Shown here in pieces: positions 1 to 64,000 of a stretch of 64,000 nt of DNA. Source of the DNA: a bacterium. Its GTDB lineage: Bacteria > Patescibacteriota > Minisyncoccia > Phycocordibacterales > Phycocordibacteraceae. The DNA lies in NCBI GenBank assembly GCA_021849125.1, contig JAJZTG010000001.1, positions 18,392-82,391 of the forward strand, in the 5' to 3' direction. The position numbers were made by a program, and so were the translations under genes. The notes under the pieces are model-generated. The model was not told where the DNA came from and searched no databases. It worked only from the letters and a program-made list of their open reading frames with translations. Numbering within the stretch: the first letter of the stretch is position 1; each line of letters begins with the position of its first letter.

Positions 1-808
1 CTCCGACACCTTTTAAAAATCCTGGCTGCATAACGATCACGTCGCGCACATCTGCGCCGATACTCTTGAAATATCCTTGCCAGTCGACCTGTGGGACGAG
101 TTTAGAGAGTTTCGGAAGGGTGTACTTGAAGTACGTCTTATCTACGTCGCGCAAGTCCTCCTTGGTCATCGATATCTCGGCAAGTTTCGTTTCGATCGAG
201 AGCACTTTCTGAGTGTCACCTTTAGGATCTGAGGAGAAAGTACCGACTCGTATGATCTTCTCGACATGTTCCAAGTACGCATCGCGTACACGCTTCGATT
301 CCGTATCATCCTTCAGGTAATAATCGCGATCGGGCATCCCAAGGCCAGCCTGGCCGAGGTAGAGGACGTAGCGTTCGCTATCCTTCATATCCTGGTCGAC
401 CATGAGACCCCAGATACCGCCCATGCCGAGTTTCTCGAGCTTCGCGATGGTGGGGATGATATCCTCGGACTTCTTGATCTTATCAATATGCTTGAAATAC
501 GTTTCGAGCGGTGTGAGGCTCAATGCCTTGCGCTGCTTCATGTCCATACCCGAGCGCAGGAAGTCACGCAACATCTGTTCTGGAGAGCCTTTCTTAACCC
601 CTCGCTTTTTCTCGATTTCGATTACCAGTTCATGAAGCTGCTTATCGACCGCGCGACGCAATATCACGAAAGAACCCCACCGAGATTCCTGTGCCGGGAT
701 CGTGTGTCGATTCATCCATCCACCCCCAGCGTGATGAAAGAAATCATCTTGCGGACGAACAGTCTTGTCCATATCTTTCGTGTCAAAACCCCAGTCAATT
801 TTCTTCAT
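1..808 (-). CDS. pepO: M13 family zinc metallopeptidase (PepO / neprilysin-like), N-terminal portion; gene continues beyond window start
   Basis: Absent from the ORF track because its stop lies outside the window. Minus-strand translation from the ATG at 808 reads MKKIDWGFDTKDMDKTVRPQDDFFHHAGGGWMNRHTIPAQESRWGSF..., which matches the Peptidase_M13_N signature (DFYxYxNGxW..IP.D..RWGxF). Frame is open to position 1. Confidence 0.75.
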   Translation of the reverse strand, partial: MKKIDWGFDTKDMDKTVRPQDDFFHHAGGGWMNRHTIPAQESRWGSFVILRRAVDKQLHELVIEIEKKRGVKKGSPEQMLRDFLRSGMDMKQRKALSLTPLETYFKHIDKIKKSEDIIPTIAKLEKLGMGGIWGLMVDQDMKDSERYVLYLGQAGLGMPDRDYYLKDDTESKRVRDAYLEHVEKIIRVGTFSSDPKGDTQKVLSIETKLAEISMTKEDLRDVDKTYFKYTLPKLSKLVPQVDWQGYFKSIGADVRDVIVMQPGFLKGVG

Positions 809-857
809 AGTAATTGCATAGTACAAGAACGCCTTGCTCTGTGCTATCTTTTCTTTC

Positions 858-2801
858 ATGACCCCCATTGGAAAGCTCGAGGACTCGCGTTCAAACGGGG
901 CTCGCGTCTCGGACGTACGGAAGCGGTATCTTGATTTCTTCGCTAAGCGGGGGCACACCATCATCCCCTCGGCTCCGATCGTACCTGAGAACGACCCGAC
1001 GACCCTGTTCACCTCCTCGGGCATGCAGCCCCTGGTCCCGTATCTCCTCGGACAAGAGCACCCGGAGGGCGTGCGCCTCGCTGACTCGCAGATGAGCTTC
1101 CGTGCGGAGGACATCGAGGAAATCGGCGACAACCGTCATACGACTTTCTTCGAGATGCTCGGCAACTGGAGTCTTGGCGACTATTTCAAGAATAAGCAGC
1201 TCCCGTGGGTCTTCGAATTCCTTACGAGCAAGGAGGAAGGACTCGGTCTTGACCCGAAGAACCTCTATGTCACGGTCTTTGCAGGCGATGAAGCCTCAGG
1301 CATGTCTGAAGACACCGAAGCCGTCGGCATCTGGCAGGAACTTTTCAAAGCGAAGGGTATCGATGCGGCCTTCGCCAAGATCGGCAGCGAAGCAGCCGGT
1401 TACGAGCGCGGCATGCAGGAAGTGGAGCGCATCTTCGCCTACGATGCGAAGAAGAACTGGTGGAGCCGGGCGGGCGTCCCCTCGAAGATGCCAGCGGGAG
1501 AGCCGGGCGGCCCGGACTCCGAGGTCTTTTATGATTTCGGCCTGCCGCATGATCCCAAGTTCGGCGCACACTGCCACCCCAACTGCGACTGCGGCCGCTT
1601 CATCGAGATCGGCAACTCGGTTTTCATGCAGTTCATCAAGAAAGAGGACGGCACCTTCGGGGAACTTCCGAAGAAGAATGTGGACTTCGGCGGCGGGCTT
1701 GAGCGTCTTACCGCTGCGACCCGTAATAATCCGGATGTGTTTCTCGTAGACGTCTTCGATGCAGCGCGCCAGTCCTTGACCCGGCGCTCAGGCAAGGAAT
1801 ACACGGATGCCGAAGCAACACGCTCCTTCCGCATCATCCTCGACCACATGCGTGCAGCATCTTTCATGCTCGCAAGCGGTATCACGCCTGGGAACAGTGA
1901 GCAGCCGTACGTGCTCCGTCGCCTCATCCGCCGTTCCATCCGCGAAGCGGACAAGCTCGGCATCAAGGAAGCCGTGCTTGCTGAAGTTGCCGAAGGGTAT
2001 GGTGCGGCGTATGCAGACCAGTATCCGTTCGTCGCAGAGAACGCTGCCTTCATCCGCGAGCAGCTTGAGAAAGAGGAGGCTCAGTTCAGGAAGACGCTTG
2101 CGCATGGCATGCGTGAGCTTGAGAAGATGGGGCAGGAGATCGACGCCTTCACGCTCTTCACGACCTATGGATTCCCGGTAGAGCTCACCGAAGAGATCGC
2201 CAAAGAGCGCGGCATCACGCTCGACATGACAGCCGTGCACGCAAAGATGAAAGAGCATCAGGAAAAGTCCCGTGCCGGAGCGGCTCAGAAATTTGCAGGC
2301 GGTCTTGCGGACCATCAGGCGGCGACCATCCGCTACCACACCGCGCACCACCTCCTCTTGAAGGCGCTCCAGAAGGTCCTCGGTCCCGATGTCCACCAGC
2401 GCGGTTCAAACATCACGAGCGAACGCCTGCGCATCGACTTCAGCTCACCTGCTAAGATGACCGACGAACAGAAAGCCGAGGTGGAAAAGATCGTCAACGA
2501 CGCTATCGACGCTGCACTCCCGGTCACCCGCACCGTCATGGCCAAGGAAGACGCTGAAAAACTCGGCGCGGAGCACGAATTCGGAGCGTCCTATCCGGAG
2601 CAGGTGAGCGTGTACTCGGTGGGCCCGAAAGAAGCGAGCGAAGCTGACCCGAAATTTGCTCAGGCATTCTCGATCGAGTTCTGTGGTGGCCCGCACGTCG
2701 CAAATACGAGCGAGCTCGGCGAAGAAGGGAAGCGTTTCAAGATACAGAAAGAAGAAGCATCGTCTTCTGGTGTTCGTCGCATCAAGGCAGTTTTGCAATA
2801 A
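858..2801 (+). CDS. alaS: alanyl-tRNA synthetase, short form lacking the C-terminal (C-Ala) domain
   Basis: Catalytic-core motifs LFTSSGMQPL and RHTTFFEMLGNWSLGDYFK, plus editing-domain motifs HHLL and CGGPHV. The product ends about 30 aa after the editing domain. The ORF track starts at TTG 834; ATG 858 (MTPIG...) is preferred. Confidence 0.9.
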   Translation: MTPIGKLEDSRSNGARVSDVRKRYLDFFAKRGHTIIPSAPIVPENDPTTLFTSSGMQPLVPYLLGQEHPEGVRLADSQMSFRAEDIEEIGDNRHTTFFEMLGNWSLGDYFKNKQLPWVFEFLTSKEEGLGLDPKNLYVTVFAGDEASGMSEDTEAVGIWQELFKAKGIDAAFAKIGSEAAGYERGMQEVERIFAYDAKKNWWSRAGVPSKMPAGEPGGPDSEVFYDFGLPHDPKFGAHCHPNCDCGRFIEIGNSVFMQFIKKEDGTFGELPKKNVDFGGGLERLTAATRNNPDVFLVDVFDAARQSLTRRSGKEYTDAEATRSFRIILDHMRAASFMLASGITPGNSEQPYVLRRLIRRSIREADKLGIKEAVLAEVAEGYGAAYADQYPFVAENAAFIREQLEKEEAQFRKTLAHGMRELEKMGQEIDAFTLFTTYGFPVELTEEIAKERGITLDMTAVHAKMKEHQEKSRAGAAQKFAGGLADHQAATIRYHTAHHLLLKALQKVLGPDVHQRGSNITSERLRIDFSSPAKMTDEQKAEVEKIVNDAIDAALPVTRTVMAKEDAEKLGAEHEFGASYPEQVSVYSVGPKEASEADPKFAQAFSIEFCGGPHVANTSELGEEGKRFKIQKEEASSSGVRRIKAVLQ

Positions 2802-2851
2802 ACGCTCGCGTTACGCGTCTTTCGCGCGCGAGACGATGTTAGAATGACGAC

Positions 2852-3913
2852 ATGAGCTTCCTGACGGGCCTTTTCGGTACGCACGCTAAAGGCGAATCTG
2901 TCGTGCTTGTCGATATCAACGCGCGCTCGATCGCAGGCGCGTACGCGCGCTTTGTCGAAGGCGAACAGCCGGCGATCCTCTACACCCGTCGCGTGCCGAT
3001 CGAGATCCGTGGTGATGAGGCCCACGGTGTTGCCATGCTTCGTGCGCTCAAGATACTTGGTAATGACCTCATAAAAAATGGCGCGCCGATTCTCCTACGC
3101 GAGACAGGGAGCGGTACTGCCGACACGGTTCTGGTCTCGGTAGACGCGCCATGGCAGGACACTTCGGTCAGAACGGAGGTCTTTGAAGATAAGGAACCTT
3201 TTGTCTTTACCAAAAGCCTTGTCGAAAAACGTCTCGAGGAGACAGCAGTGCAGTCGCCAGAGAACCTGCTCGTTGACGAAAGCATTATCGGGACGCTCCT
3301 GAACGGCTACGCGACTCGCAATCCGTACGGCCACGAAGCCCATCGAGCCACCATCATGGTTCTCACTTCGCTCATCGACGAGGAAGTCGCTCAAGACATC
3401 CTTACTACGCTCTCAAGCCTCTTTCATACGAAAAATATCTACCCGATCGCGGGTAGCTCGCTGCGTTATCAGGCGATACGCGTCCTCTTTCCGCACGAGC
3501 ATAATGCGCTCATCGTCGATGTCACCGGTGAATCCCTTACGACCCTGTCTCTCGTACGCAACAACATCTTTGTCCTTCTGACTAAAGTAGCGACGTCGCT
3601 TGGCGGAAAAGACTGGGCGACCCAGATCGTCTCTAACCTCGCTGAAATCGCTACCCGCTACCCGCTACCACGCACCATCTTCCTGATCGCGCGAGAATCC
3701 GACATCGAGGATGTCCGCAAGACTCTCGATGAAGCGAAAATCGGTTCGCTCTGGCTCGTTGATAATCCGCCGCGCATCGTCTCCGTCCTGAAAGACCACC
3801 TTCTTGGATCGGTACGCCAGATGCATACCGCCGCACCCGACGTCATTCTCCTTTGCATGGCCATCTACCACGAATCCAAAGAAAAATTAACCACACCCGA
3901 CCTTTTTTCCTAG
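2852..3913 (+). CDS. actin-like ATPase fold protein (PilM/FtsA-like, degenerate motifs)
   Basis: N-terminal VLVDINARSIAGAY and internal ALIVDVTGESLTTLSLV resemble the phosphate-1 and phosphate-2 motifs of the PilM/FtsA family, but the glycines are substituted. The family call is tentative. Confidence 0.35.
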   Translation: MSFLTGLFGTHAKGESVVLVDINARSIAGAYARFVEGEQPAILYTRRVPIEIRGDEAHGVAMLRALKILGNDLIKNGAPILLRETGSGTADTVLVSVDAPWQDTSVRTEVFEDKEPFVFTKSLVEKRLEETAVQSPENLLVDESIIGTLLNGYATRNPYGHEAHRATIMVLTSLIDEEVAQDILTTLSSLFHTKNIYPIAGSSLRYQAIRVLFPHEHNALIVDVTGESLTTLSLVRNNIFVLLTKVATSLGGKDWATQIVSNLAEIATRYPLPRTIFLIARESDIEDVRKTLDEAKIGSLWLVDNPPRIVSVLKDHLLGSVRQMHTAAPDVILLCMAIYHESKEKLTTPDLFS

Positions 3914-3975
3914 GAAAAGCTATACCCACTGGAGCTGCCTGGGTAGCGGATCCTAAGTGGTATACTCTGTGACAT

Positions 3976-5184
3976 ATGCGCAAAATCGATGACATCATCC
4001 CGCCTTCCCGCAGGCGAGAACCAGATATGCTAGGCGGGACTTCTCGAATGCCCTCCATCCGTTCCCATCAAAGATCATCTTTCCCTTACAAGACCCTGCT
4101 CGCGGTAGTGCTCGTCATCGCAGCCTCCTTCGGTGTCCTGGCGTATTTTTCGACCGCTAAGGTCGAGGTTACCCCGAACACCGTCTCGGCAGCTGTCCAG
4201 AGCTCTTTTACGGCAACCAAGAGCACTGGTGATCTCCCATATGAAATAATCACCGCTCAAAAAATCGCATCGCAAACCGTAAAAGGGAGCGGTACGAAAA
4301 CGGTAAACGCTTCGGCTTCCGGTACCATTACCATCTACAACGCCCAGACGAAAAGCCAGAAACTCATAGCGAACACCCGTTTTGCGACGACTGCAGGTCT
4401 TATCTTCCGTATCCACGAGGCAGTAACCGTCCCGGGCGGCAGCTCCTCAAAGCCGGGAAGCCTCAAGGTGCGCGTCTATGCCGATCAGCCAGGCGATTCC
4501 TACAATGTTGCCCCGACCTCTTTCACTATTCCAGGCTTTGCTGGCACGCCGCAAGCATCGCTCGTCTACGCTCGCTCGACTGAAGCCATGACCGGCGGGG
4601 CTTCGGGTACGATTCCGGTTGTGGACGCTTCGACCGAGGCGGAAGCCCGCGATGCGCTTACGACCGCACTTGCCCCCGACCTTGCAACGAGCCTCGAGGC
4701 GCAGATTCCTTCCGGATACCTGCTTCTTCCAGGCTCAGCAACCACGACCTATGAGGCGCTTGCCCCGAGTCCTTCTTCGACGACGGGCATGGTCGAGGTG
4801 AAGGAGCAGGGAACTATCACCGCGATCGTCTTCCCGAACGCCGCCCTTGCCGGGAAAATCGCCGGCTCGATCGCGGGGCTCGACTATCAGAATGAGCCCT
4901 TGACTCTCGGGTCGACCGGCAGTCTGAAGCTCGTGCCTACCAGTCCGATCGATCCATCGGCTGATTCCTTCGCTTTCACCCTCGCAGGGACCGCCTCGCT
5001 CGTCTACACGGTAGATCCGACCCGGATCGCCGCAGCGGTGGCCGGAAAGACCCGCTCGGCGGCTGAAGTAGCGCTTACCAACTACCCGGAGGTGAAGCGT
5101 GCACTCATCACGCTCCGCCCGTTCTGGCGTCAGAATTTCCCCCAGGACCCTTCGACCATCACGGTAACCGTCCAGAATCCCTAG
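3976..5184 (+). CDS. bitopic membrane protein with a large extracytoplasmic domain (hypothetical)
   Basis: Short basic N-terminus, one TM helix (LLAVVLVIAASFGVLAYF), then a Thr/Ser/Ala-rich domain. Immediately follows the actin-like ATPase gene. Start codon is uncertain; later Met codons are possible. Confidence 0.45.
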   Translation: MRKIDDIIPPSRRREPDMLGGTSRMPSIRSHQRSSFPYKTLLAVVLVIAASFGVLAYFSTAKVEVTPNTVSAAVQSSFTATKSTGDLPYEIITAQKIASQTVKGSGTKTVNASASGTITIYNAQTKSQKLIANTRFATTAGLIFRIHEAVTVPGGSSSKPGSLKVRVYADQPGDSYNVAPTSFTIPGFAGTPQASLVYARSTEAMTGGASGTIPVVDASTEAEARDALTTALAPDLATSLEAQIPSGYLLLPGSATTTYEALAPSPSSTTGMVEVKEQGTITAIVFPNAALAGKIAGSIAGLDYQNEPLTLGSTGSLKLVPTSPIDPSADSFAFTLAGTASLVYTVDPTRIAAAVAGKTRSAAEVALTNYPEVKRALITLRPFWRQNFPQDPSTITVTVQNP

Positions 5185-5257
5185 GCCGTATTTGACGATT
5201 TTCCGAGCACCTGCTAGATTATTGGGGTACCTGTCATGACGAGCAATTCGTAGAAAG

Positions 5258-5494
5258 ATGAGTGAAGAAGATACAAAAACGACGGTCACTGGTACCGTCG
5301 AGGAAGTATTACCGAACTCGCTTTTTCGCGTTCGTCTCCCGGGGAATACGGAGGAAGAGGAAGGTGAGCTCGTGCTCGCATACCTTGCAGGCAAGATGCG
5401 CTTGCACCGTATCCGCGTCCTTATGGGCGATCAGGTCGAAATGGTGCCCGATCCTTACGGGGGTCGTTCACGAATCGTACGCCGCTTAACGTAA
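5258..5494 (+). CDS. infA: translation initiation factor IF-1
   Basis: VTGTVEEVLPNSLFRVRL...GKMRLHRIRVLMGDQVEMVPDPY matches IF-1 S1-like OB fold; sits at the head of the rpmJ-rpsM-rpsK-rpsD-rpoA-rplQ block. Confidence 0.9.
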   Translation: MSEEDTKTTVTGTVEEVLPNSLFRVRLPGNTEEEEGELVLAYLAGKMRLHRIRVLMGDQVEMVPDPYGGRSRIVRRLT

Positions 5495-5514
5495 AACAAA
5501 CTTTTTAATTCAAG

Positions 5515-5631
5515 ATGAAAGTCCGTGCCTCGATCAAAGTGCAGCAGCAAGGAGACCAGCTCGTTAAGCGGGGCGGTCGCCTTTACCGCATTAACAAGAA
5601 GAATCCGCGCCGCAAGGCACGCCAAGGCTAA
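5515..5631 (+). CDS. rpmJ: 50S ribosomal protein L36, cysteine-less (non-zinc) form
   Basis: At 38 aa it is below the ORF-track cutoff. [38 protein letters not shown] aligns with L36 (MKVRASVKK...KHKQRQG), but every Zn-ligand Cys/His position is replaced. Lies in the canonical infA-rpmJ-rpsM position. Confidence 0.8.
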
Positions 5632-5640
5632 TATTTTCGT

Positions 5641-6021
5641 ATGCGTATCGCAGGTGTAACCATTCCCGATAACAAGCAGCTCGCGTACTCGCTCCCGATC
5701 ATCTACGGGATCGGTCCGACGCGCGCGCTCGACATCCTCAAGGCCGCAGGCGTCGAAAAGACCCGGAAGGGCAGCGAGCTCTCCGGCGAGGAAGAGCAGA
5801 AGATCCGCTCGCTCGCGGAAAGCTACCTCATCGAAGGCGAGCTCCGCCGCGAGATCGGCCAGAACATCAAGCGCTTGAAGGATATCCGTTCGATCCGTGG
5901 CGATCGCCACTCGCGCGGCCTTCCAGTACGCGGTCAGCGCACGAAGACCAACTCGCGCACGCGCCGCGGCAATACCCGTAAGACGATGACCTCGGGCCGT
6001 CGTACCCTCGAAAAGACTTAA
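5641..6021 (+). CDS. rpsM: 30S ribosomal protein S13
   Basis: MRIAGVTIPDNKQLAYSLPIIYGIGPTRA... canonical S13. Confidence 0.95.
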   Translation: MRIAGVTIPDNKQLAYSLPIIYGIGPTRALDILKAAGVEKTRKGSELSGEEEQKIRSLAESYLIEGELRREIGQNIKRLKDIRSIRGDRHSRGLPVRGQRTKTNSRTRRGNTRKTMTSGRRTLEKT

Positions 6022-6029
6022 TTTAAACT

Positions 6030-6464
6030 ATGGGAAAGAAACGTATCATCAAGAAGACTGGCAAGGGCCTCGATCAGGGGCGCAAGGAGCGTGCTCTCGG
6101 CAAAGCTACCAAGCGTCACCTCGACAAGGGCGTCCTCCATATCGAAGCGACCTTCAACAACACGAAGGCGCTTATCACCGACGAGAAGGGCAACGCGATC
6201 GTGTCCTCGTCTGCTGGCGCACTTGGTTTTTCCGGCGCGCGCAAGTCGACGCCATATGCTGCCGCGAAGGTCGGCGAGTTCCTCGGCGAGAAGGGAACCA
6301 TGATCGGCCTCAAGGAAGCTTCGGTCGTCATCCGCGGTGTCGGTGCCGGCCGCGAATCGGTCCTCCGCGCCTTCTCGGGTAAGGGCATCCAGATCAGCTC
6401 CATCAAGGACGCGACACCGGTCCCGCACAACGGTCCGCGCCCGCCTAAGCCTCGTCGCATCTAA
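6030..6464 (+). CDS. rpsK: 30S ribosomal protein S11
   Basis: GVLHIEATFNNTKALITDEKGNAI...SGARKSTPYAAAKVGE canonical S11. Confidence 0.95.
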   Translation: MGKKRIIKKTGKGLDQGRKERALGKATKRHLDKGVLHIEATFNNTKALITDEKGNAIVSSSAGALGFSGARKSTPYAAAKVGEFLGEKGTMIGLKEASVVIRGVGAGRESVLRAFSGKGIQISSIKDATPVPHNGPRPPKPRRI

Positions 6465-6477
6465 TCCTTTCCTTATT

Positions 6478-7089
6478 ATGAAAACCGGCCCTCGATATAA
6501 GATCGCAAAGCGCCTCGGCGCATCCGTCTTCGAAAAAGCACAGACCCAGAAGTTTGCGCTTTCTGCGGAGCGCTCTGCAAAGAACAAGCCTCGCGGACGC
6601 GGACGCCAGAGCGAATACGGCAAGCAGATGCTTGAGAAGCAGAAGGTGCGCGTCACCTACGGTCTTCCGGAGCGTCAATTCCGCGGCTATGTGAACAAGG
6701 CGCTCGCTGCGCACAGCTCCCAGCCGTCTGACCTCCTCCATGAACTCCTTGAGATGCGCCTCGATAACGTCGTCTGGCGCTTGGGCCTCGCTTCGACTCG
6801 CCGCGCCGCGCGCCAGATGGTCGCACACGGTCACGTCATGGTGAACGGCAAGAAGAGCCGCGTCCCGTCGCAGGCCCTTAAGGTGGGCGATCGCCTGAGC
6901 ATCCGCGAAGGCTCGAAGGAGCATGGTTCCCTTACCGGCTTCTCGGAGCGCTTCATGGACCGGACCCTTCCGTCCTGGCTCTCATGGAACCCGAAGAGCA
7001 TGGAGGGGAGCGTCGTGGAGCGTCCGACGTCCGCTTCGGCGGATCCGGCAGGCGACTTGATCGCGGTGCTCTCGTTCTACACGAGGTAA
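6478..7089 (+). CDS. rpsD: 30S ribosomal protein S4
   Basis: MKTGPRYKIAKRLGASVFEK...LLEMRLDNVVWRLGLASTRRAARQMV. The ORF-track start at 6337 is an artefactual N-terminal extension overlapping rpsK. Confidence 0.93.
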   Translation: MKTGPRYKIAKRLGASVFEKAQTQKFALSAERSAKNKPRGRGRQSEYGKQMLEKQKVRVTYGLPERQFRGYVNKALAAHSSQPSDLLHELLEMRLDNVVWRLGLASTRRAARQMVAHGHVMVNGKKSRVPSQALKVGDRLSIREGSKEHGSLTGFSERFMDRTLPSWLSWNPKSMEGSVVERPTSASADPAGDLIAVLSFYTR

Positions 7090-7118
7090 TTTTAATCACT
7101 GGTAATTACGATTGCGTT

Positions 7119-8069
7119 ATGGAATACCACATCACACTTCCGAGTAAGCCCCGTATCGTTTCTGAAGAGGGAACCCAGGGCATTTATGAGATCGACTCGC
7201 TCTACCCGGGCTACGGTCATACCCTTGGCAACAGCCTCCGCCGCATCATACTCTCGTCGCTCCCGGGCGCTGCAGTAACGCAGGTCAAGATCGACGGCGT
7301 TCCTCACGAATTCGCTACGATCGAGGGTTCACGCGAGACGGTGATGGAGATCCTCCTGAACTTGAAGCGCGTCCACTTCGTCCTTCATGGCGATGAGCCG
7401 CAGACCATCTCGCTTTCCGCAAAGGGCGAAGGCGAGGTCACGGCAAAAGGTTTCAAGCTTCCGTCTCAGGTTGAGATCACGAACCCGGAGCAGCATCTCG
7501 CTGACCTCTCCGGCAAGGCAACCCTCGAGATCGAGGCGACCATCGAGCGAGGGCTCGGGTATGTCCCGCGCGAAGCGCTCACCAAGGATAAAGTCGACAT
7601 CGGCACGATCGCGCTCGACGCGACCTTCACCCCGATCCGCCGCGTGAACTACGAAGTAGAGAACATGCGCGTCGGTGATCGCACGGACTTCAACCGTCTC
7701 CGCATCCTTATCGAGACCAACGGTACGGTCTCTCCGCGCCAAGCGCTTGAGCAGTCTATCGAGACGATGATCCACCAGCTGAAGGCCGTCATCGGCTTCC
7801 AGGAAAGCGTCTCACGCTCCGTAGCGGGAGAGGCAGGTCCTGCAGAAGAGTCCGACTCGTCGGTCGACAGCGCAAAGGTGAAGATTGCCGATCTCGGCCT
7901 CTCGACCCGCATCGCTTCGGCACTCGAAGACGCCGGTATCAAGAGCGCTGCAGGCCTCATGCGCAAGACCCCGTCCGCGCTTCTCGAACTCGATGGCATC
8001 GGCGAGAAAGCAGTCGAAGAGATCAGCACCGCACTTGCAGGCTTCGGCCTCACGCTCAAGGGCGAATAA
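7119..8069 (+). CDS. rpoA: DNA-directed RNA polymerase alpha subunit
   Basis: MEYHITLPSKPRIVSEEGTQGIYEIDSLYPGYGHTLGNSLRRIILSSLPG... N-terminal domain plus alpha-CTD; start chosen at ATG 7119. Confidence 0.93.
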   Translation: MEYHITLPSKPRIVSEEGTQGIYEIDSLYPGYGHTLGNSLRRIILSSLPGAAVTQVKIDGVPHEFATIEGSRETVMEILLNLKRVHFVLHGDEPQTISLSAKGEGEVTAKGFKLPSQVEITNPEQHLADLSGKATLEIEATIERGLGYVPREALTKDKVDIGTIALDATFTPIRRVNYEVENMRVGDRTDFNRLRILIETNGTVSPRQALEQSIETMIHQLKAVIGFQESVSRSVAGEAGPAEESDSSVDSAKVKIADLGLSTRIASALEDAGIKSAAGLMRKTPSALLELDGIGEKAVEEISTALAGFGLTLKGE

Positions 8070-8080
8070 TAATCACGTGT

Positions 8081-8434
8081 ATGGCATTTACTAAGAAAGC
8101 AACAACCCCGGGCCGCACGATCGGCCAGCGCCGCGCCCTCCTTCGTTCGCAGGCGCGCTCCCTCATCCTTGAGGAGCGCATCTCGACTACGGAAGCAAAG
8201 GCGAAGGCGCTTCGCCCGTTCGTCGAGCGTCTCGTCACCTACGCGAAGAAGAACACGCTCGCAAGCCGCCGTCTCACCAAGAGCACGCTCGGCGATGACG
8301 AAGCGGTGAAGAAGCTCTTCGAGGTCGTTGGCCCGCGCTACGCGGATCGCGCCGGGGGCTACACCCGCATCGTGAAGCGCACCGCGCGCGGCGCGAACGA
8401 CGCACGCAAGCTTGCGTATATCGCTCTTGTCTAG
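8081..8434 (+). CDS. rplQ: 50S ribosomal protein L17
   Basis: RALLRSQARSLILEERISTTEAKAKALRPFVERLVT...GGYTRIVK canonical L17. Confidence 0.93.
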   Translation: MAFTKKATTPGRTIGQRRALLRSQARSLILEERISTTEAKAKALRPFVERLVTYAKKNTLASRRLTKSTLGDDEAVKKLFEVVGPRYADRAGGYTRIVKRTARGANDARKLAYIALV

Positions 8435-8451
8435 TATTCATAACAATTATC

Positions 8452-8826
8452 ATGACCACTCGCATCCATAACATCGAGCCGACCACGTATACGATCGACG
8501 CAACCGATCGTACGCTTGGCCGCGTGGCTAGCGAAGCTGCACACGCGCTTCTCGGCAAGCGCTCCGCACAGTTCGCCAAACACCTCGCGATGCCGGTCAC
8601 GGTCGTCATCGAGAACGCATCCAAGATGCATCTCTCCGAGTCCCGCACAAAGGGCAAGGTCTACACGCGCTACACCGGATTCCCGGGCGGTCTCCGCGAG
8701 ATGACCATGGCGGAAATGATCGCGAAGAAGGGTATCGAGGAGGTCGTGAAGAAGACCGTCGATGGCATGATCCCGCGCAACCGCCTTCGCGCCCCGCGCA
8801 TGAAGAACCTTATCGTTAAAGCTTAG
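8452..8826 (+). CDS. rplM: 50S ribosomal protein L13
   Basis: YTIDATDRTLGRVASEAAHALLGK... canonical L13. Confidence 0.93.
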   Translation: MTTRIHNIEPTTYTIDATDRTLGRVASEAAHALLGKRSAQFAKHLAMPVTVVIENASKMHLSESRTKGKVYTRYTGFPGGLREMTMAEMIAKKGIEEVVKKTVDGMIPRNRLRAPRMKNLIVKA

Positions 8827-8831
8827 TCAGT

Positions 8832-9230
8832 ATGGCATCAACCACTTTCACCAATGCAGTCGGACGTCGCAAGACCGCTATCGCGACGGTCCGCATCACG
8901 CCTGCTGCCAAAGCATCGATTACCGTCAACGGCCGCTCGGTCGACGAATACTTCAAGACGCCTGATCGCGTACGCATCGTGAACGAAGCGGTCAAGATCG
9001 CTGAGACTGCTGAAACCTACGCGGTGACTTCCCACATCGAGGGGGGCGGTCTCGCTGCACAGGCAGAAGCGCTTCGTCACGCAATCTCCCGCGCCTTCAC
9101 GGAGGTGGAGCCGAAGACGCGCCCAGCGCTCAAGCAGGCAGGCCTCCTCACGCGCGACGCGCGTGCCAAGGAACGCAAGAAGCCAGGCTTGGTCAAAGCA
9201 CGTAAACGTAAGCAGTGGAGCAAGCGCTAG
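8832..9230 (+). CDS. rpsI: 30S ribosomal protein S9
   Basis: GRRKTAIATVRITP...GGGLAAQAEALRHAISRA...KKPGLVKARKRKQWSKR canonical S9. Confidence 0.93.
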   Translation: MASTTFTNAVGRRKTAIATVRITPAAKASITVNGRSVDEYFKTPDRVRIVNEAVKIAETAETYAVTSHIEGGGLAAQAEALRHAISRAFTEVEPKTRPALKQAGLLTRDARAKERKKPGLVKARKRKQWSKR

Positions 9231-9238
9231 CTCACTCG

Positions 9239-9266
9239 AAAATCCCGCCTCGCGCGGGATTTTCTT
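9239..9266 (+). terminator. rho-independent terminator after rplM-rpsI
   Basis: perfect 10-bp stem aaaatcccgc/gcgggatttt with 5-nt loop followed by T-run. Confidence 0.7.
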
Positions 9267-9360
9267 TCGTTGTGATAGAGCTATTGCTTTTTATTTTCTT
9301 TGTGTGATACTTATGTTCAGAAGCACCCGTATCTTATAACCCTCAAGAAAGGAGTCTCCT

Positions 9361-9765
9361 TTGAAAAAGTCGAAAACTGAAGCGCTGAAAGAGGCTGGTC
9401 GCTATTTCTTCCATTTGGTTACTCGGTGTATGTACTCAAGTCGGTCGCCGATCTACCTGGAAGCCCCTCTCTTTCTCGGGAAACACACCTTCGTGATGCT
9501 CGTTATCCCAACGGATAACTTAACTCTCAAGATGGTGCACGACCTGTGCATGGAGGTGGGTACAAGGACGCACGATCCGGTGGTGGAACATGACCGCCTG
9601 ATTCTGCCGATCGTCTTGCAAACAGATACTGCTGCCGATTTTCGCACGAAGGCGAAAGAGACACTCGCCTGGGCAGAAGAACGGTTCAAACATCAAGCGA
9701 TCCTTCGACAGCATCATCGTGGCTTGCACGATCTGCGCCGCGAATTCGGCATCGTCTCTGCATGA
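9361..9765 (+). CDS. hypothetical protein (lower GC, TTG start with strong SD)
   Basis: aaggagtctcc precedes TTG 9361. The local GC is clearly below the flanking rps genes. It is bracketed by terminators and has no recognisable family motifs. Confidence 0.5.
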   Translation: MKKSKTEALKEAGRYFFHLVTRCMYSSRSPIYLEAPLFLGKHTFVMLVIPTDNLTLKMVHDLCMEVGTRTHDPVVEHDRLILPIVLQTDTAADFRTKAKETLAWAEERFKHQAILRQHHRGLHDLRREFGIVSA

Positions 9766-9782
9766 TGCTAAGAATGGAATTA

Positions 9783-9846
9783 GGCCGCTCACCTCGGGCG
9801 GCTTTTTTGTTTTTAAATAAAAGCAGGACAGCGTACGCTGTCCTGC
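9783..9846. terminator. pair of convergent terminator hairpins (gccgc..gcggc+T6; gcaggacagc gtac gctgtcctgc)
   Basis: First hairpin followed by tttttt on + strand; second perfect 10-bp stem followed by T-run on the minus strand, terminating the CPBP gene. Confidence 0.6.
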
Positions 9847-9857
9847 TGAGCTGCGAC

Positions 9858-10424
9858 TTAAAAAAGTCTCAGATAAAGCACGGCGTCGATAAGGAGATGC
9901 GTTAATATCACCATACCTATCGCTCGGAAGAACCTCATGCGCATCCCGCCACATTTTAAAAACACAAGGCAAAGAATCAAACCCCCGACTCCCTGAAGAG
10001 GGATGTTGAGGAGGCCGCCGTGCATATAACCGAAGTGTGCCGATGAAATGAACACCGCAGGAGATATAAAGAAACGCAGTCCGAAGAATATAGGGGCGGT
10101 CAATGGCAAGAATCGCCAGTACAACTCCTCATTCACGATGATGGGGACTACCTGCGAAATGAATTGCTGTGATGACAAGGCCCAGATATCTACAACCCCT
10201 TCTCGTGGTAAATAAACATCAAATGCGCTGTAGACATAAGGGCCGCCAAACAGCAAGATTAGGCTTGCACAACACGCTAAGGCGACGTATCGCAACTCCA
10301 TCCCGAACGTTTCTTCTCTCTCAAGCCACGCATGCAGACGTATGAGTGCCATGATGCACCTCCTTTCCTCTTTGTGTGAGATCATGACGCGTATCAGCGT
10401 CTCTGTATCTTTGGTACCTCCCAA
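9858..10424 (-). CDS. CPBP family intramembrane metalloprotease (CAAX protease/Abi-like)
   Basis: Multi-TM protein with the three CPBP motifs: EELYWRF (EExxxR), FGYMHG (FxxxH) and HLLIDAV (HxxxN/D). True start may be the internal Met at about 10352 (MALIRLH). Confidence 0.7.
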   Translation of the reverse strand: MGGTKDTETLIRVMISHKEERRCIMALIRLHAWLEREETFGMELRYVALACCASLILLFGGPYVYSAFDVYLPREGVVDIWALSSQQFISQVVPIIVNEELYWRFLPLTAPIFFGLRFFISPAVFISSAHFGYMHGGLLNIPLQGVGGLILCLVFLKCGGMRMRFFRAIGMVILTHLLIDAVLYLRLF

Positions 10425-10450
10425 GACCTAGACTGTCAATCTCCAACCAG

Positions 10451-11149
10451 ATGGACTTCTTATTTTGCTACAATCTGCCCATGGAATTCATTCACTCCGA
10501 AGATGGGAAGGACGGGGCGATCGCGATGGGCGACGAGCTCGCCGAGGCACTCAAGAAGGGGAGCGTGACGTGGCTTGTCTGCGGCGGGTCGAGCATCGCG
10601 CTTGCGGTCATTGCCATGCGCCACTTGCGCGAAAAGACGAGTGAAGAGGATCTCGCGCGCCTCACCGTCGGCCTTACCGACGAACGCTACGGCGACGTGG
10701 GGCACAAGGATTCCAACTGGCAGCAGCTTCTGGACGCAGGATTTGATACAGCCGGCGTAGACGTGATTCCGACCCTCATCGGCGCACCTCTTGCAGAGAC
10801 CGTGACGGCCTATGCCGAGAAACTCGATCGAGCGCTCGACGCCGACACGGTTATCGTGCAGTTCGGCATCGGGGCAGACGGTCACATCGCCGGTATCTTG
10901 CCTGGCTCATCGGCTGTGACTGCTGCCGAGCTCGTCGCTGGCTACGAAGCAGGCCCGTATACCCGGATCACCATGACTCCGCCCGCATTCGACCGCGTCG
11001 ATATCGCATACGCCTTCGTCTTTGGCGAATCAAAACGCGAAGCGGTCGAGAAGCTCCGCACGCAGGATCTGTCCATCTCCGATATGCCGAGCCAGCTTCT
11101 GAAACAAATTCCCGCAAAATCTATACATACTGACGTCTATTGCAGATAG
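10451..11149 (+). CDS. pgl: 6-phosphogluconolactonase / glucosamine-6-P isomerase family protein
   Basis: GIGADGHIAGILPGS matches the 6PGL signature (GxGxDGHxASLFPG). Start may be the Met at 10481. Confidence 0.65.
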   Translation: MDFLFCYNLPMEFIHSEDGKDGAIAMGDELAEALKKGSVTWLVCGGSSIALAVIAMRHLREKTSEEDLARLTVGLTDERYGDVGHKDSNWQQLLDAGFDTAGVDVIPTLIGAPLAETVTAYAEKLDRALDADTVIVQFGIGADGHIAGILPGSSAVTAAELVAGYEAGPYTRITMTPPAFDRVDIAYAFVFGESKREAVEKLRTQDLSISDMPSQLLKQIPAKSIHTDVYCR

Positions 11150-11180
11150 ACTCAAGACAAGTATTATTCACCTGTAATCC

Positions 11181-11837
11181 ATGACGTTCACTCATATCAT
11201 AGAAATCTCTGCAAATATCGCTCAGATCGTACTCGTTATAGGACTCTATGTTGCCTGGAAACAACTTTTTACTGCCATTAACGATATAGACATTCGTTCA
11301 AAACGAGAGGCAGGAACCCTTGCTATCAAAGAGGCTGAACGATTCGCGGAAGAAATTATTCCTCTCTATACAGAGCTCAATAAAAAAATCGGGGGGTTCC
11401 AACCAACTTCCCAAAGACTCGATCGGTTCGTCTTTTCAGAAATAGAACCCGTTAATGTTCAGAAATATAAAAACAGCATAGAACGCTTAGTGAAAGCTCC
11501 CGAGGTATACGAACGACTCGTAACGCTTACTAATAGAATAGACAGTATCGCTATCTATTTTACCAAAGGTATTGCGGACGAAGCGATAGTATTTGAATCA
11601 ATTGGACACGTATATTGCGAGATTATCGAGGAACTCTACTCCTTTTATTGCCACTATCGCAAAAATACTGAAGAGATCTTGCCATACGAAAATACTTTGC
11701 TCCTCTATCGGATATGGAAAGTGAAATTAGAAAATGTTTCATTAGAAGTAAGTAAAAATCTGCTGGAAGAGCGGTCGCGTGCAATAAAAGATTCGGCCAC
11801 GAAAACCCCTCCCGTTAAACCTATAGGAACTCGTTAG
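11181..11837 (+). CDS. hypothetical membrane-anchored protein (low-GC insert upstream of grpE)
   Basis: AT-rich ORF (about 40% GC) with one N-terminal TM helix (IAQIVLVIGLYVAW) and a helical cytoplasmic domain of about 190 aa. No SD. Unrelated to HrcA, which normally occupies this position. Confidence 0.5.
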   Translation: MTFTHIIEISANIAQIVLVIGLYVAWKQLFTAINDIDIRSKREAGTLAIKEAERFAEEIIPLYTELNKKIGGFQPTSQRLDRFVFSEIEPVNVQKYKNSIERLVKAPEVYERLVTLTNRIDSIAIYFTKGIADEAIVFESIGHVYCEIIEELYSFYCHYRKNTEEILPYENTLLLYRIWKVKLENVSLEVSKNLLEERSRAIKDSATKTPPVKPIGTR

Positions 11838-11879
11838 GGAAGTTTTGACTCCGCTCGTCATTTCGGGCATTATGGACCT

Positions 11880-12428
11880 ATGAAGGAATGGCACGGAGAC
11901 GATATTGACCCGGAGGACATCGTCCTCGAAGCAGAAAATAACGAACCGCCCAAAGGGGGCGATTGCGAGAAGAAAGTAGAGAAGCTGAAAGCCGAGCTCG
12001 AAGCGACAAAAGCCGAGAGCCGGGAAAATCTCGACGGTTGGCAGCGCGCGAAAGCCGACTACGTAAACCTCCTGAAGCGCTTCGACGACGAGTCGAAAGC
12101 AGCGAAAGAGAAAGGGAAGGTGAAGGCGGTCGAAGCGCTTCTTCCGGCCTTCGATGCGCTTGAGCGCGCGAAGGAACACGGCGAGATTCCAGAAGGGTTT
12201 GCAGCGATCGCGAAGCAACTCGAAAGCGCTTTTGCAGAACTCGGTCTCACGGAGGTCGGTGCAGAGGGGGAGAATTTCGATCCGATGTACCACGAGGCCT
12301 ACGGTCAGGACACGGTCACCTCTCCAGAAAAGGACGGTATGGTGACCGCGATCCTCGAGAAGGGTTGGAAGATAGGCGACGCGGTTGTCCGTCCGGCAAA
12401 GGTGCGTGTGGGCCATTATCAGGCATAG
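11880..12428 (+). CDS. grpE: nucleotide exchange factor GrpE
   Basis: coiled-coil N-term then GWQRAKADYVNLLKRFDDE ... DPMYHEAYGQ...GWKIGDAVVRPAKVRV canonical GrpE. Confidence 0.9.
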   Translation: MKEWHGDDIDPEDIVLEAENNEPPKGGDCEKKVEKLKAELEATKAESRENLDGWQRAKADYVNLLKRFDDESKAAKEKGKVKAVEALLPAFDALERAKEHGEIPEGFAAIAKQLESAFAELGLTEVGAEGENFDPMYHEAYGQDTVTSPEKDGMVTAILEKGWKIGDAVVRPAKVRVGHYQA

Positions 12429-12485
12429 TTGCAGCGCTCCGAGCGATTCCGTAAAATATCAACTGGCTTAACTTTTTTATTACCT

Positions 12486-14384
12486 ATGGCAAAAATTCTT
12501 GGTATCGATTTGGGAACGACTAACTCGGCGATGGCGATCGTCGAAGGCGGCGAGCCGCGCGTTCTTGAGAACGCTGAGGGTGCACGCACGACTCCTTCGA
12601 TCGTCGCGGTCGGCAAGAACGGCGAGCGCATCGTCGGTACGCTTGCGAAGCGCCAGTCGGTGACGAATCCGCTCAACACGATCTACCAGATCAAGCGCTT
12701 CATCGGCCACAGCTTCGATGAGCCGGAAGTCCAGAAGGACAAGGCGGCGGTCCCGTTTGAGATGCGTAAGGCTGACAACGGCGGCATCGAGGTGAAGATG
12801 GGCGAGAACTGGTACCGCCCGGAGAAGGTCTCCGCGATGATCCTCGGCAAGCTCAAGGCCGACGCGGAAGCGAAGCTCGGCGAGAAGATCACCGAGGCGG
12901 TCATCACCGTACCGGCATACTTCAACGACGACCAGCGCAGCGCCACGAAGGCTGCCGGCCAGATCGCCGGTCTCGACGTGAAGCGCATCATCAACGAGCC
13001 GACGGCTGCTGCACTCGCGTACGGTTTCAATAAGAAGAAGGATGAGAAGATCGCGGTCTTCGACTTCGGTGGCGGCACCTTCGATATCTCGATCCTCGAG
13101 GTGGGCGATGACGTCATCGAGGTGAAGTCCACCGATGGCGACGCGCACTTGGGCGGCAAGGATATCGATCAGAAGATCATCACCTGGCTCGCCGGTGAAT
13201 TCAAAAAGGAGAGTGGCATCGATGTGCTCACCGACGCGCTCGCGCGCCAGCGCCTCGACGAGGCAGCCGAGAAGGCAAAGATCGAGCTCTCGAGCGCGAT
13301 GGAAACGGAGGTCAACATCCCGTTCCTCACCTCGGACGCTTCCGGTCCGCGCCACCTCCTCGTGAAGATGACCCGCGCCCAGCTCGAAGACCTCGCAAGC
13401 GAGTATGTGGATCGTGCGCTCGACATCACCAAACGCGCGATGGAAGCCTCACCCTTCAAGGTCGGTGACATCAACGAGGTGATCCTCGTGGGCGGACAGA
13501 CCCGCATGCCAGCAATCCAAGCTGCGGTAGAGAAGTTCTTCGGTAAGAAGCCGAACATGAGCGTAAACCCGGACGAGGTCGTTGCCATGGGTGCCGCGAT
13601 TCAGGCAGGTATCCTTCAGGGCGATGTGAAGGATATCCTCCTCGTCGACGTAATTCCGCTCTCGCTTGCTATCGAAACCATGGGCGGTGTCGCGACGAAG
13701 CTCATCGAACGCAATACCGCGATCCCTACGAGCCGCTCGCAGACTTTCTCGACGGCCGCAGACAACCAGTCGTCGGTCGAGATCCACGTCACTCAGGGCG
13801 AGCGTGCCATGAGCGCCGACAACAAGTCCTTGGGCAAGTTCATGCTCGACGGCATCCCGCCGGCACCGCGTGGCATGCCGCAGGTCGAGGTCACCTTCGA
13901 CGTCGATGCCTCCGGCATCCTCACTGTGAAGGCCAAGGAAAAGACGACTGGCAAGGAGCAGTCGATCCGTATCGAGGGCTCGACTGGCCTCTCGAAGGAA
14001 GACATCGAAAAGATGAAGGCTGACGCAGAAGCGCACTCGGCAGACGACGAGAAGCGCAAAGCGCTCGTCGAGGCACGCAACAATGCCGACCAGGCGATCT
14101 ACGCTTCCGAAAAGGCGATCAAGGATAACGGCGAGAAGGCTGGTGCCGAGGTCGTGAAGGAAGTCGAAGACAAGGTCGCGGCACTGAAGACGGTAAAGGA
14201 TGGTCAGGACCTTGCCGCTATCAAGACTGCCACCGACGAACTCTCGAGCGCGCTCTCGAAGATCGGCGAGGCGATGATGAAGAACGCCCCCGCAGAAGGG
14301 CAGACCCCTCCGGCCGAAGGAGGCGATCAGACTCCGCCGGAAGCCGGTCCTACCGACGCCGAATTCAAAGAAAAACCAGAATAG
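12486..14384 (+). CDS. dnaK: molecular chaperone DnaK (Hsp70)
   Basis: [22 protein letters not shown]..., [12 protein letters not shown] and the full substrate-binding domain. The ORF track's upstream extension from 12429 is rejected. Confidence 0.95.
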
Positions 14385-14392
14385 ATTCAAAC

Positions 14393-14420
14393 AAAACTCG
14401 CGGAGAAACCGCGAGTTTTG
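14393..14420 (+). terminator. terminator after dnaK
   Basis: aaaactcgcgg agaaa ccgcgagtttt perfect hairpin with T-run. Confidence 0.7.
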
Positions 14421-14511
14421 CTATACGACAAGCATGGTTGCTTCAAGTGGAGTTCATGCTAGTCTGCATGACAGCATCACTCTGTACAATCCAACGAACG
14501 AAGGAGGAGTT

Positions 14512-14724
14512 ATGAACGGACATCAAAGCGAAGAGAGCATGTACCACTTCGAGTACATCTTGGACGGTTCAAAACCCACTGGCCACGTTAGCGCCAAAAA
14601 TGACGAAGAAGCCTACGCCCATATCAAGGCTTTCCTTGAGAAGCACCCCGGGGGCACTTACGTGAAGGGTAGCCTCCTGTGTCTCGGAAAGGCGCGCCCT
14701 GTGGCCGATCCTCCTGGACTCTGA
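14512..14724 (+). CDS. small hypothetical protein inserted between dnaK and dnaJ
   Basis: gaaggaggag SD 4 nt before ATG 14512; about 70 aa (MNGHQSEESMYHFEYILDGSKPTGH...); followed by its own terminator at about 14737-14770. Confidence 0.45.
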   Translation: MNGHQSEESMYHFEYILDGSKPTGHVSAKNDEEAYAHIKAFLEKHPGGTYVKGSLLCLGKARPVADPPGL

Positions 14725-14847
14725 CCAGTCCTGAAACGACACGGCGCGACTCACCAGTCGCGCCGTTTTCCATATAGGAACTCATTGTCTTTTTACAATA
14801 TACATGTCATAATATTTCCAGTTTAATCAGACCTTTGGAGAGTTTAA

Positions 14848-15171
14848 TTGATAGCGAAAAAGAAAATACTGGTCCTGTTGTTGGTTGGTACAGCCCTTCT
14901 CGCTGCAGTATCGGTTGGACATACCTGGCGTGACCACGATCGCGGCATCGCGGCAAAACTACGCGCCAAAGAGTGTGCAGACTCCCGGACCGGTCTTTGC
15001 GTCGGTGGACATGTCTTCAATTACCAAGATTCCAGCTGGAAAAAGATAAGCGTCTGCAACGACCAGTGTGCATCGGATCAAGTTGATATCAGTGAGGTGT
15101 CATCATGGGCAGATTCGTCGCCCTCCGAACTTAAGAACATCAAGATAGTGCGTCCGAGAGAATCTTTATAG
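14848..15171 (+). CDS. small secreted/membrane-anchored Cys-containing hypothetical protein
   Basis: TTG start preceded by ggagag. N-terminal signal/TM segment (ILVLLLVGTALLAAVSVG) and 5 Cys in the mature part. Followed by the terminator aaagcggcctcggccgctttt (about 15185-15212). Confidence 0.45.
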   Translation: MIAKKKILVLLLVGTALLAAVSVGHTWRDHDRGIAAKLRAKECADSRTGLCVGGHVFNYQDSSWKKISVCNDQCASDQVDISEVSSWADSSPSELKNIKIVRPRESL

Positions 15172-15242
15172 TCCCACTCCTCAAAGCGGCCTCGGCCGCT
15201 TTTCATTTTGCATACGAAAAACAGAGAGCGTATAGTATGCTC

Positions 15243-16316
15243 ATGGCGAAAGACTACTACCAGATCCTCGGCGTCGATAAGAAGGCGAGCCAGGACGACA
15301 TCAAGAAGGCGTTCCGTAAGCTCGCACACAAGCACCATCCGGATAAGGGCGGCGATGATGCAACCTTCAAAGAAGTGACCGAAGCCTACGCGATCTTGGG
15401 TGACGAGAAGAAGCGTCGCGAGTACGACACCTACGGGCAGTCCTTCCCGGGTGGCGGTGCAGGTCCGCAAGGCAATCCGTTCGGCGGCTTCGACTTCTCG
15501 CAGTTCCAGCAGGGCTTCGGGCAAGGCGGCGTCCAGTTCGACTTCGGAGATCTCTTCGGTGATATGTTCGGTGGCGGTGCAGCACGCACGCCGCGCGGAC
15601 GCGACATCTCGATCGACCTTGAAATCCCGTTCAAGGATGCCGCCTTCGGTACCGAGCGCACGGTCCTTCTCGCGAAAGTATCTACCTGTGACCTCTGTAT
15701 GGGGAGCGGTGCAAAACCCGGTACCGAACTCGAGACCTGTAAGACTTGTAACGGCAGCGGCCAGGTGCACGAGGTACGAAACTCGATCCTCGGCCAATTC
15801 GCGAGCGTCCGGCCGTGTACCGCCTGCGACGGCAGCGGCAAGATCCCGAAGGAGAAATGTCCGACCTGCAAAGGGCACGGCGTGCTACGTAAGGAAGAGG
15901 AGATCAAGATCTCGATCCCGGCCGGCATCGACAACGGCGAGATGATCCGCATGCCGCGCCAAGGCGAGGCGGTCAAAAACGGCGTAGCCGGTGACCTCTA
16001 CGTAAAGGTGCATGTGAAGCCGCACGCAATCTTCAAGCGTGAAGGCGCGAACCTTGTCATGGACCTGCCAGTGAAGCTCACTGATGCGCTTCTTGGTACC
16101 ACCGTCTCCATCGAAACTTTGGAAGGGAAGACGCTTGAAGTGAAGATCCCGGTCATGAAGCGTGCGGAAGAACTTCTTCGGGTGCGTAGCAAAGGCATCC
16201 CGACAGGTGGCAGCTCTCGCGGCGATCTCATCATCCGCCTTGAGGTAGCGCTCCCGCAGAAGCTCTCAGGCAAGGCCAAAAAGTCTGTTGACGAGTTGAA
16301 AGCGGAGGGTCTCTAG
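15243..16316 (+). CDS. dnaJ: molecular chaperone DnaJ
   Basis: J domain (DYYQILGV...HPDK), Gly/Phe region and four CxxCxGxG zinc-finger repeats. Confidence 0.93.
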   Translation: MAKDYYQILGVDKKASQDDIKKAFRKLAHKHHPDKGGDDATFKEVTEAYAILGDEKKRREYDTYGQSFPGGGAGPQGNPFGGFDFSQFQQGFGQGGVQFDFGDLFGDMFGGGAARTPRGRDISIDLEIPFKDAAFGTERTVLLAKVSTCDLCMGSGAKPGTELETCKTCNGSGQVHEVRNSILGQFASVRPCTACDGSGKIPKEKCPTCKGHGVLRKEEEIKISIPAGIDNGEMIRMPRQGEAVKNGVAGDLYVKVHVKPHAIFKREGANLVMDLPVKLTDALLGTTVSIETLEGKTLEVKIPVMKRAEELLRVRSKGIPTGGSSRGDLIIRLEVALPQKLSGKAKKSVDELKAEGL

Positions 16317-16317
16317 G

Positions 16318-16854
16318 GTGTACAATAGCGACATGACCGCAGCAGACGGTATCGCCCAGGTAAATACGCTCGCGACCCATACGGCGCTCACTATCTGGAG
16401 CGGAATGAGCGACTTCCTCATCGTCCTCGTGCTCGTCGCTGTCTTCTTCCTCTTTGCCTGGTACGTGGGCAGGGGGCCGTTCGTTGCCGTCCTGCTCGCT
16501 TTTTATGCCGCCTACGCCCTCTACGCCGTTTTCCCGTATATGGCGTACTTGCCGACCGCACCGGCCCTGACTGCGCTTGGCGCCCATATCGGCCTCTATC
16601 TCGCCCTCACGCTCGCGTTCTATATCATCCTCCGGCGCGTGGTCGTCTCTGACTTCCTCTATGTGGGCATCTTCGGTCTCATAGCGCTTTCATTCTTAGG
16701 CGCGGCCTTCCTCCTCGCGCTTGCGTTCCACGTCTTCCCGGTCTCGTCCGTCTACACCTTCACCCCAGCAGTGACACTCCTCTTTGCCCCAGACTCCTAC
16801 TTCTGGTGGTGGTTCGTCGCTCCTGCCATCGGCCTCTTCTTCCTCGCTCGCTAG
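16318..16854 (+). CDS. polytopic membrane protein (hypothetical)
   Basis: About 5 hydrophobic helices, Ala/Leu/Phe rich; abuts dnaJ; no recognisable family motif. Confidence 0.45.
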   Translation: MYNSDMTAADGIAQVNTLATHTALTIWSGMSDFLIVLVLVAVFFLFAWYVGRGPFVAVLLAFYAAYALYAVFPYMAYLPTAPALTALGAHIGLYLALTLAFYIILRRVVVSDFLYVGIFGLIALSFLGAAFLLALAFHVFPVSSVYTFTPAVTLLFAPDSYFWWWFVAPAIGLFFLAR

Positions 16855-16869
16855 TGGTATAGTTTTCCC

Positions 16870-18126
16870 ATGACCCTCGCAGACGAACTCAAAGGACGCG
16901 GGCTCGTAGAGCACGCGTCCGCCGACGTCGAGAAGATTCTCGAGAAGCCGCGGACCGTCTATCTCGGTATCGACCCGACCGCTGACTCGGCACAGGTAGG
17001 CAACCTCGCTGTCCTCCTTCTCATGAAGCGCCTCTCGGACGCAGGCCATAAGCTCGTCTTCCTCGTGGGTGGCGCGACGGGCATGATCGGCGACCCGAAA
17101 GAGAAAGGGGAGCGCTCACTCCTCGACGAAAAGACGCTTGCAAAGAACACGCGCGCTATCAAGACTCAGCTGAAGAGCCTTCTTGGCAACAAGGTGCGCT
17201 TTATGATGGTCGACAACGCTGACTGGCTCACTCGTGTAAAACTCATCCCGTTCCTTCGCGATATCGGCAAGCACTTCACGGTCAATGAGCTCGTGAAGCG
17301 CGAGATCATCAAGAAGCGTCTTGAGACGCCGGATGAGAGCATTTCCTACACCGAATTCACCTACGCGCTTCTCCAGGGTCTCGATTATCTGACGCTCAAC
17401 GAAAAATACGGCGTCGACCTGCAGGTAGGCGGCTCAGATCAGTGGACGAACATCCTCTCGGGTGTCGATCTCGTCCGCAAGAAGAGAGGGCAGGAGGTCT
17501 TCGCGCTTTCGATACCGCTCGTTACTGACGCTTCCGGAAAGAAATTCGGCAAGAGTGAAGGCAATGCCGTCTGGCTCGACCCGAAGAAGACTTCGCCGTT
17601 CCAGTTCTACCAGTTCTGGATCAATCTCCCCGATGACAACCTGGAGACGTATCTCAAAGTCTATACGTTCCTCCCGCTCCCGGAAATCGCGGCGCTCATG
17701 GAACTTCACCGCCGTAATCCAGGCGAGCGCCAGGCTCAGGAGACGCTCGCGCGCCTCGTCACCGAGATCGTCCACGGCCCTGCGGCAGTCGCTCAAGCAG
17801 CAGCAGCTAGCGACGCGCTCTTTGGTCGGATCGCATTTGCCGACCTCTCCCGCGAAGCGCGCGCCGTCGCGCTTGCTGAAGCCCCGTCAGTCACAATTGC
17901 TAAAAAGGATCTCGAGAGCGGCTACTCGCTCGCTGAGGCGCTCGTCACCGGCGGTCTTGCAAGTTCCAAGAATGATGCGCGGCGCCTTATCGAAGGGAAG
18001 GGGGTCTCGCTCTCGGGATTCACGATTGAGAACCCGAATCAGGACCTGCACATGGCCGACCTCCCGGGCGGCTACGCGCTCGTCCGCAAAGGCCGCCAAG
18101 GCGTCCTCATCCTCGTTTTGAAATAA
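16870..18126 (+). CDS. tyrS: tyrosyl-tRNA synthetase
   Basis: Class I Rossmann core with GIDPTADSAQVGNL (HIGH-like) and KFGKSEG (KMSKS), plus a C-terminal S4-like domain. Confidence 0.92.
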   Translation: MTLADELKGRGLVEHASADVEKILEKPRTVYLGIDPTADSAQVGNLAVLLLMKRLSDAGHKLVFLVGGATGMIGDPKEKGERSLLDEKTLAKNTRAIKTQLKSLLGNKVRFMMVDNADWLTRVKLIPFLRDIGKHFTVNELVKREIIKKRLETPDESISYTEFTYALLQGLDYLTLNEKYGVDLQVGGSDQWTNILSGVDLVRKKRGQEVFALSIPLVTDASGKKFGKSEGNAVWLDPKKTSPFQFYQFWINLPDDNLETYLKVYTFLPLPEIAALMELHRRNPGERQAQETLARLVTEIVHGPAAVAQAAAASDALFGRIAFADLSREARAVALAEAPSVTIAKKDLESGYSLAEALVTGGLASSKNDARRLIEGKGVSLSGFTIENPNQDLHMADLPGGYALVRKGRQGVLILVLK

Positions 18127-18128
18127 AA

Positions 18129-18160
18129 ACAACCGGCGATAGGTTCGCCGGTTGCGTTCT
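18129..18160. terminator. bidirectional terminator between tyrS and the minus-strand small gene
   Basis: aaccggcgataggttcgccggtt hairpin flanked by A-run and T-run. Confidence 0.65.
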
Positions 18161-18171
18161 GTTGGACAGGG

Positions 18172-18435
18172 CTAAGGGAGATCTTTGTGTATTTCGTGGA
18201 GCACCTCCTTGGGCATCCGGGCGGTTGCTGCGGCTGCAGCAGACTCCTCCGCGTCGCGTGACAATTGATGCTTCAGGCCTTTAAGGTACCTCAATGCTGC
18301 TTCTTTTCTACGTTGAAACCTCTCGCGCCGTACGACAATACCAATAAGGACCAAAATGCCGGCAATCAATACAACCCACACTACCGGGATGTGGAAGACG
18401 ATTTCGCGGTACATGGTGTGCCTCTCTTTCTGCAC
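18172..18435 (-). CDS. small single-TM membrane protein (hypothetical)
   Basis: IPVVWVVLIAGILVLIGIVV TM helix followed by basic stretch; start uncertain (MYREIV at about 18414 possible). Confidence 0.4.
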   Translation of the reverse strand: MQKERHTMYREIVFHIPVVWVVLIAGILVLIGIVVRRERFQRRKEAALRYLKGLKHQLSRDAEESAAAAATARMPKEVLHEIHKDLP

Positions 18436-18524
18436 TGTTGAATCTGCTGCCAGGATAGCACTTTCCGCCCCACCGGCAATCTGCTACGCTAACCTTGGAC
18501 AACTTAAGTAGAAGGAGTCTGATA

Positions 18525-18713
18525 ATGCCCGAAAAGATTCTCCAAAAGCCCGACGGCACATTCGTACTGCTCGCTGTGCCCAAAGTTGGCATTAACCATG
18601 CCATATCGTGTGCAGAGACACATGCCGCGCATAAAGTACATTACAACGGCACCTGGCCGCAAGGAGTGCCGCCCAAAACGGAGGAATCAAGTATTTGGTC
18701 ACTGTGGCACTAA
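18525..18713 (+). CDS. small hypothetical protein
   Basis: gaaggagtctgataATG: strong SD before ATG 18525; 62 aa. The same aggagtct leader motif precedes the 9361 gene. Confidence 0.4.
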   Translation: MPEKILQKPDGTFVLLAVPKVGINHAISCAETHAAHKVHYNGTWPQGVPPKTEESSIWSLWH

Positions 18714-18726
18714 TCGACCTCGGCCC

Positions 18727-18757
18727 CGCAATATGCGGGGCCGTTTTCATTCCTATC
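18727..18757 (+). terminator. terminator hairpin cggccccgca atat gcggggccg + TTTT
   Basis: perfect 9-bp GC stem followed by T-run. Confidence 0.65.
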
Positions 18758-18782
18758 TCAAACATGATAATATCCTCTTACT

Positions 18783-18866
18783 GCGTCGGTGGCGGAGTGG
18801 TCAATCGCAACAGACTGTAAATCTGTCGGGCATAGCCCTACGAAGGTTCGAATCCTTCCCGGCGCA
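18783..18866 (+). tRNA. tRNA-Tyr (anticodon GTA), type II with long variable arm, CCA not encoded
   Basis: Acceptor stem gcgtcgg/ccggcgc (one G-U). Anticodon arm acaga-ctGTAaa-tctgt is identical to the E. coli tRNA-Tyr arm. Long variable arm; T-arm gaagg-ttcgaat-ccttc. Confidence 0.85.
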
Positions 18867-18908
18867 CAAACGTACAAAGCCCGAAAGGGCTTTGTACGTT
18901 TGTGCGCC
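18861..18908. repeat. perfect 22-bp inverted repeat (stem-loop) overlapping the tRNA-Tyr 3' end
   Basis: ggcgcacaaacgtacaaagccc gaaa gggctttgtacgtttgtgcgcc; left arm starts inside the acceptor stem. Confidence 0.8.
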
Positions 18909-19031
18909 GGAGCAGTGCTGGGAGCACTGCGTGAAGGATTCGAAGACCTTGCGAGCATGTTTTGCGATTTCCTGAAGCAAAACATCCGCAAGGTGTACTG
19001 AAGCTGTAAGCTTCGAAAAATGTAATCATGG

Positions 19032-19048
19032 TCCTTCCCGGCGCACCA
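19032..19048 (+). repeat. direct repeat of the tRNA-Tyr 3' end (tccttcccggcgcac) now followed by CCA
   Basis: Copy of the T-stem 3' half plus acceptor 3' strand. Preceded at 18933-18948 by a T-arm-like fragment gaaggattcgaagacc, with no intact cloverleaf. Confidence 0.6.
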
Positions 19049-19051
19049 GCA

Positions 19052-28240: not shown

Positions 28241-29571
28241 ATAAGGTCGTCACTCGTATCGCCCCTTCACCGACGGGTCGTTTCCATATCGGCACCGCAC
28301 GCACTGCGCTTTTCAACTATCTCTTCGCCCGCCACATGGGCGGCTCGTTCCTTATCCGCGTCGAAGATACCGACCGCGAGCGTAGCAAGCCCGAATTCGA
28401 GAAAGATATTCTGGACGGGCTCGCTGGGCTCGGCCTCGTCGCCGACGAGACGGTACGTCAGAGCGAACGCGTCGATCGGCACACCGAGCTTCTGAAAGAA
28501 CTCGTCGGACGCGATCTTGCCTACGTCTCCCACGAAGAAAGCAAGACCGAAGCGGGAAAGACCGTCGAGGTGGTGCGCCTTCGTAATCCAGGAAGGGAAG
28601 TGACCTTTCACGATGAGGTGCGCGGTGATATCACGTTCGATACGACCGAGCTCGGTGACTTCGTCATCGCCCGTTCGCTTACCGACCCGCTCTATCACTT
28701 CGCCGTCGTCGCTGATGACATGGACATGGGCGTCACGCATGTGATCCGCGGCGAAGACCATATCAGCAATACGCCCCGCCAGATACTGATCCAAGAAGCG
28801 ATCGGCGCGCCACGCCCGGTCTACGCGCATCTGCCGCTCATCCTCGACGAGAAGCGTGCGAAGCTCAGCAAGCGTTCTGGCGCGACCAGCGTCCAGGACT
28901 ATCTCGACGAAGGCATACTTCCGGAGGCGCTCGTAAACTATCTCGCGCTTCTCGGGTGGAACCCCGGCGACACGCGCGAGTATTTCACGCTTCAAGAACT
29001 TGTCGATGCGTTCTCGCTCGAAGGCATCCAGAAAAGCGGTGCCGCTTGGGACCGCGAAAAACTCTTGTCGGTCAACCAGCACTGGATGCGTGAGCTTACG
29101 ACCGATGCGTTCATCACCCGAGGCAACCTCACTGCACCCGATGAGAAGCTTCTTATCGAATCCGTCCCGCTCCTCAAAGAGCGTGCACGCACTTTTAGCG
29201 AAGCACGCGAACTCCTTTCCGGCGAGCTTTCCTGCCTGTTTACGAAGCCTGAACTCCACCGGGAGCTCCTCGTTGCAAAAGAACCTACCGAGCGCCCAGG
29301 GATGACCGAAACCGCCCTAGAAAGCCTCCAGGAGCCTATAAAATCCCTTCCTGAGGGCATTTCTGCCGAGGTGGTCAAAGAGTCGCTTATGCCGTTTGCT
29401 GACGCTGAGGAGGCAAAAGGGAAGGGAGGCAGGGGAGCGGTGCTCTGGCCGCTCCGGTATGCGCTTTCGGGTCGCGAGCGCTCGCCAGACCCTTTTACGC
29501 TTATCGCAATCCTCGGAAAAGAAGAGACGCTCTCTCGTTTGGAGAAAGCGGTTGCTATACTAGAAGGATGA
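28237..29571 (+). CDS. gltX: glutamyl-tRNA synthetase
   Basis: RIAPSPTGRFHIGTARTALFNY (HIGH) and KLSKRSG (KMSKS). Overlaps the murG stop by 4 nt. Confidence 0.92.
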   Translation: MNKVVTRIAPSPTGRFHIGTARTALFNYLFARHMGGSFLIRVEDTDRERSKPEFEKDILDGLAGLGLVADETVRQSERVDRHTELLKELVGRDLAYVSHEESKTEAGKTVEVVRLRNPGREVTFHDEVRGDITFDTTELGDFVIARSLTDPLYHFAVVADDMDMGVTHVIRGEDHISNTPRQILIQEAIGAPRPVYAHLPLILDEKRAKLSKRSGATSVQDYLDEGILPEALVNYLALLGWNPGDTREYFTLQELVDAFSLEGIQKSGAAWDREKLLSVNQHWMRELTTDAFITRGNLTAPDEKLLIESVPLLKERARTFSEARELLSGELSCLFTKPELHRELLVAKEPTERPGMTETALESLQEPIKSLPEGISAEVVKESLMPFADAEEAKGKGGRGAVLWPLRYALSGRERSPDPFTLIAILGKEETLSRLEKAVAILEG

Positions 29572-30926
29572 AGCGGTACGGTTCGATCTTTTTTCTTTTC
29601 ATCCTGGTAACCGCAGCATTTCTCGGCAACCCGAGATTGGCCCGGGCCGACGCCGCAGGCGACATTCAGGCGAAAATCGATGCTAACAAGCAACAGATCG
29701 ACGCCCTTGAGGCTGACATCGCTGCCTTCCAGAAACAGCTCGATACGCTCGGCACGAAACGCAATACGCTCCAATCCGCGATCGATACCCTGACGCTCTC
29801 CCAGAAGCAGCTTTCAACCCAGATCAAGATAACCCAGAACAAGATCGCTTCGGCAAACCTGGAGATCCAGCGTCTTTCGCTTTCCATCGGTGATAAGGAA
29901 AAATCGATCTCTGCAGATCAGCAAGCGATCTCAAAACAGCTGCAACAGATACGGGAGAAAGAACACATGCCGCTCATCGCTCAACTCATTTCTGCAGAAA
30001 CGTTGAGCGATGCTTGGAAGGCTGCAGATCAATCCCAACAGCTTAATGCAGCCTTGTCGAAGAATATCGACGACCTGCGCGCGGTCCGCACCGCGCTCGG
30101 CGTCGATCGGGACAAGGTCTCGGCAACCAAAGCGAGTCTTATCGCGCTTCAGAATGATCTCACGCTTGAGAAGCGTTCCGTAGACGCGAGCAAAGCGGCA
30201 CAACAGAGGCTTCTCAAGGAGACGAAAAACCAGGAAGCTAATTACCAGAAGCTGATAGCGCAGAAACAGGCCGCTGAGAAGTCTTTCGAGCAAGAGCTCG
30301 CAAGCCTGCAAAGCCAACTAAACCTTATCGTGCACTCGAACCTTCTCCCGAGAGTCGGGACCGGCATCTTGTCCTGGCCTTTCAGCAGCTCATTCATGTA
30401 CAATTGCGCGCAACGTAAGAAGGTTTTCGGAAACCCGTACTGTATAACGCAATACTTCGGCACCACTGCGTTCTCCACCGCAAATCCGCAAGTCTATAAT
30501 GGCCACGGGCATAACGCTATCGATATCGGCACGCCGATCGGTACGCCGATCAAAGCGGCTCTTGGCGGTACGGTACTCGGCACCGGTAATACCGACCTTT
30601 CTCATGACGCTCAAGGTCGCCAGTGCTATTCCTTCGGCAAGTGGGTCATGATCGTACACGGCAACGGCCTTAACACGCTCTACTCACACCTCTCGGAGAT
30701 CGATGTGGCAAAAGGACAGACCGTTTCTACCGGCCAAGTCATCGGTCTCTCCGGTATGACCGGCTATGCGACCGGGCCACACCTGCACTTCGGCGTGTAC
30801 GCGACCGAAGGTACGAAAATCATGACCTTGGGACAATTCAAATCAGAAAATGGAACCCGCTGTGCGAACGCGACTATGCCGGTCGCATCGATTGATGCCT
30901 ACCTGAATCCGCTTTCCTACCTCTAA
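29568..30926 (+). CDS. M23 family metallopeptidase with long N-terminal coiled coil (EnvC/murein hydrolase activator-like)
   Basis: Signal peptide and about 250 aa of coiled coil, then a LytM domain with HNAIDIG and HLHFGV. Overlaps the gltX stop. Confidence 0.8.
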   Translation: MKRYGSIFFLFILVTAAFLGNPRLARADAAGDIQAKIDANKQQIDALEADIAAFQKQLDTLGTKRNTLQSAIDTLTLSQKQLSTQIKITQNKIASANLEIQRLSLSIGDKEKSISADQQAISKQLQQIREKEHMPLIAQLISAETLSDAWKAADQSQQLNAALSKNIDDLRAVRTALGVDRDKVSATKASLIALQNDLTLEKRSVDASKAAQQRLLKETKNQEANYQKLIAQKQAAEKSFEQELASLQSQLNLIVHSNLLPRVGTGILSWPFSSSFMYNCAQRKKVFGNPYCITQYFGTTAFSTANPQVYNGHGHNAIDIGTPIGTPIKAALGGTVLGTGNTDLSHDAQGRQCYSFGKWVMIVHGNGLNTLYSHLSEIDVAKGQTVSTGQVIGLSGMTGYATGPHLHFGVYATEGTKIMTLGQFKSENGTRCANATMPVASIDAYLNPLSYL

Positions 30927-30976
30927 ATCTCGGCTGGCCGAGGAAAAGGAAAGGGGAGTGGTATACTGAAAACACC

Positions 30977-31156
30977 ATGTTCCACCTTATCTTCTGGCTG
31001 CTCGTCCTCTTTTTGGCGCTCTCTTTCTTCGGGATATCGATCCAAGCCGTCATAAGTTCACCGGCCGGCCAAGCGAACCTGCACTATATAGCCGCTCTTT
31101 TCGCATCCGTCTGGCATTGGCTGGTCCAGACAGTGCAGAGTACGGGGCTTTTCTAA
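30977..31156 (+). CDS. small two-helix membrane peptide (hypothetical, below ORF-track cutoff)
   Basis: MFHLIFWLLVLFLALSFFGISIQ... 59 aa; weak evidence. Confidence 0.25.
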   Translation: MFHLIFWLLVLFLALSFFGISIQAVISSPAGQANLHYIAALFASVWHWLVQTVQSTGLF

Positions 31157-31231
31157 ACCTCAGGCTTTGCCCTAGGATATTTACGCAAAAGATATATTGT
31201 GCGCACTTTATACGTAGAGCCCTCCCTTGAA

Positions 31232-31272
31232 GGAAGAGGCCCTCCCCGCTATGCTGGGAGGGCCTCTTCCTT
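31232..31272. terminator. bidirectional terminator, 15-bp perfect stem
   Basis: ggaagaggccctccc cgctatgct gggagggcctcttcc. Confidence 0.7.
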
Positions 31273-31295
31273 ATTTCTTAAAGCGCACAGCTGAT

Positions 31296-31415
31296 TTAGT
31301 TCTTCAATGCGATAACGATTACCTGAACCAGACTGATGAGGGTGCTTAGGAAGCCGGTCCAGAATGCGTAGACTTCGAGATTCGAGCCCCAACTTTTCTT
31401 ATGCTGCTTCGTCAT
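31296..31415 (-). CDS. small tail-anchored membrane peptide, paralog A (39 aa)
   Basis: MTKQHKKSWGSNLEVYAFWTGFLSTLISLVQVIVIALKN; paralogous to the 32426-32578 peptide (shared VYA..TGFLS.LISL core). The ORF track shows a longer, less plausible extension to 31505. Confidence 0.45.
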   Translation of the reverse strand: MTKQHKKSWGSNLEVYAFWTGFLSTLISLVQVIVIALKN

Positions 31416-31567
31416 ATGAGAAAAGCATATCATGGGCACGGCTTCTTGGACGCTACCCATTATCCACTTCCCTCTCCTATCCGTCCTTTCATGCTTTGAC
31501 TCCACTCTTAAATGCCCGTATCCTGAGTTCCAGCCAGCAACCCAAACCCTAAAAAGGAGGATTCTTT

Positions 31568-32341
31568 ATGTTCTTTCCGTACATAGGCATTACTGATTTC
31601 CTGTCATTTGAACAAGTCGCCCGGATGCTTACCGTGTTTAACGCACACAATCCGCAAGGATCCATGCGGCGACTGCATGTCGGCGTCATGATGAGCTACA
31701 AGACGCTTCACGGCATCGAGACGAAATGGTCGAAGGCCTTCCCGCCCAAGGAAGCCATTGCTAGTATCTTCGGCTCTGAAGAAACCTACAACTGCCTTCA
31801 CTATGCTGACTACGACCATATGCCGAACCTTGGGGAGACTCTCTACCGCGCGATTGGCTACGGTGGTATCGGAATCAACGCCATACAACTCGACATGCCC
31901 TGGCCTGATCCGAGACAAATCGTGCATGGCGTTCATATGTCCCGCCGAAATATCGAGGTCATCCTCCAGGTCGGCAAGGTTGCAATTGAGGAGGCAGACA
32001 ACGATCCTCAAATGGTCGTCCAGCGCCTTGAAGATTATGAGGGAGTGATTCATCGCGTCCTGCTCGACAAGAGCATGGGGCGCGGAGTCGGTATGGATGC
32101 GGTGGCACTACTTCCCTTCGCTCACGCCGTCAGGGCGAGGTTCCCAAACCTTGGCTTAGTCGCTGCAGGAGGGCTCGGACCACAAAGCATCAATCTGGTC
32201 GAACCACTGATCGCGGAGTTCCCCGATCTGAGTATCGACGCTCAAGGAAAACTGCGATCGAGCGGTAACGCACTTGATCCGATTGACTGGAATATAGCTG
32301 CTGAATACCTCGTCAAAGCCTTAGCCTTGTTCGGCAAATAG
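31568..32341 (+). CDS. phosphoribosylanthranilate isomerase (TrpF)-like TIM-barrel protein, orphan
   Basis: Strong SD aaaaaggagg. The N-terminal YIGITDF (like KICGIT), the internal HRVLLDKSMGRGVGMDAVALLPF (like ILLDTKTPEYGGSGKTFDWSLI) and the C-terminal LVAAGGLGPQSINLVEPLIAEFPDLSIDAQGKLRSSGNALDPIDWNIAAEYLVKA (like LSGGLNPENV...VDVSSGVE..PG.KD..KI..F) track the TrpF fold. Confidence 0.5.
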   Translation: MFFPYIGITDFLSFEQVARMLTVFNAHNPQGSMRRLHVGVMMSYKTLHGIETKWSKAFPPKEAIASIFGSEETYNCLHYADYDHMPNLGETLYRAIGYGGIGINAIQLDMPWPDPRQIVHGVHMSRRNIEVILQVGKVAIEEADNDPQMVVQRLEDYEGVIHRVLLDKSMGRGVGMDAVALLPFAHAVRARFPNLGLVAAGGLGPQSINLVEPLIAEFPDLSIDAQGKLRSSGNALDPIDWNIAAEYLVKALALFGK

Positions 32342-32357
32342 TGTGGCATTTCGCGCT

Positions 32358-32427
32358 GGGTACCCTTCGGGGTGCCCAGTTTTTGTACTCTTTGACTGCC
32401 GTAAAAGTTAGGTGCTACACCTAACTT
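32358..32427. terminator. two convergent terminator hairpins
   Basis: The hairpin ctgggtaccc ttcg gggtgcccag is followed by ttttt on the plus strand. The hairpin agttaggtg cta cacctaact is followed by a T-run on the minus strand. Confidence 0.6.
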
Positions 32428-32578
32428 ACTTGACGATCCGCAAGATGAGCATCGCGAGCGAAATGAGCATCGAGAGGAAGCCAGTGAGGACCGCATAAAC
32501 TTGCAGACGGCGCGTTCGGGCACCGTGACCCTTCGAATGCAGCGGCTTATTGAGGAGCCTCTTCTGACTAAAATCCAT
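32426..32578 (-). CDS. small tail-anchored membrane peptide, paralog B (50 aa)
   Basis: MDFSQKRLLNKPLHSKGHGARTRRLQVYAVLTGFLSMLISLAMLILRIVK. Begins 3 nt after the LOG stop. Not in the ORF track in this frame. Confidence 0.45.
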   Translation of the reverse strand: MDFSQKRLLNKPLHSKGHGARTRRLQVYAVLTGFLSMLISLAMLILRIVK

Positions 32579-32580
32579 GT

Positions 32581-33318
32581 CTAGCAGGAGACGTTCGCGA
32601 GGATATATTCATACGCCTCGTCGACCGAATCAACGAGCTTGTAGAGCTCCATGTCGGCTTCGTCGATATTCCCGAACTCCTTGTAGAGCGTATCGTGCAT
32701 GACGCCGAGGAGCGGCTCCCAATATTTCTTGCCGAAAACGACAATCGGAACCCTGCGGATCTTCTTGGTCTGCACCAAGGTGACGATCTCGAAGAACTCG
32801 TCGAGGGTACCGAAACCTCCCGGGAAATACACGTAGACTTCCGAAGCATACGTGAGCATCACCTTGCGCACGAAGAAATGGTCGAAGATGAAGCGGTCAG
32901 TGAGGTATGGATTGTAGCCCTGCGCATCGGCAAGATTGATATTGAGTCCGACCGACGCACCGCCAGCCTTGAAGGCACCCTCGTTCCCTGCTTGCATGAT
33001 GCCGGAGCTCCCGCCCGTAATGATCGCAAAACCTTTCTTCGAAAGACGCCCCGCGAGCTCGGAAGCGTGCTCGTAGTACTCTTCGCCGGGTTTGGTCCGC
33101 GCACTGCCGAAGAAGGTCGCAGCAAGGCTGTAGTGGCGGATGACGTCGAAACCTTCGACAAACTCTGACATGATCTTGAAGATGCGCCACGACTCGACCT
33201 TGTTCGGCTTACAGACGAGGAGCGGACGGTCTTCCGGCATGGCCTGACGGCCTTCATGGATGGCTTTTGCGAGGCGTTCTGCGGTCTCTTCGTTCGGTTT
33301 ATTGTGTTGCGTATCCAT
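32581..33318 (-). CDS. LOG family protein (cytokinin riboside 5'-monophosphate phosphoribohydrolase-like, TIGR00730)
   Basis: GGSSGIMQA and YFPGGFGTLDEFFEIVTL (PGGxGTxxE). Start chosen at ATG 33318 (MDTQHNKP). Confidence 0.8.
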   Translation of the reverse strand: MDTQHNKPNEETAERLAKAIHEGRQAMPEDRPLLVCKPNKVESWRIFKIMSEFVEGFDVIRHYSLAATFFGSARTKPGEEYYEHASELAGRLSKKGFAIITGGSSGIMQAGNEGAFKAGGASVGLNINLADAQGYNPYLTDRFIFDHFFVRKVMLTYASEVYVYFPGGFGTLDEFFEIVTLVQTKKIRRVPIVVFGKKYWEPLLGVMHDTLYKEFGNIDEADMELYKLVDSVDEAYEYILANVSC

Positions 33319-33340
33319 AGATACTTTCAATCTTAGCAGA

Positions 33341-33697
33341 TTACAGGCCCTTACAACCGGTGGCGAGCGTATAACCCGCTGCTTCCGCAGCCGAAGCCGA
33401 CGCAAAGGTTATCTTCGTAGCGCTTGAAAGACGACTCGCGCCGGCGCACATGACCGGATAGTACTTGGTGCCGTTTTTTGAAGCCACGACGCGCCCATCG
33501 GAGGGCAAGGGCGTGATAATGGCAGCAGTAGCCGTCCCCTGCCCTGCTGAGACCTGGAGACCTGCCTCACGGCCCGAAAGATAGCCTAAAGCGAAGCTTG
33601 CTGAGGCAGAGAGCAATAATATGGCTAAGATAAAGGCGTCTTTAGGGACGCGCGCGACTAGGCTTTTGCATTTTCCCGCCGCTTCTGCTATAGTCAT
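33341..33697 (-). CDS. small secreted/lipid-anchored hypothetical protein
   Basis: N-terminal hydrophobic segment ILAILLLSASASFALG, Cys at positions consistent with disulfide; Ala/Thr/Gly rich. Confidence 0.4.
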   Translation of the reverse strand: MTIAEAAGKCKSLVARVPKDAFILAILLLSASASFALGYLSGREAGLQVSAGQGTATAAIITPLPSDGRVVASKNGTKYYPVMCAGASRLSSATKITFASASAAEAAGYTLATGCKGL

Positions 33698-33716
33698 CAG
33701 GTAACACTATACCACT

Positions 33717-33989
33717 ATGGCATCAACTAAAGCCGGCGGTTCCGCGAAGAACCTCACTGATTCCAACCCGCAATATCTCGGCGTGAAGCTCGCTGACGGC
33801 GCGACGGCAAAGCCGGGCGCTATCATCGTGCGCCAGCGCGGCACGAAGATCGAGGCCGGCAAGAACGTAAAGGTCGGCAAAGACCACACGCTTTTCGCGA
33901 CGGCAGACGGCAAGGTCGCTTTCCGCACCTGCCGCAAGATCACCTTCACTGGCCACCGTACGACCAAGAAAGTCGTCGACGTGATCTAA
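33717..33989 (+). CDS. rpmA: 50S ribosomal protein L27
   Basis: [20 protein letters not shown]...[28 protein letters not shown] canonical L27. Confidence 0.92.
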
Positions 33990-33999
33990 GTAATAAAAA

Positions 34000-34040
34000 T
34001 AAAAATCGCCGCAGATCGCGGCGATTTTTATTTTTGCCTA
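34000..34040. terminator. bidirectional terminator aaaaatcgccgc agat cgcggcgattttt
   Basis: perfect stem flanked by A- and T-runs between convergent rpmA and rplI. Confidence 0.7.
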
Positions 34041-34045
34041 GCTGA

Positions 34046-34489
34046 CTATTCAGCCTGGATCGTGATCGAAAACTTGCCGAACGTTTCAGCGGAAGAAACC
34101 GGCACGTCGAAGGTGCCTACTTCCTTGAAAGGGCGCTCGAGCTTGATGACGCCTTCCGGAAGCTCTACCTTCGCCTGCTCCTTGGTCGCCTTGAGGATCT
34201 CCGGCTCCCCCACCGCATCGTAGAGGTGACCCTTCTCGTTTGCTTTCACGGTGATCGTGATGTGCGCATCCGCAAGCGCCTCGATGCTCTGCGAAAGAAG
34301 TGCGGCATCGACCGCCGAGCGCTGCATCGCTTGGGTGCGGCGAACCTCGGCCTCCTTGAGCGCCACCTTCGTCGCCGGAACAGCGAGCTTCTTCGGAATA
34401 AGGAAATTGAGCGCGTATCCGTCGCTCACCTCTACCTCGGCATGCGCACGGCCCATGCCCTTCACGTCTTTCGTCAAAATTACTTTCAT
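34046..34489 (-). CDS. rplI: 50S ribosomal protein L9
   Basis: MKVILTKDVKGMGRAHAEVEVSDGYALNFLIPKKLA canonical L9 N-domain. Confidence 0.9.
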   Translation of the reverse strand: MKVILTKDVKGMGRAHAEVEVSDGYALNFLIPKKLAVPATKVALKEAEVRRTQAMQRSAVDAALLSQSIEALADAHITITVKANEKGHLYDAVGEPEILKATKEQAKVELPEGVIKLERPFKEVGTFDVPVSSAETFGKFSITIQAE

Positions 34490-34532
34490 ATACTTAGAAT
34501 CTAACGTATCCGACGGCCCCCGTCAAAACCGG

Positions 34533-35789
34533 CTATTTCCCTTCCGTTAGGAACTGGACGGCGCGAGCCATCTGCGGATCAAGCTTGTTCTTCTGATCGC
34601 TTGCCGTATAGGGCACGACGATATCCGGCGTGATGCCATTGCCCATGATCCAGTGACCTTCCGGCGTTATCCAGCGTGCGACGGTCACCTTGAGAGAGCC
34701 TTCGCCAAGGTCGAGCAAAGTCTGGACCGAACCCTTTCCGAACGACTTGGTGCCGATGAGAGTCGCGACGTGGTTATCTTGCAGGGCGCCCGCAAGGATC
34801 TCAGAGGCGGAAGCCGAACCGCTGTCGATAAGGACGACGACCTTTGTCCCGATAGGAATGTCGTTATAGCCGATACTCGTATCCTTTTCGTTCGGATGCT
34901 TGCCGTCGAAATCTTCGGTCACGATCGTGGTCCCTTTCGGGAGGAAGTGGCTCGCGACATCGATCGCCGCATCCAGATATCCGCCCGGATTCCCGCGAAC
35001 GTCGACCACGAGCTTCTTCGAGCCTGAAGCCTTGAAACGCTTAAACGCCTGGTCGAAGAGGCTCGCGGAATTCGCCGTGAACTGGTAGAGCGCGATGTGA
35101 TAAACACCGGTCTTCTCGTCGAGACCATCATCCGTCTCGGGCACCTGGATCGTCTCGCGGACAACCTTGACCTCAAGCGGTTTCTTATCGCGGAGCAGGG
35201 TCAGGACGACGGTTGTTCCGACCGGACCGCGGATCTCGCTTACCGCCGTCTCGACTGCAAGCCCTTCGGTGGACTTCCCGTCGATCGCCAAGATGAGATC
35301 GCCCGCTTTGATGCCGGCTGCTTCCGCCGGCGTACCCTTCAACGGTGCGACGACAGTGAGCACATCGTTCTTGATGCCGATCTCCATTCCGACGCCGGCG
35401 AAGCTTCCTGAGATGCTCTCCGAGAAAGCCTTCGCTTCCTTGGGCGGGAAAAAGACCGTATACGGATCGCCGTAGGCGCTCGCAAGACCGCTGATCATCC
35501 CATACAGTCGCTCCTCTTCCGTGGGAAGGCTTGAGGAAGCGTGTGTAACCACATAATTAGCCTCGAGCGCATTCCAGGCTTTCCAAAAATCAGTCAGATC
35601 GAGATTCTGATCAGGTGTCGCATCAAGCCCATCGCCTATGAAAGGAAGATGCGTTACGACCGCGGCGGCAGAATTGGTGTTCGATCCGAGAGAAAGCCCC
35701 GCAAAAAACGCGACCGCCGCGACCAGCGCGAAAGAGACGCCACGCATCGCGACCGAACGGCTACGCGCGAAAGTTTCGTGCATGCTCAT
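34533..35789 (-). CDS. ctpA: carboxyl-terminal processing protease (S41) with PDZ domain
   Basis: PDZ (GMEIGIKNDVLTVVAPLKGTPAEAAGIKAGDLILAIDG) and S41 catalytic region (VVLIDSGSASASEILAGAL, KSFGKGSVQ). Confidence 0.85.
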   Translation of the reverse strand: MSMHETFARSRSVAMRGVSFALVAAVAFFAGLSLGSNTNSAAAVVTHLPFIGDGLDATPDQNLDLTDFWKAWNALEANYVVTHASSSLPTEEERLYGMISGLASAYGDPYTVFFPPKEAKAFSESISGSFAGVGMEIGIKNDVLTVVAPLKGTPAEAAGIKAGDLILAIDGKSTEGLAVETAVSEIRGPVGTTVVLTLLRDKKPLEVKVVRETIQVPETDDGLDEKTGVYHIALYQFTANSASLFDQAFKRFKASGSKKLVVDVRGNPGGYLDAAIDVASHFLPKGTTIVTEDFDGKHPNEKDTSIGYNDIPIGTKVVVLIDSGSASASEILAGALQDNHVATLIGTKSFGKGSVQTLLDLGEGSLKVTVARWITPEGHWIMGNGITPDIVVPYTASDQKNKLDPQMARAVQFLTEGK

Positions 35790-35843
35790 TGCGGGGAGTA
35801 TATCACGCGTGAACGGTACGAGCTCATGCTATGCTATAGAGCG

Positions 35844-36764
35844 ATGATATTCCGCTACGTATACCGCGACGGCGTCTGGCTCGACCTTGAGCACCCTACG
35901 GAAGAAGAGGTGCACAGCATCGCGCAGGAGTTCGGCATCAGCGAGCGGCTGCAGACGGAAATCCTCACTCCGACCCCTTCCTCGCTCGTTGCAAGCGAAG
36001 AGGGCATGGTTTTCCTAGTGCTTCACTTCCCCACTAACGGCGCCAATGACGGCGTCATCCGCGACCAGGAGGTCGACTTTCTGGTTGGGAAGAATTTCAT
36101 CATCACGGTGCGCTACGAAGTCGTCGCTTCGCTCCACCGCCTCCAGAAAGTCCTTGAGACGCAGCGTCTCATCTCTTCCCATGACACCTTGACCACCGAC
36201 GTGATGCTCGAGATCCTTTTCGCACACCTGTATGCGGCAGTCCGCGACCATACCGCCACTATCGCGGAACGGTTAACCGGCATCGAGCGTGACATGTTCA
36301 GCGGACTTGAACGCAAGACCGTCCGCCTCATCTCTGACATAAGCCGCGAATTCCTGCACATCGAGGCTTCGCTCGCCAACCAAGAAAGTTCCTTGACCCG
36401 TTTCCTGAAGGCGCTCGCGCTTCGCCATTCCTTCGGCCCGTTCTTCGAAGAACGTTCCGAGCGTATCTTCGTCGAACGTGATCAGGTATCACGACTCGTT
36501 TCCACCTACCGCGCGGTCGCGACCGAGCTCCGGCAGACGAACGCATCGCTCCTTGAGTCTCGCCAGAACGACATCATGCGAGCGCTCACGATGATCACCG
36601 TACTCGTGCTTCCGCTCGAGCTTATCGCCGTGACCTTCGGCATCCATGCGCCCGGCACGCCGTTTGAGGGAGAGTCGAACGGATTCTGGATCATCATTAC
36701 CATCATGCTCTCGCTTACCGGCATCATGACCATCTTCTTCGCGAAGAAACGTTGGCTTTTCTGA
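35844..36764 (+). CDS. corA: CorA/MIT family divalent cation transporter with non-canonical GIH in place of GMN
   Basis: Two C-terminal TM helices: LTMITVLVLPLELIAVTFGIHAPGTPFEG and WIIITIMLSLTGIMTIFFAKKRWLF. The first aligns with CorA [28 protein letters not shown]. Start chosen at ATG 35844. Confidence 0.75.
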   Translation: MIFRYVYRDGVWLDLEHPTEEEVHSIAQEFGISERLQTEILTPTPSSLVASEEGMVFLVLHFPTNGANDGVIRDQEVDFLVGKNFIITVRYEVVASLHRLQKVLETQRLISSHDTLTTDVMLEILFAHLYAAVRDHTATIAERLTGIERDMFSGLERKTVRLISDISREFLHIEASLANQESSLTRFLKALALRHSFGPFFEERSERIFVERDQVSRLVSTYRAVATELRQTNASLLESRQNDIMRALTMITVLVLPLELIAVTFGIHAPGTPFEGESNGFWIIITIMLSLTGIMTIFFAKKRWLF

Positions 36765-36771
36765 TTGTGAT

Positions 36772-38232
36772 ATGAACTGGTTCGGGCGCCTATTCGGCAA
36801 GAAAGATACGGACGACGAGACGCCTCGCATCGCGCACGTCTTCTTCACGAACACGCTTACCGAGCGTAAAGAGCTCTTCGTCCCGCAAAAGCCTGGCCTG
36901 GTACTCATGTATTCTTGCGGGCCGACCGTCTACGACCGCGCGCATATCGGCAATCTCCGTGCCTATGTGTTTTCCGATACGATCACACGCGTCCTTGAGG
37001 CAGCCGGCTACCGCGTACGCCGTGTCATCAACATCACCGATGTCGGGCACCTGGTTGGTGACGGTGACCGCGGCGAGGACAAGATCGCAGTCGGCGCAGC
37101 ACGCGAACATACCACGCCAGAAAAAATCGCTGCGCGGTATACGAAGCTCTTCCTCGAAGATATCCGCGACCTCGGCATCGACACTGACGAGATCACCTTC
37201 CCGCATGCGACCGAATACATACAGCAGCAAGTGGCCCTGGCGAAGACCTTGGAGGAGAAAGGGTTCGCGTATCGGCTTCCGGATGGCCTGTATTTCGACA
37301 CTGCGAAGTTCCCGGGCTATGGGAAGCTTGGTGGCGTTAGGGATGCACAGCTCGAAGCCGGTGCGCGCGTCGAAGTCGTAAAAGGTAAGCACCATCCTGC
37401 AGACTTCGTGCTCTGGCGTGGCGCAAAGCCAGGCGATCTCCAGCAGTGGGACAGCCCTTGGGGACGCGGCAACCCGGGCTGGCATATCGAATGCTCGGCG
37501 ATGTCCCGTTCCCTCCTGGGCCAAGAGCTCGATATCCATACGGGCGGCGAAGACCACATCGCCGTACATCACAACAACGAGATCGCGCAGTCCGAAGCGG
37601 CCAACGGACGCACCTTCGTACACTACTGGATGCACTGCGCCTTCCTCACCATGGAGGGACAAAAAGCATCGAAATCGATCGGCAATGTCGTCTACCTCTC
37701 CGACATAAAAGAACGCGACTTCCATCCGCTCACGCTTCGCTACTTCTTCCTGCAGGCGCACTATCGCACTCCCCTCTCCTTCTCGTGGGATGCGCTTGCC
37801 GCGGCAGCAAGCGCGCTTGAGCGCCTCTGGAAACTCGTAAGCGAAGTCGCAGAAGAGTCGAGACGGAAAACCGAACCATCCGAAGCGCTTGACCATTTCC
37901 TCGCGACTGTTCGGGATGACCTGTCGACCCCGCAAGCGCTCGGTATCCTCTGGGAGTCGCTGAAAAGCGAAGACTTCACGCCTGAAGAGAAGTGGGGCCT
38001 TATCGAAGCTGCCGATGCACACCTTGGGCTCTCCCTCATTGCGCCGCCGGTAATACAGGCGACTGTGCCCGAAGCGGACCTCCCCGACACGGTGCGCGAC
38101 GCGCTGAAAAAGCGCGAAGAAGCCCGCTCGGCAAAAGATTTTGCCGAAGCCGACCGCCTCCGCAATGAGATCGAACAAGCCGGCTACAAGGTAGGAGACC
38201 GCCCCGAGGGTCCTCTAGTGACCCGCGTCTAA
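36772..38232 (+). CDS. cysS: cysteinyl-tRNA synthetase
   Basis: MYSCGPTVYDRAHIGNLR (HIGH) and KASKSIGN (KMSKS). Confidence 0.92.
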   Translation: MNWFGRLFGKKDTDDETPRIAHVFFTNTLTERKELFVPQKPGLVLMYSCGPTVYDRAHIGNLRAYVFSDTITRVLEAAGYRVRRVINITDVGHLVGDGDRGEDKIAVGAAREHTTPEKIAARYTKLFLEDIRDLGIDTDEITFPHATEYIQQQVALAKTLEEKGFAYRLPDGLYFDTAKFPGYGKLGGVRDAQLEAGARVEVVKGKHHPADFVLWRGAKPGDLQQWDSPWGRGNPGWHIECSAMSRSLLGQELDIHTGGEDHIAVHHNNEIAQSEAANGRTFVHYWMHCAFLTMEGQKASKSIGNVVYLSDIKERDFHPLTLRYFFLQAHYRTPLSFSWDALAAAASALERLWKLVSEVAEESRRKTEPSEALDHFLATVRDDLSTPQALGILWESLKSEDFTPEEKWGLIEAADAHLGLSLIAPPVIQATVPEADLPDTVRDALKKREEARSAKDFAEADRLRNEIEQAGYKVGDRPEGPLVTRV

Positions 38233-38331
38233 CCCGAAAAGGCCGGTCTCCTGGCCGACCTGTTTTGCACAGGAAAACCACAGTTTTGGCACTTTCGGCA
38301 AGTTGCGCCCCTTGGGGTACAATGAGTCCTA

Positions 38332-39693
38332 ATGGCAACAGGCGTAGACCGTATCCCCCCTCAATCCCTCGAGTCCGAGCAGGCCCTCCTCGGCGCCCTC
38401 CTCCTCAAACCTGACGCGATCCATGACGTCTCCGATCTCATTCGTGCCGATTCCTTTTACGCTGAAAAACATCGCCTCATCTTTACCGCGATGCGTGAGC
38501 TTGCCGAACGCGGCGAACCGATCGATCTCGTCTCCCTCTCGCAGCGTCTCCAAGACCAGGGGCTCATCGAACGCGCGGGAGGCAGAAGCTATCTCGCTGA
38601 TCTGGTAAATTCGGCACCGGCTGCCGGCAACTTCTCCCATTACGCCGACCTCGTCTCTCGCAAGCATCTGATGCGCTCGCTCATCGATGCTGCAAGCACG
38701 ATCACGGAATCCGCCTACGACGACTCGCGCGAGACCATGGAGGTGCTCGATGAAGCGGAAAAAGCGGTGTACGCGATCGGTAACGCCTCGGTCGCGCATA
38801 AGTTCACGGCGATCGGCGACAAGGTGCACGAAGCGTGGGATCGTCTTGAAGCCCTTTCCAAGAAAGAAGACGGCATTCGCGGCGTCCCTTCGGGCTTCCC
38901 TTCTCTCGACAATCTGCTCTCAGGCTTTCATCCCTCCGATCTCGTGATCCTTGCCGCGCGCCCCTCGATGGGTAAGACTTCGCTCGCGCTTGATATCGCC
39001 CGTAATGCCGCCGTTCGCCATAATGTCCCGGTCGGCATCTTCTCGCTCGAGATGAGCTCCGAACAGCTCATCGACCGCATGCTCGCCGCCGAGTCTTTCG
39101 TGAACTCCTGGAAGCTCCGTACGGGCCAGGTGCGCGAGGAAGAAGACTTCGCCCGTATCCGTGATGCGCTCGAGACCCTTTCGAAGGCCCCTATCTATAT
39201 CGATGACAAGCCGGGCAACAATATCCTCGCGATGCGCGCCGTCGCACGCCGCTTGAAGCGCGAGCGCGGTATCGGCCTTATCGTCGTCGACTACCTGCAG
39301 CTCATGGCACCGACCAATACGAAAGCGTCTGACTCGGTGGTGCAGCAGGTGACCGAAATCTCCCGCTCCTTGAAAGGGCTCGCGCGCGAGCTTGAAGTGC
39401 CGGTTATCGCCCTCTCCCAGCTCTCGCGTGCAGTCGAGCAGCGCGGCGGCCGTCCCCGCCTTTCCGATCTGCGTGACTCGGGCTCCATCGAGCAGGATGC
39501 CGACGTCGTGATGTTCATCCACCGTGAAGACAAGCGGAACCCGGATAGCGATCGTCCGAACATCGCCGAGATCCTCATCGAGAAACATCGTAACGGCCCT
39601 ACCGGTTCCGCCGAACTCTACTTCGATGACAAGCGTTCTACCTTCCAGCCCATCGACACGCACGGCTACGGCGAACTTGCCGGGGAATTTTAA
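38332..39693 (+). CDS. dnaB: replicative DNA helicase DnaB (no intein)
   Basis: N-terminal SLESEQALLGALLL, Walker A AARPSMGKTSLAL, RecA-like C-domain; 453 aa. Confidence 0.93.
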   Translation: MATGVDRIPPQSLESEQALLGALLLKPDAIHDVSDLIRADSFYAEKHRLIFTAMRELAERGEPIDLVSLSQRLQDQGLIERAGGRSYLADLVNSAPAAGNFSHYADLVSRKHLMRSLIDAASTITESAYDDSRETMEVLDEAEKAVYAIGNASVAHKFTAIGDKVHEAWDRLEALSKKEDGIRGVPSGFPSLDNLLSGFHPSDLVILAARPSMGKTSLALDIARNAAVRHNVPVGIFSLEMSSEQLIDRMLAAESFVNSWKLRTGQVREEEDFARIRDALETLSKAPIYIDDKPGNNILAMRAVARRLKRERGIGLIVVDYLQLMAPTNTKASDSVVQQVTEISRSLKGLARELEVPVIALSQLSRAVEQRGGRPRLSDLRDSGSIEQDADVVMFIHREDKRNPDSDRPNIAEILIEKHRNGPTGSAELYFDDKRSTFQPIDTHGYGELAGEF

Positions 39694-39695
39694 AC

Positions 39696-40298
39696 ATGGA
39701 TTCCATCGACGAGCTCGCACGCGCTTTTGCCCGTTTCCCCGGCATCGGCCCGCGCCAGGCAAAACGTTTCGTCTACCATCTTCTTGCGATACCCGCTGCC
39801 GAGCGCGCAGCGCTCGCTGAACGCGTTACTGCGCTTAACGCGAACGTGCATCAGTGTCCCGCTTGCCTCCGTTTCCATACTCAGAATACGAAAGGAGTCT
39901 GCCGATACTGTTCCGATACGACGCGTGATGATGCGCTCCTCATGCTCGTCGAAAAAGATCAGGACCTCTCCGCCGTGGAGCGCGCTGGGACCTATAAGGG
40001 CCGTTATTTCGTCCTGGGCGGCGTACTGACGCTTTCAGGAAAAGGCGCGATCCGCGAAAAGGAACTCCTGAATACTCTTCAAGGACGTCTTGATAAGGGC
40101 CTTAAAGAGATCGTCCTCGCCCTTTCAGCGACCTCCGAAGGCGAACACACTGCCGACCATGTCCGCGAACTCCTTGCTCCGTATCGCGACCAGCTCACGA
40201 TCTCGCTCCTTGGCCGCGGCCTCGCGACCGGTTCCGAGCTCGAATATTCCGACGCCGAGACCTTGCGCGCGGCGCTTTCAAATCGTAAAGAAGCATGA
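39696..40298 (+). CDS. recR: recombination protein RecR
   Basis: FPGIGPRQAKRFVYHLL, C4 zinc finger CPACLRF..CRYC, Toprim domain. Confidence 0.9.
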   Translation: MDSIDELARAFARFPGIGPRQAKRFVYHLLAIPAAERAALAERVTALNANVHQCPACLRFHTQNTKGVCRYCSDTTRDDALLMLVEKDQDLSAVERAGTYKGRYFVLGGVLTLSGKGAIREKELLNTLQGRLDKGLKEIVLALSATSEGEHTADHVRELLAPYRDQLTISLLGRGLATGSELEYSDAETLRAALSNRKEA

Positions 40299-40301
40299 GC
40301 C

Positions 40302-40345
40302 AAAAACTAAAAACCGCTCTCGACGAGCGGCTTTTAGTTTTACTC
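40302..40345. terminator. bidirectional terminator aaaaccgctc tcgac gagcggctttt
   Basis: perfect stem with flanking A/T runs between convergent recR and helicase gene. Confidence 0.65.
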
Positions 40346-40349
40346 CCGT

Positions 40350-41672
40350 TTATCCCTCGATAAAGGTGAGCGCCTTGCCTTTGTGGATACCACGACCGGT
40401 ACGGCCGATACGGTGAACATAATCCTCGTAAGTCGACGGCAGGTCGTAGTTCACCACGTGCGAGACTTCCGGGATATCGAGACCGCGTGCCGCGACATCG
40501 GTAGCGACGAGCACCGTTACGCTTCCCCGCTTGAAAGCTTCAAGGGCGCGAAGGCGTGCGCCGTGCGTCTTATCGCCATGGATGGATTCCGCGTGGATGT
40601 GACGGCGCGAGAGGGCTTTCGAGAGCTTCTCCACGCCGTACTTGGTGCGGCCGAAGACGAGCACGCGACTGAAATCGCGGTCCTGGAGCATCTCTGCGAG
40701 CACCTCGAACTTGTCGGTGCCGCGCGGGACACGGACGACATCCTGATCGACATTCTTCGAGGTGTCGCGGGTGCGCACCGAGATGACCGTCGGGCTCTCG
40801 AGGAAATCGCCGATAAGGCCCTCGATCTCGCGGCTCATGGTCGCCGAGAAGAAGAGCGTATGACGCTCCTTGCGCATCTTAGCGAGGATGAAGCGCATGT
40901 CATCGATGAAGCCCATGTCGAGCATGCGATCTGCTTCGTCGAGCACGACCGTGCCGAAGGTCGAAAGGTTGAGTGCCTTGCGCTCCATGAGATCCTTCAA
41001 GCGTCCCGGAGTACCGATCACGAAGGTCGGGTTATGGCGGAGCGCCGCGATCTGCGGCGTGATGTTCGCGCCGCCGACAGCGACCATGCCGCTAAACCCG
41101 AGACCCTTAGCAAAACCAGCGAGCTCCTTCTCGATCTGTACGGCGAGCTCACGCGTCGGAGCCATGACGAGTACGCGCTCATCCTTCTGCTTCATCACCT
41201 TGTCGATGAGCGGAATGAGGAAAGCGGCCGTCTTGCCCGTACCAGTCTCCGCGAGACCGACGACATCCTGCCCGTGCAGCACGTGCGGGATCGCCTTGTC
41301 CTGGATCGGCGTCGGGAGCTCGTAGCCCTTTGCTACGATATTCGCCTTGAGGCGCGGATTGATGTCGAAATCGGTGAACTTATGCTCCGGTACGAAAACC
41401 GGTTCTTCGGTGGTGACCACCGCTCGATTCACGAACTTAGCGATTTCGGCTTCGGTCTGACCGAATGCGCCGACACCGCCCCTGCCGCGACCGCGTCCTC
41501 CTCGAGGACCGAAGTTACGGCCACCGCGTGCCGGTCGTCCGGCTGCGGCAAAATCGCTCGGCGAGAACGAGCGGCTTCGACTGCCACGGTGCGTTGAACC
41601 CTCACGCGAACCGCGCGAAGATTTATTGGCACCTGATGTGCCGCCCTGATGATTCCATCTCCCTATTTGCAT
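40350..41672 (-). CDS. DEAD-box ATP-dependent RNA helicase with Arg/Gly-rich N-terminal extension
   Basis: Q-motif, GKTAAF (motif I), VLDEADRMLDMGF (DEAD), SAT, HRIGRTGRG; first about 80 aa are R/G/S-rich (GRPARGGRNFGPRGGRGRGRGG). Confidence 0.88.
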   Translation of the reverse strand: MQIGRWNHQGGTSGANKSSRGSREGSTHRGSRSRSFSPSDFAAAGRPARGGRNFGPRGGRGRGRGGVGAFGQTEAEIAKFVNRAVVTTEEPVFVPEHKFTDFDINPRLKANIVAKGYELPTPIQDKAIPHVLHGQDVVGLAETGTGKTAAFLIPLIDKVMKQKDERVLVMAPTRELAVQIEKELAGFAKGLGFSGMVAVGGANITPQIAALRHNPTFVIGTPGRLKDLMERKALNLSTFGTVVLDEADRMLDMGFIDDMRFILAKMRKERHTLFFSATMSREIEGLIGDFLESPTVISVRTRDTSKNVDQDVVRVPRGTDKFEVLAEMLQDRDFSRVLVFGRTKYGVEKLSKALSRRHIHAESIHGDKTHGARLRALEAFKRGSVTVLVATDVAARGLDIPEVSHVVNYDLPSTYEDYVHRIGRTGRGIHKGKALTFIEG

Positions 41673-41751
41673 ATAATGTAAAAGCTACGCTTGATAAAAG
41701 CTTGAGATCAGCGAACGCGTATGAGAAAAGCGCTTTCGCGCTCGGGGTCGC

Positions 41752-42069
41752 TTAAGCGATCGAATCGATCGTGACCTTTACGAGCGGCTGGCGGTGGCCG
41801 ACGCGCTTGAAATAGCGGCTCTTCGGCTTGTACTTCACCACCTCGACTTTCGGAGCTTTCCCGACGAGAACGACGGTGCCTTTGACCTCTGCACCCTTGA
41901 TAGTAGGTGCACCGATGGTCGTGTCCGAGCCGTTGTCTACGAGTAGCACCTCGTCGAAGACAACCGTGTCGCCCTTCTGTACGTCGCCGGGGAGTTTCTC
42001 AATGGTAACGGTATCGCCCTTGGAGACGACATACTGCTTACCGCCGGTCTTGATTACGGCCACTTCCAT
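41752..42069 (-). CDS. rplU: 50S ribosomal protein L21
   Basis: MEVAVIKTGGKQYVVSKGDTVTIEKL...KYKPKSRYFKRVGHRQ canonical L21; not adjacent to rpmA. Confidence 0.9.
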   Translation of the reverse strand: MEVAVIKTGGKQYVVSKGDTVTIEKLPGDVQKGDTVVFDEVLLVDNGSDTTIGAPTIKGAEVKGTVVLVGKAPKVEVVKYKPKSRYFKRVGHRQPLVKVTIDSIA

Positions 42070-42098
42070 AGTTCCCACACTCTAGCATTTGGGCCCTA

Positions 42099-42130
42099 AA
42101 AAGACAAGGCCGCGCAAAGCGCGGCCTTGA
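42099..42130. terminator. terminator hairpin with core gccgcgcaaagcgcggc (copy 1)
   Basis: aaaagacaaggccgcgc aaa gcgcggccttg; the same core recurs at 42795-42820. Confidence 0.6.
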
Positions 42131-42141
42131 GGGCTAAAGGA

Positions 42142-42693
42142 TCAGTTTCGAACCGGAACAGGCACAAGTGCGCTTTCTCCGGCTGGTTTCAGCGCATCGT
42201 TGAGCCACCAAAGCGCCCTTTCATACCACTGGCGCATTTTACTCTTGTCTGGAGGACGGGGGATACACGCTGCGACATAGATATAGAGAATCATGATAGC
42301 TCCTTGTGCGGATATGCAGAATGATCCATCTAAACCCTCGCTGCCAAGAACCAAAAAGATGAAGAAAATGGACATATTGATAAGGACGGGTCCCTTCCGC
42401 TTTTCCGGATCAAGGAGTTTCTCGGGCTCGAGAGCACTCGACCCTTTCAAGAATTGCTCCTCTCTCTTTTCTAGTTGAAAAACGACAAGTGTACTTACGA
42501 ACGTCATATAGAGAGCGACCACGAAGTAAGCTACCGGTTCTCCTCCCACAACCACAAGAAGCCAGGATAAGATCATCTCAAAGATAATGAGCCATTTCTG
42601 CACCCAGAACTTTGTGAGTCCGGTCAACCACTGAAAGCGGTCAGTAAACTTCTGCGCCTTATTGAGCAAGAATGTGTCGATGTATGAGAGCAT
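42142..42693 (-). CDS. polytopic membrane protein, low-GC (hypothetical)
   Basis: AT-rich relative to flanks; 4 predicted TM helices; bracketed by two copies of the same terminator core. Confidence 0.45.
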   Translation of the reverse strand: MLSYIDTFLLNKAQKFTDRFQWLTGLTKFWVQKWLIIFEMILSWLLVVVGGEPVAYFVVALYMTFVSTLVVFQLEKREEQFLKGSSALEPEKLLDPEKRKGPVLINMSIFFIFLVLGSEGLDGSFCISAQGAIMILYIYVAACIPRPPDKSKMRQWYERALWWLNDALKPAGESALVPVPVRN

Positions 42694-42789
42694 GACCTGC
42701 CCCTTTCCAAAGTTCGTTAATCGGAAATCTAAAAGATAATATGCCGTTATTAAGCTAATTTGTCAAAATTTCCTTAGATCCTTGCCAAA

Positions 42790-42820
42790 AACAAAAGCCG
42801 CGCAAAGCGCGGCTTTTTTA
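42790..42820. terminator. terminator hairpin with core gccgcgcaaagcgcggc (copy 2)
   Basis: aaaagccgcgc aaa gcgcggctttttt. Confidence 0.6.
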
Positions 42821-42831
42821 ACAAAAGCGTC

Positions 42832-43035
42832 TTAACCGGTTGCCGTGTGCGGGATTGTCGCCCACAGGTGCCCCGCCAAAATAACAAAGATGATGAGGGT
42901 CACCGCATCTACCCTGATGAGGATATCGGAAAGCGATTTCCGTTTCTTCTCAGTGAGGCACGCACAAACCATGCCCACGATGGTAAGTAGAGCCATGAGC
43001 CCGAAAACGATGATTTCTATCAAACGCGCGTCCAT
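42832..43035 (-). CDS. small two-TM membrane protein (hypothetical)
   Basis: IEIIVFGLMALLTIVGMVCACL and VTLIIFVILAGHLWATI helices. Confidence 0.35.
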   Translation of the reverse strand: MDARLIEIIVFGLMALLTIVGMVCACLTEKKRKSLSDILIRVDAVTLIIFVILAGHLWATIPHTATG

Positions 43036-43100
43036 CCTGGTCTCCTTGTCATGAGCCTCAACAGGACCCTTCTGCGTATAGGAAACCCTGCCGTGGACGT

Positions 43101-44147
43101 TTAGTCAATAGCCGGCTTGTCGAGTAACTCCGGCTCAAAACCGATCTTGGTCTCGGCGATGCGGTAGACGTCCTTATCGATCTTGCCGAGCTCCTTGTAG
43201 GCGCTGTTGTAGTGAGAGACGGTCGTGCCGAGAGAGACGCCGAGCTTCCGATAGAACTCCTCGTACGCACCCAAGTGTTTGCCGAGCTCGCCCACGCGCT
43301 TCTGGATGTCTTCCGCTCGCTTCTCGATCTGCATCGCCTTCAGGCCCTGCATGACTGTCTGGAGGTACGCAAGGAACGAGGTCGGCGAGACGATGATGAC
43401 CTTGTACTTCCCTGCTGCCCGCTGGATGAGATTCTCTTCTTCTCCGCCACCGACCTGGTTCGTGAGGAGATCGTAGTAGATCGCTTCGCTCGGGATGAAC
43501 ATGAAGGCGAAGTCCATGGTCTTCTCCTCGGGACGGATATATTTTGCGGTCTCCTGGATACGCAGCTTCAGATCCGCGACGAACGCCTTCTCAAGCGAGG
43601 CACGCTCGGTCTCTGGCGCGTTCACGAGACGGTTATAGTTCTCAAGCGAGAACTTGGAGTCGATGGGGACGACCTTATCGCTCACGAAGACGGCTGCGTC
43701 GACAATCTCGCCATTATCGAAACCGTACTGCATCTGGTACATGCCGGGCGGGAGCACGTTCTTAAGCACCGTCTCGAGGTAGTACTCGCCAAGGATGCCG
43801 CGCTGCTTCGGATTCTTCAGGATGTCCTGCAAACCCTTGAGCTGCTCTGCAAAGCCTTGGGTCTGTCGGCCGATCTCCTTTACCGACGTGACTTCCTCGG
43901 TGATCTCCTTGATGAGGCGCGTGCTCTCGGAGAACTGACGGTGCGCGTGCTCCTGCATCGCTTTGGAAGACTCGGAGACGCGCGCGTCGAGCGTCCGCTC
44001 GAGGTTCTGGAGCTGCTGCTGAAGAAGGAGGATGCCACCGTCTTCTTTCGGGGTCTCTTCCTCGCGGCGGCGCAAGATAAAGTAGAGTCCGACGCCCTGG
44101 AGAAGCAGAAGCAAGAGTACGATAAGAGCGACCGTGAGAAGATTCAT
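43101..44147 (-). CDS. rmuC: DNA recombination protein RmuC
   Basis: N-terminal TM followed by a long coiled coil and the RmuC C-terminal nuclease-like region (FMFIPSEAIYYD, KVIIVSPTSFLAYL). Start is uncertain: MNLL at 44147 or MDGHM at 44180. Confidence 0.8.
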   Translation of the reverse strand: MNLLTVALIVLLLLLLQGVGLYFILRRREEETPKEDGGILLLQQQLQNLERTLDARVSESSKAMQEHAHRQFSESTRLIKEITEEVTSVKEIGRQTQGFAEQLKGLQDILKNPKQRGILGEYYLETVLKNVLPPGMYQMQYGFDNGEIVDAAVFVSDKVVPIDSKFSLENYNRLVNAPETERASLEKAFVADLKLRIQETAKYIRPEEKTMDFAFMFIPSEAIYYDLLTNQVGGGEEENLIQRAAGKYKVIIVSPTSFLAYLQTVMQGLKAMQIEKRAEDIQKRVGELGKHLGAYEEFYRKLGVSLGTTVSHYNSAYKELGKIDKDVYRIAETKIGFEPELLDKPAID

Positions 44148-44168
44148 GAGTGTAGTATACTGCACCAT

Positions 44169-44624
44169 ATGCCCATCCACGAAACCCTGAAGAAAGCCAT
44201 CCCTGACGCCATGCGTGCCAAGGACGAAGTGAAGCTCCGCACCCTCCGCTCGCTCGTAACCGCGATGACCAACGAAGTCGTAGCCAAGAAAAGGAAGCCC
44301 GATGAGTTTCTTACCGACGAGGAGGCACTCGCGGTCCTGAAGCGCGCCGCAAGCCAGCGCAAGGACTCGATCGAGCAGTTTGAGAAGGCTGGCCGCACCG
44401 ATCTAGCTGAACCGGAAAAAGCTGAGCTCGCCATCATCGAGACCTACCTCCCCGCCATGATGAGCCAGGAGGAAATCCTTCCAATCGCCAAGGCGAAAAT
44501 GGCCGAACTCGGCGTAACCAGTAAGTCTGAAGCGGGTAAATTTACCGGGATGCTCATGAAAGAGCTCAAAGGCAAGGCCGACGGCGCCGACGTGAAAGCC
44601 ATTGTGGATAGCTTGCTTTCTTAA
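44169..44624 (+). CDS. yqeY: GatB/YqeY domain-containing protein
   Basis: MPIHETLKKAIPDAMRAKDEVKLRTLRSLVTAMTNEVV...TYLPAMMSQEEI... typical YqeY. The long ORF-track entry 43212-44624 is antisense to rmuC except for this 3' portion. Confidence 0.8.
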   Translation: MPIHETLKKAIPDAMRAKDEVKLRTLRSLVTAMTNEVVAKKRKPDEFLTDEEALAVLKRAASQRKDSIEQFEKAGRTDLAEPEKAELAIIETYLPAMMSQEEILPIAKAKMAELGVTSKSEAGKFTGMLMKELKGKADGADVKAIVDSLLS

Positions 44625-44653
44625 ACGGAACAAGGTCTAATATATTACAGACT

Positions 44654-44905
44654 ATGAGTATGGAGGGTCCAAAAATGTCGGTAGATCCTAAGAAAGTAGC
44701 GATTGACGCGGAGTATCAAGCAGCCCTGGCGAAACTGAGCGCTACCCACGATCGAAAGATGGCTGAAGGTGCCGCTAACCAAAAAAAATCGACTGTCCTT
44801 GAAGACGCAAAGAAACCAGCACCGAAACTGTCTCGACAAGCAGTGGACGCTCGAGGACATGCAAGACATATAGAAATGAGCCAACCTCCCGGCGACAGAG
44901 ACTAG
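44654..44905 (+). CDS. small charged hypothetical protein
   Basis: Lys/Ala-rich and lower in GC. Possible internal start at about 44675 preceded by ggaggg. Followed by the bidirectional terminator aatggagc ttcacc ggctccattttt (44910-44940). Confidence 0.35.
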   Translation: MSMEGPKMSVDPKKVAIDAEYQAALAKLSATHDRKMAEGAANQKKSTVLEDAKKPAPKLSRQAVDARGHARHIEMSQPPGDRD

Positions 44906-44940
44906 AAAATAAATGGAGCTTCACCGGCTCCATTTTTCTT

Positions 44941-46857
44941 TTATGCCACACTCTCCTTATGCTGATTAAGTGGAAGAGCCAGATAGAAGGTCGTTCCCTT
45001 CCCTTCTTCTGATTCGAACCAGACAGAACCCTTCATGAGCGCAGTCATCTTATTCACGATGTAAAGGCCGAGACCGTTACCGTCTGGATCAGCCGTTTTT
45101 GCATTATCGGCACGGAAGAAACGGGTAAATATCTTTTCTTGATCCTTTTGAGGAATGCCGATGCCCGAGTCTTGCACGGTAATCACCATCGACTCTTCGG
45201 ATACCTCCCTCCCTCCTACCGAGCTCCCCGCCGCCGCATGGGCGCAGGAAATATGTACACTGCCTTTCTCTGGTGTGTACTTGATCGCGTTAGAAATAAG
45301 GTTTTGCAGAATGATCTTTGCGATATCCGGATCGATGCTGAATGGCGATAGTCCGCTGCAGCTTTCCGAGACGTCGATCTGCTTATTCCGTATGCTTACC
45401 GCGAACTCCTCAAGCGTCTCCTGTCCGAGCTTTGCGAGATCCATCTTCACCGGATGCACCTTCATATCGCCAGTCTCAAGCCGGAGCACGTACAGGAAGG
45501 ACTTCAAGATATCGTTCATCTGCCTGGCGGCGGCATAGAGCTTCTCCACATAATCCTCCTGCTTCTTGCTCAGAGCGCCCGCGTCCCCTTCAAGAAGCAT
45601 CTCCAGATACCAGCTCATCGTCGTGATCGGCGTGCGCAACTGATGCGATGCGAGCGAGATGAATTCGCTTTTCGCTTGGTCGACCTCCTTGAGCTTGGTG
45701 ATGTCCTGTTCGACGCCGAGGAAGTACGCAACCTCTCCGTCAGGTCCTAAGATCGGCGAGATGTGAAGCTCGGCATCATACCGCCCTCCATCTTTCCGAC
45801 GATTGACAATCTGTCCCTCAAAGACCCGCTTCGCATGGATCGTAGCCCACATCTTCTGATAGAAGTCCTCGGACATCTGCCCGCCCCAGAGAGCCGGCGT
45901 CTTGCCGATGATTTCCTCCCGCGGGAAGCCGGTAAAGTGCTCCGCATTCTTATTCACGAAAATGATCTTTCCTGCCGGGTCGGTAAGCATGATGAGATCG
46001 GAAGCTGAGTCCACTGCCATCTTGAATTTCTTGAGTTCCTCGGCGCTTTTACGGAGAGCCTCTTCCGCTTTGACTTTCTGGGTGACATCCTCGACCGTAG
46101 ACATAGCGCCGATAACCATGCCGTCCTTATCCCGAAGCGGCGTATTGGTCCAGTCGCAAAGGATCGTCCGCCCGTCCTTGGTGATATTTTCGTTCAGACT
46201 GTTTGCCGTCGACTCGTCCCCTTGCAGGAGCTTGTGCCAGACGATTTCGACTTGGGGCTGCACTGCCGTAGGAACGATCGTGCCGTAGGGGTGCTTCCCT
46301 TTCATCTCCCCGAAAGAGAAGCCGAATATCTTTTCCGCTGCCGCGTTCCAGGTTACGACCTTGAAATCCTTGTCCCATACGACATGCCCGATGGGCAGAC
46401 GGGAAATCTCGAGTTCCAGCCGCTCTTCGCTCCGGCGCACAGCCTCTTCGCTTTCCTTGCGTTCGGTCACATCTCGGAAGGTACCAAGAAGATACTGCTT
46501 CCCCCCGAGTACGATCAGGGATGAATTGATATCCGCGTAAAATATGCGCCCGTCTTTTCGGAGTACCGGGATATCCCTCGCTATGCGTATCTCCCTACGC
46601 GCCTGCTTCTCGAACTCTTCAAGGACATGCGGCAAGGCGTCGGACGGATGGATGTCCGTCACGCCCATGCTACGAAGCTCCGCTTCACTATAGCCGAGCA
46701 TCTGAGAGAAAGCCTCGTTGACTGCGAGGAATCTCTTCGTCTCTACGTCCGCAAACGCAAGCCCGTCAAGCAAGCTGTCAAAGAGCAGTTTGAACTCCTT
46801 GTCTTCGGTGAAGCTCCCTTCGGGAAGACCCTGCTTTCGTCTGAAGGAGAACGTCAT
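44941..46857 (-). CDS. multi-PAS sensor histidine kinase (cytoplasmic)
   Basis: At least 3-4 PAS/PAC modules, HisKA (LASHQLRTPITTMSWYLEML) and a HATPase_c domain (NLISNAIKYTPEKGSV...DSGIGIP...GLGLYIV). No TM helix is evident. Confidence 0.88.
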   Translation of the reverse strand: MTFSFRRKQGLPEGSFTEDKEFKLLFDSLLDGLAFADVETKRFLAVNEAFSQMLGYSEAELRSMGVTDIHPSDALPHVLEEFEKQARREIRIARDIPVLRKDGRIFYADINSSLIVLGGKQYLLGTFRDVTERKESEEAVRRSEERLELEISRLPIGHVVWDKDFKVVTWNAAAEKIFGFSFGEMKGKHPYGTIVPTAVQPQVEIVWHKLLQGDESTANSLNENITKDGRTILCDWTNTPLRDKDGMVIGAMSTVEDVTQKVKAEEALRKSAEELKKFKMAVDSASDLIMLTDPAGKIIFVNKNAEHFTGFPREEIIGKTPALWGGQMSEDFYQKMWATIHAKRVFEGQIVNRRKDGGRYDAELHISPILGPDGEVAYFLGVEQDITKLKEVDQAKSEFISLASHQLRTPITTMSWYLEMLLEGDAGALSKKQEDYVEKLYAAARQMNDILKSFLYVLRLETGDMKVHPVKMDLAKLGQETLEEFAVSIRNKQIDVSESCSGLSPFSIDPDIAKIILQNLISNAIKYTPEKGSVHISCAHAAAGSSVGGREVSEESMVITVQDSGIGIPQKDQEKIFTRFFRADNAKTADPDGNGLGLYIVNKMTALMKGSVWFESEEGKGTTFYLALPLNQHKESVA

Positions 46858-46866
46858 ATACGGCGG

Positions 46867-47238
46867 TTATTTCGACCGGATGAGCGCTTCTTTGATCTTC
46901 TCGATGATCTCGTTGATAGGATGCTCCGCCTTGACGTAGTAGTCCGTAGCGCCGAGCTCCATCGCGTGCTTGATATCGCTCTCCTCGCCGAGGTTCGACA
47001 CGACGACGACCGGCACAAGCTTGAGCTCTTCATCGGCTTTCAAGGTTTTCAGGACCTCGAAGCCGCTCTTCTTCGGCAGTAAGAGGTCGAGGACGATGAC
47101 ATCGGGCACGAGTTCGCGTGCCGCAACGATAGCACGCTCGCCATCGGAAGCGATGACGACATCGTCACCTGTCCGTTCGAGCTTTTCTTGGATAACCTTC
47201 GCGAGCACCTCCTCATCTTCTACGATCAATATCTTCAT
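46867..47238 (-). CDS. single-domain response regulator (CheY-like receiver)
   Basis: MKILIVEDEEVLAKV...DVIVLDLLLPKKSGFEVL...VVSNLGE...K receiver with conserved D/D/T/K; no output domain. Confidence 0.88.
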   Translation of the reverse strand: MKILIVEDEEVLAKVIQEKLERTGDDVVIASDGERAIVAARELVPDVIVLDLLLPKKSGFEVLKTLKADEELKLVPVVVVSNLGEESDIKHAMELGATDYYVKAEHPINEIIEKIKEALIRSK

Positions 47239-47272
47239 ATGTGATTACTATTACCAGCTAACGATCTCGGAG

Positions 47273-48733
47273 TCATTCGATCTCTTCGATATTCTCCACT
47301 GCGTACTTCCCGAACTTCTCCGCGGTTCCTCTGATATGCAGCAAGAGCGACTTTACCTCTTCCAGGTCTTTCTTATGAAGCGTATCTTCCTCGCATTTCT
47401 CAAGGATAGTGGTTATATCCTTCTGTACCAAGCCGGAGACTGCCGTGATGTCTCGCGCAGCGATCACGACCTGGCGGCGGCGGCGCTTGATGCCGAGCCG
47501 GTCGAGATAACGACCGAAAAGGATACCGCCTGCGAGCGCCACGACGAGCACCATGAAGAGCCAGAACTGCGTCACGCGGAAACCTCCGATGACCAGCACA
47601 GGCGGCGCGAGGATCTCAATCGACAGGCGTGCCTCCGTCGTATTCCCGGCATTATCTACTGCCTGGACAAGAACCTTTTTCGTCCCAAAAGTCTGCTGAG
47701 GGAGCACGTAGTGGTGCTCAACTGCAGTGCTTGTCGTCGCCAGTTCCCCATCAACAAAGATCTTGAAAAGAGCGATGCCTGAAGGTTGATCTTTCGCGGA
47801 GAAAGTAATAGCAGGTGCCACGTCTTCGGTTTTAAGCCCGTCCAAGGATTCGACGAGAAGATTGATGGGTGGTGCCGTATCAATACCGATACGATAATGC
47901 GCGGCCGTACCCCACCCGAGCGCATTCCTAAAGCGCACATGCAAATACCAGATACCGTCATCGAGCGGTGCAAAGGTCTGATTGTCGAAGAGACCCTCCG
48001 ACTCGGTCGGGTTAAAGCTCGGCTGCCGGTTGACCGCCGTGGCGACAGCCGTCACGTCATTTGGCAGATCCCACTGCGCGAGAAATTTCGAGTTATGCGC
48101 GTACCATCCGGTTGGATCCGGATAGAGAGGCACTGACACTTTCGGCTTGGCCGGCAGCGCCCCGCTCGGGACCGCTGGACGCACAATTTGCGGCGGTTTG
48201 ATGAGGGCGGCGTCTTGCTTCGTGATGCTCGTGAGCTCAAGACCGTTCATCGCGGAAAGCACGTTGGTACCGCTTCCGTCGCTTGCCGTGACTGCTCCGT
48301 CAGAAAAGACCAGCCGGACGGCTCCAGCCCCCTTCACCTTGAAGGCGATGCGTAGGATTTCGAGATCCTGCCCGGAAACGCCGTTTTGAGCACCTCCGAT
48401 GAAGCTCACTTTCCCGGTATCGTTCGAATATTCCGGCCCTTGGAGCCAGAAACTGAAGACGGACGTACTCCTGTCGAGACTCGTGACCTGAAGGATATCT
48501 CTCGGGTACGAAAGGGTCGCTTGCGCCGCATTCACGCCCACGTCTGCGCTTCTGAGCTTGATGTCGACCGTGAACGTATCCCCGATGACGAACGTCTCCT
48601 TGCTCGTCGAGAGGTCGAGCGTTGCCGCGTGCGCCATCATCGGAAGCGCGAGCGAGAGGGCTGCGATCCCGATTCCGGAAAGCAGTGCCCGATACTTGAT
48701 GAGCGAGGTCTGGAAGAAAGGGTGCGTGTTCAT
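47273..48733 (-). CDS. cell-surface protein with N-terminal signal peptide, cohesin-like domain, second beta-rich domain, C-terminal TM anchor and about 75-aa cytoplasmic tail
   Basis: Signal peptide ...ALPMMAHA. The about 130-aa segment ATLDLSTSKETFVIGDTFTVDIKLRSADVGVNAAQATLSYPRDILQVTSL...GKVSFIGGAQNGVSGQDLEILRIAFKVKGAGAVRLVF follows the cohesin-domain consensus: GDTVxVxV, xAxFxLxYDPxxLxV and the block FAKVxFKVK. TM helix FWLFMVLVVALAGGILFG followed by KRRRRQ. Confidence 0.6.
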   Translation of the reverse strand: MNTHPFFQTSLIKYRALLSGIGIAALSLALPMMAHAATLDLSTSKETFVIGDTFTVDIKLRSADVGVNAAQATLSYPRDILQVTSLDRSTSVFSFWLQGPEYSNDTGKVSFIGGAQNGVSGQDLEILRIAFKVKGAGAVRLVFSDGAVTASDGSGTNVLSAMNGLELTSITKQDAALIKPPQIVRPAVPSGALPAKPKVSVPLYPDPTGWYAHNSKFLAQWDLPNDVTAVATAVNRQPSFNPTESEGLFDNQTFAPLDDGIWYLHVRFRNALGWGTAAHYRIGIDTAPPINLLVESLDGLKTEDVAPAITFSAKDQPSGIALFKIFVDGELATTSTAVEHHYVLPQQTFGTKKVLVQAVDNAGNTTEARLSIEILAPPVLVIGGFRVTQFWLFMVLVVALAGGILFGRYLDRLGIKRRRRQVVIAARDITAVSGLVQKDITTILEKCEEDTLHKKDLEEVKSLLLHIRGTAEKFGKYAVENIEEIE

Positions 48734-48742
48734 GCGAATCGA

Positions 48743-51700
48743 TTATTTCTTAAGCGTACGGACAAAGATGCTCAGATCAGTGACATCGAGCACGCCATCG
48801 CCGTTCAAGTCATCGAGCATGCGGGTTGCAGCGACTGAAGACGACCAGCGCGCGAGGAATACGCTCCAATCCTGGACATTGATCACACCATCCTGATTGA
48901 AATCGGTCTGCGGCGTAAAGAGTGTTGAGACTTCGAATACTTTCTGCGGAGAGTAGTCGCTTGTTGCACCCGCGGTAACCTGAAGAACACGTACCGTATG
49001 GCTGCCAAGCGAAAGATCAGCAGTCGGGAACAAGAGCTTGTAAGAACCATCCTTTGCCGCTACTGCTTTCCCAGCAAGCGTCACGCCGTCTACCTGCGCT
49101 TCGACGGAAGCGCCGGGAGTCGCCATGCCGACGAACCCGACAAAATCACCTTTGCGGACAACCGGACTCACGAGGCCTAATGTCGGTGACAAGAGCGTGG
49201 CACTCAAGGTCAAAAGCGCGTTTGGGTTTGCGTAGTTTACGGAAAAGACTTTCGTCTGCGTGACTCTACCGAGCGAATCCACACCGACGATACCGTACGC
49301 ACTCGCACCAGTCGCGATATTGCTTAAGGTCGTCGAGAAAGCGCCTCCGGATGAAGCGACGATTTCAGCTTGACGTGCCGACTCTTGCGGCGTTACGGCG
49401 AGCATCTGCACTCGAGCGCCCGGGAAAGCTTGTCCTGAGATACGAGTACCTGCGATCGGCTTTACGGCACCAAGGCCCGCACCACCGCCGATCGGCGCAA
49501 CCGGCGTCGCTGAGAAGAGGAGCGATCCAGTCGACGAGACATCGAGGCCGGTACCCTCGCTATCAGTGAGCGAAAGGGTCACCGTCTCGGCAACCATGTC
49601 GTTCAGGGTAAGCGTTCCGACGCCGTTCACGATATTCACGAGACCGGCACCCGTTGCCGAACCGGTCACGTGCAGCGTCACGTCGTTCTCGTACGTCGTA
49701 TCGATGTTGCCCGCATCATCGGTGGCTTCGACGGTTACGGTTGCCGGCGTACCGATCTGTACCGGCCCTGCCGGCAGGATGACGAAACGTGTCGCAACGA
49801 TCGGAAGCGGACTCACGGTCACCTCATCTGTCGCGTCGACGATACCGACCGCACCGTTAGGGCCGGATGACGAATCAGAAGCCGTGACCGTCCAGGTGCC
49901 GGCTTTCTCGTCGTAATACCAGAAGTTCGTGGTCGATTGGCCATCATTTACTGTGGCAACGGTTATGGGAATGCCGCCCATCGCGGCATCGTAGAATTTT
50001 GCGGCGCTGCCGGTCGAAGAAGTGTAAAGGTACGCGAGCGTGACACCGGAGGTTACGAGATTGCCGTACTCATCCTTGCGCGCGAGGGTGTACCCGAGAC
50101 GCGTACCCGCCGTCATATCGCCAGGGTCGTTCAAAGTGAACGCGCTCACCGCAGCAGGCGTCACCGTGAGAGCATCGCTCGCGTCGGCGATACCAGCGGC
50201 CCCATCCGGCGCCGATGCATTATCGGAAGCCGTGATGTACCAATCCCCCGCTTTCTCGTCATAGGCCCAGAAAGTTCCCGAGGAGTCTCCATCAGCGATA
50301 GTGAGCGACGTGATAGCGCTACCGCCGCTTGCGGCGTCATAGAACTTCTTATGTGTGCCATCGGACGTGCTGTAAAGATACGCGGTCGTCGCGCCTGCGG
50401 TCACCAAATTGCCGTACTGATCCTTGCGCGTGAGAGTGTACCCGATGCGAAGTCCAGCGGCCGTGTCTCCCGGATTATCAAGCGTAAACTGAGCAACGGC
50501 GCCAGGCGCAAAAGCTACAGATCGCGTCGACGAGACGTTGAGTCCAGTACCTTCGGTATCGGAAAGCCCGAGATGGACCGTCTCTGCTGCCGTATCAGAA
50601 ATCGCAAGAGTGCCGACACCGTTTACGATATTCACGAGACCCGCTCCTGTCGCCGAGCCATCTGCGGTAAGCGTGACGTCTTGCGTATAACTCGTATCGA
50701 TATTCCCGCTACCATCCTGAGCTTCAACCGTTACCGTAACCGGTGCATCGACCGTACCATCGCTAGGCGGCAGAATAACGAAACGCGTCGCAACGATAGG
50801 CGCTGGATTTACGACGACCGAGTCTTCACCGTCAGCGATACCGACGATGCCATCCGGTGCGGAGGCGTTATCGGAAGCCGTGATCGTCCAGGTGCCGGCT
50901 TTCTCGTCGTAGTACCAGATATTCGCTGTCGCATTGCCAGCGACGATGGTGACAGAGGTCACGGGAGAACCCCCCGAAGATGCGAGATAGAATGCATGCG
51001 TCCCGCTCGACGAGCTGTAGAGATATGCGGTCGTTGCTCCCGAGGTTGCCAGGTTGCCGTACTGGTCCTTACGTGTAACCGTGTAGCCGAGACGGGTTCC
51101 GGCTGTCATGTTTCCAGGATCATTGAGGGTGAAGCCCGCGACTGCGGCAGGAGTCACGGTAAGCGAGTCGACCGCATCATTGAGACCCACGTTACCATCG
51201 GGCGCGGAGGCGTTATCGGAAGCCGTAATCGTCCAGGTACCGGCTTTCTCGTCGTAGTACCAGACAGTAACGGAGGATGCTCCGTTTGGGATCGTGATCG
51301 AGGTAATGTTGTTGCCTCCCGTCGCTGCATCATAGAATCTCTTATTCGTGCCTGTGGAGGAACTGTAGAGATAGACGATGTCCGTACCCGACGTGCGTGG
51401 ATTGCCATACTGATCGCTTCGCGTGACGGTGTAGGCCGCACGTTCACCTGCGGTGGCTGATGTCACGTCACTAATGGTGTACTGAGCGGTAACGCCTGAA
51501 CCGAACGTAAGCGGCTGTGTCGACGAGACATTGAGTCCAGTACCTTCGGTATCAGCCAAGGAGAGTGTAATTGTTTCTGCAACGGTATCTGAGATCGCGA
51601 TCGTGCCGACGCCATTGACCATCATGACCAGACCGCTGCCAGTAGCGGAACCCGTCGTATGCACCGTCACACCCTGTTGGTAATTCGTGTCGATACTGTC

Positions 51701-52687
51701 GTCTGCCTTTTCCGCTTTCACCGTCACCGTTACCGGCGCGTCGACCGTTCCGCTTCCAGGCGGTTCGATGACGAACTTCACCGCTTCAGGATTCACCGTG
51801 AAAGTGTTCGATACGCCCGCTTTCGTCCCGCCATGATCGACTGCCGTGATTGTCTTATTCGTACCTGCGCGCGAGACGGTCACCGACTCCGTACGAACGC
51901 CTCCGGCAAATGTCCCTGAGATAGCGGGAAGAATGGTGCCTGCATTGGTCGAGAGGTCGACGGTACCCGTATAGGACGTAATCGTGTTCTCATGCGCGTC
52001 CTTTGCGGTCATCGTTATCGAGAACGGGATAGCCGTCGTCTGCTGTCCGATAGCCGCGAAGGTAAAGTGATCAAACGCGCCGACAACTTCAGTGAGCGTA
52101 CCAAAATTCGTAACCCCATCGGTTACGCCTGAGATGACTGATGTACCGCTCTTGGTGATGTTGCCTGAAGCGAGTGGCGAACCCGCGGTCGGGCGCACGC
52201 GGACATTTTGCCAGGTGAGCGAATTCCGGACGCCGTTACTTGTTGAGGCAGTGACGGTGATGGTGAGCGTCGTGCTCGTTACACCCACCGCTATGGTCGA
52301 GCCGCTTGGGAGATCGTTGATGTTGCGGTTGTTATTGCCGCCACCGCCCGTGCGCGTCACAAGCACAGTCGGCGCGGTGCCACCCGTGTCGAACTGGAAT
52401 CCAGACGGGACATTCAAGATGATCGTGCCTGTGCCGATATCCCCGGTCGCTGCTTCCTCGATCACGGGACCGGTAAGGCTCGTATACGTGCCCCCTGTCG
52501 TGTCCGCAGAAATAGAACTGCCGCCCGTTGCGGAGGTAACTGTTACGGCTGCAAGTACGGTGGACGCACCGCTAAAAAACAGAAGTCCGACTAGAAGCGT
52601 CGAGAAAATAAACCGCACATGTTTTTGAGTGACAAATAGAGCATTGAGTTTCGAGGTAATGAGCATTGCTCTAATGATAGAGCACAA
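48743..52687 (-). CDS. giant (about 1300 aa) secreted tandem-repeat protein with Ig-like repeat modules and C-terminal dockerin
   Basis: N-terminal signal/TM. Alternating repeat types of about 110 aa each: type A (FTLNDPG.MTAGTRLGYT.TRKDQYGNL.TSG.T.AYLY.SS.G..KFYDAA.GG..IT...WYYDEKAGTWTITASDNASAPDG) occurs 4 times, and type B (VATRFVILP..GTVDAPVTVTVEA.D..GNIDT.Y..DVTL...GSATGAGLVNIVNGVGTL) occurs 3 or more times. C-terminus DFNQDGVINVQDWSVFLARW...DLNGDGVLDVTDLSIFVRTL is a duplicated type-I dockerin Ca-binding motif (DxNxDGxxNxxD). Confidence 0.85.
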   Translation of the reverse strand: MCSIIRAMLITSKLNALFVTQKHVRFIFSTLLVGLLFFSGASTVLAAVTVTSATGGSSISADTTGGTYTSLTGPVIEEAATGDIGTGTIILNVPSGFQFDTGGTAPTVLVTRTGGGGNNNRNINDLPSGSTIAVGVTSTTLTITVTASTSNGVRNSLTWQNVRVRPTAGSPLASGNITKSGTSVISGVTDGVTNFGTLTEVVGAFDHFTFAAIGQQTTAIPFSITMTAKDAHENTITSYTGTVDLSTNAGTILPAISGTFAGGVRTESVTVSRAGTNKTITAVDHGGTKAGVSNTFTVNPEAVKFVIEPPGSGTVDAPVTVTVKAEKADDSIDTNYQQGVTVHTTGSATGSGLVMMVNGVGTIAISDTVAETITLSLADTEGTGLNVSSTQPLTFGSGVTAQYTISDVTSATAGERAAYTVTRSDQYGNPRTSGTDIVYLYSSSTGTNKRFYDAATGGNNITSITIPNGASSVTVWYYDEKAGTWTITASDNASAPDGNVGLNDAVDSLTVTPAAVAGFTLNDPGNMTAGTRLGYTVTRKDQYGNLATSGATTAYLYSSSSGTHAFYLASSGGSPVTSVTIVAGNATANIWYYDEKAGTWTITASDNASAPDGIVGIADGEDSVVVNPAPIVATRFVILPPSDGTVDAPVTVTVEAQDGSGNIDTSYTQDVTLTADGSATGAGLVNIVNGVGTLAISDTAAETVHLGLSDTEGTGLNVSSTRSVAFAPGAVAQFTLDNPGDTAAGLRIGYTLTRKDQYGNLVTAGATTAYLYSTSDGTHKKFYDAASGGSAITSLTIADGDSSGTFWAYDEKAGDWYITASDNASAPDGAAGIADASDALTVTPAAVSAFTLNDPGDMTAGTRLGYTLARKDEYGNLVTSGVTLAYLYTSSTGSAAKFYDAAMGGIPITVATVNDGQSTTNFWYYDEKAGTWTVTASDSSSGPNGAVGIVDATDEVTVSPLPIVATRFVILPAGPVQIGTPATVTVEATDDAGNIDTTYENDVTLHVTGSATGAGLVNIVNGVGTLTLNDMVAETVTLSLTDSEGTGLDVSSTGSLLFSATPVAPIGGGAGLGAVKPIAGTRISGQAFPGARVQMLAVTPQESARQAEIVASSGGAFSTTLSNIATGASAYGIVGVDSLGRVTQTKVFSVNYANPNALLTLSATLLSPTLGLVSPVVRKGDFVGFVGMATPGASVEAQVDGVTLAGKAVAAKDGSYKLLFPTADLSLGSHTVRVLQVTAGATSDYSPQKVFEVSTLFTPQTDFNQDGVINVQDWSVFLARWSSSVAATRMLDDLNGDGVLDVTDLSIFVRTLKK
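49400..52000. repeat. nucleotide-level tandem repeats (about 330-350 nt units, imperfect) encoding the A/B protein modules
   Basis: The block gaagccgt.a.cgtccaggt.ccggctttctcgtcgtagtaccaga recurs near 49900, 50250, 50890 and 51215. This generates many spurious antisense ORFs in the track. Confidence 0.7.
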
Positions 52688-53210
52688 AAAGATTATCTCG
52701 TGGCATATTTATGATTTCGTGTGGATAGAAGCTCCATATAAACCAAAGATCTATTCATGTATACAGGCTCGCATGATACACGATTGGCTCCCGGTTCTAT
52801 ATCGAAGACTAAATCCGTAATCATCTTCTTCATCGATTTTTTTATTAAAGATCCCTATCTAGGGATTCTTTTGTCCTAACGACTTCCATTGAAGCTATCT
52901 TGGATATCCGAGACGAGATATTCAGTATTTATATAAGAGCAATAGGAAACCTTATTTTCTAATTTATCTATGTTCGCTTAAACAAGACAGACGAAAACCG
53001 CCCTAGAAGGGGCGGTTCCGCATTTGTGACCTCACGGGGACCGCGAGTACGCTTATCGATCCTTACAGGATCAGTGCACCTTGCGGATTTTCTGTTCGCT
53101 ATGCTTCAGAAAATGCTCGCAAGGCCTTCGATTCCCCGACGCAGTGTCTCCGAGACACTGCTTGAGGTCAAAACGCGAAAACCGCCCTAGAAGGGGCGGT
53201 TCCGCATTTG
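52688..53210. promoter_or_regulatory. AT-rich 0.5-kb upstream region of the giant-protein operon, containing repeats and tRNA-derived fragments
   Basis: GC drops to about 35-40% over 52700-52990, with multiple TATA-like and T-rich tracts. Likely carries the operon promoter, but no -35/-10 can be assigned confidently. Confidence 0.4.
52992..53040. repeat. 49-nt direct repeat copy 1 (terminator hairpin + tRNA-Glu 3' end), identical to 53176-53224
   Basis: cgaaaaccgccctagaaggggcggttccgcatttgtgacctcacgggga occurs twice; the second copy is the genuine 3' end of tRNA-Glu plus its downstream hairpin. Confidence 0.85.
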
Positions 53211-53282
53211 TGACCTCACGGGGAATCGAACCCCGGTTTGATCCGTGAGAGGGATCTGTCCTAGCCGCTAGACGATGAGGCC
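53211..53282 (-). tRNA. tRNA-Glu (anticodon CTC), CCA not encoded
   Basis: On the minus strand: ggcctca tc gtct agcggcta ggac a gatcc ctCTCac ggatc aaac cgggg ttcgatt ccccg tgaggtc a. The cloverleaf is canonical, with a single G-U pair in the acceptor stem. Confidence 0.8.
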
Positions 53283-53318
53283 GTACTTGAGAATGTTACC
53301 AGATATCGTCAAGAAATG

Positions 53319-54599
53319 CTACGCGATGGCGCGCCATCGTTTCTCCTGGCGGACGAGAAGCCTCACATCGGAAGGGTCGGCCAGAAGCGCTTCGGTGACG
53401 CGTTCGGTACGGACTGATTGCGACCCTTTGATGAGGAAGACATCTCCTTCTCGAACATCATACAGAAGCGCTTCGGCGGCCTGCTTGGCATTGTCGAAGG
53501 CAACAACTGTCCCGACTTCCCTATTCTCGCCAAGGAATGCGCGAGCTCGGATACCGACGGCGATCACGATGTCGGCGGCCTTTCGTGCGAGTGCGCCTAC
53601 GCGCGCATGTTCCTCGACCGAATACCGGCCGAGTTCGAGCATGTCACCCAATACCGCGATGCGACGTTTTGCACCAGGAAACGCTGCGAGGGTCGTAAGC
53701 GCCTGCTCGACCGCGACTGGTGAAGAATTGTAGGAATCATCGATGATGATCGAGCCGTTCTTGCCGCGCAGGAGCCGACCCCGCCCTGCCGGAGGTTCAT
53801 AGGCTTCAAGCGCCTGCAGAGCGTCAGCAGGAGGGATGCCGAAAGCGGTTCCGACAGCGACCGCAGCAGCAGCCGGAAATACCTGCGTCGCTCCAACCGA
53901 TCCGCGCACTGAGAGTTCGTACGATGCATCTTCGATAATAAGCGACGCGCGCATGCCGTCGATACGACCTTCTGACGAACGAATGAAGTCAGGCTCGCCG
54001 ACAGCCACATCAGACTCTTTTGCTCCCCCGTACGTGATGAGGCGAGCAGGCACCCGTTTTGCTGCATCGAGAGCATAAGGATCGTCAGAGGAGACGACGA
54101 GCGGCGCGCCCGGCTCAAGATAGAGCGCGGGAGAGAATTCTTCCGCGCGCACTTCTTCGGGACACGCATAGGCCTCGACATGTACCGGAATCTCCGGGAG
54201 ACGCGTTACGACCACAGCTTCCGGTGTCACCGTACGCAACATCCGTGCCAGATCGCCCGGGCGATCGGCACCCACCTCGAGTACGAGCATGGTCGGATAG
54301 TGGTTTGGGAGAATAAGGAGCGCGAGCGCACGCTTCACGATCGAAAACCACGCAAGAGGATTGGTCCATGGATTTGCTACGCCGAGAATAGTGAAAGGGA
54401 TTCCAAACTCGCTGTTGAAGCTCTTCTCGCTCTTGCGAACAAGGAAGCGCGTAGAAAGCACTGCGGCTACAGCATCCTTGGTCGATGTCTTCCCTACCGA
54501 ACCGGTAATCATGACGATCTTTGGACGATAGCGACGCAGGACACCTCGAGAAAGAAGGGCGAGAGCGGGGACGACAAAAAATCGTAAGAGCTTTTTCAT
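53319..54599 (-). CDS. murF: UDP-N-acetylmuramoyl-tripeptide--D-alanyl-D-alanine ligase
   Basis: ITGSVGKTSTKD (P-loop), Mur ligase middle and C domains; sits 3' of ftsI as in dcw clusters. Confidence 0.88.
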   Translation of the reverse strand: MKKLLRFFVVPALALLSRGVLRRYRPKIVMITGSVGKTSTKDAVAAVLSTRFLVRKSEKSFNSEFGIPFTILGVANPWTNPLAWFSIVKRALALLILPNHYPTMLVLEVGADRPGDLARMLRTVTPEAVVVTRLPEIPVHVEAYACPEEVRAEEFSPALYLEPGAPLVVSSDDPYALDAAKRVPARLITYGGAKESDVAVGEPDFIRSSEGRIDGMRASLIIEDASYELSVRGSVGATQVFPAAAAVAVGTAFGIPPADALQALEAYEPPAGRGRLLRGKNGSIIIDDSYNSSPVAVEQALTTLAAFPGAKRRIAVLGDMLELGRYSVEEHARVGALARKAADIVIAVGIRARAFLGENREVGTVVAFDNAKQAAEALLYDVREGDVFLIKGSQSVRTERVTEALLADPSDVRLLVRQEKRWRAIA

Positions 54600-56332
54600 A
54601 TTGCAGTGGTTGTAGCTACGCCGCGATCGGGCGGCACCTGATAATAGTCGATGAGAAAGTGCACGAGGTCAAGGAAGGTCGGGCCAAGCGTATCGGATGC
54701 ATATGTGACGTGTTGCGGATCGTTCGTATAGAGAAGGATGATGAATCGCGAGTCATACGAGGGAAAGAATCCAATAAAAGAATGGAAGAACCTGTCCTTA
54801 TAGTATCCTCCTTGCCCGTCGGTGAGCTGCGCCGTACCCGTCTTGGCGGCGACCGACATCGTCGGAATGATTGCCTTCCCGTTCTGAAGCTTCTCATCGA
54901 CCATTTCGGTCATCATGACGGTCGTCTCGCGCGCAGCAGCCGCAGAGAAGACCTGCGTCCGCTCACTCCAGTCAAGCTGCCGCACGATGCCCGAGTCAAG
55001 CCGGATGGCGCTCACCAGGTGCGGCTCGACCATCGCACCGCCATTGGCTATCGCGCCGAGCGCACGGATCATCTGGATCGGCGTCACCGCGATGCCTTGC
55101 CCGAACGATGCGGTGTCGTACCCGATCTGTTGCGGCTTCGAAAGGTTGCTTAAAAGCGCATGTCCTTCGCTTGGGAGATCGATTCCCGTCTTCTGTCCGA
55201 AGAGCTTCGTGAAGTAATCGCGGAACTTATCCTGGCCGAGCTCGGTCGCGATCCACGAGGCGCCGACGTTAAGCGACTGCAGGATGATCTCCTTCATAGG
55301 GATGACGCCGCGTGCTTTCAAATCCCAGTTGCAGATCTTCGCTTTGTTTACCGTGATGCAGCCAGTGTCGTTATAGGTAGTGCGGGGAGTTATGACACCC
55401 GCGTCAAGTCCGGCTGTCATGGTGAGAGGCTTCGCGATCGAACCGAATTCATGCACCGATTCGACGAGCGGGTTCCCGAGACGAGACGGGTTGGCATTTG
55501 AGAGATCATTAGGGTCGTAAGAAGGATACGTGGCCATAGCGATGATGGCACCAGTAGCCGGATCCATGATGATCCCTCCCGTCTCTTTGCTTGCGTATTG
55601 CTCACTCACCTTTTTCAGGTCATGTTCGAGCCGCGTCTGCACCTCGGGCTCTATCGTGGTTACGATGGCTCCTTCATGGGAATCCTTCGCATCGACAAGG
55701 AGATTCCCCACGTTTGAGAAAAGCTCCGCAAAGAAATTCTTGTAGAGGGAGTCCTCGCTGCGCGAAAGCGTACCGTCATACATTGCCTCAAGCCCGGTTT
55801 GTCCGATGAGCGTATCGCCCGAACCGTAAGAAACAAGACCTATCGTCTGCGAAGCGAGCGATTTCCCAGGATAGTAGCGCCAACGCTCGCGCAAGACCTG
55901 CACGCCAGGCAGTTCTTGTGCGACAAGCGCCTTCCCCGCTTCATCCGGAACCCGATGCGCGACTTCGACATAGACGAGATGCTTTTTTGCGGCCGCTGTA
56001 AGAAAAGCAGTGCGCGAAATGGTAGTCGACGCCGCAGTAGAAATCGCTTCATACGCAGCCTCGGGGTCAACGAGTGTCTGCGGATTGATAGCGACCAAGA
56101 ATCCTGTCGAGAGCGTCGCTGCTGAAATAAGATCGCCGTCCTTATCGGAAAAATAAACCGCCCCTCGATCAAAAAGCCCCCCGCTACCAGCTGCATATTG
56201 GCGATCGGCCTTCTGCGAATAATCATCGCCATGAACGATCTGTACGAAATAAAGACGCGCGACGATAAGGAGTGCTGCAAGCGCGATGCCTGCAAGAATA
56301 AAACGGATACGAAATCGGAATTGTGCGCGCAT
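54596..56332 (-). CDS. ftsI: penicillin-binding protein, class B transpeptidase (FtsI/PBP3)
   Basis: N-terminal TM, SIAK (SxxK), SLN, AKTGTAQ (KTG); overlaps murF start by 4 nt. Confidence 0.88.
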   Translation of the reverse strand: MRAQFRFRIRFILAGIALAALLIVARLYFVQIVHGDDYSQKADRQYAAGSGGLFDRGAVYFSDKDGDLISAATLSTGFLVAINPQTLVDPEAAYEAISTAASTTISRTAFLTAAAKKHLVYVEVAHRVPDEAGKALVAQELPGVQVLRERWRYYPGKSLASQTIGLVSYGSGDTLIGQTGLEAMYDGTLSRSEDSLYKNFFAELFSNVGNLLVDAKDSHEGAIVTTIEPEVQTRLEHDLKKVSEQYASKETGGIIMDPATGAIIAMATYPSYDPNDLSNANPSRLGNPLVESVHEFGSIAKPLTMTAGLDAGVITPRTTYNDTGCITVNKAKICNWDLKARGVIPMKEIILQSLNVGASWIATELGQDKFRDYFTKLFGQKTGIDLPSEGHALLSNLSKPQQIGYDTASFGQGIAVTPIQMIRALGAIANGGAMVEPHLVSAIRLDSGIVRQLDWSERTQVFSAAAARETTVMMTEMVDEKLQNGKAIIPTMSVAAKTGTAQLTDGQGGYYKDRFFHSFIGFFPSYDSRFIILLYTNDPQHVTYASDTLGPTFLDLVHFLIDYYQVPPDRGVATTTAI

Positions 56333-56457
56333 CCCGTTAGAAATAGAGCGCGAACGCGCTAATCGCGCCGTACTCTATCCGATTAGCAGTGCCTGCGCCG
56401 ATCGTGCTAAGTAAATCCTGCATATTGTGTTCGTGATTCCTAACGGGACGCATACGG

Positions 56458-56754
56458 CTAACGCAAAGCAGTGAAGCTTTGTGTGGCGGGAACGAAGATC
56501 TTAGCGATTGGAGCTGCGTATCCGATGGCGTGATAATCAACGCTCTCGATATGCGCGACGGTCGCCAGATATCGTGATTCGAGCGTCGCGAGCGATGCCT
56601 CATCGTTTTTCACCGACTGCGTGAATTCGACCGTGAGTGCGGCATAGCTCATTACTACGGCGATGAGACCGATATACACGACAGCGAGAACGGCAACTAC
56701 GCCGAGACAAAGCGAGATGGGTGAAAACGGAAGACGAAGAGCGAGGCTAGGCAT
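56458..56754 (-). CDS. ftsL: cell division protein FtsL-like
   Basis: 98-aa bitopic protein (TM LGVVAVLAVVYIGLIAVVMSY then a short coiled coil) located between rsmH and ftsI. Confidence 0.6.
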   Translation of the reverse strand: MPSLALRLPFSPISLCLGVVAVLAVVYIGLIAVVMSYAALTVEFTQSVKNDEASLATLESRYLATVAHIESVDYHAIGYAAPIAKIFVPATQSFTALR

Positions 56755-57706
56755 AGGAAGGCATGGTTGAACGGTGCACGCTGGTAAAAAGACCCTGGAT
56801 CATAGGCACGGCGTTCCGTTCGAACACGCGAAGCTTCGCGCTTCGCGCACGGCGGTTTACGAGGATTTCTTCGCGCGTCGGCACGACCGGCTTTTTCGAA
56901 ACGAGCGTCCCGAGACCTCCCTCAACCGCTTCACGGAGCATCATCTTTACGACGCGGTCCTCGATGCTATGGAAAGAAATGATCGCTACTCGTCCTTGCG
57001 GCGCGAGCGCATGGATCGCTGCGGCAAGACCCTCACGCAAGCTGCCGATCTCATCGTTGACCGCGATGCGGAGGGCCTGGAAGGTCTTGGTCGCCGGATG
57101 GATCTTCCGTTCCTGATACCACCGCGGCGTTCCCGCCTTCACGGCAGCGACCAAAGCGCCGGTCGTAAGGATCCGCTCTTTCGCGCGCGCGGCAACGATA
57201 GCGCGCGCGATGCCTCGCGAGAAATGCTCCTCGCCATACACGTAGAGGATGTCCGCGAGCTCTTCTTCCGAGGAAGCGTTGACGATATCTGCTGCCGTCT
57301 CCCCTCCTTCGCTATAGGTCATGAGAAGCGGTTCATCATTCTGGAACGAGAAGCCGCGCGGCGAAGCGATCTGGTAACCGCTCCAACCGAGATCGAAAAG
57401 CGCCTTATCGATCGTGCCGATACCGAGACGCTCAAGGATGTGTGCGAGGTTACGGAAATTGTCGTTGACGATATGCCCCACCGGACGATCAGCCCTGCGG
57501 TCGAGCGCATACGCTTCGCGACCGCGTTCGACCGCTGCAGGATCGGCATCGATACCGATCATGACCCCGTCTTTCCCGAGAAGCGCAAGAAGGCTCCCGA
57601 AATGCCCTGCCCCGCCGATGGTCGCGTCGACGACGACATTGCTCTTCTGCACGTCGAGCGCTTCGAGGACTTCGTTTGCAAGCACGCTGTCATGTCGAGC
57701 TTCCAT
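56747..57706 (-). CDS. rsmH: 16S rRNA (cytosine1402-N4)-methyltransferase RsmH (MraW)
   Basis: HDSVLANEVLEAL...VVDATIGGAGHF...GIDADP, SAM-binding and RsmH signature. Confidence 0.9.
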   Translation of the reverse strand: MEARHDSVLANEVLEALDVQKSNVVVDATIGGAGHFGSLLALLGKDGVMIGIDADPAAVERGREAYALDRRADRPVGHIVNDNFRNLAHILERLGIGTIDKALFDLGWSGYQIASPRGFSFQNDEPLLMTYSEGGETAADIVNASSEEELADILYVYGEEHFSRGIARAIVAARAKERILTTGALVAAVKAGTPRWYQERKIHPATKTFQALRIAVNDEIGSLREGLAAAIHALAPQGRVAIISFHSIEDRVVKMMLREAVEGGLGTLVSKKPVVPTREEILVNRRARSAKLRVFERNAVPMIQGLFTSVHRSTMPSYA

Positions 57707-57709
57707 ACG

Positions 57710-58141
57710 CTATTTGGCCGGACTGCCGAGCTCTTCGACATACCGATCGGCATCACGCTCGATCGCGGTCGTATAAGACTTCCAGGCATTCTCCTCCCAG
57801 ATCTCGACCCGGTCCGCCACACCAGCGACGACCGCCTTGTCGGAGAGCGAGGCGAACGCTTTCAGGTTTTCGGGAACCAACACCCGACCGGCCTTATCGA
57901 CTTCGGCCTCGAACGAACCCGCCAAGAAGAGACGCGCGAGACCGCGACGTGTCGCGATCCCATTGATATCAGCCGCATAACTCTGCGCTTCTTTCTCCCA
58001 TGCCTTCTTCGAATACAGATAGAGACAATGATCGAGGCCGCGCGTCACGACGACGACACGGCCGAGCTCTTTCCGGAATTTTGCCGGTACCGATATGCGA
58101 TTCTTCGCGTCAAAGGTGTGTAGGTATTCTCCGAGAAACAT
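57710..58141 (-). CDS. mraZ: transcriptional regulator MraZ
   Basis: MFLGEYLHTFDAKNRISVPAKFRKEL duplicated MraZ domains. Start at the MFLG Met (58141), not the 58201 ORF-track start. Confidence 0.88.
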   Translation of the reverse strand: MFLGEYLHTFDAKNRISVPAKFRKELGRVVVVTRGLDHCLYLYSKKAWEKEAQSYAADINGIATRRGLARLFLAGSFEAEVDKAGRVLVPENLKAFASLSDKAVVAGVADRVEIWEENAWKSYTTAIERDADRYVEELGSPAK

Positions 58142-58247
58142 GGCGGGGCGGCGGACAACGCGGGACGGGCCACCACTCCCGTATCCCACTCTGTTCACCA
58201 TAATGATGATTATATCCCACCCCGCCCCACCTCCCTATTTCGGTTAT

Positions 58248-58297
58248 CCACACAAAGGAAAACGGCGCGAGCTTCTGGCTCGCGCCGTTTTCCTTTG
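58248..58297. terminator. 22-bp perfect hairpin terminator between lysS and the mraZ promoter region
   Basis: cacaaaggaaaacggcgcgagc ttct ggctcgcgccgttttcctttgtg. Confidence 0.7.
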
Positions 58298-58305
58298 TGT
58301 TTCGC

Positions 58306-59757
58306 CTATCGCGGCCGCATGAGCGGGAACGCCTGTGCCTCGCGCACGGAAACCCCCTCTAGGAAGCTGAAAAGTCGCTCGGAAACGCCAAAGCCGAAGG
58401 CGGGCGGCATACCGTACTCAAGAGCCTCGACGAACTCGGCGTCCGGCATCTGAGCCTCCTCATCCCCTGCCGCACGAAGCTCGCCCTGGCGCTTGAAACG
58501 CTCAGCTTGATCAAGCGGATCGTTGAGTTCGCTGAAGCCTTTGCCGATCTCGCTCCCGGCAAGCATTACCTGGAAGCGCTCGACGACACGCGGGTCCTTA
58601 TCACTCTTCTTAGCGAGCGGCTCCATGTAGACTGGCACGTTCACCAGGAATCCTGGGCCGGAGAGCGTCTTGCGAACCTGCTTCCAGGCGATGTCGACCA
58701 GACGCTCGAGTCCTGCACCAGCATCAAACGAGATGCCGCGCTCCGTAAGCACCGACTCCCAATCCGCGTTGTCATCAAGCGGATCGAGTCCGTACTCCTG
58801 CTTCATGAGCTCGCAGAAATCGTAGCGCTGCCAGTCCTGATCGAGATCGATCTCGAACCCCTTAATGGAAAAGACCCGCGTACCGTAGACTTCGTCAGCA
58901 ATCGTGCGATAGAGGTCGGTGATCATCGTCATCCCTTCTTCGTAATCCTTGAACGCCTCGTAGAATTCCACCTGCGTGTAGTCCTGCGCGTGCTCGGCGG
59001 ACATGCCTTCGTTACGGAAGATACGGCCGATCTCGAATACTTTCGGGAGCCCAGCGACGAGGAGGCGCTTCTGCCAGAGCTCGCCAGCGCTGATGCGTAG
59101 GTACACGTCCATGTCGAGCGCATTGTGATGCGTCACGAACGGGCGCGCTTCTGCACCGCCTGTGGTCGTCTCGAGCACCGGCGTCTCTACTTCAACGAAA
59201 TGACGATTGAGCAGGTAGGTGCGGATCGTGTTCCAGAACTTCGAGCGCCGCATAAGGCGTTCGGCGAGTTCTTTGGTGAGGATGATATCGAGATAACGCT
59301 TCCGATAGCGCTCGTCCTCGTCTTTGATACCGAACCACTCGTCAGGGAGCGGCCGGAGCGATTTCGCGAGCATGCGCCAGCTATGACCTTCAAGCGACGG
59401 CATGCCGCGTTTGGTCGTGAATGCGATACCTTTCATCTCGATGATGTCACCAGCATCAACGGTCGACACGAAAAGATCGTACGATTCCTCGCCGAGCTTG
59501 TCCTTCTGGAGATAGCACTGTCCTTTCATACCATCAAAAAGATCGACGAAAAGCGAGCCGCCGTGCTCACGCATGCTTATGACACGGCCGGCAAGGACGA
59601 CTTCCTCACCGCTCGCGACAAATGCCGCATGATTGGCAAGGAATGCCTCGATGGCGTGCGTACGGTGCGTCCGGGCCGGATACGCTTCCATGCCGGAAGC
59701 CTTAAGACGCTCAATCTTCGCGAGCCGTTCGGTTCGCACAGTTTCAAGCAAAGCCAT
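58306..59757 (-). CDS. lysS: lysyl-tRNA synthetase, class II
   Basis: N-terminal OB domain and class II motifs 1-3 (FRNEG, GLERL and related); 483 aa. Confidence 0.92.
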   Translation of the reverse strand: MALLETVRTERLAKIERLKASGMEAYPARTHRTHAIEAFLANHAAFVASGEEVVLAGRVISMREHGGSLFVDLFDGMKGQCYLQKDKLGEESYDLFVSTVDAGDIIEMKGIAFTTKRGMPSLEGHSWRMLAKSLRPLPDEWFGIKDEDERYRKRYLDIILTKELAERLMRRSKFWNTIRTYLLNRHFVEVETPVLETTTGGAEARPFVTHHNALDMDVYLRISAGELWQKRLLVAGLPKVFEIGRIFRNEGMSAEHAQDYTQVEFYEAFKDYEEGMTMITDLYRTIADEVYGTRVFSIKGFEIDLDQDWQRYDFCELMKQEYGLDPLDDNADWESVLTERGISFDAGAGLERLVDIAWKQVRKTLSGPGFLVNVPVYMEPLAKKSDKDPRVVERFQVMLAGSEIGKGFSELNDPLDQAERFKRQGELRAAGDEEAQMPDAEFVEALEYGMPPAFGFGVSERLFSFLEGVSVREAQAFPLMRPR

Positions 59758-59789
59758 GGCTACAACTATACACTATGAAAACAAGACCC

Positions 59790-59945
59790 TTACTCTCCTC
59801 CCTTCTTGTCTTGCTTGATGGCGGCCATGTACCCATGCAGAATCCTGAGATTACGTTCCACTTCACGCATCTCTTCCTTGCTCATACCCTCATATATGGA
59901 TGCGGCTGTTTCGTCTATAGCTGCCTGAACGAGCTTCTCGTCCAT
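59790..59945 (-). CDS. small acidic/helical hypothetical protein (51 aa)
   Basis: MDEKLVQAAIDETAASIYEGMSKEEMREVERNLRILHGYMAAIKQDKKGGE; co-directional with greA and lysS. The plus-strand ORF-track entry 59775-59999 is judged antisense noise. Confidence 0.3.
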   Translation of the reverse strand: MDEKLVQAAIDETAASIYEGMSKEEMREVERNLRILHGYMAAIKQDKKGGE

Positions 59946-59978
59946 ATGGGGGGCATCCTTTCAAAAGACATACGGTTA

Positions 59979-60452
59979 TTAGGCAACCTTTTCGATTGAA
60001 TACACCTGCTTGCCAGAGGGCGTTTCGAAAGTGAAGACATCACCCTTCTTCTTCCCCATGAGGGCAGCGCCGAGCGGTGAGACATGCGAGATCTTCTTTA
60101 CACGCATGTCCGCCTCTTCGCTGCCGACGATCGTATACTCGTGGATGTCGCTACTGCCTTCTTTCTTGATCGATACCTTCGATCCGAAACTGATCTCATC
60201 TTTCTTTTTGCCGTCCTGCATGATCTTCGTGTGCTTCACGAGATCTTCCAATTTCTTGATACGTTCCTCGGTTGCGGCCTGCAGGTCGCGAGCCTCCTGA
60301 TATTCTGCGTTTTCTGAAAGGTCGCCGAGCGAACGGGCATACTCAAGGCTCTTAGCGATCTCCGTGCGGCGGACCGTCTTCAAATGCTCGAGCTCTTTGA
60401 TCATCTCGTCGAATTTCTCCTGCGAAACGATGATTTCAGGGATGTCCGTCAT
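59979..60452 (-). CDS. greA: transcription elongation factor GreA
   Basis: N-terminal coiled coil with conserved D41/E44-equivalents (SLGDLSENAEYQEARD...) and a C-terminal FKBP-like domain. Confidence 0.92.
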   Translation of the reverse strand: MTDIPEIIVSQEKFDEMIKELEHLKTVRRTEIAKSLEYARSLGDLSENAEYQEARDLQAATEERIKKLEDLVKHTKIMQDGKKKDEISFGSKVSIKKEGSSDIHEYTIVGSEEADMRVKKISHVSPLGAALMGKKKGDVFTFETPSGKQVYSIEKVA

Positions 60453-60512
60453 GGTCGAATGTGCTATGTGGTTGCTATTGTACGTGACCCAGGCTGGAGC
60501 GCAATAGCGAAT

Positions 60513-62183
60513 CTAGGGGATGCCGACGTACGAGGAATCCTCGGCATGGAGCGCTTCAAAAAGATTCCGCATCACATTCACCGCTTGCGATCCGGTGCCG
60601 CCAGGACCGCGTTCCAGCACTACCACAAACGCATAGCGCGGATGTTCGTACGGGAAGAAGCCAACCACCCATGAGTTATCGTATTCGTTCCGGACGCCCG
60701 TCTGTGCGGTACCGGTTTTCGCGGCCGCCTGCACATAGGGCAAATTGATCGCTTGCGCAAGCGCCTCGGTAACCGTCTCTCGCATCCCCTCTCTCACGAC
60801 AGTGAGAGCAGCCGAATCGACCGGCACGCGGGTGAACTCTGGCGTTGCGTCCGCGACGACGGTGGGCGTAAGCAGTTTTCCGCCATTCGCGACTGCTGCC
60901 GTCGCGCGCACCATCTGAATCGGCGTTACCTGCACCGAATACTGACCGATCGAACTGAAGTATGTATCACCTAGGTACCAGGGTTCGTTGAACACCGCTT
61001 TTTTCCATTCTGGGTTCGGGATATTACCACTCGCCTCACCAGGAAGCCCGATACCCGTAGTCGTTCCGAGACCGAATTGGCGATACCAGTACTCGAGACG
61101 GTCGATACCGAGCCCCTTTTGCGCCCGATACCCACCGCCTACCGAATAGAAGAACACATCAGACGACCAAGCGATTGCCTTCCGTACGTCTACCGGCCCA
61201 AGAGCCTTCCATCCCTTATAGACGAAATTTTTCCCGGGATGGTACGGATCAGGGAGCGAGACGAAGCCCGGATCGTTGATTACGGTATTGGGCGTGATAA
61301 TCCCGTCGGTGAGAGCCCCCGAGGCGACGAGAGGCTTCACGATAGAGCCAGGTGCATACACACCCTGAATCGCATGGTCGAGAAACGGATGCCCGGGATC
61401 TCGGTTGTACGAAGCAATGGTTGCCGACGGGCCCCCACTCGACATCACATTCGAATCGTAACTTGGATACGAAACAATCGCGTGGATAGCGCCCGTTTGA
61501 GCATCCATGATTATTCCGCTGCCCGCGATGAACTGTTTCGCTTGTACGATATTCTCAATAGCTTCAGCAAAATGTCGCTGCAAGTCGGCATCGATCGAGA
61601 GTGCGAGCGTCTTCCCCTCCACTGCCGGTACGATCGTACCAGAGGAACGCACTTGCCCACGCACGTCGGTCTCCGTGAGCATCTTTCCGTTCTTTCCGGT
61701 GAGGAGGTCGTTGTACCGTGCCTCAAGCCCCGCTACGCCACGCTCGACCGTCTCATAGTAGACGCCGTTCGCATCTTTCCTCGGGTAAGAGACATATCCG
61801 AGAACGTGACTCAAGGAAGGGAGCGGATAATGTCGCTCGAGGGTGCCATCATCATTGCGGATATTCTCGGCAAGCACTACGCCATGGATATCGACGATAG
61901 TCCCGCGCGGCGCAAAGAGTGTCACTGCATCGAGACTGTTGTGTGCGCTTTGGACCGCATACTCCTCTCCGTGTGATATCTGTATGTACCAAGCTCGACA
62001 AAGAAGGATGAAGAAAAGGAGAGCGAGCACAGATCCCATAAGGACAAAAGAGGAGTCTGGAAGAGGCTTTTCGATGCGACCCTCAAATCGCATCCGGTTG
62101 ACTTCAAGCGTATTCGACGAATCAAGAAATATCTCATCAGGTGCGATCTCCGGATTACGTCGCTTTCTACCCCACCACTTCAT
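60513..62183 (-). CDS. mrdA: penicillin-binding protein 2 (class B, elongasome)
   Basis: N-terminal TM, SIVKPL (SxxK), SSD, AKTGTAQ; immediately downstream of mreBCD. Confidence 0.88.
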   Translation of the reverse strand: MKWWGRKRRNPEIAPDEIFLDSSNTLEVNRMRFEGRIEKPLPDSSFVLMGSVLALLFFILLCRAWYIQISHGEEYAVQSAHNSLDAVTLFAPRGTIVDIHGVVLAENIRNDDGTLERHYPLPSLSHVLGYVSYPRKDANGVYYETVERGVAGLEARYNDLLTGKNGKMLTETDVRGQVRSSGTIVPAVEGKTLALSIDADLQRHFAEAIENIVQAKQFIAGSGIIMDAQTGAIHAIVSYPSYDSNVMSSGGPSATIASYNRDPGHPFLDHAIQGVYAPGSIVKPLVASGALTDGIITPNTVINDPGFVSLPDPYHPGKNFVYKGWKALGPVDVRKAIAWSSDVFFYSVGGGYRAQKGLGIDRLEYWYRQFGLGTTTGIGLPGEASGNIPNPEWKKAVFNEPWYLGDTYFSSIGQYSVQVTPIQMVRATAAVANGGKLLTPTVVADATPEFTRVPVDSAALTVVREGMRETVTEALAQAINLPYVQAAAKTGTAQTGVRNEYDNSWVVGFFPYEHPRYAFVVVLERGPGGTGSQAVNVMRNLFEALHAEDSSYVGIP

Positions 62184-62431
62184 TCTCCGATGATACCCGT
62201 CTTAAGCTGACTGCGCACGAGCAGGATGCTCACCGTCACAAGCGCGCCAAGTCCCGTAAAGAACGGCATGCCCGCATGCTGCGGGTAATAGAACACGTCT
62301 GCCGCGACCCCAACGACAAGGGGCACGAAGGGTTCGAAAGGAGCGGCAATGAGGACGATAAGGACGGTAAGCGGCCAGGGGAAAGCGATGATCGAGACGA
62401 GAGCCAGGAGCGTAAGGGCTTTCGGGATCAT
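62180..62431 (-). CDS. mreD: rod shape-determining protein MreD-like
   Basis: 83-aa 3-TM protein between mreC and mrdA; overlaps both neighbours by 4 nt. Confidence 0.55.
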   Translation of the reverse strand: MIPKALTLLALVSIIAFPWPLTVLIVLIAAPFEPFVPLVVGVAADVFYYPQHAGMPFFTGLGALVTVSILLVRSQLKTGIIGE

Positions 62432-63261
62432 AGCGGGAGCGTCGAGGTCGCGAAGACCGTAGGGACCGCTCCCGTAGCGCGCACGACGATCCAGGAAAGT
62501 CCGTAAAAATTCGCTGCGGGCCTGATGCGCAACTTCACTTGAGGCGAAAGAGGGTCACTGTCGAGACGCACCACGCTTCCGACCGGAAGCATACCCGGCC
62601 CCGGTACGAACACTGCGTCTCCGACGGATACGTTTGCATCACGCACGGTCGAAGCTTCCATGACACCTCCACCAACGCCCGTGATCGTGATCGGTGTATT
62701 CGTATTCCCTACCCAACCCTCGGTAGCCACGCCCGAGGTGGAAAAAAGGGTCACATAGGACACGTTCTTCAATACCGATGTCACGATGCCTATCGGTGTG
62801 TTCCTTTCGCCGAACGCTTCCATCCCGACGATCACGCCATCCTCCTCTCCGGCTGCGATGACCAGCACATCGTATGGACTTTCAGGAGGACGCGCGATTA
62901 CGCCCGCCAGCAGACCAGGTATCGTTTCCTTCGTCTCATGGACCGAAAGGAGCGCCGTAACATTCTTAAGCTTCTGCGTGAGCATCTGGTTCTGGCTCGC
63001 AAGCGCATGGTTCTCATCCTCAAGCTGCGCGTTTTCTTGCGCAAGCGCCGCAGTGTCACGAAAACCGTCGAAAAAAGCGTCTGTCTTGGTTGAAAAGATA
63101 TGCGATACGCCGAAAACAGGCGTAAAGAGTTTCCAAAAGGCGTTGGGGGCAAGTACGCGGAGAAAAAGCAGCGAGCAGACGAGGAGGATAAGAAAAATAC
63201 CCCACGAAACGCCCTTGGTCGTGAGGAGCGCGTTACGCTTCGCTAAGAATGTCCTCCTCAT
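62428..63261 (-). CDS. mreC: rod shape-determining protein MreC
   Basis: N-terminal TM, coiled coil (LAQENAQLEDENHALASQNQ), beta-rich C-domain. Confidence 0.85.
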   Translation of the reverse strand: MRRTFLAKRNALLTTKGVSWGIFLILLVCSLLFLRVLAPNAFWKLFTPVFGVSHIFSTKTDAFFDGFRDTAALAQENAQLEDENHALASQNQMLTQKLKNVTALLSVHETKETIPGLLAGVIARPPESPYDVLVIAAGEEDGVIVGMEAFGERNTPIGIVTSVLKNVSYVTLFSTSGVATEGWVGNTNTPITITGVGGGVMEASTVRDANVSVGDAVFVPGPGMLPVGSVVRLDSDPLSPQVKLRIRPAANFYGLSWIVVRATGAVPTVFATSTLPL

Positions 63262-64000
63262 CGATAAAGAAATCCTTAAAGGGTTCTGGGTTCTCCGTCA
63301 CGACCCCCGCGCCACGGACGACCGCTGTGAGCGGTTCCGGTGCGACCCGTACCGGCACGCCGAGCATCTTCGCCAAAACCTGTGGGAGGCCGCGCAGGAG
63401 CGCACCGCCGCCGAAGACGGTCACGCCGTTCTCAAGAACGTCCGAAAGAAGCTCCGGCGGCGTCGCTTCGATGACTTCCTTCATCGCATCCATAAGCGCG
63501 TCCAAGGACGGCGTAAGCGCTTCGCGTACGTGACTGTCGGTAAGCACGATCTCGCGCGGGAGACCGGTCGCGAAATCACGACCACGGACGCTCTTCGAGA
63601 GAATCTCGTTAAGCGGCATCACGGAACCGATAGCGATCTTCACTTGTTCGGCCGTCTGCTCGCCGATACCGAGCTTGAACTCGCTCCGCACGTAATCGAT
63701 GATGTTCTCGTTGAAACGGTCGCCTGCGACCTGTGAGCTCTTCGAAGCGACAACGCCATTCAACGATATGACGGCGATATCGGTCGTACCGCCACCGATA
63801 TCGAGCACCATCGTGCCCGTCGCGCTAGAAACTGGCAGCTTTGCCCCGATCGCGCCTGCGACCGGCTCCTCGAGGATGAATGCTTCCCGGGCGCCCGCAT
63901 TCTTCGCCGCATCGCGCACGGCGCGGCTTTGCACGTTGGTCACGCCCGTCGGCACGCCGATAACGACGCGCGGGCCGAAGAGACGCGTACGTCCGTTCTG
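63233..64000 (-). CDS. mreB: rod shape-determining protein MreB (3' portion; gene continues beyond window end)
   Basis: ...RVVIGVPTGVTNVQSRAVRDAAKNAGAREAFILEEPVAGAIGAKLPV...MVLDIGGGTTDIAVISLNGVV matches MreB. The frame is open to position 64000. Confidence 0.9.
   Translation of the reverse strand, partial: QNGRTRLFGPRVVIGVPTGVTNVQSRAVRDAAKNAGAREAFILEEPVAGAIGAKLPVSSATGTMVLDIGGGTTDIAVISLNGVVASKSSQVAGDRFNENIIDYVRSEFKLGIGEQTAEQVKIAIGSVMPLNEILSKSVRGRDFATGLPREIVLTDSHVREALTPSLDALMDAMKEVIEATPPELLSDVLENGVTVFGGGALLRGLPQVLAKMLGVPVRVAPEPLTAVVRGAGVVTENPEPFKDFFIDEEDILSEA

Follow-up and report, generated by a model that had tools for sequence, protein, structure and literature searches.

Leaderless-type and Shine-Dalgarno-led gene starts in a 64-kb window of a Candidatus Kaiserbacteria genome

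Shine-Dalgarno motifs at gene starts of the window

The window, that is, the whole 64-kb stretch of DNA analysed, belongs to a Candidatus Kaiserbacteria/Paceibacterota bacterium of the candidate phyla radiation and contains 68 gene starts, corresponding to about 49 named core genes and 19 genes without an assigned function. The sample consisted of this window and one 20-kb syntenic neighbourhood, and the comparison set of 1.23 Mb from 80 related Kaiserbacteria/Paceibacterota species. A Shine-Dalgarno sequence (SD) was scored where at least 5 nt agreed with AAGGAGGTGA at a spacing of 3-11 nt. The genes with the clearest motifs, together with the weak case at 14848, are listed below.

9345..9765, + strand: hyp134, 134 aa; SD AAGAAAGGAG (9345-9354), 6 nt, TTG at 9361
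9858..10373, - strand: Rce1-like membrane protein, 164 aa; SD AAAGAGGAAAGGAGG (10359-10373; core motif AAGGAGGT), ATG at 10352
14500..14724, + strand: hyp70, 70 aa; SD GAAGGAGGAG (14500-14509), ATG at 14512
14837..15171, + strand: hyp107, 107 aa; weak SD GGAGAG (14837-14842), 5 nt, TTG at 14848
18510..18713, + strand: hyp62, 62 aa; SD AGAAGGAG (18510-18517), 7 nt, ATG at 18525
20147..20704, + strand: hyp181, 181 aa; SD AAGGAGA (20147-20153), 5 nt, ATG at 20159
31496..32341, + strand: hyp257, 257 aa; SD AAAAAGGAGGA (31551-31561), 6 nt, ATG at 31568
42832..43047, - strand: hyp67, a membrane protein of 67 aa; SD AAGGAGA (43041-43047), ATG at 43035

A sequence-only reading had set six of these genes, with strong SDs, against 18 housekeeping genes without them. 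All six motifs were found in the sequence, at spacings of 2-7 nt, none of the 18 housekeeping genes had a match of at least 5 nt to the reference motif at 3-11 nt, and no SD of at least 5 nt was found before the ~49 named core genes of the window. The strong SDs at 10352(-) and 43035(-) were absent from that reading, and weak ones were additionally detected at 22878 and 42693(-). The leader aggagtct is indeed common to the genes at 9361 and 18525, but it is just the SD plus three bases, and their upstream regions are otherwise dissimilar.

Matches of 6 nt were present at 7/68 starts, compared to a background probability of 0.015 per 22-nt window (binomial p = 8e-5), and all seven belonged to the 19 genes without an assigned function, compared to 0/49 core genes (Fisher p = 5e-5). 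Chance is excluded as the origin of the SD set and of its partition. Classic SDs are confined to a minority of mostly strain-specific genes, and the core/accessory pattern is real.

Promoter boxes and short gaps before core genes

The tracts preceding the core ATGs, which had been described as A/T-rich, are -10 promoter boxes of the extended type (TGnTAnnnT) and end 6-9 nt upstream of the start codon. About 31 (30-31) of the 68 window starts carry TAnnnT 5-9 nt upstream (background 0.032, p = 5e-28), with the consensus T(-3)G(-2)nTATAnT, no -35 signal upstream of the boxes in the window, and ATG as the start codon in every case. Representative starts are the following.

7107..7121, + strand: rpoA leaderless-type box; TACGAT (7107-7112), 6 nt, ATG at 7119
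16855..16872, + strand: tyrS leaderless promoter; TGGTATAGT (16855-16863), 6 nt, ATG at 16870
19080..19099, + strand: trpS leaderless promoter; TGTTATATT (19080-19088), 8 nt, ATG at 19097
23368..23384, + strand: scpB leaderless promoter; TATGAT (23368-23373), 8 nt, ATG at 23382
27086..27103, + strand: murG leaderless promoter; TGCTATAGT (27086-27094), 6 nt, ATG at 27101
44145..44171: divergent leaderless pair, rmuC (ATG at 44147, - strand) and yqeY (ATG at 44169, + strand)

Motif positions and their conservation were observed directly. Of 73 tyrS orthologues, 88% had TGnTAnnnT at 5-9 nt amid diverging flanks, and the flanks likewise diverge around the conserved boxes of memb173 (91%), aspS (87%) and the four genes described next. 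The -10 box of trpS, whose promoter lies directly 3' of a terminator (19052-19078), was detected in each of 54 orthologues, preceded by TGn in 98% of them. The box was kept in 100% of 43 scpB orthologues and in 80% of 15 murG orthologues, and that of rpoA, within the ribosomal-protein cluster, was found at spacer 6 in 76% of 25. The starts of rmuC and yqeY are 21 nt apart, with TATACT before each on its own strand. Throughout the 1.23 Mb from 80 species, an ATG came after TGnTAnnnT 137 times at spacer 6 and 80 times at spacer 7, compared to about 15 at other spacings, and 131 of the 137 spacer-6 ATGs opened ORFs of at least 60 aa; the codon at spacers 6-7 was ATG in 185 cases, GTG in 6 and TTG in 3, with 3 for the control CTG.

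A Pribnow box placed 6-8 nt ahead of the start codon is the signature of leaderless genes in 'group C' of GeneMarkS-2 (10.1101/193490), and the same geometry has been published as a mark of bacterial leaderless genes (PMC3160421). From the promoter geometry, most unit-heading housekeeping genes of the window appear leaderless, with the mRNA 5' end at the ATG. We infer from these boxes that an extended -10 element without a -35 may head most transcription units and nearly all unit-heading housekeeping genes, in such a way that transcription would begin at the A of the ATG or within ~3 nt, and the resulting leaderless mRNAs would need no SD. Spacers of 8-9 nt would give a leader of 1-3 nt.

Two clusters include core genes that are internal to operons.

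5641..9230, + strand: ribosomal-protein/rpoA cluster; internal cistrons rpsK, rpsD, rplQ, rplM and rpsI
23989..29571, + strand: cell-wall cluster dacA-mraY-ftsW-murG-gltX; internal gaps of -4 to 17 nt, no SD

For the 28 co-directional window genes with neither an SD nor a -10 box, the median distance to the preceding gene was 12 nt. The five internal cistrons of the ribosomal cluster start 5-17 nt past the preceding stop with no SD and no conserved -10 box (boxes in at most 23% of their orthologues), and are candidates for termination-reinitiation coupling. Among orthologues, an SD of at least 5 nt was found in 0% for rps/rpl, scpA, dacA and ftsW, and in ~10% for rplQ and mraY. The short gaps without either signal suggest translational coupling of internal core genes; those that start between about -20 and +17 nt relative to the previous stop would probably be translated by termination-reinitiation. 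The dichotomy described in the sequence-only reading stands, although its explanation does so only in part, as it missed the putative main cause, namely that leaderless mRNAs or translational coupling would account for the missing SD of core genes.

SD-led genes in variable slots

As claimed earlier, the accessory SD genes have a lower GC and their own terminators: five of the six first noted are orphans between conserved transcription units. The GC of the genes without orthologues in relatives was 0.49-0.55, compared to 0.57-0.64 for core genes, and their GC3 was also lower (0.52-0.67 vs. 0.66-0.80). The gene at 9361 (GC3 0.60, coding score 0.10) is placed between the rpsI terminator (9238-9264) and its own (9782-9804); a search of 5.8 billion proteins matched only the protein itself, and the gene is absent from syntenic relatives except for one weak match (29% identity). 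That at 10352(-) (GC 0.49) has a weak Pfam Rce1-like match in the source annotation and no orthologue in the 80 relatives. In hyp70, where 2 nt separate the purine run from the start codon (4 nt if counted from AAGGAGG), a -10-like box (TGTACAAT) lies ~20 nt upstream; ten distant small homologues were found, plus a repeat within giant proteins, but none in syntenic relatives. The gene hyp62, a singleton cluster without counterpart in relatives, is followed by its own terminator (18721-18743) and then by tRNA-Tyr (18783-18867), and hyp67 is also a singleton cluster. The hyp181 gene has a -10-like box (TATCTT) ~41 nt upstream and a terminator (20724-20747) that runs into the aspS -10 box. Only two close homologues of it were found worldwide, one of which, 81% identical, retains promoter and SD while the flanks have diverged; the substitutions by codon position (20/24/69), together with codon changes that are synonymous in 53 cases and non-synonymous in 35, show that it is a real coding gene. 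Finally, hyp107, with a signal-peptide-like N-terminus, is flanked by a promoter-like TTGTCT-17-CATAAT (14785-14813) and a terminator (15183-15202), but it has no call in the source annotation, a coding score of 0.02 and no exact match in the protein collection, and with the weakest SD is the least certain gene of the set.

The coding scores of the ORFs at 9361, 10352(-) and 14848 do not reach the 95th percentile for spurious ORFs, these ORFs have no homologues, and their reality rests mainly on SD, terminator and ORF length. It could be argued from this that small ORFs with an SD before them are no genes at all, the purine-rich motifs being chance intergenic matches: 14848 is uncalled, the scores at 9361 and 10352(-) (0.10 and 0.01) lie under the spurious-ORF limit of 0.155, and homologues are missing for most of these ORFs. 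However, such an artefact is very improbable given the excess of 6-nt SDs over background, the substitution pattern of 20159, the distant homologues of 14512, the size and conservation of the 31568 family and its confidently predicted fold, and the promoter-like box and intrinsic terminator that bracket each ORF.

The orphan status of these genes could also reflect recent horizontal acquisition from SD-using donors, as had been proposed, the SD being functionless baggage in this host. Five of the six genes, and also those at 10352(-), 22878 and 18414(-), lack an orthologue in the 80 syntenic relatives, the orphans form 90%-identity clusters of 1-2 members restricted to this organism or near-identical contigs, their GC and GC3 are low, and each is flanked by terminators and occupies a slot that holds no gene in some relatives. 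Against this, homology searches for a mobile or phage origin (Pfam, PHROG, PADLOC and NCBIfam) gave no match, no donor and no mobility genes were found, and the genes at 9361 and 20159 had no homologues outside close relatives. In addition, the SD before the 20159 homologue is kept while its flanks diverge, and the gene at 31568 is inherited vertically with its SD. This reading is therefore rather improbable, even though orphan status, low GC3 and terminators agree with it in five of six cases.

The gene at 31568 has more than 1100 Paceibacterota homologues (63-81% identity), a generic TIM-barrel fold (AlphaFold pLDDT 93) and a sigma-70-like promoter (TTGACT, 31496-31501; 17 nt; TATCCT, 31519-31524) that would produce an SD-bearing 5' UTR of ~37 nt. 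Its orthologues (44-81% identity) have an SD of at least 5 nt in 14-15 of 22 unique upstream regions, a leaderless-type box in only 1/22, and a -10-like box 25-32 nt upstream. As these orthologues keep the SD, its pairing is probably functional in the lineage and not a relic.

The slots were measured among relatives, where they vary from ~10-150 bp up to 2-5 kb, a variability in gene content that was directly observed, as was motif enrichment. An SD of at least 5 nt preceded 106/301 accessory ORFs in these slots (shifted-window control, 64) and 14/701 core orthologue starts (2%; control, 27); for at least 6 nt, accessory ORFs gave 56 vs. 21. After subtraction of the shifted control, the SD excess affects only ~12-14% of accessory ORFs. 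For the accessory ORFs of relatives, an unbiased 5-mer scan of positions -17 to -4 placed GGGGG first (43x, with 7 counts only), followed by GGAGG (22x), AGGAG (19x) and GAGGT (13x). The enriched 5-mers are the complement of the canonical anti-SD, which we infer for the 16S rRNA of this lineage. Ahead of accessory ORFs in many species, canonical SD 5-mers were enriched 13- to 22-fold at the correct spacing, which points to selection, not decay, and also argues against baggage from donors. The SD is probably a working signal in the lineage.

The accessory class is not uniformly SD-led, since among accessory ORFs of relatives 89 had an SD, 69 a leaderless-type start, 19 both and 124 neither. The proposal that SDs are reserved for small proteins is unsupported as stated: SD genes span 62-257 aa, small genes at 18414(-) and 44654 and a leaderless 59-aa ORF at 30978 lack an SD, and the accessory ORFs of relatives start in both ways. 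In a broader form, SD-led, 30S-dependent initiation would be a separate regulatory channel for a functional class, for example conditional small or membrane proteins, with leaderless or leadered status setting differential translation under stress or initiation-factor shifts. In model bacteria, IF3, IF2 and stress affect leaderless mRNAs in another way than SD-led ones, which fits this idea, as do the depletion of SDs in the core, their enrichment in small proteins without an assigned function, several of them transmembrane or signal-like, and the stable inheritance of the SD mode in the 31568 family. However, the SD genes share no common fold, family or size and include one TIM-barrel enzyme, and SD-less small or accessory genes exist, so that such a channel seems unlikely, albeit the least so of these alternatives.

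Probable coexistence of initiation modes, and known systems

The best explanation, which we consider likely, is the coexistence of three initiation modes, leaderless, coupled and SD-led, the latter mostly in poorly conserved genes. A minority of genes would be transcribed with a real 5' UTR of ~13-40 nt, and only there would a canonical SD pair with the 16S 3' tail and recruit the 30S subunit. This leadered class would consist mostly of poorly conserved, self-contained cassettes (promoter, SD-bearing UTR, ORF and terminator) occupying variable slots between conserved core transcription units; a few genes that are old and specific to the lineage, including that for the TIM-barrel protein (31568), are presumably SD-led as well.

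In Bacteroidota, core genes are largely SD-free with few retained SDs, such as that for rpsU autoregulation, and mRNAs have leaders; the region upstream of the start is A-rich and unstructured, and the anti-SD is sequestered. The SD-free core and the restriction of strong SDs to a small special set are shared with the window, whereas the upstream signal is here a positioned -10 promoter box and the SD set comprises mostly accessory orphans instead of a ribosomal-protein gene (rpsU is outside the window). The coupling mechanism proposed for the tightly packed operons resembles termination-reinitiation operons in that internal cistrons lie -20 to +17 nt from the stop without SD, with ATGA-type overlaps or gaps of 2-13 nt at the junctions. 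In most bacteria, coupled genes often bear SDs inside the upstream gene, in contrast to the 0% found here for rps/rpl, scpA, dacA and ftsW orthologues.

The anti-SD motif was found in only 48% of Parcubacteria in a study of rRNA and ribosomal proteins that covers no mRNA start signals and makes no reference to leaderless mRNAs (Tsurumaki et al. 2022, RNA 28:1041, PMC9297842). Such reduced anti-SD usage in the same superphylum fits an SD-independent core translatome, but canonical SDs are here still selectively kept before some genes, and it is therefore argued that this lineage retains a working anti-SD.

Initiation in the window appears leaderless-dominated and "group C"-like; our literature search for leaderless initiation in Paceibacterota/Kaiserbacteria found no paper reporting it. 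Leaderless-rich genomes of GeneMarkS-2 'group C' are those of Actinobacteria (Mycobacterium, Streptomyces) and Deinococcus-Thermus, with the 'TA-led' genes of Zheng et al. 2011. The shared traits are a TAnnnT -10 box 6-8 nt before the start codon of the first operon gene (PMC3160421; 10.1101/193490), the lack of SD at leaderless starts, a strong ATG preference, and leaderless and SD-led genes side by side in one genome. The host lineage differs, the box here is mostly of the extended TGn type, and core genes, including operon-internal ones, are essentially without SD, whereas internal and leadered core genes of Actinobacteria normally retain it. The leaderless-type fraction of the window (~46%, counted over all genes) reaches or exceeds the top of the range reported for group C (25-50% of operons).

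Shine-Dalgarno motifs at window gene starts

Start signals were analysed at 68 gene starts of the window (GC about 56%), which were curated from candidate-start listings and coincided with the source annotation (contig DAHVJR010000002.1 of the MAG GCA_027321305.1, which carries the window) for most genes in the contig parts looked up. Shine-Dalgarno (SD) motifs at core genes were sought as matches of at least 5 nt to AAGGAGGTGA at a spacing of 3-11 nt. For comparison, 80 species-level relatives, labelled Candidatus Kaiserbacteria, Paceibacterota or Patescibacteria, were collected by their TyrS protein; the sample comprises one window and one syntenic neighbourhood (1.23 Mb in the relatives). 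Shifted windows were used as controls for SD counts and the CTG codon as control for start-codon counts. At gathering score, Rfam detected two tRNAs in the window and no further family. The genes with SD motifs are the following:

9361, plus strand: 134-aa protein
14512, plus strand: 70-aa protein
14848, plus strand: 107-aa protein, weak motif GGAGAG, TTG start, ORF missing from the source annotation
18525, plus strand: 62-aa protein
20159, plus strand: 181-aa protein
31568, plus strand: 257-aa protein
10352, minus strand: strong SD AAGGAGGT, 164-aa Rce1-like membrane protein
43035, minus strand: strong SD AAGGAG, 67-aa protein
22878, plus strand, and 42693, minus strand: weak SDs

The first six of these had been described in the sequence-only reading, together with an absence of SD motifs from core genes. 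The six motifs were indeed present, their purine runs lying 2-7 nt from the start codon, and no match of at least 5 nt was found at any of the 18 housekeeping genes listed in that reading or of about 49 named core genes. Matches of at least 6 nt occurred at 7 of the 68 starts against a background of 1.5% (p = 8e-5), and all seven belonged to the 19 genes to which no function is assigned (Fisher p = 5e-5). The 'aggagtct leader' that two genes had been said to share was not borne out as a common element, as seven aligned upstream regions of SD genes were alike in the SD only, and a shared mobile promoter/UTR cassette was discarded on the same alignment. The identification of a small SD gene as rpsU, by analogy with Bacteroidota, was also rejected, as the translations do not fit.

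Start signals of core genes

The 'short A/T-rich tracts' noticed earlier before the ATGs of core genes are, judged by their sequence, extended −10 promoter boxes, a point overlooked at that time. A TAnnnT hexamer ended 5-9 nt 5' of the ATG (mode 6) at 30-31 of the 68 window starts, against a background of 3.2% (p = 5e-28); the full TGn extension was present in 12 of 30 boxes, with T at −3 in 53% and G at −2 in 63%. All 30 leaderless-type starts of the window use ATG, none of them has an SD of at least 5 nt, and no −35 signal was detected upstream of them. Examples and their conservation are shown in the table.

Table. −10 boxes at leaderless-type starts (box, spacer and start codon in the window; presence of a box in orthologues)
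tyrS: TGGTATAGT, 6 nt, ATG; orthologues 88%
murG: TGCTATAGT, 6 nt, ATG; orthologues 80%
dnaJ: TATAGT, 6 nt, ATG; orthologues 66%
M23 peptidase gene: TGCTATACT, 6 nt, ATG
lysS: TGTATAGT, 7 nt, ATG
mraZ: TATAAT, 7 nt, ATG
trpS: orthologues 100%
scpB: orthologues 100%
173-aa membrane protein gene: orthologues 91%
aspS: orthologues 87%
rpoA: orthologues 76%

The −10 hexamer sits 6-7 nt 5' of the transcription start and therefore, with the geometry found here, the 5' end of the mRNA would lie at the A of the ATG or at most about 3 nt from it. Leaderless initiation uses an AUG, rarely a GUG, because recognition depends on the start codon at the 5' terminus. A −10 hexamer (TAnnnT) about 6-8 nt 5' of the start codon is the published bacterial leaderless signature (Zheng et al. 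2011, PMC3160421; GeneMarkS-2 'group C', 10.1101/193490).

A motif-centred test that is independent of gene calling was applied to the 1.23 Mb of relatives. Counts of TGnTAnnnT followed by ATG came to 137 for spacer 6 and 80 for spacer 7, compared with about 15 for other spacings, and 131 of the 137 ATGs at spacer 6 opened an ORF of at least 60 aa. The codon found at spacers 6-7 was ATG in 185 cases, GTG in 6, TTG in 3 and the control CTG in 3, and such near-exclusive use of ATG would be expected of leaderless initiation. More distant Paceibacterota loci (161 kb) showed the same spacer peak. Upstream of the tyrS orthologues, TGnTAnnnT 6-7 nt before the ATG was almost the sole conserved element.

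The annotated start of aspS (region 20583-20766, plus strand) differs between two assemblies of the same organism (GTG 20694, 464 aa, vs. ATG 20766, 440 aa), and the boxes upstream of the orthologues favour 20766. As this example shows, starts in these genomes will be misplaced by gene callers that are geared to SD motifs.

Some arrangements around these boxes were very compact. In the divergent pairs hyp118/rpmA (33697-33717) and rmuC/yqeY (44147-44169) the ATGs are 19 and 21 nt apart, respectively, and the two leaderless −10 boxes, one on each strand and facing away from each other, overlap (TATAGT/CACTAT and TATACT/TATACT), so that both intergenic regions are predicted to be extremely compact bidirectional promoters. 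Upstream of trpS (19052-19088) and aspS (20724-20756), the terminator hairpin of the preceding unit leads without a break to the extended −10 box, with bases shared between its T-tract and the TGnTAnnnT of the promoter, and this arrangement is kept in a homologous contig (L112).

The 641-bp gap that separates the M23 peptidase gene from 31568 contains an unannotated small ORF at 30978 on the plus strand (region 30950-31160), preceded by TGGTATACT 9 nt before its ATG. Its product, of about 59 aa and strongly hydrophobic (MFHLIFWLLVLFLALSFFG...), looks like a small membrane protein with a putative leaderless start. A long perfect GC-rich palindrome in the same gap (31226-31275, GGAAGAGGCCCTCCC...GGGAGGGCCTCTTCC) looks like a bidirectional terminator and is adjoined by a possible 54-aa ORF on the minus strand (31296-31460). 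An Rfam E-value scan of the gap for non-coding RNA gave chance-level matches only.

Neither an SD nor a −10 box was found at infA, rpsK, rpsD, rplQ, rplM, rpsI, scpA, dacA, mraY, ftsW and gltX, in that part of the window for which the relatives provide sequence, or at recR, rsmH, murF and mreD in its second half, all of them internal to operons. For those internal genes present in relatives, an SD of at least 5 nt was found in 0% of the orthologues for most genes, and in about 10% for rplQ and mraY, whereas the share with a −10 box did not exceed 23%. The 28 co-directional window genes without either signal are separated from the upstream gene by a median of 12 nt, with several 4-nt overlaps, and have the layout used to recognise coupling, that is, an upstream stop on the same strand which overlaps the downstream start or lies no more than about 15-20 nt from it. 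We infer that the operon-internal core genes are probably translated by termination-reinitiation coupling. The minus-strand operon at 44941-52666 consists of genes for a repeat-rich surface-type protein (1307 aa), a protein of 486 aa, a response regulator and a PAS/histidine kinase; a −10 box precedes the first gene only, and the three downstream genes start 9-34 nt past the previous stop and have no SD.

Origin of the SD-led genes and conservation of 31568

One of two explanations put forward earlier for the SD genes was recent acquisition from SD-using donors, in keeping with their lower GC and their own terminators. Both observations were confirmed: each gene stands as a self-contained cassette between intrinsic terminators, with GC of 0.49-0.55 (core genes, 0.57-0.64), GC3 of 0.52-0.67 (core genes, 0.66-0.80) and coding scores below those of core genes, although low expression would give the same compositional signal as acquisition. 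The slots that they occupy, rpsI>grpE, dnaK>dnaJ, tyrS>trpS, trpS>aspS and scpA>scpB, vary among the relatives from about 10-150 bp up to 2-5 kb. The genes 9361, 10352, 14512, 14848, 18525, 20159 and 22878 gave 0-1 weak matches in the 80 relative loci, and no syntenic orthologue was found there for five of the first six SD genes or for 10352, 22878 and 18414 (minus strand). Their 90%-identity clusters have one or two members. Among 5.8 billion proteins, no homologue of 9361 was found besides itself and just two close homologues of 20159, and 14512 has ten distant small homologues.

The absence from syntenic positions in relatives, with the exception of 31568 as a member of a conserved family, and the atypical composition agree with recent acquisition. 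The other part of the proposal, a donor, did not receive support: Pfam, PHROGs, PADLOC and NCBIfam gave no significant family for ten SD-led proteins, and neither a donor lineage nor mobile-element or phage homologues appeared in the family searches or in the homologue searches, which returned the protein itself or close relatives. The gene for a DUF4760-like 218-aa protein (11181-11837, plus strand) qualifies better than the SD genes as a recent arrival from a foreign source: it is the strongest compositional outlier of the window (GC 0.40, GC3 0.38), has no counterpart in any of the 80 relatives and shows no clear SD and no canonical −10 box.

Compared with an 81%-identical homologue, which keeps a promoter-like box and AAGGAGAC, 20159 shows 20/24/69 substitutions by codon position, and at least this SD-led ORF is a real gene. 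The 14512 protein (14512-14724, plus strand) matches a domain that is repeated up to four times in giant proteins (e.g. one of 6303 aa, E = 5e-13) and has a weak resemblance to the IgG-binding B domain (Pfam E = 0.08). A leaderless isoform of 96 aa could arise from an ATG further upstream in the same frame, at 14434, which has a TGCTATAC box.

If acquisition is taken to mean that these SDs are relics, this reading is overturned by 31568, whose product has more than 1100 homologues (63-81% identity) across Paceibacterota. An SD of at least 5 nt was kept in 14-15 of 22 unique upstream regions of its orthologues (44-81% identity) and a leaderless-type box was found in one only; a −10-like hexamer is located 25-32 nt upstream in this family. 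In the window, a TTGACT-17-TATCCT promoter precedes the gene, with a predicted 5' UTR of about 37 nt. Maintenance over such divergence argues that the motif is under selection and, therefore, that the ribosomes of these organisms most probably still read SDs. The 16S gene was sought with two conserved 16S patterns in all fetched loci and with Rfam in the window, and rRNA in the 10 kb of contig left of the window, with negative results; the anti-SD motif (CCUCC) has been detected in only 48% of Parcubacteria (Tsurumaki et al. 2022, PMC9297842). The 31568 protein is confidently predicted to be a TIM barrel (pLDDT 93), and a fold search in the PDB returned only generic TIM barrels (TM 0.5-0.6, about 10% identity), without a specific match.

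Core and accessory genes in the relatives

Accessory ORFs of the relatives were taken from the variable slots and only when accepted by codon usage, as a listing seeded on SDs alone draws spurious antisense ORFs of conserved genes. An SD of at least 5 nt was present at 14 of 701 core orthologue starts (2%), below the shifted control window (27), and at 106 of 301 accessory ORFs vs. 64 in the control; with at least 6 nt, the accessory count was 56 vs. 21. In an unbiased 5-mer search over positions −17 to −4 relative to the starts of accessory ORFs, each taken as its longest ORF, GGGGG came first (43-fold, but with only 7 counts), followed by GGAGG (22-fold), AGGAG (19-fold) and GAGGT (13-fold), so the enriched motif is the complement of the canonical anti-SD. 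GGGAG, GGAGA and AAGGA (9-fold) came further down, and then the −10-box words TATAC and ATACT. The SD spacing peaked at 5-8 nt, inside the canonical range of 4-10 nt. By mode, the 301 accessory ORFs were divided into SD (89), leaderless (69), both (19) and neither (124). Accessory genes use both modes, and SD is not used by core genes.

Probably, the SD-free core translatome is the sum of leaderless first cistrons and coupled internal cistrons. Only leadered mRNAs, a minority, would then require an SD; in this lineage they would come mostly from young or flexible genes that have settled between core units, along with a few old genes specific to the lineage. Going further, tentatively and with rather more doubt than conviction, we propose that in Kaiserbacteria, and perhaps in Paceibacterota generally, the mode of initiation might partition the pangenome. 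The core would be translated wholly without SD pairing, by leaderless initiation at first cistrons and reinitiation at internal ones, and the SD/anti-SD interaction would be kept almost exclusively as a 'plug-and-play' route for genes of the flexible genome, whether recently acquired or newly born, and for a handful of lineage-specific genes. If true, this would explain how about half of the Parcubacteria could lose the anti-SD without harm to core translation, and lineages without it would be predicted to have lost SD-led accessory genes too. The split of initiation signals between core and accessory genes would also be a cheap sequence marker of the flexible genome in uncultured lineages.

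Ribosomes of the candidate phyla radiation (CPR)/Patescibacteria are reduced and, to our knowledge, how translation starts in them has not yet been worked out. A leaderless architecture of housekeeping genes conserved across the lineage would be a concrete and testable answer, and it agrees with the idea that minimal translation systems are well served by leaderless initiation. In all the sequence features that could be compared, the starts described here resemble 'group C' of GeneMarkS-2 and the 'TA-led' genes known from Actinobacteria and Deinococcus-Thermus. They differ in that the lineage belongs to the CPR, in that the −10 box is often extended (TGn) and in that core genes, internal cistrons included, completely lack SDs. 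The GeneMarkS-2 text (10.1101/193490) does not mention candidate phyla, and a literature search for leaderless initiation in Patescibacteria, Parcubacteria, Saccharibacteria or CPR returned nothing of substance. Thus, the kind of initiation is already known and its partition between core and accessory genes is possibly a new twist.

Other SD-led proteins were found in the slots of relatives. A family of about 320-343 aa (N-terminus ...FYADSMAF..QGQ.P.F...), not present in the window organism, occurs in about 10 relatives (loci L013, L017, L020, L028, L029, L031, L036 and L039, in tyrS>trpS and neighbouring slots) with a strong SD before each member (e.g. AAAGGAGGCAGAG-ATG), and SD-led CxxC-rich small proteins of 64-71 aa are encoded in four relative loci.

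Follow-up and report, generated by a model that had tools for sequence, protein, structure and literature searches.

A pair of predicted tail-anchored mini-proteins encoded next to a LOG-family gene in one clade of Patescibacteria, and an insertion between their genes

Genes and signals of the locus

The window, i.e. the whole stretch of 64,000 nucleotides that was analysed, contains two short minus-strand reading frames with related products. The longer paralog, pepA (32426..32578), encodes 50 amino acids (MDFSQKRLLNKPLHSKGHGARTRRLQVYAVLTGFLSMLISLAMLILRIVK), in which a motif at the N-terminus is followed by a basic linker and then by a transmembrane (TM) helix at the C-terminus; the shorter, pepB (31296..31415), encodes 39 amino acids (MTKQHKKSWGSNLEVYAFWTGFLSTLISLVQVIVIALKN), begins with a basic stretch and likewise ends in a TM helix. 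The original prediction of two paralogous minus-strand peptides at these positions was correct: 17 of 33 residues are identical in a BLASTP comparison (E=3e-9), and a tblastn search of the 64-kb window found this as the sole significant mutual match (E about 1e-5, with all else at 0.2 or more). It was also right that the peptides, which prove to be genuine tail-anchored paralogs, are overlooked by normal ORF cut-offs. No family for either of them was found in Pfam, NCBIfam (E<=1) or PADLOC, and pepB is skipped by gene callers in some assemblies. All 25 pepB starts are ATG. Upstream of the ATG at 31415 the frames of the window and of its closest relative, the locus L041, differ by an indel of 2 nt, and we therefore take this ATG as the true start.

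The pattern of substitutions indicates that pepA and pepB are real genes under strong purifying selection (pN/pS 0.12–0.32). Among 34 distinct sequences from relatives, the pepB TM core gave a pN/pS of 0.18, and for pepA the ratio was 0.12 in the motif and 0.32 in the TM core; synonymous sites are saturated in these comparisons (pS 0.65–0.93). Chance frames, or conservation imposed by non-coding constraints, might be suspected for ORFs so short, erratically called and lacking NCBIfam and Pfam annotation, but are for practical purposes excluded by these ratios, by a frame kept intact in unique sequences from more than 30 genomes and by a decayed remnant in one locus (L047), which is the picture of lost constraint.

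The basic N-terminus and the single C-terminal TM segment predicted for each peptide were borne out by Kyte–Doolittle analysis and, for pepA, by an AF2 model. The best 19-residue hydrophobic windows span residues 27–45 of pepA, followed by 5 residues, and 19–37 of pepB, followed by 2; the preceding parts are basic and hydrophilic, with net charges of +6 and +2, respectively. In the pepA model a helix covers residues 19–49, with pLDDT of 93 over the last 20 residues. In each peptide the only TM helix is placed at the very C-terminus and the N-terminus has no signal peptide; both are thus predicted to be C-tail-anchored membrane mini-proteins. The invariant residues form a one-sided stripe on the TM helix (Y28-A29-x-x-T32-G33-x-x-S36-x-x-x-S40). 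The N-terminal motif of pepA is LDYSQKRLL, occurring as M-x-LDYSQKRLL.

The gene upstream of pepA (32581..33318, minus strand) encodes a type-II LOG-family protein of 245 amino acids. Its assignment to the LOG family had been proposed before, and both HMM scores are above the cut-off: 99.4 bits against PF03641 (2.4e-28; cut-off 27) and 135.1 bits against TIGR00730 (2.1e-39; cut-off 96.35). Residues 35–240 match type-II LOG proteins of known structure (PDB 5zi9 and 5wq3, and Thermus thermophilus TT1465, 1wek) with E-values of 1e-48 to 3e-50, and the catalytic motif PGGxGTxxE of these cytokinin-riboside 5′-monophosphate phosphoribohydrolases is present in the translation as PGGFGTLDE. Preceding LOG is the gene for a 118-aa protein, p118 (33341..33697, minus strand), the first gene of the run p118-LOG-pepA-pepB, whose synteny is kept in most loci. 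Its N-terminal hydrophobic stretch was read as a putative TM helix, and it gives a weak match to the NF051437 'sunset domain' (E=0.015).

In the window, the pepA ATG follows the LOG stop codon at a distance of 2 nt (TAG-AC-ATG), and not of 3 nt as first reported, with no Shine–Dalgarno (SD) sequence in front of it; among 33 LOG junctions examined, 24 have the start at −4 to +13 nt relative to the stop. Such a tight junction in most relatives, together with the lack of an SD in the window, implies coupling to LOG translation by termination–reinitiation, and the proposed tie between pepA and LOG is upheld.

An extended −10-like element, TGATATGCT (31424..31432, minus strand), precedes the pepB ATG by 8 nt and constitutes a candidate promoter of a leaderless mRNA. 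The pattern TGnTAnnnT ends 6–10 nt before the pepB ATG in 24 of 25 distinct loci, the 25th having TATAAT, against a background of 18 of the 1887 ATGs in the window (1%). Transcription from an element so placed would start at or near the pepB ATG; the literature on leaderless transcripts in Patescibacteria yielded nothing usable. A conserved motif, AGGGAAGTGG (31464..31473, minus strand), lies at the 5′ end of the region upstream of pepB and occurs with 0–2 mismatches to AGGGAAGAGG in about 19 of 25 loci.

Scans of the region for Rfam families and for tRNAs returned nothing relevant. PADLOC gave no defence model for the peptides or for the barrel protein described below, and only a weak match of a 47-residue stretch of LOG to PsyrA (E=8e-5).

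The barrel gene and the inserted segment

Between pepA and pepB the window carries a lineage-specific segment of 948 bp (31479..32426), which holds a single gene with its own expression signals. This gene (31568..32341, plus strand) encodes a 257-aa (beta/alpha)8-barrel protein of an uncharacterised family distributed across Patescibacteria. An SD sequence, AAGGAGG, is present at 31554–31560, 7 nt before the ATG, and the promoter scan found a promoter-like TTGACT-17-TATCCT at 31496–31524. The SD had been described as the strongest in the window; it is among the strongest, though not unique, since the window has five 7-mer SD/start pairs of this kind.

The label 'TrpF-like' is only weakly true of the protein. 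AF2 models it with high confidence as a (beta/alpha)8 barrel (pLDDT 93.2), and no specific affinity to TrpF was seen. The protein matched nothing in Pfam (E up to 10), and thus not PF00697, and nothing in NCBIfam or PADLOC; three of 27 homologs gave matches to the PRAI model PF00697, none of which reached the gathering threshold (E 0.0056 or weaker). The best Foldseek neighbours in the PDB are TPI, MJ1099 and OMPDC (TM 0.5–0.6, 7–15% identity), and no TrpF entry occurs among the best 50 matches. Searches of PDB sequences with the single sequence and with a profile gave only sub-threshold matches to the phosphate loop of RPE, with which the C-terminal AGGLGP loop aligns; matches to alpha-repeat proteins were rejected as artefactual. 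The protein therefore shares with PRAI/TrpF, RPE, OMPDC and MJ1099 the eight-stranded barrel and a phosphate-loop-like AGGLGP, but differs from them in that its matches are sub-threshold and its family is a separate one without a Pfam model. Nor is it an orphan in the sense of lacking homologs, as it had been called: 1,124 were found across Patescibacteria in unrelated contexts, with 63–81% identity among the 120 matches listed.

In L041, which is 85% identical to the window at the nucleotide level and whose pepA is 90% identical, LOG, pepA and pepB are contiguous. The blastn homology covers 33400–32427 and 31478–30701 of the window, with about 15 nt of L041 replaced, and the bracketing of the barrel gene by the peptide genes thus comes from the 948-bp insertion. 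At its borders there are no flanking direct repeats, and it contains no tRNA. No copy of the barrel gene was seen within 4–5 kb in the first set of 40 peptide-bearing loci, which includes 30 distinct species genomes. Judged by these comparisons, it is a recent and unrelated insertion between the peptide genes.

The segment had been described as set off by long perfect terminators, and three hairpins are present. The one at 31230..31272, between the convergent sm59 and pepB, has 20-nt arms that are 95% complementary, hence not perfect (−38 kcal/mol on both strands), and is likely a bidirectional terminator. The barrel gene ends in an intrinsic-terminator-like hairpin (32355..32380, plus strand; −21.9 kcal/mol), whose 11-bp stem includes G.U pairs and is followed by a T-run. 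The third, a perfect 10-bp hairpin followed by TTTT (32405..32427, minus strand), overlaps the pepA stop at the edge of the insertion and is absent from L041 at that position; it is now predicted to terminate the LOG-pepA transcript. Despite this terminator and an antisense gene between it and LOG-pepA, pepB is intact in the window.

These results bear directly on the proposal of a single module in which LOG, the TrpF-like barrel and both peptides are united by N-ribosyl-phosphate chemistry and serve as a signal or toxin system, the peptides being its membrane partners. Four adjacent genes in the window, the membership of LOG in a family of nucleotide phosphoribohydrolases, the AGGLGP loop and the fact that one structural neighbour of the barrel, MJ1099, is a PRPP-binding enzyme would all fit such a module. 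On the other hand, the barrel gene is read from the other strand, has a promoter-like site, an SD and a terminator to itself, and is missing from all the loci first mapped and from the unbroken L041. In a genome of the same clade its homolog, 81% identical, is on another contig than LOG and pepB (L044 versus L040), and in other Patescibacteria it is monocistronic with unrelated neighbours. A chemistry shared by the module is not supported, and the module is refuted as a conserved unit, being an artefact of one recent insertion; we consider the proposal very improbable.

The peptide family in related genomes

Homologs of the peptides, 29 in number, were found in Kaiserbacteria-like Patescibacteria, and the family makes up 37 clusters at 50% identity among 1.84 billion proteins. 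It is a narrow and previously undescribed family, confined to one Kaiserbacteria-like clade of these ultra-small (CPR) bacteria. Its members have 35–84 amino acids, and the tail-anchored layout is common to all those seen except P0183, a protein of 131 amino acids with the motif at its N-terminus.

LOG is located immediately upstream on the same strand in 40 of the 40 loci first mapped (30 being distinct species genomes), and likewise in loci added later (L041–L043 and L051); no locus has anything between LOG and pepA. The DNA just downstream of the peptides varies, with HhH-GPD, NUDIX, DUF1653 and uncharacterised genes found there, and the one insertion between pepA and pepB is that of the window. 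The ancestral order is p118 > LOG > pepA > pepB on one strand, with the peptides as a tandem pair. Natural single-gene fusions also exist, consisting of the pepA N-terminal motif, 'SSM' and full pepB, which indicates that one TM helix plus the motif suffices, and six lineages (L031, L034, L036–38 and L040) have pepB alone, without the N-terminal motif.

Eight loci with LOG orthologs of 59–80% identity include downstream DNA; the peptides are absent from six of them, and one more retains a peptide remnant only. In the LOG tree the peptide-less loci are nested among peptide-bearing ones. Lack of ORF conservation in relatives that keep LOG and the TrpF-like gene had been named as a refutation, and the outcome is mixed: conservation is good wherever the peptides occur, and several lineages with LOG have lost them or have them in decay. 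LOG orthologs hold their position there, so the peptides are accessory and probably dispensable. All loci belong to one clade that has the entire block L9-L27-p118-LOG-...-M23-GltX in synteny, and the adjacency to LOG is thus not independent evidence of functional coupling. No member of the peptide family was found downstream of LOG in about 70 type-II LOG loci of other bacteria, where LOG is about 50% identical.

Possible roles of the peptides

Type I toxin peptides such as Hok, TisB, Fst and Ldr are small, with one hydrophobic helix and charged termini. The peptides described here are alike in all three features, and it could be proposed that they damage membranes and are silenced by RNA structure or antisense RNA, since the purine-rich motif AGGGAAGWGG complements the pyrimidine tract that precedes the pepB ATG, and the two are paired by RNAfold in about half of the loci. 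However, this stem lacks covariation: in a register-anchored pair count, 75.7% were paired versus 75.3% in shuffles (208 of 500), and an RNA structure is not claimed. No antisense partner was identified here, nor was there an Rfam RNA in the region or a PADLOC match of the peptides. The peptides further differ from these toxins in their vertical inheritance at one syntenic core position, in the translational coupling of pepA to a housekeeping-type enzyme gene and in the strong conservation of the polar helix face and the cytosolic motif. A toxin function appears improbable to us.

A better, although still unlikely, explanation is that the peptides are self-standing and have as partner a membrane protein or transporter encoded elsewhere, their adjacency to LOG reflecting the origin of the family at this place. 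They may have arisen de novo in the 3′ flank of LOG, followed by tandem duplication, and borrow LOG transcription and translation. Consistent with this, the family is very narrow and young-looking, the synteny of the whole block makes linkage uninformative, repeated loss of the peptides leaves LOG unaffected, pepB is preceded by a promoter-like element of its own and persists in the window although uncoupled from LOG, and the cytosolic motif is absent in pepB-only lineages. What speaks against it is the tight coupling of the pepA start to the LOG stop in most lineages, and the fact that no rearrangement parts LOG and pepA despite the variable region adjoining them.

The explanation that we prefer, tentatively and at slightly less than even confidence, is that the LOG-linked tail-anchored pair is an accessory membrane adaptor or regulator and that the barrel gene is a later insertion. 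pepA would be translated by termination–reinitiation after LOG, and pepB transcribed from its own TGnTAnnnT element, with a start at or near the ATG. In the window a cassette with the unrelated, widely conserved TIM-barrel gene has entered the pepA-pepB spacer, its terminator cutting pepB off from the LOG-pepA transcript. The peptides would insert with the N-terminus in the cytosol and might pair or oligomerise through the conserved stripe, while the M-x-LDYSQKRLL segment of pepA could dock a partner, soluble or membrane-bound, that is encoded in the same operon; LOG would be the first candidate, with the TM helix of p118 as an alternative. Such docking and helix pairing would make the pair an accessory adaptor or regulator rather than an enzyme, a toxin or a signal. 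Several points count against the adaptor function: the N-terminal motif of pepA is modelled with low confidence by AF2 (pLDDT about 56), six lineages have only pepB without this motif, LOG orthologs without the peptides are nested among those with them, synteny of the whole block weakens the argument from adjacency, and we know of no soluble nucleotide hydrolase that has a TM mini-protein as a subunit.

Small membrane proteins such as CydX, KdpF, AcrZ and MgrB have fewer than 60 amino acids and one TM helix, are often missed by annotation, and are often encoded in, and translationally coupled to, the operon of their partner. Size, single TM helix and operon coupling are common to them and to the peptides. 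Their partners, however, are integral membrane complexes, whereas the coupled upstream gene encodes here a soluble enzyme and only p118 is predicted to be membrane-anchored in the operon; a tail anchor combined with a conserved cytosolic motif at the N-terminus, as in pepA, is also atypical of them. YqjD, ElaB and YgaM (DUF883) are likewise paralogs, lack a signal peptide and have a single C-terminal TM segment that anchors a cytosolic N-terminal part. According to a preprint on YqjD, its N-terminus carries the binding activity and the TM segment drives dimerisation (bioRxiv 10.1101/2024.08.16.608256), which is the logic suggested here for pepA, a docking motif with a dimerising TM helix. The DUF883 proteins nevertheless have about 100 amino acids versus 35–84 in the peptide family, show no sequence relationship to it (no Pfam match at E<=1), bind the 50S ribosome and are not coupled to a LOG gene, and the peptide family, in contrast to them, is confined to one CPR clade.

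A narrower proposal, that pepA and pepB are a dedicated membrane receptor for type-II LOG, is rather doubtful. If it were true, a membrane-tethered nucleotide phosphoribohydrolase would be positioned beside nucleotide uptake in some episymbiotic CPR bacteria, and an internal leaderless promoter retained in the fused genes would yield a long, docking isoform and a short one with the TM helix only. The locus also offers a natural series, composed of tandem pair, fusion, single gene, decayed remnant, complete loss and uncoupling insertion, which is useful for the study of the origin, fusion and decay of mini-proteins. The symbiotic lifestyle of CPR bacteria centres on their membrane biology and nucleotide salvage, both poorly understood; if our inference holds, an unannotated, clade-specific family would join the small-membrane-protein repertoire of these organisms.

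Paralogous tail-anchored peptide genes

The two minus-strand ORFs of the original prediction, pepB (31296-31415, MTKQHKKSWGSNLEVYAFWTGFLSTLISLVQVIVIALKN) and pepA (32426-32578, MDFSQKRLLNKPLHSKGHGARTRRLQVYAVLTGFLSMLISLAMLILRIVK), are present, and the likeness claimed for their products was confirmed by alignment (17/33 identities, E=3e-9). When tblastn was run over the whole 64-kb window, the sole strong match of each peptide was the other copy (E about 1e-5), the next-best matches having E values of 0.2 or worse. Both have the predicted basic N-terminus and a single hydrophobic window, at the extreme C-terminus, and the AF2 model of pepA (15-sequence alignment) is one long helix of residues 19-49, with pLDDT of 93 for the last 20 residues. 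A profile search retrieved 29 proteins of 36-66 aa, whose named sources are Candidatus Kaiserbacteria, and an exhaustive HMM search gave only 37 matches among 1.84 billion cluster representatives. The family alignment splits into type A (pepA-like), with M-x-LDYSQKRLL, a basic linker and ...YAVLTGFLSMLISL..., and type B (pepB-like), with a short basic N-terminus and ...YAFWTGFLSTxISLxQVIxIALKK. L25, Y28, A29, T32, G33, F34, S36 and S40 are invariant; Y28, T32, S36 and S40 follow at i+4 spacing and therefore occupy one helix face.

Codon analysis of the non-identical sequences present in the loci retrieved gave pN/pS of 0.32 for the type A transmembrane (TM) core, 0.18 for the type B TM core and 0.12 for the DYSQKRLL motif (pS of 0.65, 0.73 and 0.93, respectively). 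The peptides are under purifying selection at the protein level, with silent sites saturated. It was thus shown that pepA and pepB are conserved coding genes with tail-anchor architecture, and they form a narrow family of genuine genes. No membership in described families was found in Pfam, NCBIfam or PADLOC.

The barrel gene between the peptides

In the closest relative, L041 (pepA 90% identical, about 85% nucleotide identity to the window), the LOG-family gene, pepA and pepB are kept with a 64-nt spacer. This locus aligns by blastn to window positions 33400-32427 and 31478-30701; therefore, 31479-32426 (948 bp) stands in for about 15 nt of spacer, and the plus-strand gene lying there (257-aa ORF, 31568-32341) is an insertion. 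The inserted segment also carries the promoter-like signal TTGACT-17-TATCCT and the SD sequence AAGGAGG upstream of this barrel gene, and its terminator (32355-32380). Within the segment there is a further hairpin with a perfect 10-bp stem (32405-32427), which, with TTTT next on the minus strand, now ends LOG-pepA. No repeats were detected at the insertion borders, and no tRNA was found. The predicted co-occurrence with the peptides did not hold, the gene being present in 0/40 mapped loci. In the other genomes examined it is monocistronic with unrelated neighbours, and in assembly JAQVIY01 its homolog lies on contig 3 and LOG-pepB on contig 1.

The gene is no orphan in the sense of one without homologs, as 1,124 homologs of its product were found; those listed (120) share 63-81% identity along their full length and span Paceibacterota, Jorgensenbacteria and Minisyncoccota. 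Of the TrpF-like TIM barrel assignment, the fold stands (AF2 gave a confident eight-stranded barrel, pLDDT 93.2) and the TrpF affinity does not, the protein being only faintly PRAI-like. Its top Foldseek PDB neighbours are TPI, MJ1099 and OMPDC (TM 0.5-0.6, 7-15% identity), no TrpF entry occurs among the best 50 Foldseek PDB matches, and PF00697 is touched by only 3/27 homologs, all sub-threshold. The barrel gene is thus unlinked to LOG or the peptides. Its product is an uncharacterised enzyme that probably binds phosphate sugars. The family is Patescibacteria-wide and highly conserved, without a Pfam or NCBIfam model (homologs P0030-P0149; loci L044-L046), and its many invariant residues include H37, K45, H78, D81, D109, E130, D167, S169, G202-L-G-P205 and R230. 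It merits study of its own.

Locus layout, start signals and peptide loss

The gene upstream of pepA belongs, as predicted, to the type-II LOG family (PF03641, 2.4e-28; TIGR00730, 2.1e-39, exceeding the TIGR00730 cut-off), and matches 5zi9, 5wq3 and 1wek in the PDB at E 1e-48 to 3e-50. Its adjacency to pepA was correctly described, the spacing being 2 nt (TAG-AC-ATG) and not 3 nt. Contig look-ups, a tblastn map and a pattern scan in which each GTDB species was represented by a single genome (30 loci) gave the conserved layout L9 > < L27, p118 > LOG > pepA > pepB > (variable) < sm59 (variable) < M23 peptidase < GltX. Co-occurrence of the peptides with LOG was borne out: a same-strand LOG lies directly upstream in 40/40 loci first mapped, and likewise in the later L041-L043 and L051. 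Of the 33 LOG junctions examined, 24 have the start of the N-motif peptide at -4 to +13 nt relative to the LOG stop, and this arrangement implies coupling of pepA to LOG translation. Three architectures occur: the tandem pair, on deep branches of the LOG tree; a single fused gene (for example P0012, found on many contigs), consisting of the pepA N-terminus, a translated spacer ending '...LSSM' and full pepB; and pepB alone, lacking the motif (L031, L034, L036-38, L040).

p118 (33341-33697, minus) is conserved as the gene that opens the p118-LOG-peptide run, and just 19 nt separate its start from that of the divergent L27; its product has an N-terminal hydrophobic stretch and a Cys-containing C-terminal domain with a weak resemblance to the NCBIfam 'sunset' domain (E=0.015). 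Most clade LOG orthologs examined end in ...ANVSC-stop, with a conserved C-terminal cysteine, peptides downstream or not; in the window this LOG C-terminus lies at 32581-32600 (minus). The pepB-M23 peptidase interval is a gene-content hot spot between syntenic flanks (L001, L008, L009, L010, L043), with HhH-GPD glycosylase, NUDIX, DUF1653, DUF6941 and large unknown ORFs. In this variable region, opposite in strand to the peptides and independent of their family, sm59 (30977-31156, plus) encodes a conserved, unannotated 59-aa membrane protein, MFHLIFWLLVLFLALSFFGISIQAVISSPAGQANL..., with homologs in most loci, including the peptide-less L048 and L049. Between the convergent sm59 and pepB lies a very stable hairpin (31230-31272; 20-nt arms, -38 kcal/mol on either strand), whose one Rfam match, a sub-threshold miRNA, is meaningless.

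Of 25 distinct regions upstream of pepB, 24 share a TGnTAnnnT element whose end is 6-10 nt from the ATG (TGGTATCCT in most; TGATATGCT in the window, at 31424-31432, minus; corresponding position in L001-L043); in the remaining region TATAAT stands at 6 nt. As background, the pattern is found before 18 of the window's 1,887 ATGs. These data show that pepB has a separate promoter-like signal. Its geometry fits an extended -10 promoter, which would yield a leaderless pepB mRNA; that reading is consistent with the use of ATG in 25/25 starts and with the intactness of the window pepB, though severed from LOG-pepA. In fused genes the element and ATG are held in frame ('G-I/T-L-S-S-M'), therefore the short form may still be made, a hint of a long and a short isoform, one nested in the other. 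The motif AGGGAAGWGG (31464-31473, minus) is strongly conserved; in most loci it lies past the stop codon of pepA or LOG, and its distance to the -10-like element downstream varies (12-47 nt). The motif and the pyrimidine tract preceding the pepB ATG are complementary, with no covariation in the pair count (75.7% paired vs 75.3% in shuffles).

Seen from LOG, the expected retention of the peptides was only partly found. They are constrained where present (pN/pS 0.12-0.32) and missing or decayed in 7/8 close LOG loci sampled (59-80% identical, with downstream DNA): L051 retains an intact fused peptide, L047 a decayed remnant and the other six nothing, fractions which are not frequencies because, of the sources used (three database orthologs and a metagenome scan), the orthologs were picked with bias to genomes outside the peptide list. 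The remnant, 'MMCAFWTGFVSTTISLLRLRSRS' (around 3350-3420 of L047), is a decayed pepB without basic N-terminus and with a truncated helix, downstream of an 80% identical LOG, and is direct evidence of ongoing gene loss. A neighbour-joining tree built on LOG cores places the peptide-less loci (L047-L050) in nested positions among those that bear peptides, which indicates several independent losses. In other bacteria, none of some 70 type-II LOG loci (about 50% identical) contained the family. The peptides are shown to be accessory.

Possible role of the peptides

CydX and KdpF are operon-encoded mini-subunits, to which pepA and pepB are also close. The nearest known kind is that of bacterial C-tail-anchored proteins, e.g. 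YqjD, ElaB and YgaM; for YqjD, a preprint (bioRxiv 10.1101/2024.08.16.608256) describes ribosome binding by the N-terminus and dimerisation driven by the TM. The likeliest explanation would be that the peptides serve as adaptors: the N-terminus would be cytosolic, the helices would associate via the invariant small/hydroxyl face, and the pepA motif would dock a product of the operon, either LOG or membrane-anchored p118. We hold this reading tentatively, at somewhat less than an even chance. That the partner is encoded elsewhere, the LOG linkage being only historical, seems rather unlikely, and a type-I-toxin-like role is improbable. The nucleotide module of LOG, TrpF-like gene and peptides, which we consider barely conceivable, is refuted, as the barrel gene is an insertion unlinked to the others. 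As a clade-restricted mini-protein family, pepA and pepB give an instructive evolutionary series.

Follow-up and report, generated by a model that had tools for sequence, protein, structure and literature searches.

A cohesin-dockerin gene pair co-conserved with a receiver and a PAS histidine kinase encodes a putative surface module in Parcubacteria-type bacteria

Results

A four-gene unit bracketed by terminator-like hairpins

The stretch of DNA analysed here (64 kb, hereafter the window) was taken from the assembly of a Parcubacteria-type candidate-phyla-radiation bacterium. Its minus strand, to which all coordinates below refer, carries four head-to-tail open reading frames encoding a giant protein, a cohesin protein, a receiver and a histidine kinase, separated by gaps of 9, 34 and 9 nt. 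All four were found where the first-pass annotation had placed them. Two terminator-like hairpins bracket this unit. The first (52994..53019; a 10-bp stem with 6 GC pairs and a T-run) ends the upstream tRNA-Glu unit and is, as judged from the sequence, the predicted upstream limit of the transcription unit that holds the module. The second, a bidirectional hairpin (44911..44935) lying 6 nt past the kinase stop codon, is the predicted downstream boundary. An AT-rich non-coding leader (52688..52990) precedes the giant gene and is the presumed promoter region; because a scan for the sigma-70 consensus returned zero sites in this leader, we can only infer its promoter role.

The giant protein combines a variable tip and a repeat stalk with a conserved C-terminus

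The first gene of the unit encodes a secreted repeat protein of 1307 aa (48743..52666). It had been annotated as extending to 52687. The reading frame does reach that position, but the TTG found there merely opens the ORF; the ATG at 52666 is the likely start, and the public record likewise calls a protein of 1307 aa from this codon. The translation begins with a predicted signal peptide (MLITSKLNALFVTQKHVRFIFSTLLVGLLFFSGASTVLA, followed by AV; 52550..52666). Next comes a variable N-terminal region (ORF aa 47-302; 51782..52549), presumably the distal or functional tip, in which homologue matches number 3-28 per bin as against about 70 at the C-terminus. This region carries no annotation, and a role in adhesion is not supported by any ligand-binding domain.

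The tip is followed by a repeat stalk with the order A1-B1-B2-A2-B3-B4-A3 (49499..51781). The three A units (98 aa) are 55-63% identical to one another and the four B units (116 aa) 53-63% identical. Two copies of an A-B-B super-repeat of ~331 aa (aa 302-640 and 633-972; 65% identity) precede the third A unit, and TRF detected no DNA-level tandem array in the gene. Two Ig-like beta-sandwich domains (48926..49465; AF2 model pLDDT 91.5) then always precede the dockerin. Foldseek matched these two domains to Ig-like domains of Bap, SiiE and S-layer proteins. The protein had earlier been described as a roughly 1,300-aa Ig-like repeat adhesin; on the evidence of the predicted structure its Ig-like character is well supported for the two C-terminal domains only, and it is weakly supported for the A and B repeats.

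Comparison of orthologues revealed that the Ig-Ig-dockerin anchor module, kept in 138 clusters at E<1e-30, is the sole conserved part of the giant protein and is always C-terminal, with N-terminal parts that differ. Orthologues span 130 to 3360 aa (558-3296 aa for complete genes), a variation of about six-fold in length and repeat content. Conservation of the C-terminal anchor together with variability of the N-terminal parts points to the tip-stalk-anchor layout of a fibrillar adhesin.

The giant protein terminates in a predicted dockerin

At the extreme C-terminus lie two 22-residue Ca-loop/helix segments, DFNQDGVINVQDWSVFLARW and DLNGDGVLDVTDLSIFVRTL (48746..48907), which had been read as a duplicated dockerin. 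Pfam Dockerin_1 alone leaves them sub-threshold (16.6 bits against a gathering score of 22.9), with the whole model covered (aa 1261-1312). An HMM built from 68 orthologous C-termini, by comparison, scored the segment at 91.6 bits. The family profile matches the solved dockerins 4fl4, 2y3n_B, 2yik, 2mte and 1daq, and EF-hand proteins too, and the AF2 model of the giant's C-terminus predicts a dockerin with three helices. Profile and model together support the identification of this tail as a duplicated calcium-loop dockerin. In the window, family-level profile searching detected this one dockerin and exactly one cohesin.

The second gene encodes a membrane-anchored cohesin receptor

The cohesin gene (47273..48733) encodes a protein of 486 aa. 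Behind a predicted signal peptide (aa 1-36; 48626-48733) lies a domain (aa 37-170; 48224..48625) previously proposed to be a cohesin, an assignment that profile and structure searches upheld. PF00963 matched aa 50-154 with 32.4 bits (gathering score 24.1), the domain was modelled at pLDDT 85-93, and Foldseek aligned the model to the solved cohesins 6kgd_A (TMt 0.76, rmsd 2.7), 2xdh (0.73) and 1g1k (0.70), with 2w1n as the first-ranked match. Two further extracellular beta domains follow (47609..48151): a conserved family-specific domain with the motif WYLHVRFKN..GWG (aa ~195-288) and a Big_13/FN3-like domain (aa ~290-375).

The translation predicts a single transmembrane helix at aa ~386-410 (47504..47578), corresponding to a modelled helix at 389-420. 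Beyond it extends a cytoplasmic tail of 76 aa (47276..47503), in keeping with the signal peptide, C-terminal membrane segment and tail of roughly 75 aa that had been described. D428 and Y477 are invariant in this tail, a predicted helical hairpin with the motif KY...NIxEIE at its C-terminus, and 73 of 79 loci preserve both its length and its motifs. No known family matches the tail, nor does it resemble any known receiver-docking domain.

A stand-alone receiver and a PAS kinase complete the unit

The third gene encodes a stand-alone CheY-like receiver of 123 aa (46867..47238; PF00072, E 7.5e-21) in which the phospho-acceptor aspartate (LD), the lysine (VK), the SN and the acidic pocket are preserved. 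Module-adjacent receivers group more tightly than other local receivers (median 122 vs 73 bits) and retain their active-site residues. The last gene (44941..46857) encodes a PAS-PAS-PAS-HisKA-HATPase_c histidine kinase of 638 aa with the H-box SHQLRTP; its third, kinase-proximal PAS domain occupies aa 280-388 (45694..46020). Since no hydrophobic membrane segment is visible in the translation, the kinase is probably soluble. Control by light through the PAS domains, suggested in the first-pass annotation, gained no support: reading of the kinase sequence revealed no LOV-type Cys motif. Genomes carrying the module have few two-component genes, and none besides this kinase and receiver occur in the window.

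Four gene families recur together across relatives

The conservation of the unit was assessed in a comparison set of 80 species-level loci, with some counts made on 78 or 79 of them. The cohesin receptor family was present in 79 of the 80 loci, the dockerin giant family in 72, the receiver family in 69 and the PAS/kinase family in 55. These four alone recurred; the next best gene family reached 12 of 80 loci and every other family 12 or fewer. The two-component link is therefore no accidental neighbourhood, and the proposed link of the scaffold to a two-component system gains support from this co-occurrence. A large dockerin-ended protein is encoded directly upstream of the cohesin gene on the same strand in 68/78 loci, and each locus has exactly one dockerin and one cohesin. 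More than five genes away from the module, receivers account for 4 of 378 genes and kinases for 3 of 378.

Position and content vary within this framework. In 41 loci the receiver gene is located downstream of the cohesin gene, in 13 upstream of the giant gene; it is absent within 3 genes in 13/79 loci, most of them at contig ends. Conservation is lowest for the kinase: about a third of loci lack it, and its sensor architecture (PAS only, CHASE, dCache and MEDS, among others) changes with lineage. Flanking genes differ from lineage to lineage.

Two types of gene fusion were observed. One small clade (L048, L056, L075, L087 and L088) has a PAS domain in place of the receptor tail, and in L048 this domain shares 39% identity (E 2e-28) with the third PAS domain of the kinase. 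In L008, L010 and L043 the cohesin gene is directly followed by one whose product joins a receiver to a long coiled coil and not to a DNA-binding domain; a homologue of this second gene lies two genes upstream in L080. A covariation analysis across 68 cohesin/dockerin pairs gave no clear signal.

Discussion

On balance, we lean towards reading the locus as a conserved Parcubacteria surface module, in which a dockerin-bearing fibre or adhesin is held by a transmembrane cohesin receptor whose helical tail is coupled to a two-component system. The recurrence of giant, cohesin protein and receiver, usually with the kinase, across dozens of species suggests a regulated or sensing surface-attachment device. 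The first-pass annotation considered a cohesin-dockerin pair wired to a two-component system to be undescribed, and we likewise found no description of such a module in the searchable literature.

In the proposed mechanism, the giant protein would be exported by Sec as a variable tip, a stalk of beta-rich repeats of about 100 aa, two Ig-like domains and a dockerin. The receptor would be exported too and held by its single C-terminal transmembrane helix, presenting one cohesin atop two spacer beta domains. Strict gene adjacency and the presence of a single local dockerin and cohesin support the pairing of these modules, and the dockerin would presumably bind the receptor cohesin in a Ca2+-dependent manner, so that non-covalent contact keeps the giant protein attached to the cell, either as a fibre or as a putative adhesin for a host cell or surface. 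The receptor would in this way play the part that SLH domains or sortase play for anchoring scaffoldins.

On the cytoplasmic side, the PAS kinase would phosphorylate the CheY-like receiver encoded beside it. Lacking an output domain, the receiver must act via protein-protein contact, and its phosphorylated form may dock on the helical hairpin of the receptor tail. Signalling could then run inside-out, with the cytoplasmic state setting the display, clustering or release of the fibre, or outside-in, with load or contact on the fibre reported to the cytoplasm. We slightly favour inside-out control.

Other interpretations of the locus were weighed against this one. The giant protein could instead be the structural canopy of a two-component S-layer-like envelope lattice and the cohesin protein its membrane stalk, with the receiver and kinase regulating envelope assembly or something else, and with no adhesion or host contact. 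The precedent would be the SlaA/SlaB S-layer of Sulfolobus (structure 8qox), in which a large outer protein likewise sits on a membrane-anchored stalk protein with a C-terminal transmembrane helix. The module's conservation across many Parcubacteria lineages and, in this clade, its location beside the dcw (division and cell-wall) genes fit such a role, as do a weak match of the B-repeat profile to the S-layer protein 4uid (E 0.002) and the appearance of the S-layer structures 7ptp and 8qox among the Foldseek matches (8qox_B against the giant's C-terminal model). These S-layer matches, however, reflect generic Ig-like similarity at low TM scores, SlaA/SlaB come without cohesin, dockerin or signalling genes, and the dcw association is limited to close relatives. 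Moreover, the length variation of the giant protein and its hypervariable tip are more typical of adhesins, and it is not obvious why a constitutive lattice would require its own receiver and PAS kinase. We therefore regard a lattice as unlikely, though deserving of attention. A role as a minimal cellulosome-like or amylosome-like scaffold, in which the cohesin recruits dockerin-bearing hydrolases for degradation of polysaccharide or host cell wall, is highly improbable; the first-pass annotation, too, had called a cellulosome role unlikely. Cellulosomes are defined by their cohesin and dockerin modules, and NCBI labels the receptor simply 'cohesin domain-containing protein'; yet the receptor carries just one cohesin and lacks a CBM, the sole dockerin nearby belongs to a repeat protein that is not an enzyme and whose orthologues carry TIG or Big Ig-like domains only, and neither the giant protein nor the window genes scanned (housekeeping genes) nor the annotated neighbours of homologues yielded a carbohydrate-active enzyme domain.

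A further interpretation accepts that the pair anchors the giant protein and disputes the signalling. The two-component genes would act independently, for example on pili, division or metabolism, their linkage would stem from co-expression or history, and the receptor tail would serve membrane retention or oligomerisation only. The variable position of the receiver gene and the wide differences between kinase sensor domains are compatible with this, and the receiver-receptor contact that we propose involves a tail with no recognisable docking motif. Against it, the linkage persists in lineages with completely different flanks, one clade has a homologue of the kinase's third PAS domain joined straight onto the receptor, tail length and motifs are well preserved, and these genomes have few two-component genes. 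Full independence seems to us improbable.

The module as we prefer to read it, a regulated surface tether, has partial counterparts among known systems. In the anchoring scaffoldins of cellulosomes (C. thermocellum SdbA, OlpB and Orf2p; R. flavefaciens ScaE), a cell-bound cohesin similarly captures the C-terminal dockerin of a large secreted protein in a non-covalent tether, as the binding proposed here would do. The present receptor differs in using a C-terminal transmembrane helix and a conserved cytoplasmic tail rather than an SLH domain or sortase motif, in having one cohesin and one dockerin partner with no enzymes and no CBM, and in occurring in a Parcubacteria-type host, where a receiver and a kinase are conserved along with the pair. 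Use of cohesin and dockerin outside plant cell-wall degradation has precedents in A. fulgidus and C. perfringens, and Peer et al. reportedly surveyed such non-cellulosomal modules in 2009. Structures from these pairs are among the best fold matches to the receptor: 2w1n, ranked first, which with 2vo8 and 2jh2 represents C. perfringens glycoside-hydrolase/toxin cohesin-dockerin complexes, and 2xdh, the Archaeoglobus fulgidus cohesin. Unlike the module described here, the non-cellulosomal examples either connect enzymes that are soluble or secreted or consist of orphan modules, and we know of no case among them of a transmembrane receptor whose cytoplasmic tail serves signalling, or of genetic coupling to a two-component system.

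The closest functional analogy is LapA/LapD/LapG of Pseudomonas fluorescens, where a giant repeat adhesin is under inside-out control: there too, a transmembrane receptor reading a cytoplasmic signal retains the adhesin, although the systems share no homology. The input to LapD is c-di-GMP, sensed via degenerate GGDEF/EAL domains, and its output is sequestration of the protease LapG, whereas here retention would depend on cohesin-dockerin binding, the proposed input is a phosphorylated receiver and the envelope is monoderm-like. The signalling genes recall LovK-LovR of Caulobacter crescentus and further attachment-regulating pairs made up of a soluble PAS kinase and a single-domain receiver; both they and the present module combine a soluble PAS-type histidine kinase with an output-less stand-alone receiver, linked in the present case to a putative adhesion function at the cell surface. 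LovK, however, has a LOV photosensor, and the Caulobacter pair feeds transcriptional and partner-switch networks rather than a neighbouring adhesin receptor. Finally, Gram-positive fibrillar adhesins consist of a tip, an Ig-like stalk and a C-terminal LPXTG anchor. The giant protein resembles them in its signal peptide, variable N-terminal tip, tandem beta-sandwich stalk and C-terminal anchoring element, but its anchor would be a dockerin held by a dedicated membrane cohesin instead of a sortase attachment to peptidoglycan.

Organisation of the four-gene module

The first-pass annotation had described a minus-strand operon of four genes in the window, and an ORF check recovered all four where it had placed them. 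These are the ORF of the giant protein (48743-52687), the cohesin protein gene (47273-48733), the receiver gene (46867-47238) and the kinase gene (44941-46857), separated by gaps of 9, 34 and 9 nt. The extent of the giant ORF was upheld but its start was not: a TTG merely opens the reading frame, and translation probably begins at the ATG at 52666, for a protein length of 1307 aa. Public annotation of an identical contig (GCA_027321305.1, DAHVJR010000002.1) also starts the giant at ATG, with a length of 1307 aa. A terminator-like hairpin (52994-53019) and approximately 300 nt of AT-rich sequence lie ahead of the giant gene, and a bidirectional terminator-like hairpin (44911-44935) follows the kinase stop codon. 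Because the hairpins and AT-rich leader bracket the genes, the four look like one transcription unit. Scanned genes of the window have housekeeping roles (aminoacyl-tRNA synthetases, DnaK, MraZ/MraW, PBPs, Mur ligase, RecR and DnaB), and no two-component genes occur in the 64 kb outside the module.

The receptor carries a membrane-anchored cohesin domain

Residues 50 to 154 of the receptor matched the cohesin family PF00963 with 32.4 bits (gathering score 24.1; E 1.2e-7), in agreement with the original assignment. Precomputed PF00963 matches are present in many receptor orthologues, and Pfam additionally returned a weak Big_13 match. The AlphaFold2 model, based on 22 orthologues (mean pLDDT 80.5), comprises, in order, a signal peptide, the cohesin domain (aa 37-170; pLDDT 85-93), two further beta domains, a TM helix and a cytoplasmic two-helix hairpin. 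The signal peptide, C-terminal TM helix and cytoplasmic tail previously read from the translation are all seen in this model.

The modeled N-terminal domain adopts the nine-stranded jelly-roll beta-sandwich of cohesins, and a Foldseek search with it against the PDB gave almost only cohesins. The best match was the C. perfringens cohesin-FN3 module 2w1n. Solved cohesins aligned with TMt 0.70-0.76 and rmsd 2.7-3.6 Å over ~145 columns, examples being 6kgd_A (TMt 0.76, rmsd 2.7 Å), the non-cellulosomal Archaeoglobus cohesin 2xdh (0.73) and 1g1k (0.70). Those orthologues with a named source (a minority of the matches) derive from Parcubacteria/Paceibacteria-type candidate-phyla-radiation bacteria. 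The receptor is already labelled 'cohesin domain-containing protein' in public annotation, and the domain itself is therefore not new.

The giant protein is predicted to end in a dockerin

In single-sequence family searches, the dockerin previously proposed for the giant C-terminus stayed below the curated thresholds. Dockerin_1 (PF00404) scored 16.6 bits against a gathering threshold of 22.9 (E 0.009), in a match spanning model positions 2-56/57 and hence full-length, and NCBIfam dockerin_GC scored 18.1 against a cut-off of 29. The other evidence was favourable. Two duplicated segments of ~22 residues, DFNQDGVINVQD-WSVFLARW and DLNGDGVLDVTD-LSIFVRTL, each consist of a 12-residue Ca2+ loop (D/N at positions 1, 3, 5 and 9; D at 12) followed by a helix; both loops carry canonical D/N ligands, and the loop aspartates are invariant across 25 orthologues. 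An AlphaFold2 model of the last 240 aa (pLDDT 91.5) shows two Ig-like sandwiches and then three short helices (197-207, 212-218 and 228-237; pLDDT 84-95), with no helix entering before loop 1. Furthermore, a profile of 25 orthologous C-termini matched solved dockerins with E from 1e-7 to 3e-5, among them 4fl4 (1.4e-7), 2y3n_B, 2yik, CelS 2mte and 1daq (5e-6) and 2vn6_B. This profile also scored EF-hand proteins, as expected from the F-hand motif. Thus, given the profile match, the predicted fold and the canonical, invariant Ca2+ ligands, we accept the C-terminus as a dockerin despite the failed single-sequence Pfam test.

The proposal that the giant consists of Ig-like repeats was sustained in part. 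Its two C-terminal sandwiches are Ig-like in the model and match Bap, SiiE and S-layer Ig-like domains in Foldseek; an Ig-like character of the stalk repeats is weakly supported. The stalk follows the order A-B-B-A-B-B-A, where A units are of 98 aa and B units of 116 aa, and the two copies of the A-B-B super-repeat are 65% identical. TRF found no tandem repeat at the DNA level in the giant gene, the repeats having diverged to 53-65% amino-acid identity. Compared by sequence with structures in the PDB, the whole giant gave no matches, the A repeat nothing significant and the B repeat a weak S-layer match (E 0.002). Matches to Kelch_1/Kelch_2 (E ~1e-4) were rejected as spurious; they reflect a WYYDEKAGTW motif in each B unit, and no domain passed. 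A plus-strand antisense ORF of 507 aa (49937-51460) lies inside the repeat region; it is probably no real gene but a consequence of coding sequence that is repetitive, rich in G+C and poor in stop codons.

The receiver and kinase resemble a two-component pair

The 123-aa protein is a canonical receiver (Pfam E 7.5e-21) whose EDE, LD, SN and VK residues are conserved across the orthologue group. The kinase contains three PAS domains, HisKA (9.1e-14, with the H-box SHQLRTP) and HATPase_c (3.5e-28). The kinase H-box and HATPase_c, together with the acidic pocket, phospho-acceptor Asp, Ser/Thr and Lys of the receiver, are thus all present, as anticipated for a two-component pair. No hydrophobic membrane segment was seen on reading the kinase translation, and the enzyme is therefore probably soluble, as first suggested. 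The 9-nt spacing and co-conservation of the two genes suggest that phosphotransfer from kinase to receiver may be cognate. Across the related loci described below, module-adjacent receivers group more tightly than other local receivers do (median 122 vs 73 bits) and retain all phosphorylation residues.

The module recurs across lineages with different flanking genes

Scanning a single genome for each GTDB species yielded 80 loci from many candidate families, including Wolfe-, Colwell-, Lloyd-, Yonath-, Staskawicz-, Nomura-, Harrison-, Jorgensen- and Adlerbacteria, in which the receptor is 37% to 61% identical to the window protein. ORFs were called in each locus and searched with the window proteins. 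A large dockerin-ended protein was encoded directly upstream of the cohesin gene, on the same strand, in 68 of 78 loci. A single-domain receiver was located just downstream of the cohesin gene in 41 loci and just upstream of the giant gene in 13, and within three genes in 66/79; a kinase was present within four genes in 49/79. At distances beyond five genes, receivers accounted for 4 and kinases for 3 of 378 genes.

When the ORFs within 10 kb were all clustered against one another, the cohesin receptor family was present in 79/80 loci, the dockerin giant family in 72/80, the receiver family in 69/80 and the PAS/kinase family in 55/80, while the next most frequent family reached 12/80. Just these four families recur. 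Flanking genes are wholly different from lineage to lineage: the dcw cluster lies upstream in close relatives, flavoprotein and NAD-binding genes lie downstream in two Wolfebacteria-type loci (L004, L005), and patatin and Ddl genes flank the module in another lineage. We therefore attribute the cohesion of the module to selection and not to general synteny.

Each locus contains one dockerin and one cohesin. The conserved part of the giant is restricted to the C-terminal Ig-Ig-dockerin region, which is always terminal and is found on proteins of 130 to 3360 aa. An exhaustive HMMER search with this anchor returned 1327 representatives of 50%-identity clusters at E<1e-3, and 138 at E<1e-30; a word-index protein search with the C-terminal 240 aa returned only 2 matches. 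Some module-bearing records (L046, L057 and several 'binchicken' entries) are titled 'uncultured Gammaproteobacteria' or 'Candidatus Saccharibacteria'. They look like Parcubacteria in gene content and small chromosome size (e.g. 886 kb), and the taxonomy labels of these MAGs are probably unreliable.

Receptor tails and domain fusions suggest a signalling circuit

The cytoplasmic tail of the receptor has a median length of 76 aa and exceeds 50 aa in 73/79 loci. Residues D428 and Y477 do not vary, and a KY...NIxEIE motif lies at the C-terminus. Searches of the tail against PDB and Pfam gave nothing significant, including no HisKA/DHp-like or known CheY-docking match. In a small clade of five loci (receptor proteins P0271-P0274), a PAS domain stands in place of the tail: L048:5193-7124, L056:1756-3678, L075:2739-4649, L087:3268-5166 and L088:5431-7341. 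The L048 tail matches Pfam PAS_9 (E 8e-17) and is 39% identical to PAS3, the kinase-proximal PAS of the window kinase (E 2e-28). By sequence, the PAS-tailed receptor is a fusion of the Rosetta-stone type. No receiver gene was found near the receptor in these loci. At L087, a stand-alone GAF protein of 179 aa (1464-2003), encoded just upstream, overlaps the start of the dockerin-protein gene, and is another putative small-molecule-sensing domain attached to the module.

In three further loci, the gene directly after the cohesin gene encodes a module-type N-terminal receiver fused to an E/K/A-rich region (L010:11447-13741, L008:6746-8962 and L043:4383-6077); a homologue is found two genes upstream at L080 (2052-4460). 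The E/K/A-rich region, of ~450-650 aa with highly charged repeats, looks like a coiled coil. These fusions contain no DNA-binding domain, which points to output through protein-protein contact; their C-terminal region has no Pfam match, and the window has no homologue of them. Taken together, the tail conservation, PAS fusion, tight receiver group and receiver fusions suggest that the receptor belongs to a signalling circuit.

A possible regulated tether and its alternatives

To the domains, topology and co-conservation observed, we infer the addition of binding, contact and receiver action on the tail. The dockerin would bind the neighbouring cohesin, as suggested by adjacency in 68/78 loci, and so tether the Sec-exported fibre to the membrane receptor; this binding, like the folding of the dockerin, may depend on Ca2+. 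Mutual information with APC gave no clear signal for the 68 natural cohesin/dockerin pairs, which are few and related sequences. The variable tip of the fibre would contact a host cell or surface, and the kinase-phosphorylated receiver would act on the receptor tail or, alternatively, the receptor would report load or contact to the receiver. We lean slightly towards this combination of tether, tip contact and communication with the receiver. The two proteins might otherwise build an S-layer-like lattice, which we think rather unlikely, or the anchoring may be real and the two-component genes functionally independent of it, a reading to which we give little weight. An enzyme scaffold of the cellulosome or amylosome kind is highly improbable: such a scaffold would call for multiple cohesins and a carbohydrate-binding module, whereas the receptor has one cohesin and no CBM match, the only dockerin of the window resides on a non-enzymatic repeat protein, and no carbohydrate-active enzyme occurs among the scanned window genes. 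The initial doubt about a cellulosome role was thus well placed.

Beyond the regulated tether, the module could tentatively be viewed as a transmembrane signalling adhesion complex, in which a host-contacting fibre is held by a mechanostable dockerin-cohesin joint and the tail binds the phosphorylatable receiver directly. This possible arrangement would parallel integrin-type signalling in a bacterium, with cellulosome modules as its building blocks. If true, episymbiotic Parcubacteria could switch attachment on or off or sense host contact or load. Signal transduction would then have its first cohesin-dockerin pair, and candidate-phyla-radiation bacteria an attachment device shared across the lineage.

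Comparison with known systems and significance

The receptor would work like an anchoring scaffoldin in holding a dockerin protein; it differs in having a TM helix and tail instead of SLH or sortase anchoring, a 1:1 stoichiometry, no enzymes and a signalling partner. The module can be placed among the non-cellulosomal cohesin-dockerin pairs, a class already known but rarely studied. Its nearest functional analogies, neither of them homologous, are LapD/LapA, with inside-out control of a giant adhesin, and the LovK-LovR control of adhesion. The receptor and its neighbours lack the c-di-GMP-binding HAMP-GGDEF-EAL domains of LapD-type receptors and a periplasmic LapG protease.

In the literature searched (coverage incomplete), no paper joined candidate-phyla-radiation bacteria or Parcubacteria to cohesin-dockerin pairs or to the module. 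A giant-gene preprint concerns Omnitrophota, a Saccharibacteria genetics paper touches on the subject only through one essential dockerin protein, and in the Kuroda 2024 supplement cohesin and dockerin entries are absent and the single-domain receiver has unrelated neighbours. Within the same incomplete coverage, no account was found of a conserved module of these four genes, of its dedicated dockerin giant or of the receiver/kinase link, consistent with the earlier view that a cohesin-dockerin pair joined to a two-component system is undescribed.

Parcubacteria and related candidate-phyla-radiation bacteria make up a large share of bacterial diversity, and most of them are thought to live attached to other cells. 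To our knowledge, the molecules that mediate or regulate this attachment are almost unknown, type IV pili apart. The cohesin-dockerin joint is known mainly from cellulosomes. The locus points to a widespread, compact device in which this joint may have been redeployed to mount a giant, variable fibre on a membrane receptor whose genetic linkage ties it to one of the few two-component systems retained in these reduced genomes. If this is confirmed, the known roles of cohesin-dockerin pairs would reach beyond enzyme scaffolds to regulated display at the cell surface or to the sensing of contact. Host attachment in uncultivated bacteria would become open to concrete tests, and synthetic biology would gain a 1:1 cohesin-dockerin pair that is minimal by nature and comes with a transmembrane read-out.

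Features neighbouring the module

A tRNA-Glu(CTC) gene is located at 53210-53282 on the minus strand. Its 3' end and terminator hairpin (~49 nt, including an exact 31-mer) are directly repeated 184 nt downstream (53193-53223 and 53009-53039). Since the tRNA 3' end is duplicated, a mobile island integrated at this site was considered; it was rejected, as the repeat copies are 184 nt apart with both upstream of the module, and the tRNA occupies the same position in relatives. In three of these (L003, L007 and L010), tRNA-Glu is flanked by the Mur ligase and giant genes; L003 and L010 encode it on the opposite strand. An att-like scar is one possible origin of the repeat, and a local duplication or inversion is another.

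Public calls conflict at 43101-44624, where NCBI gives a 355-aa RmuC on the minus strand and ENA a plus-strand ORF of 470 aa that contains YqeY. The YqeY match is confined to the final ~150 aa of the latter, and YqeY in a relative is 152 aa long. The ENA ORF has probably been extended too far, across the RmuC gene.
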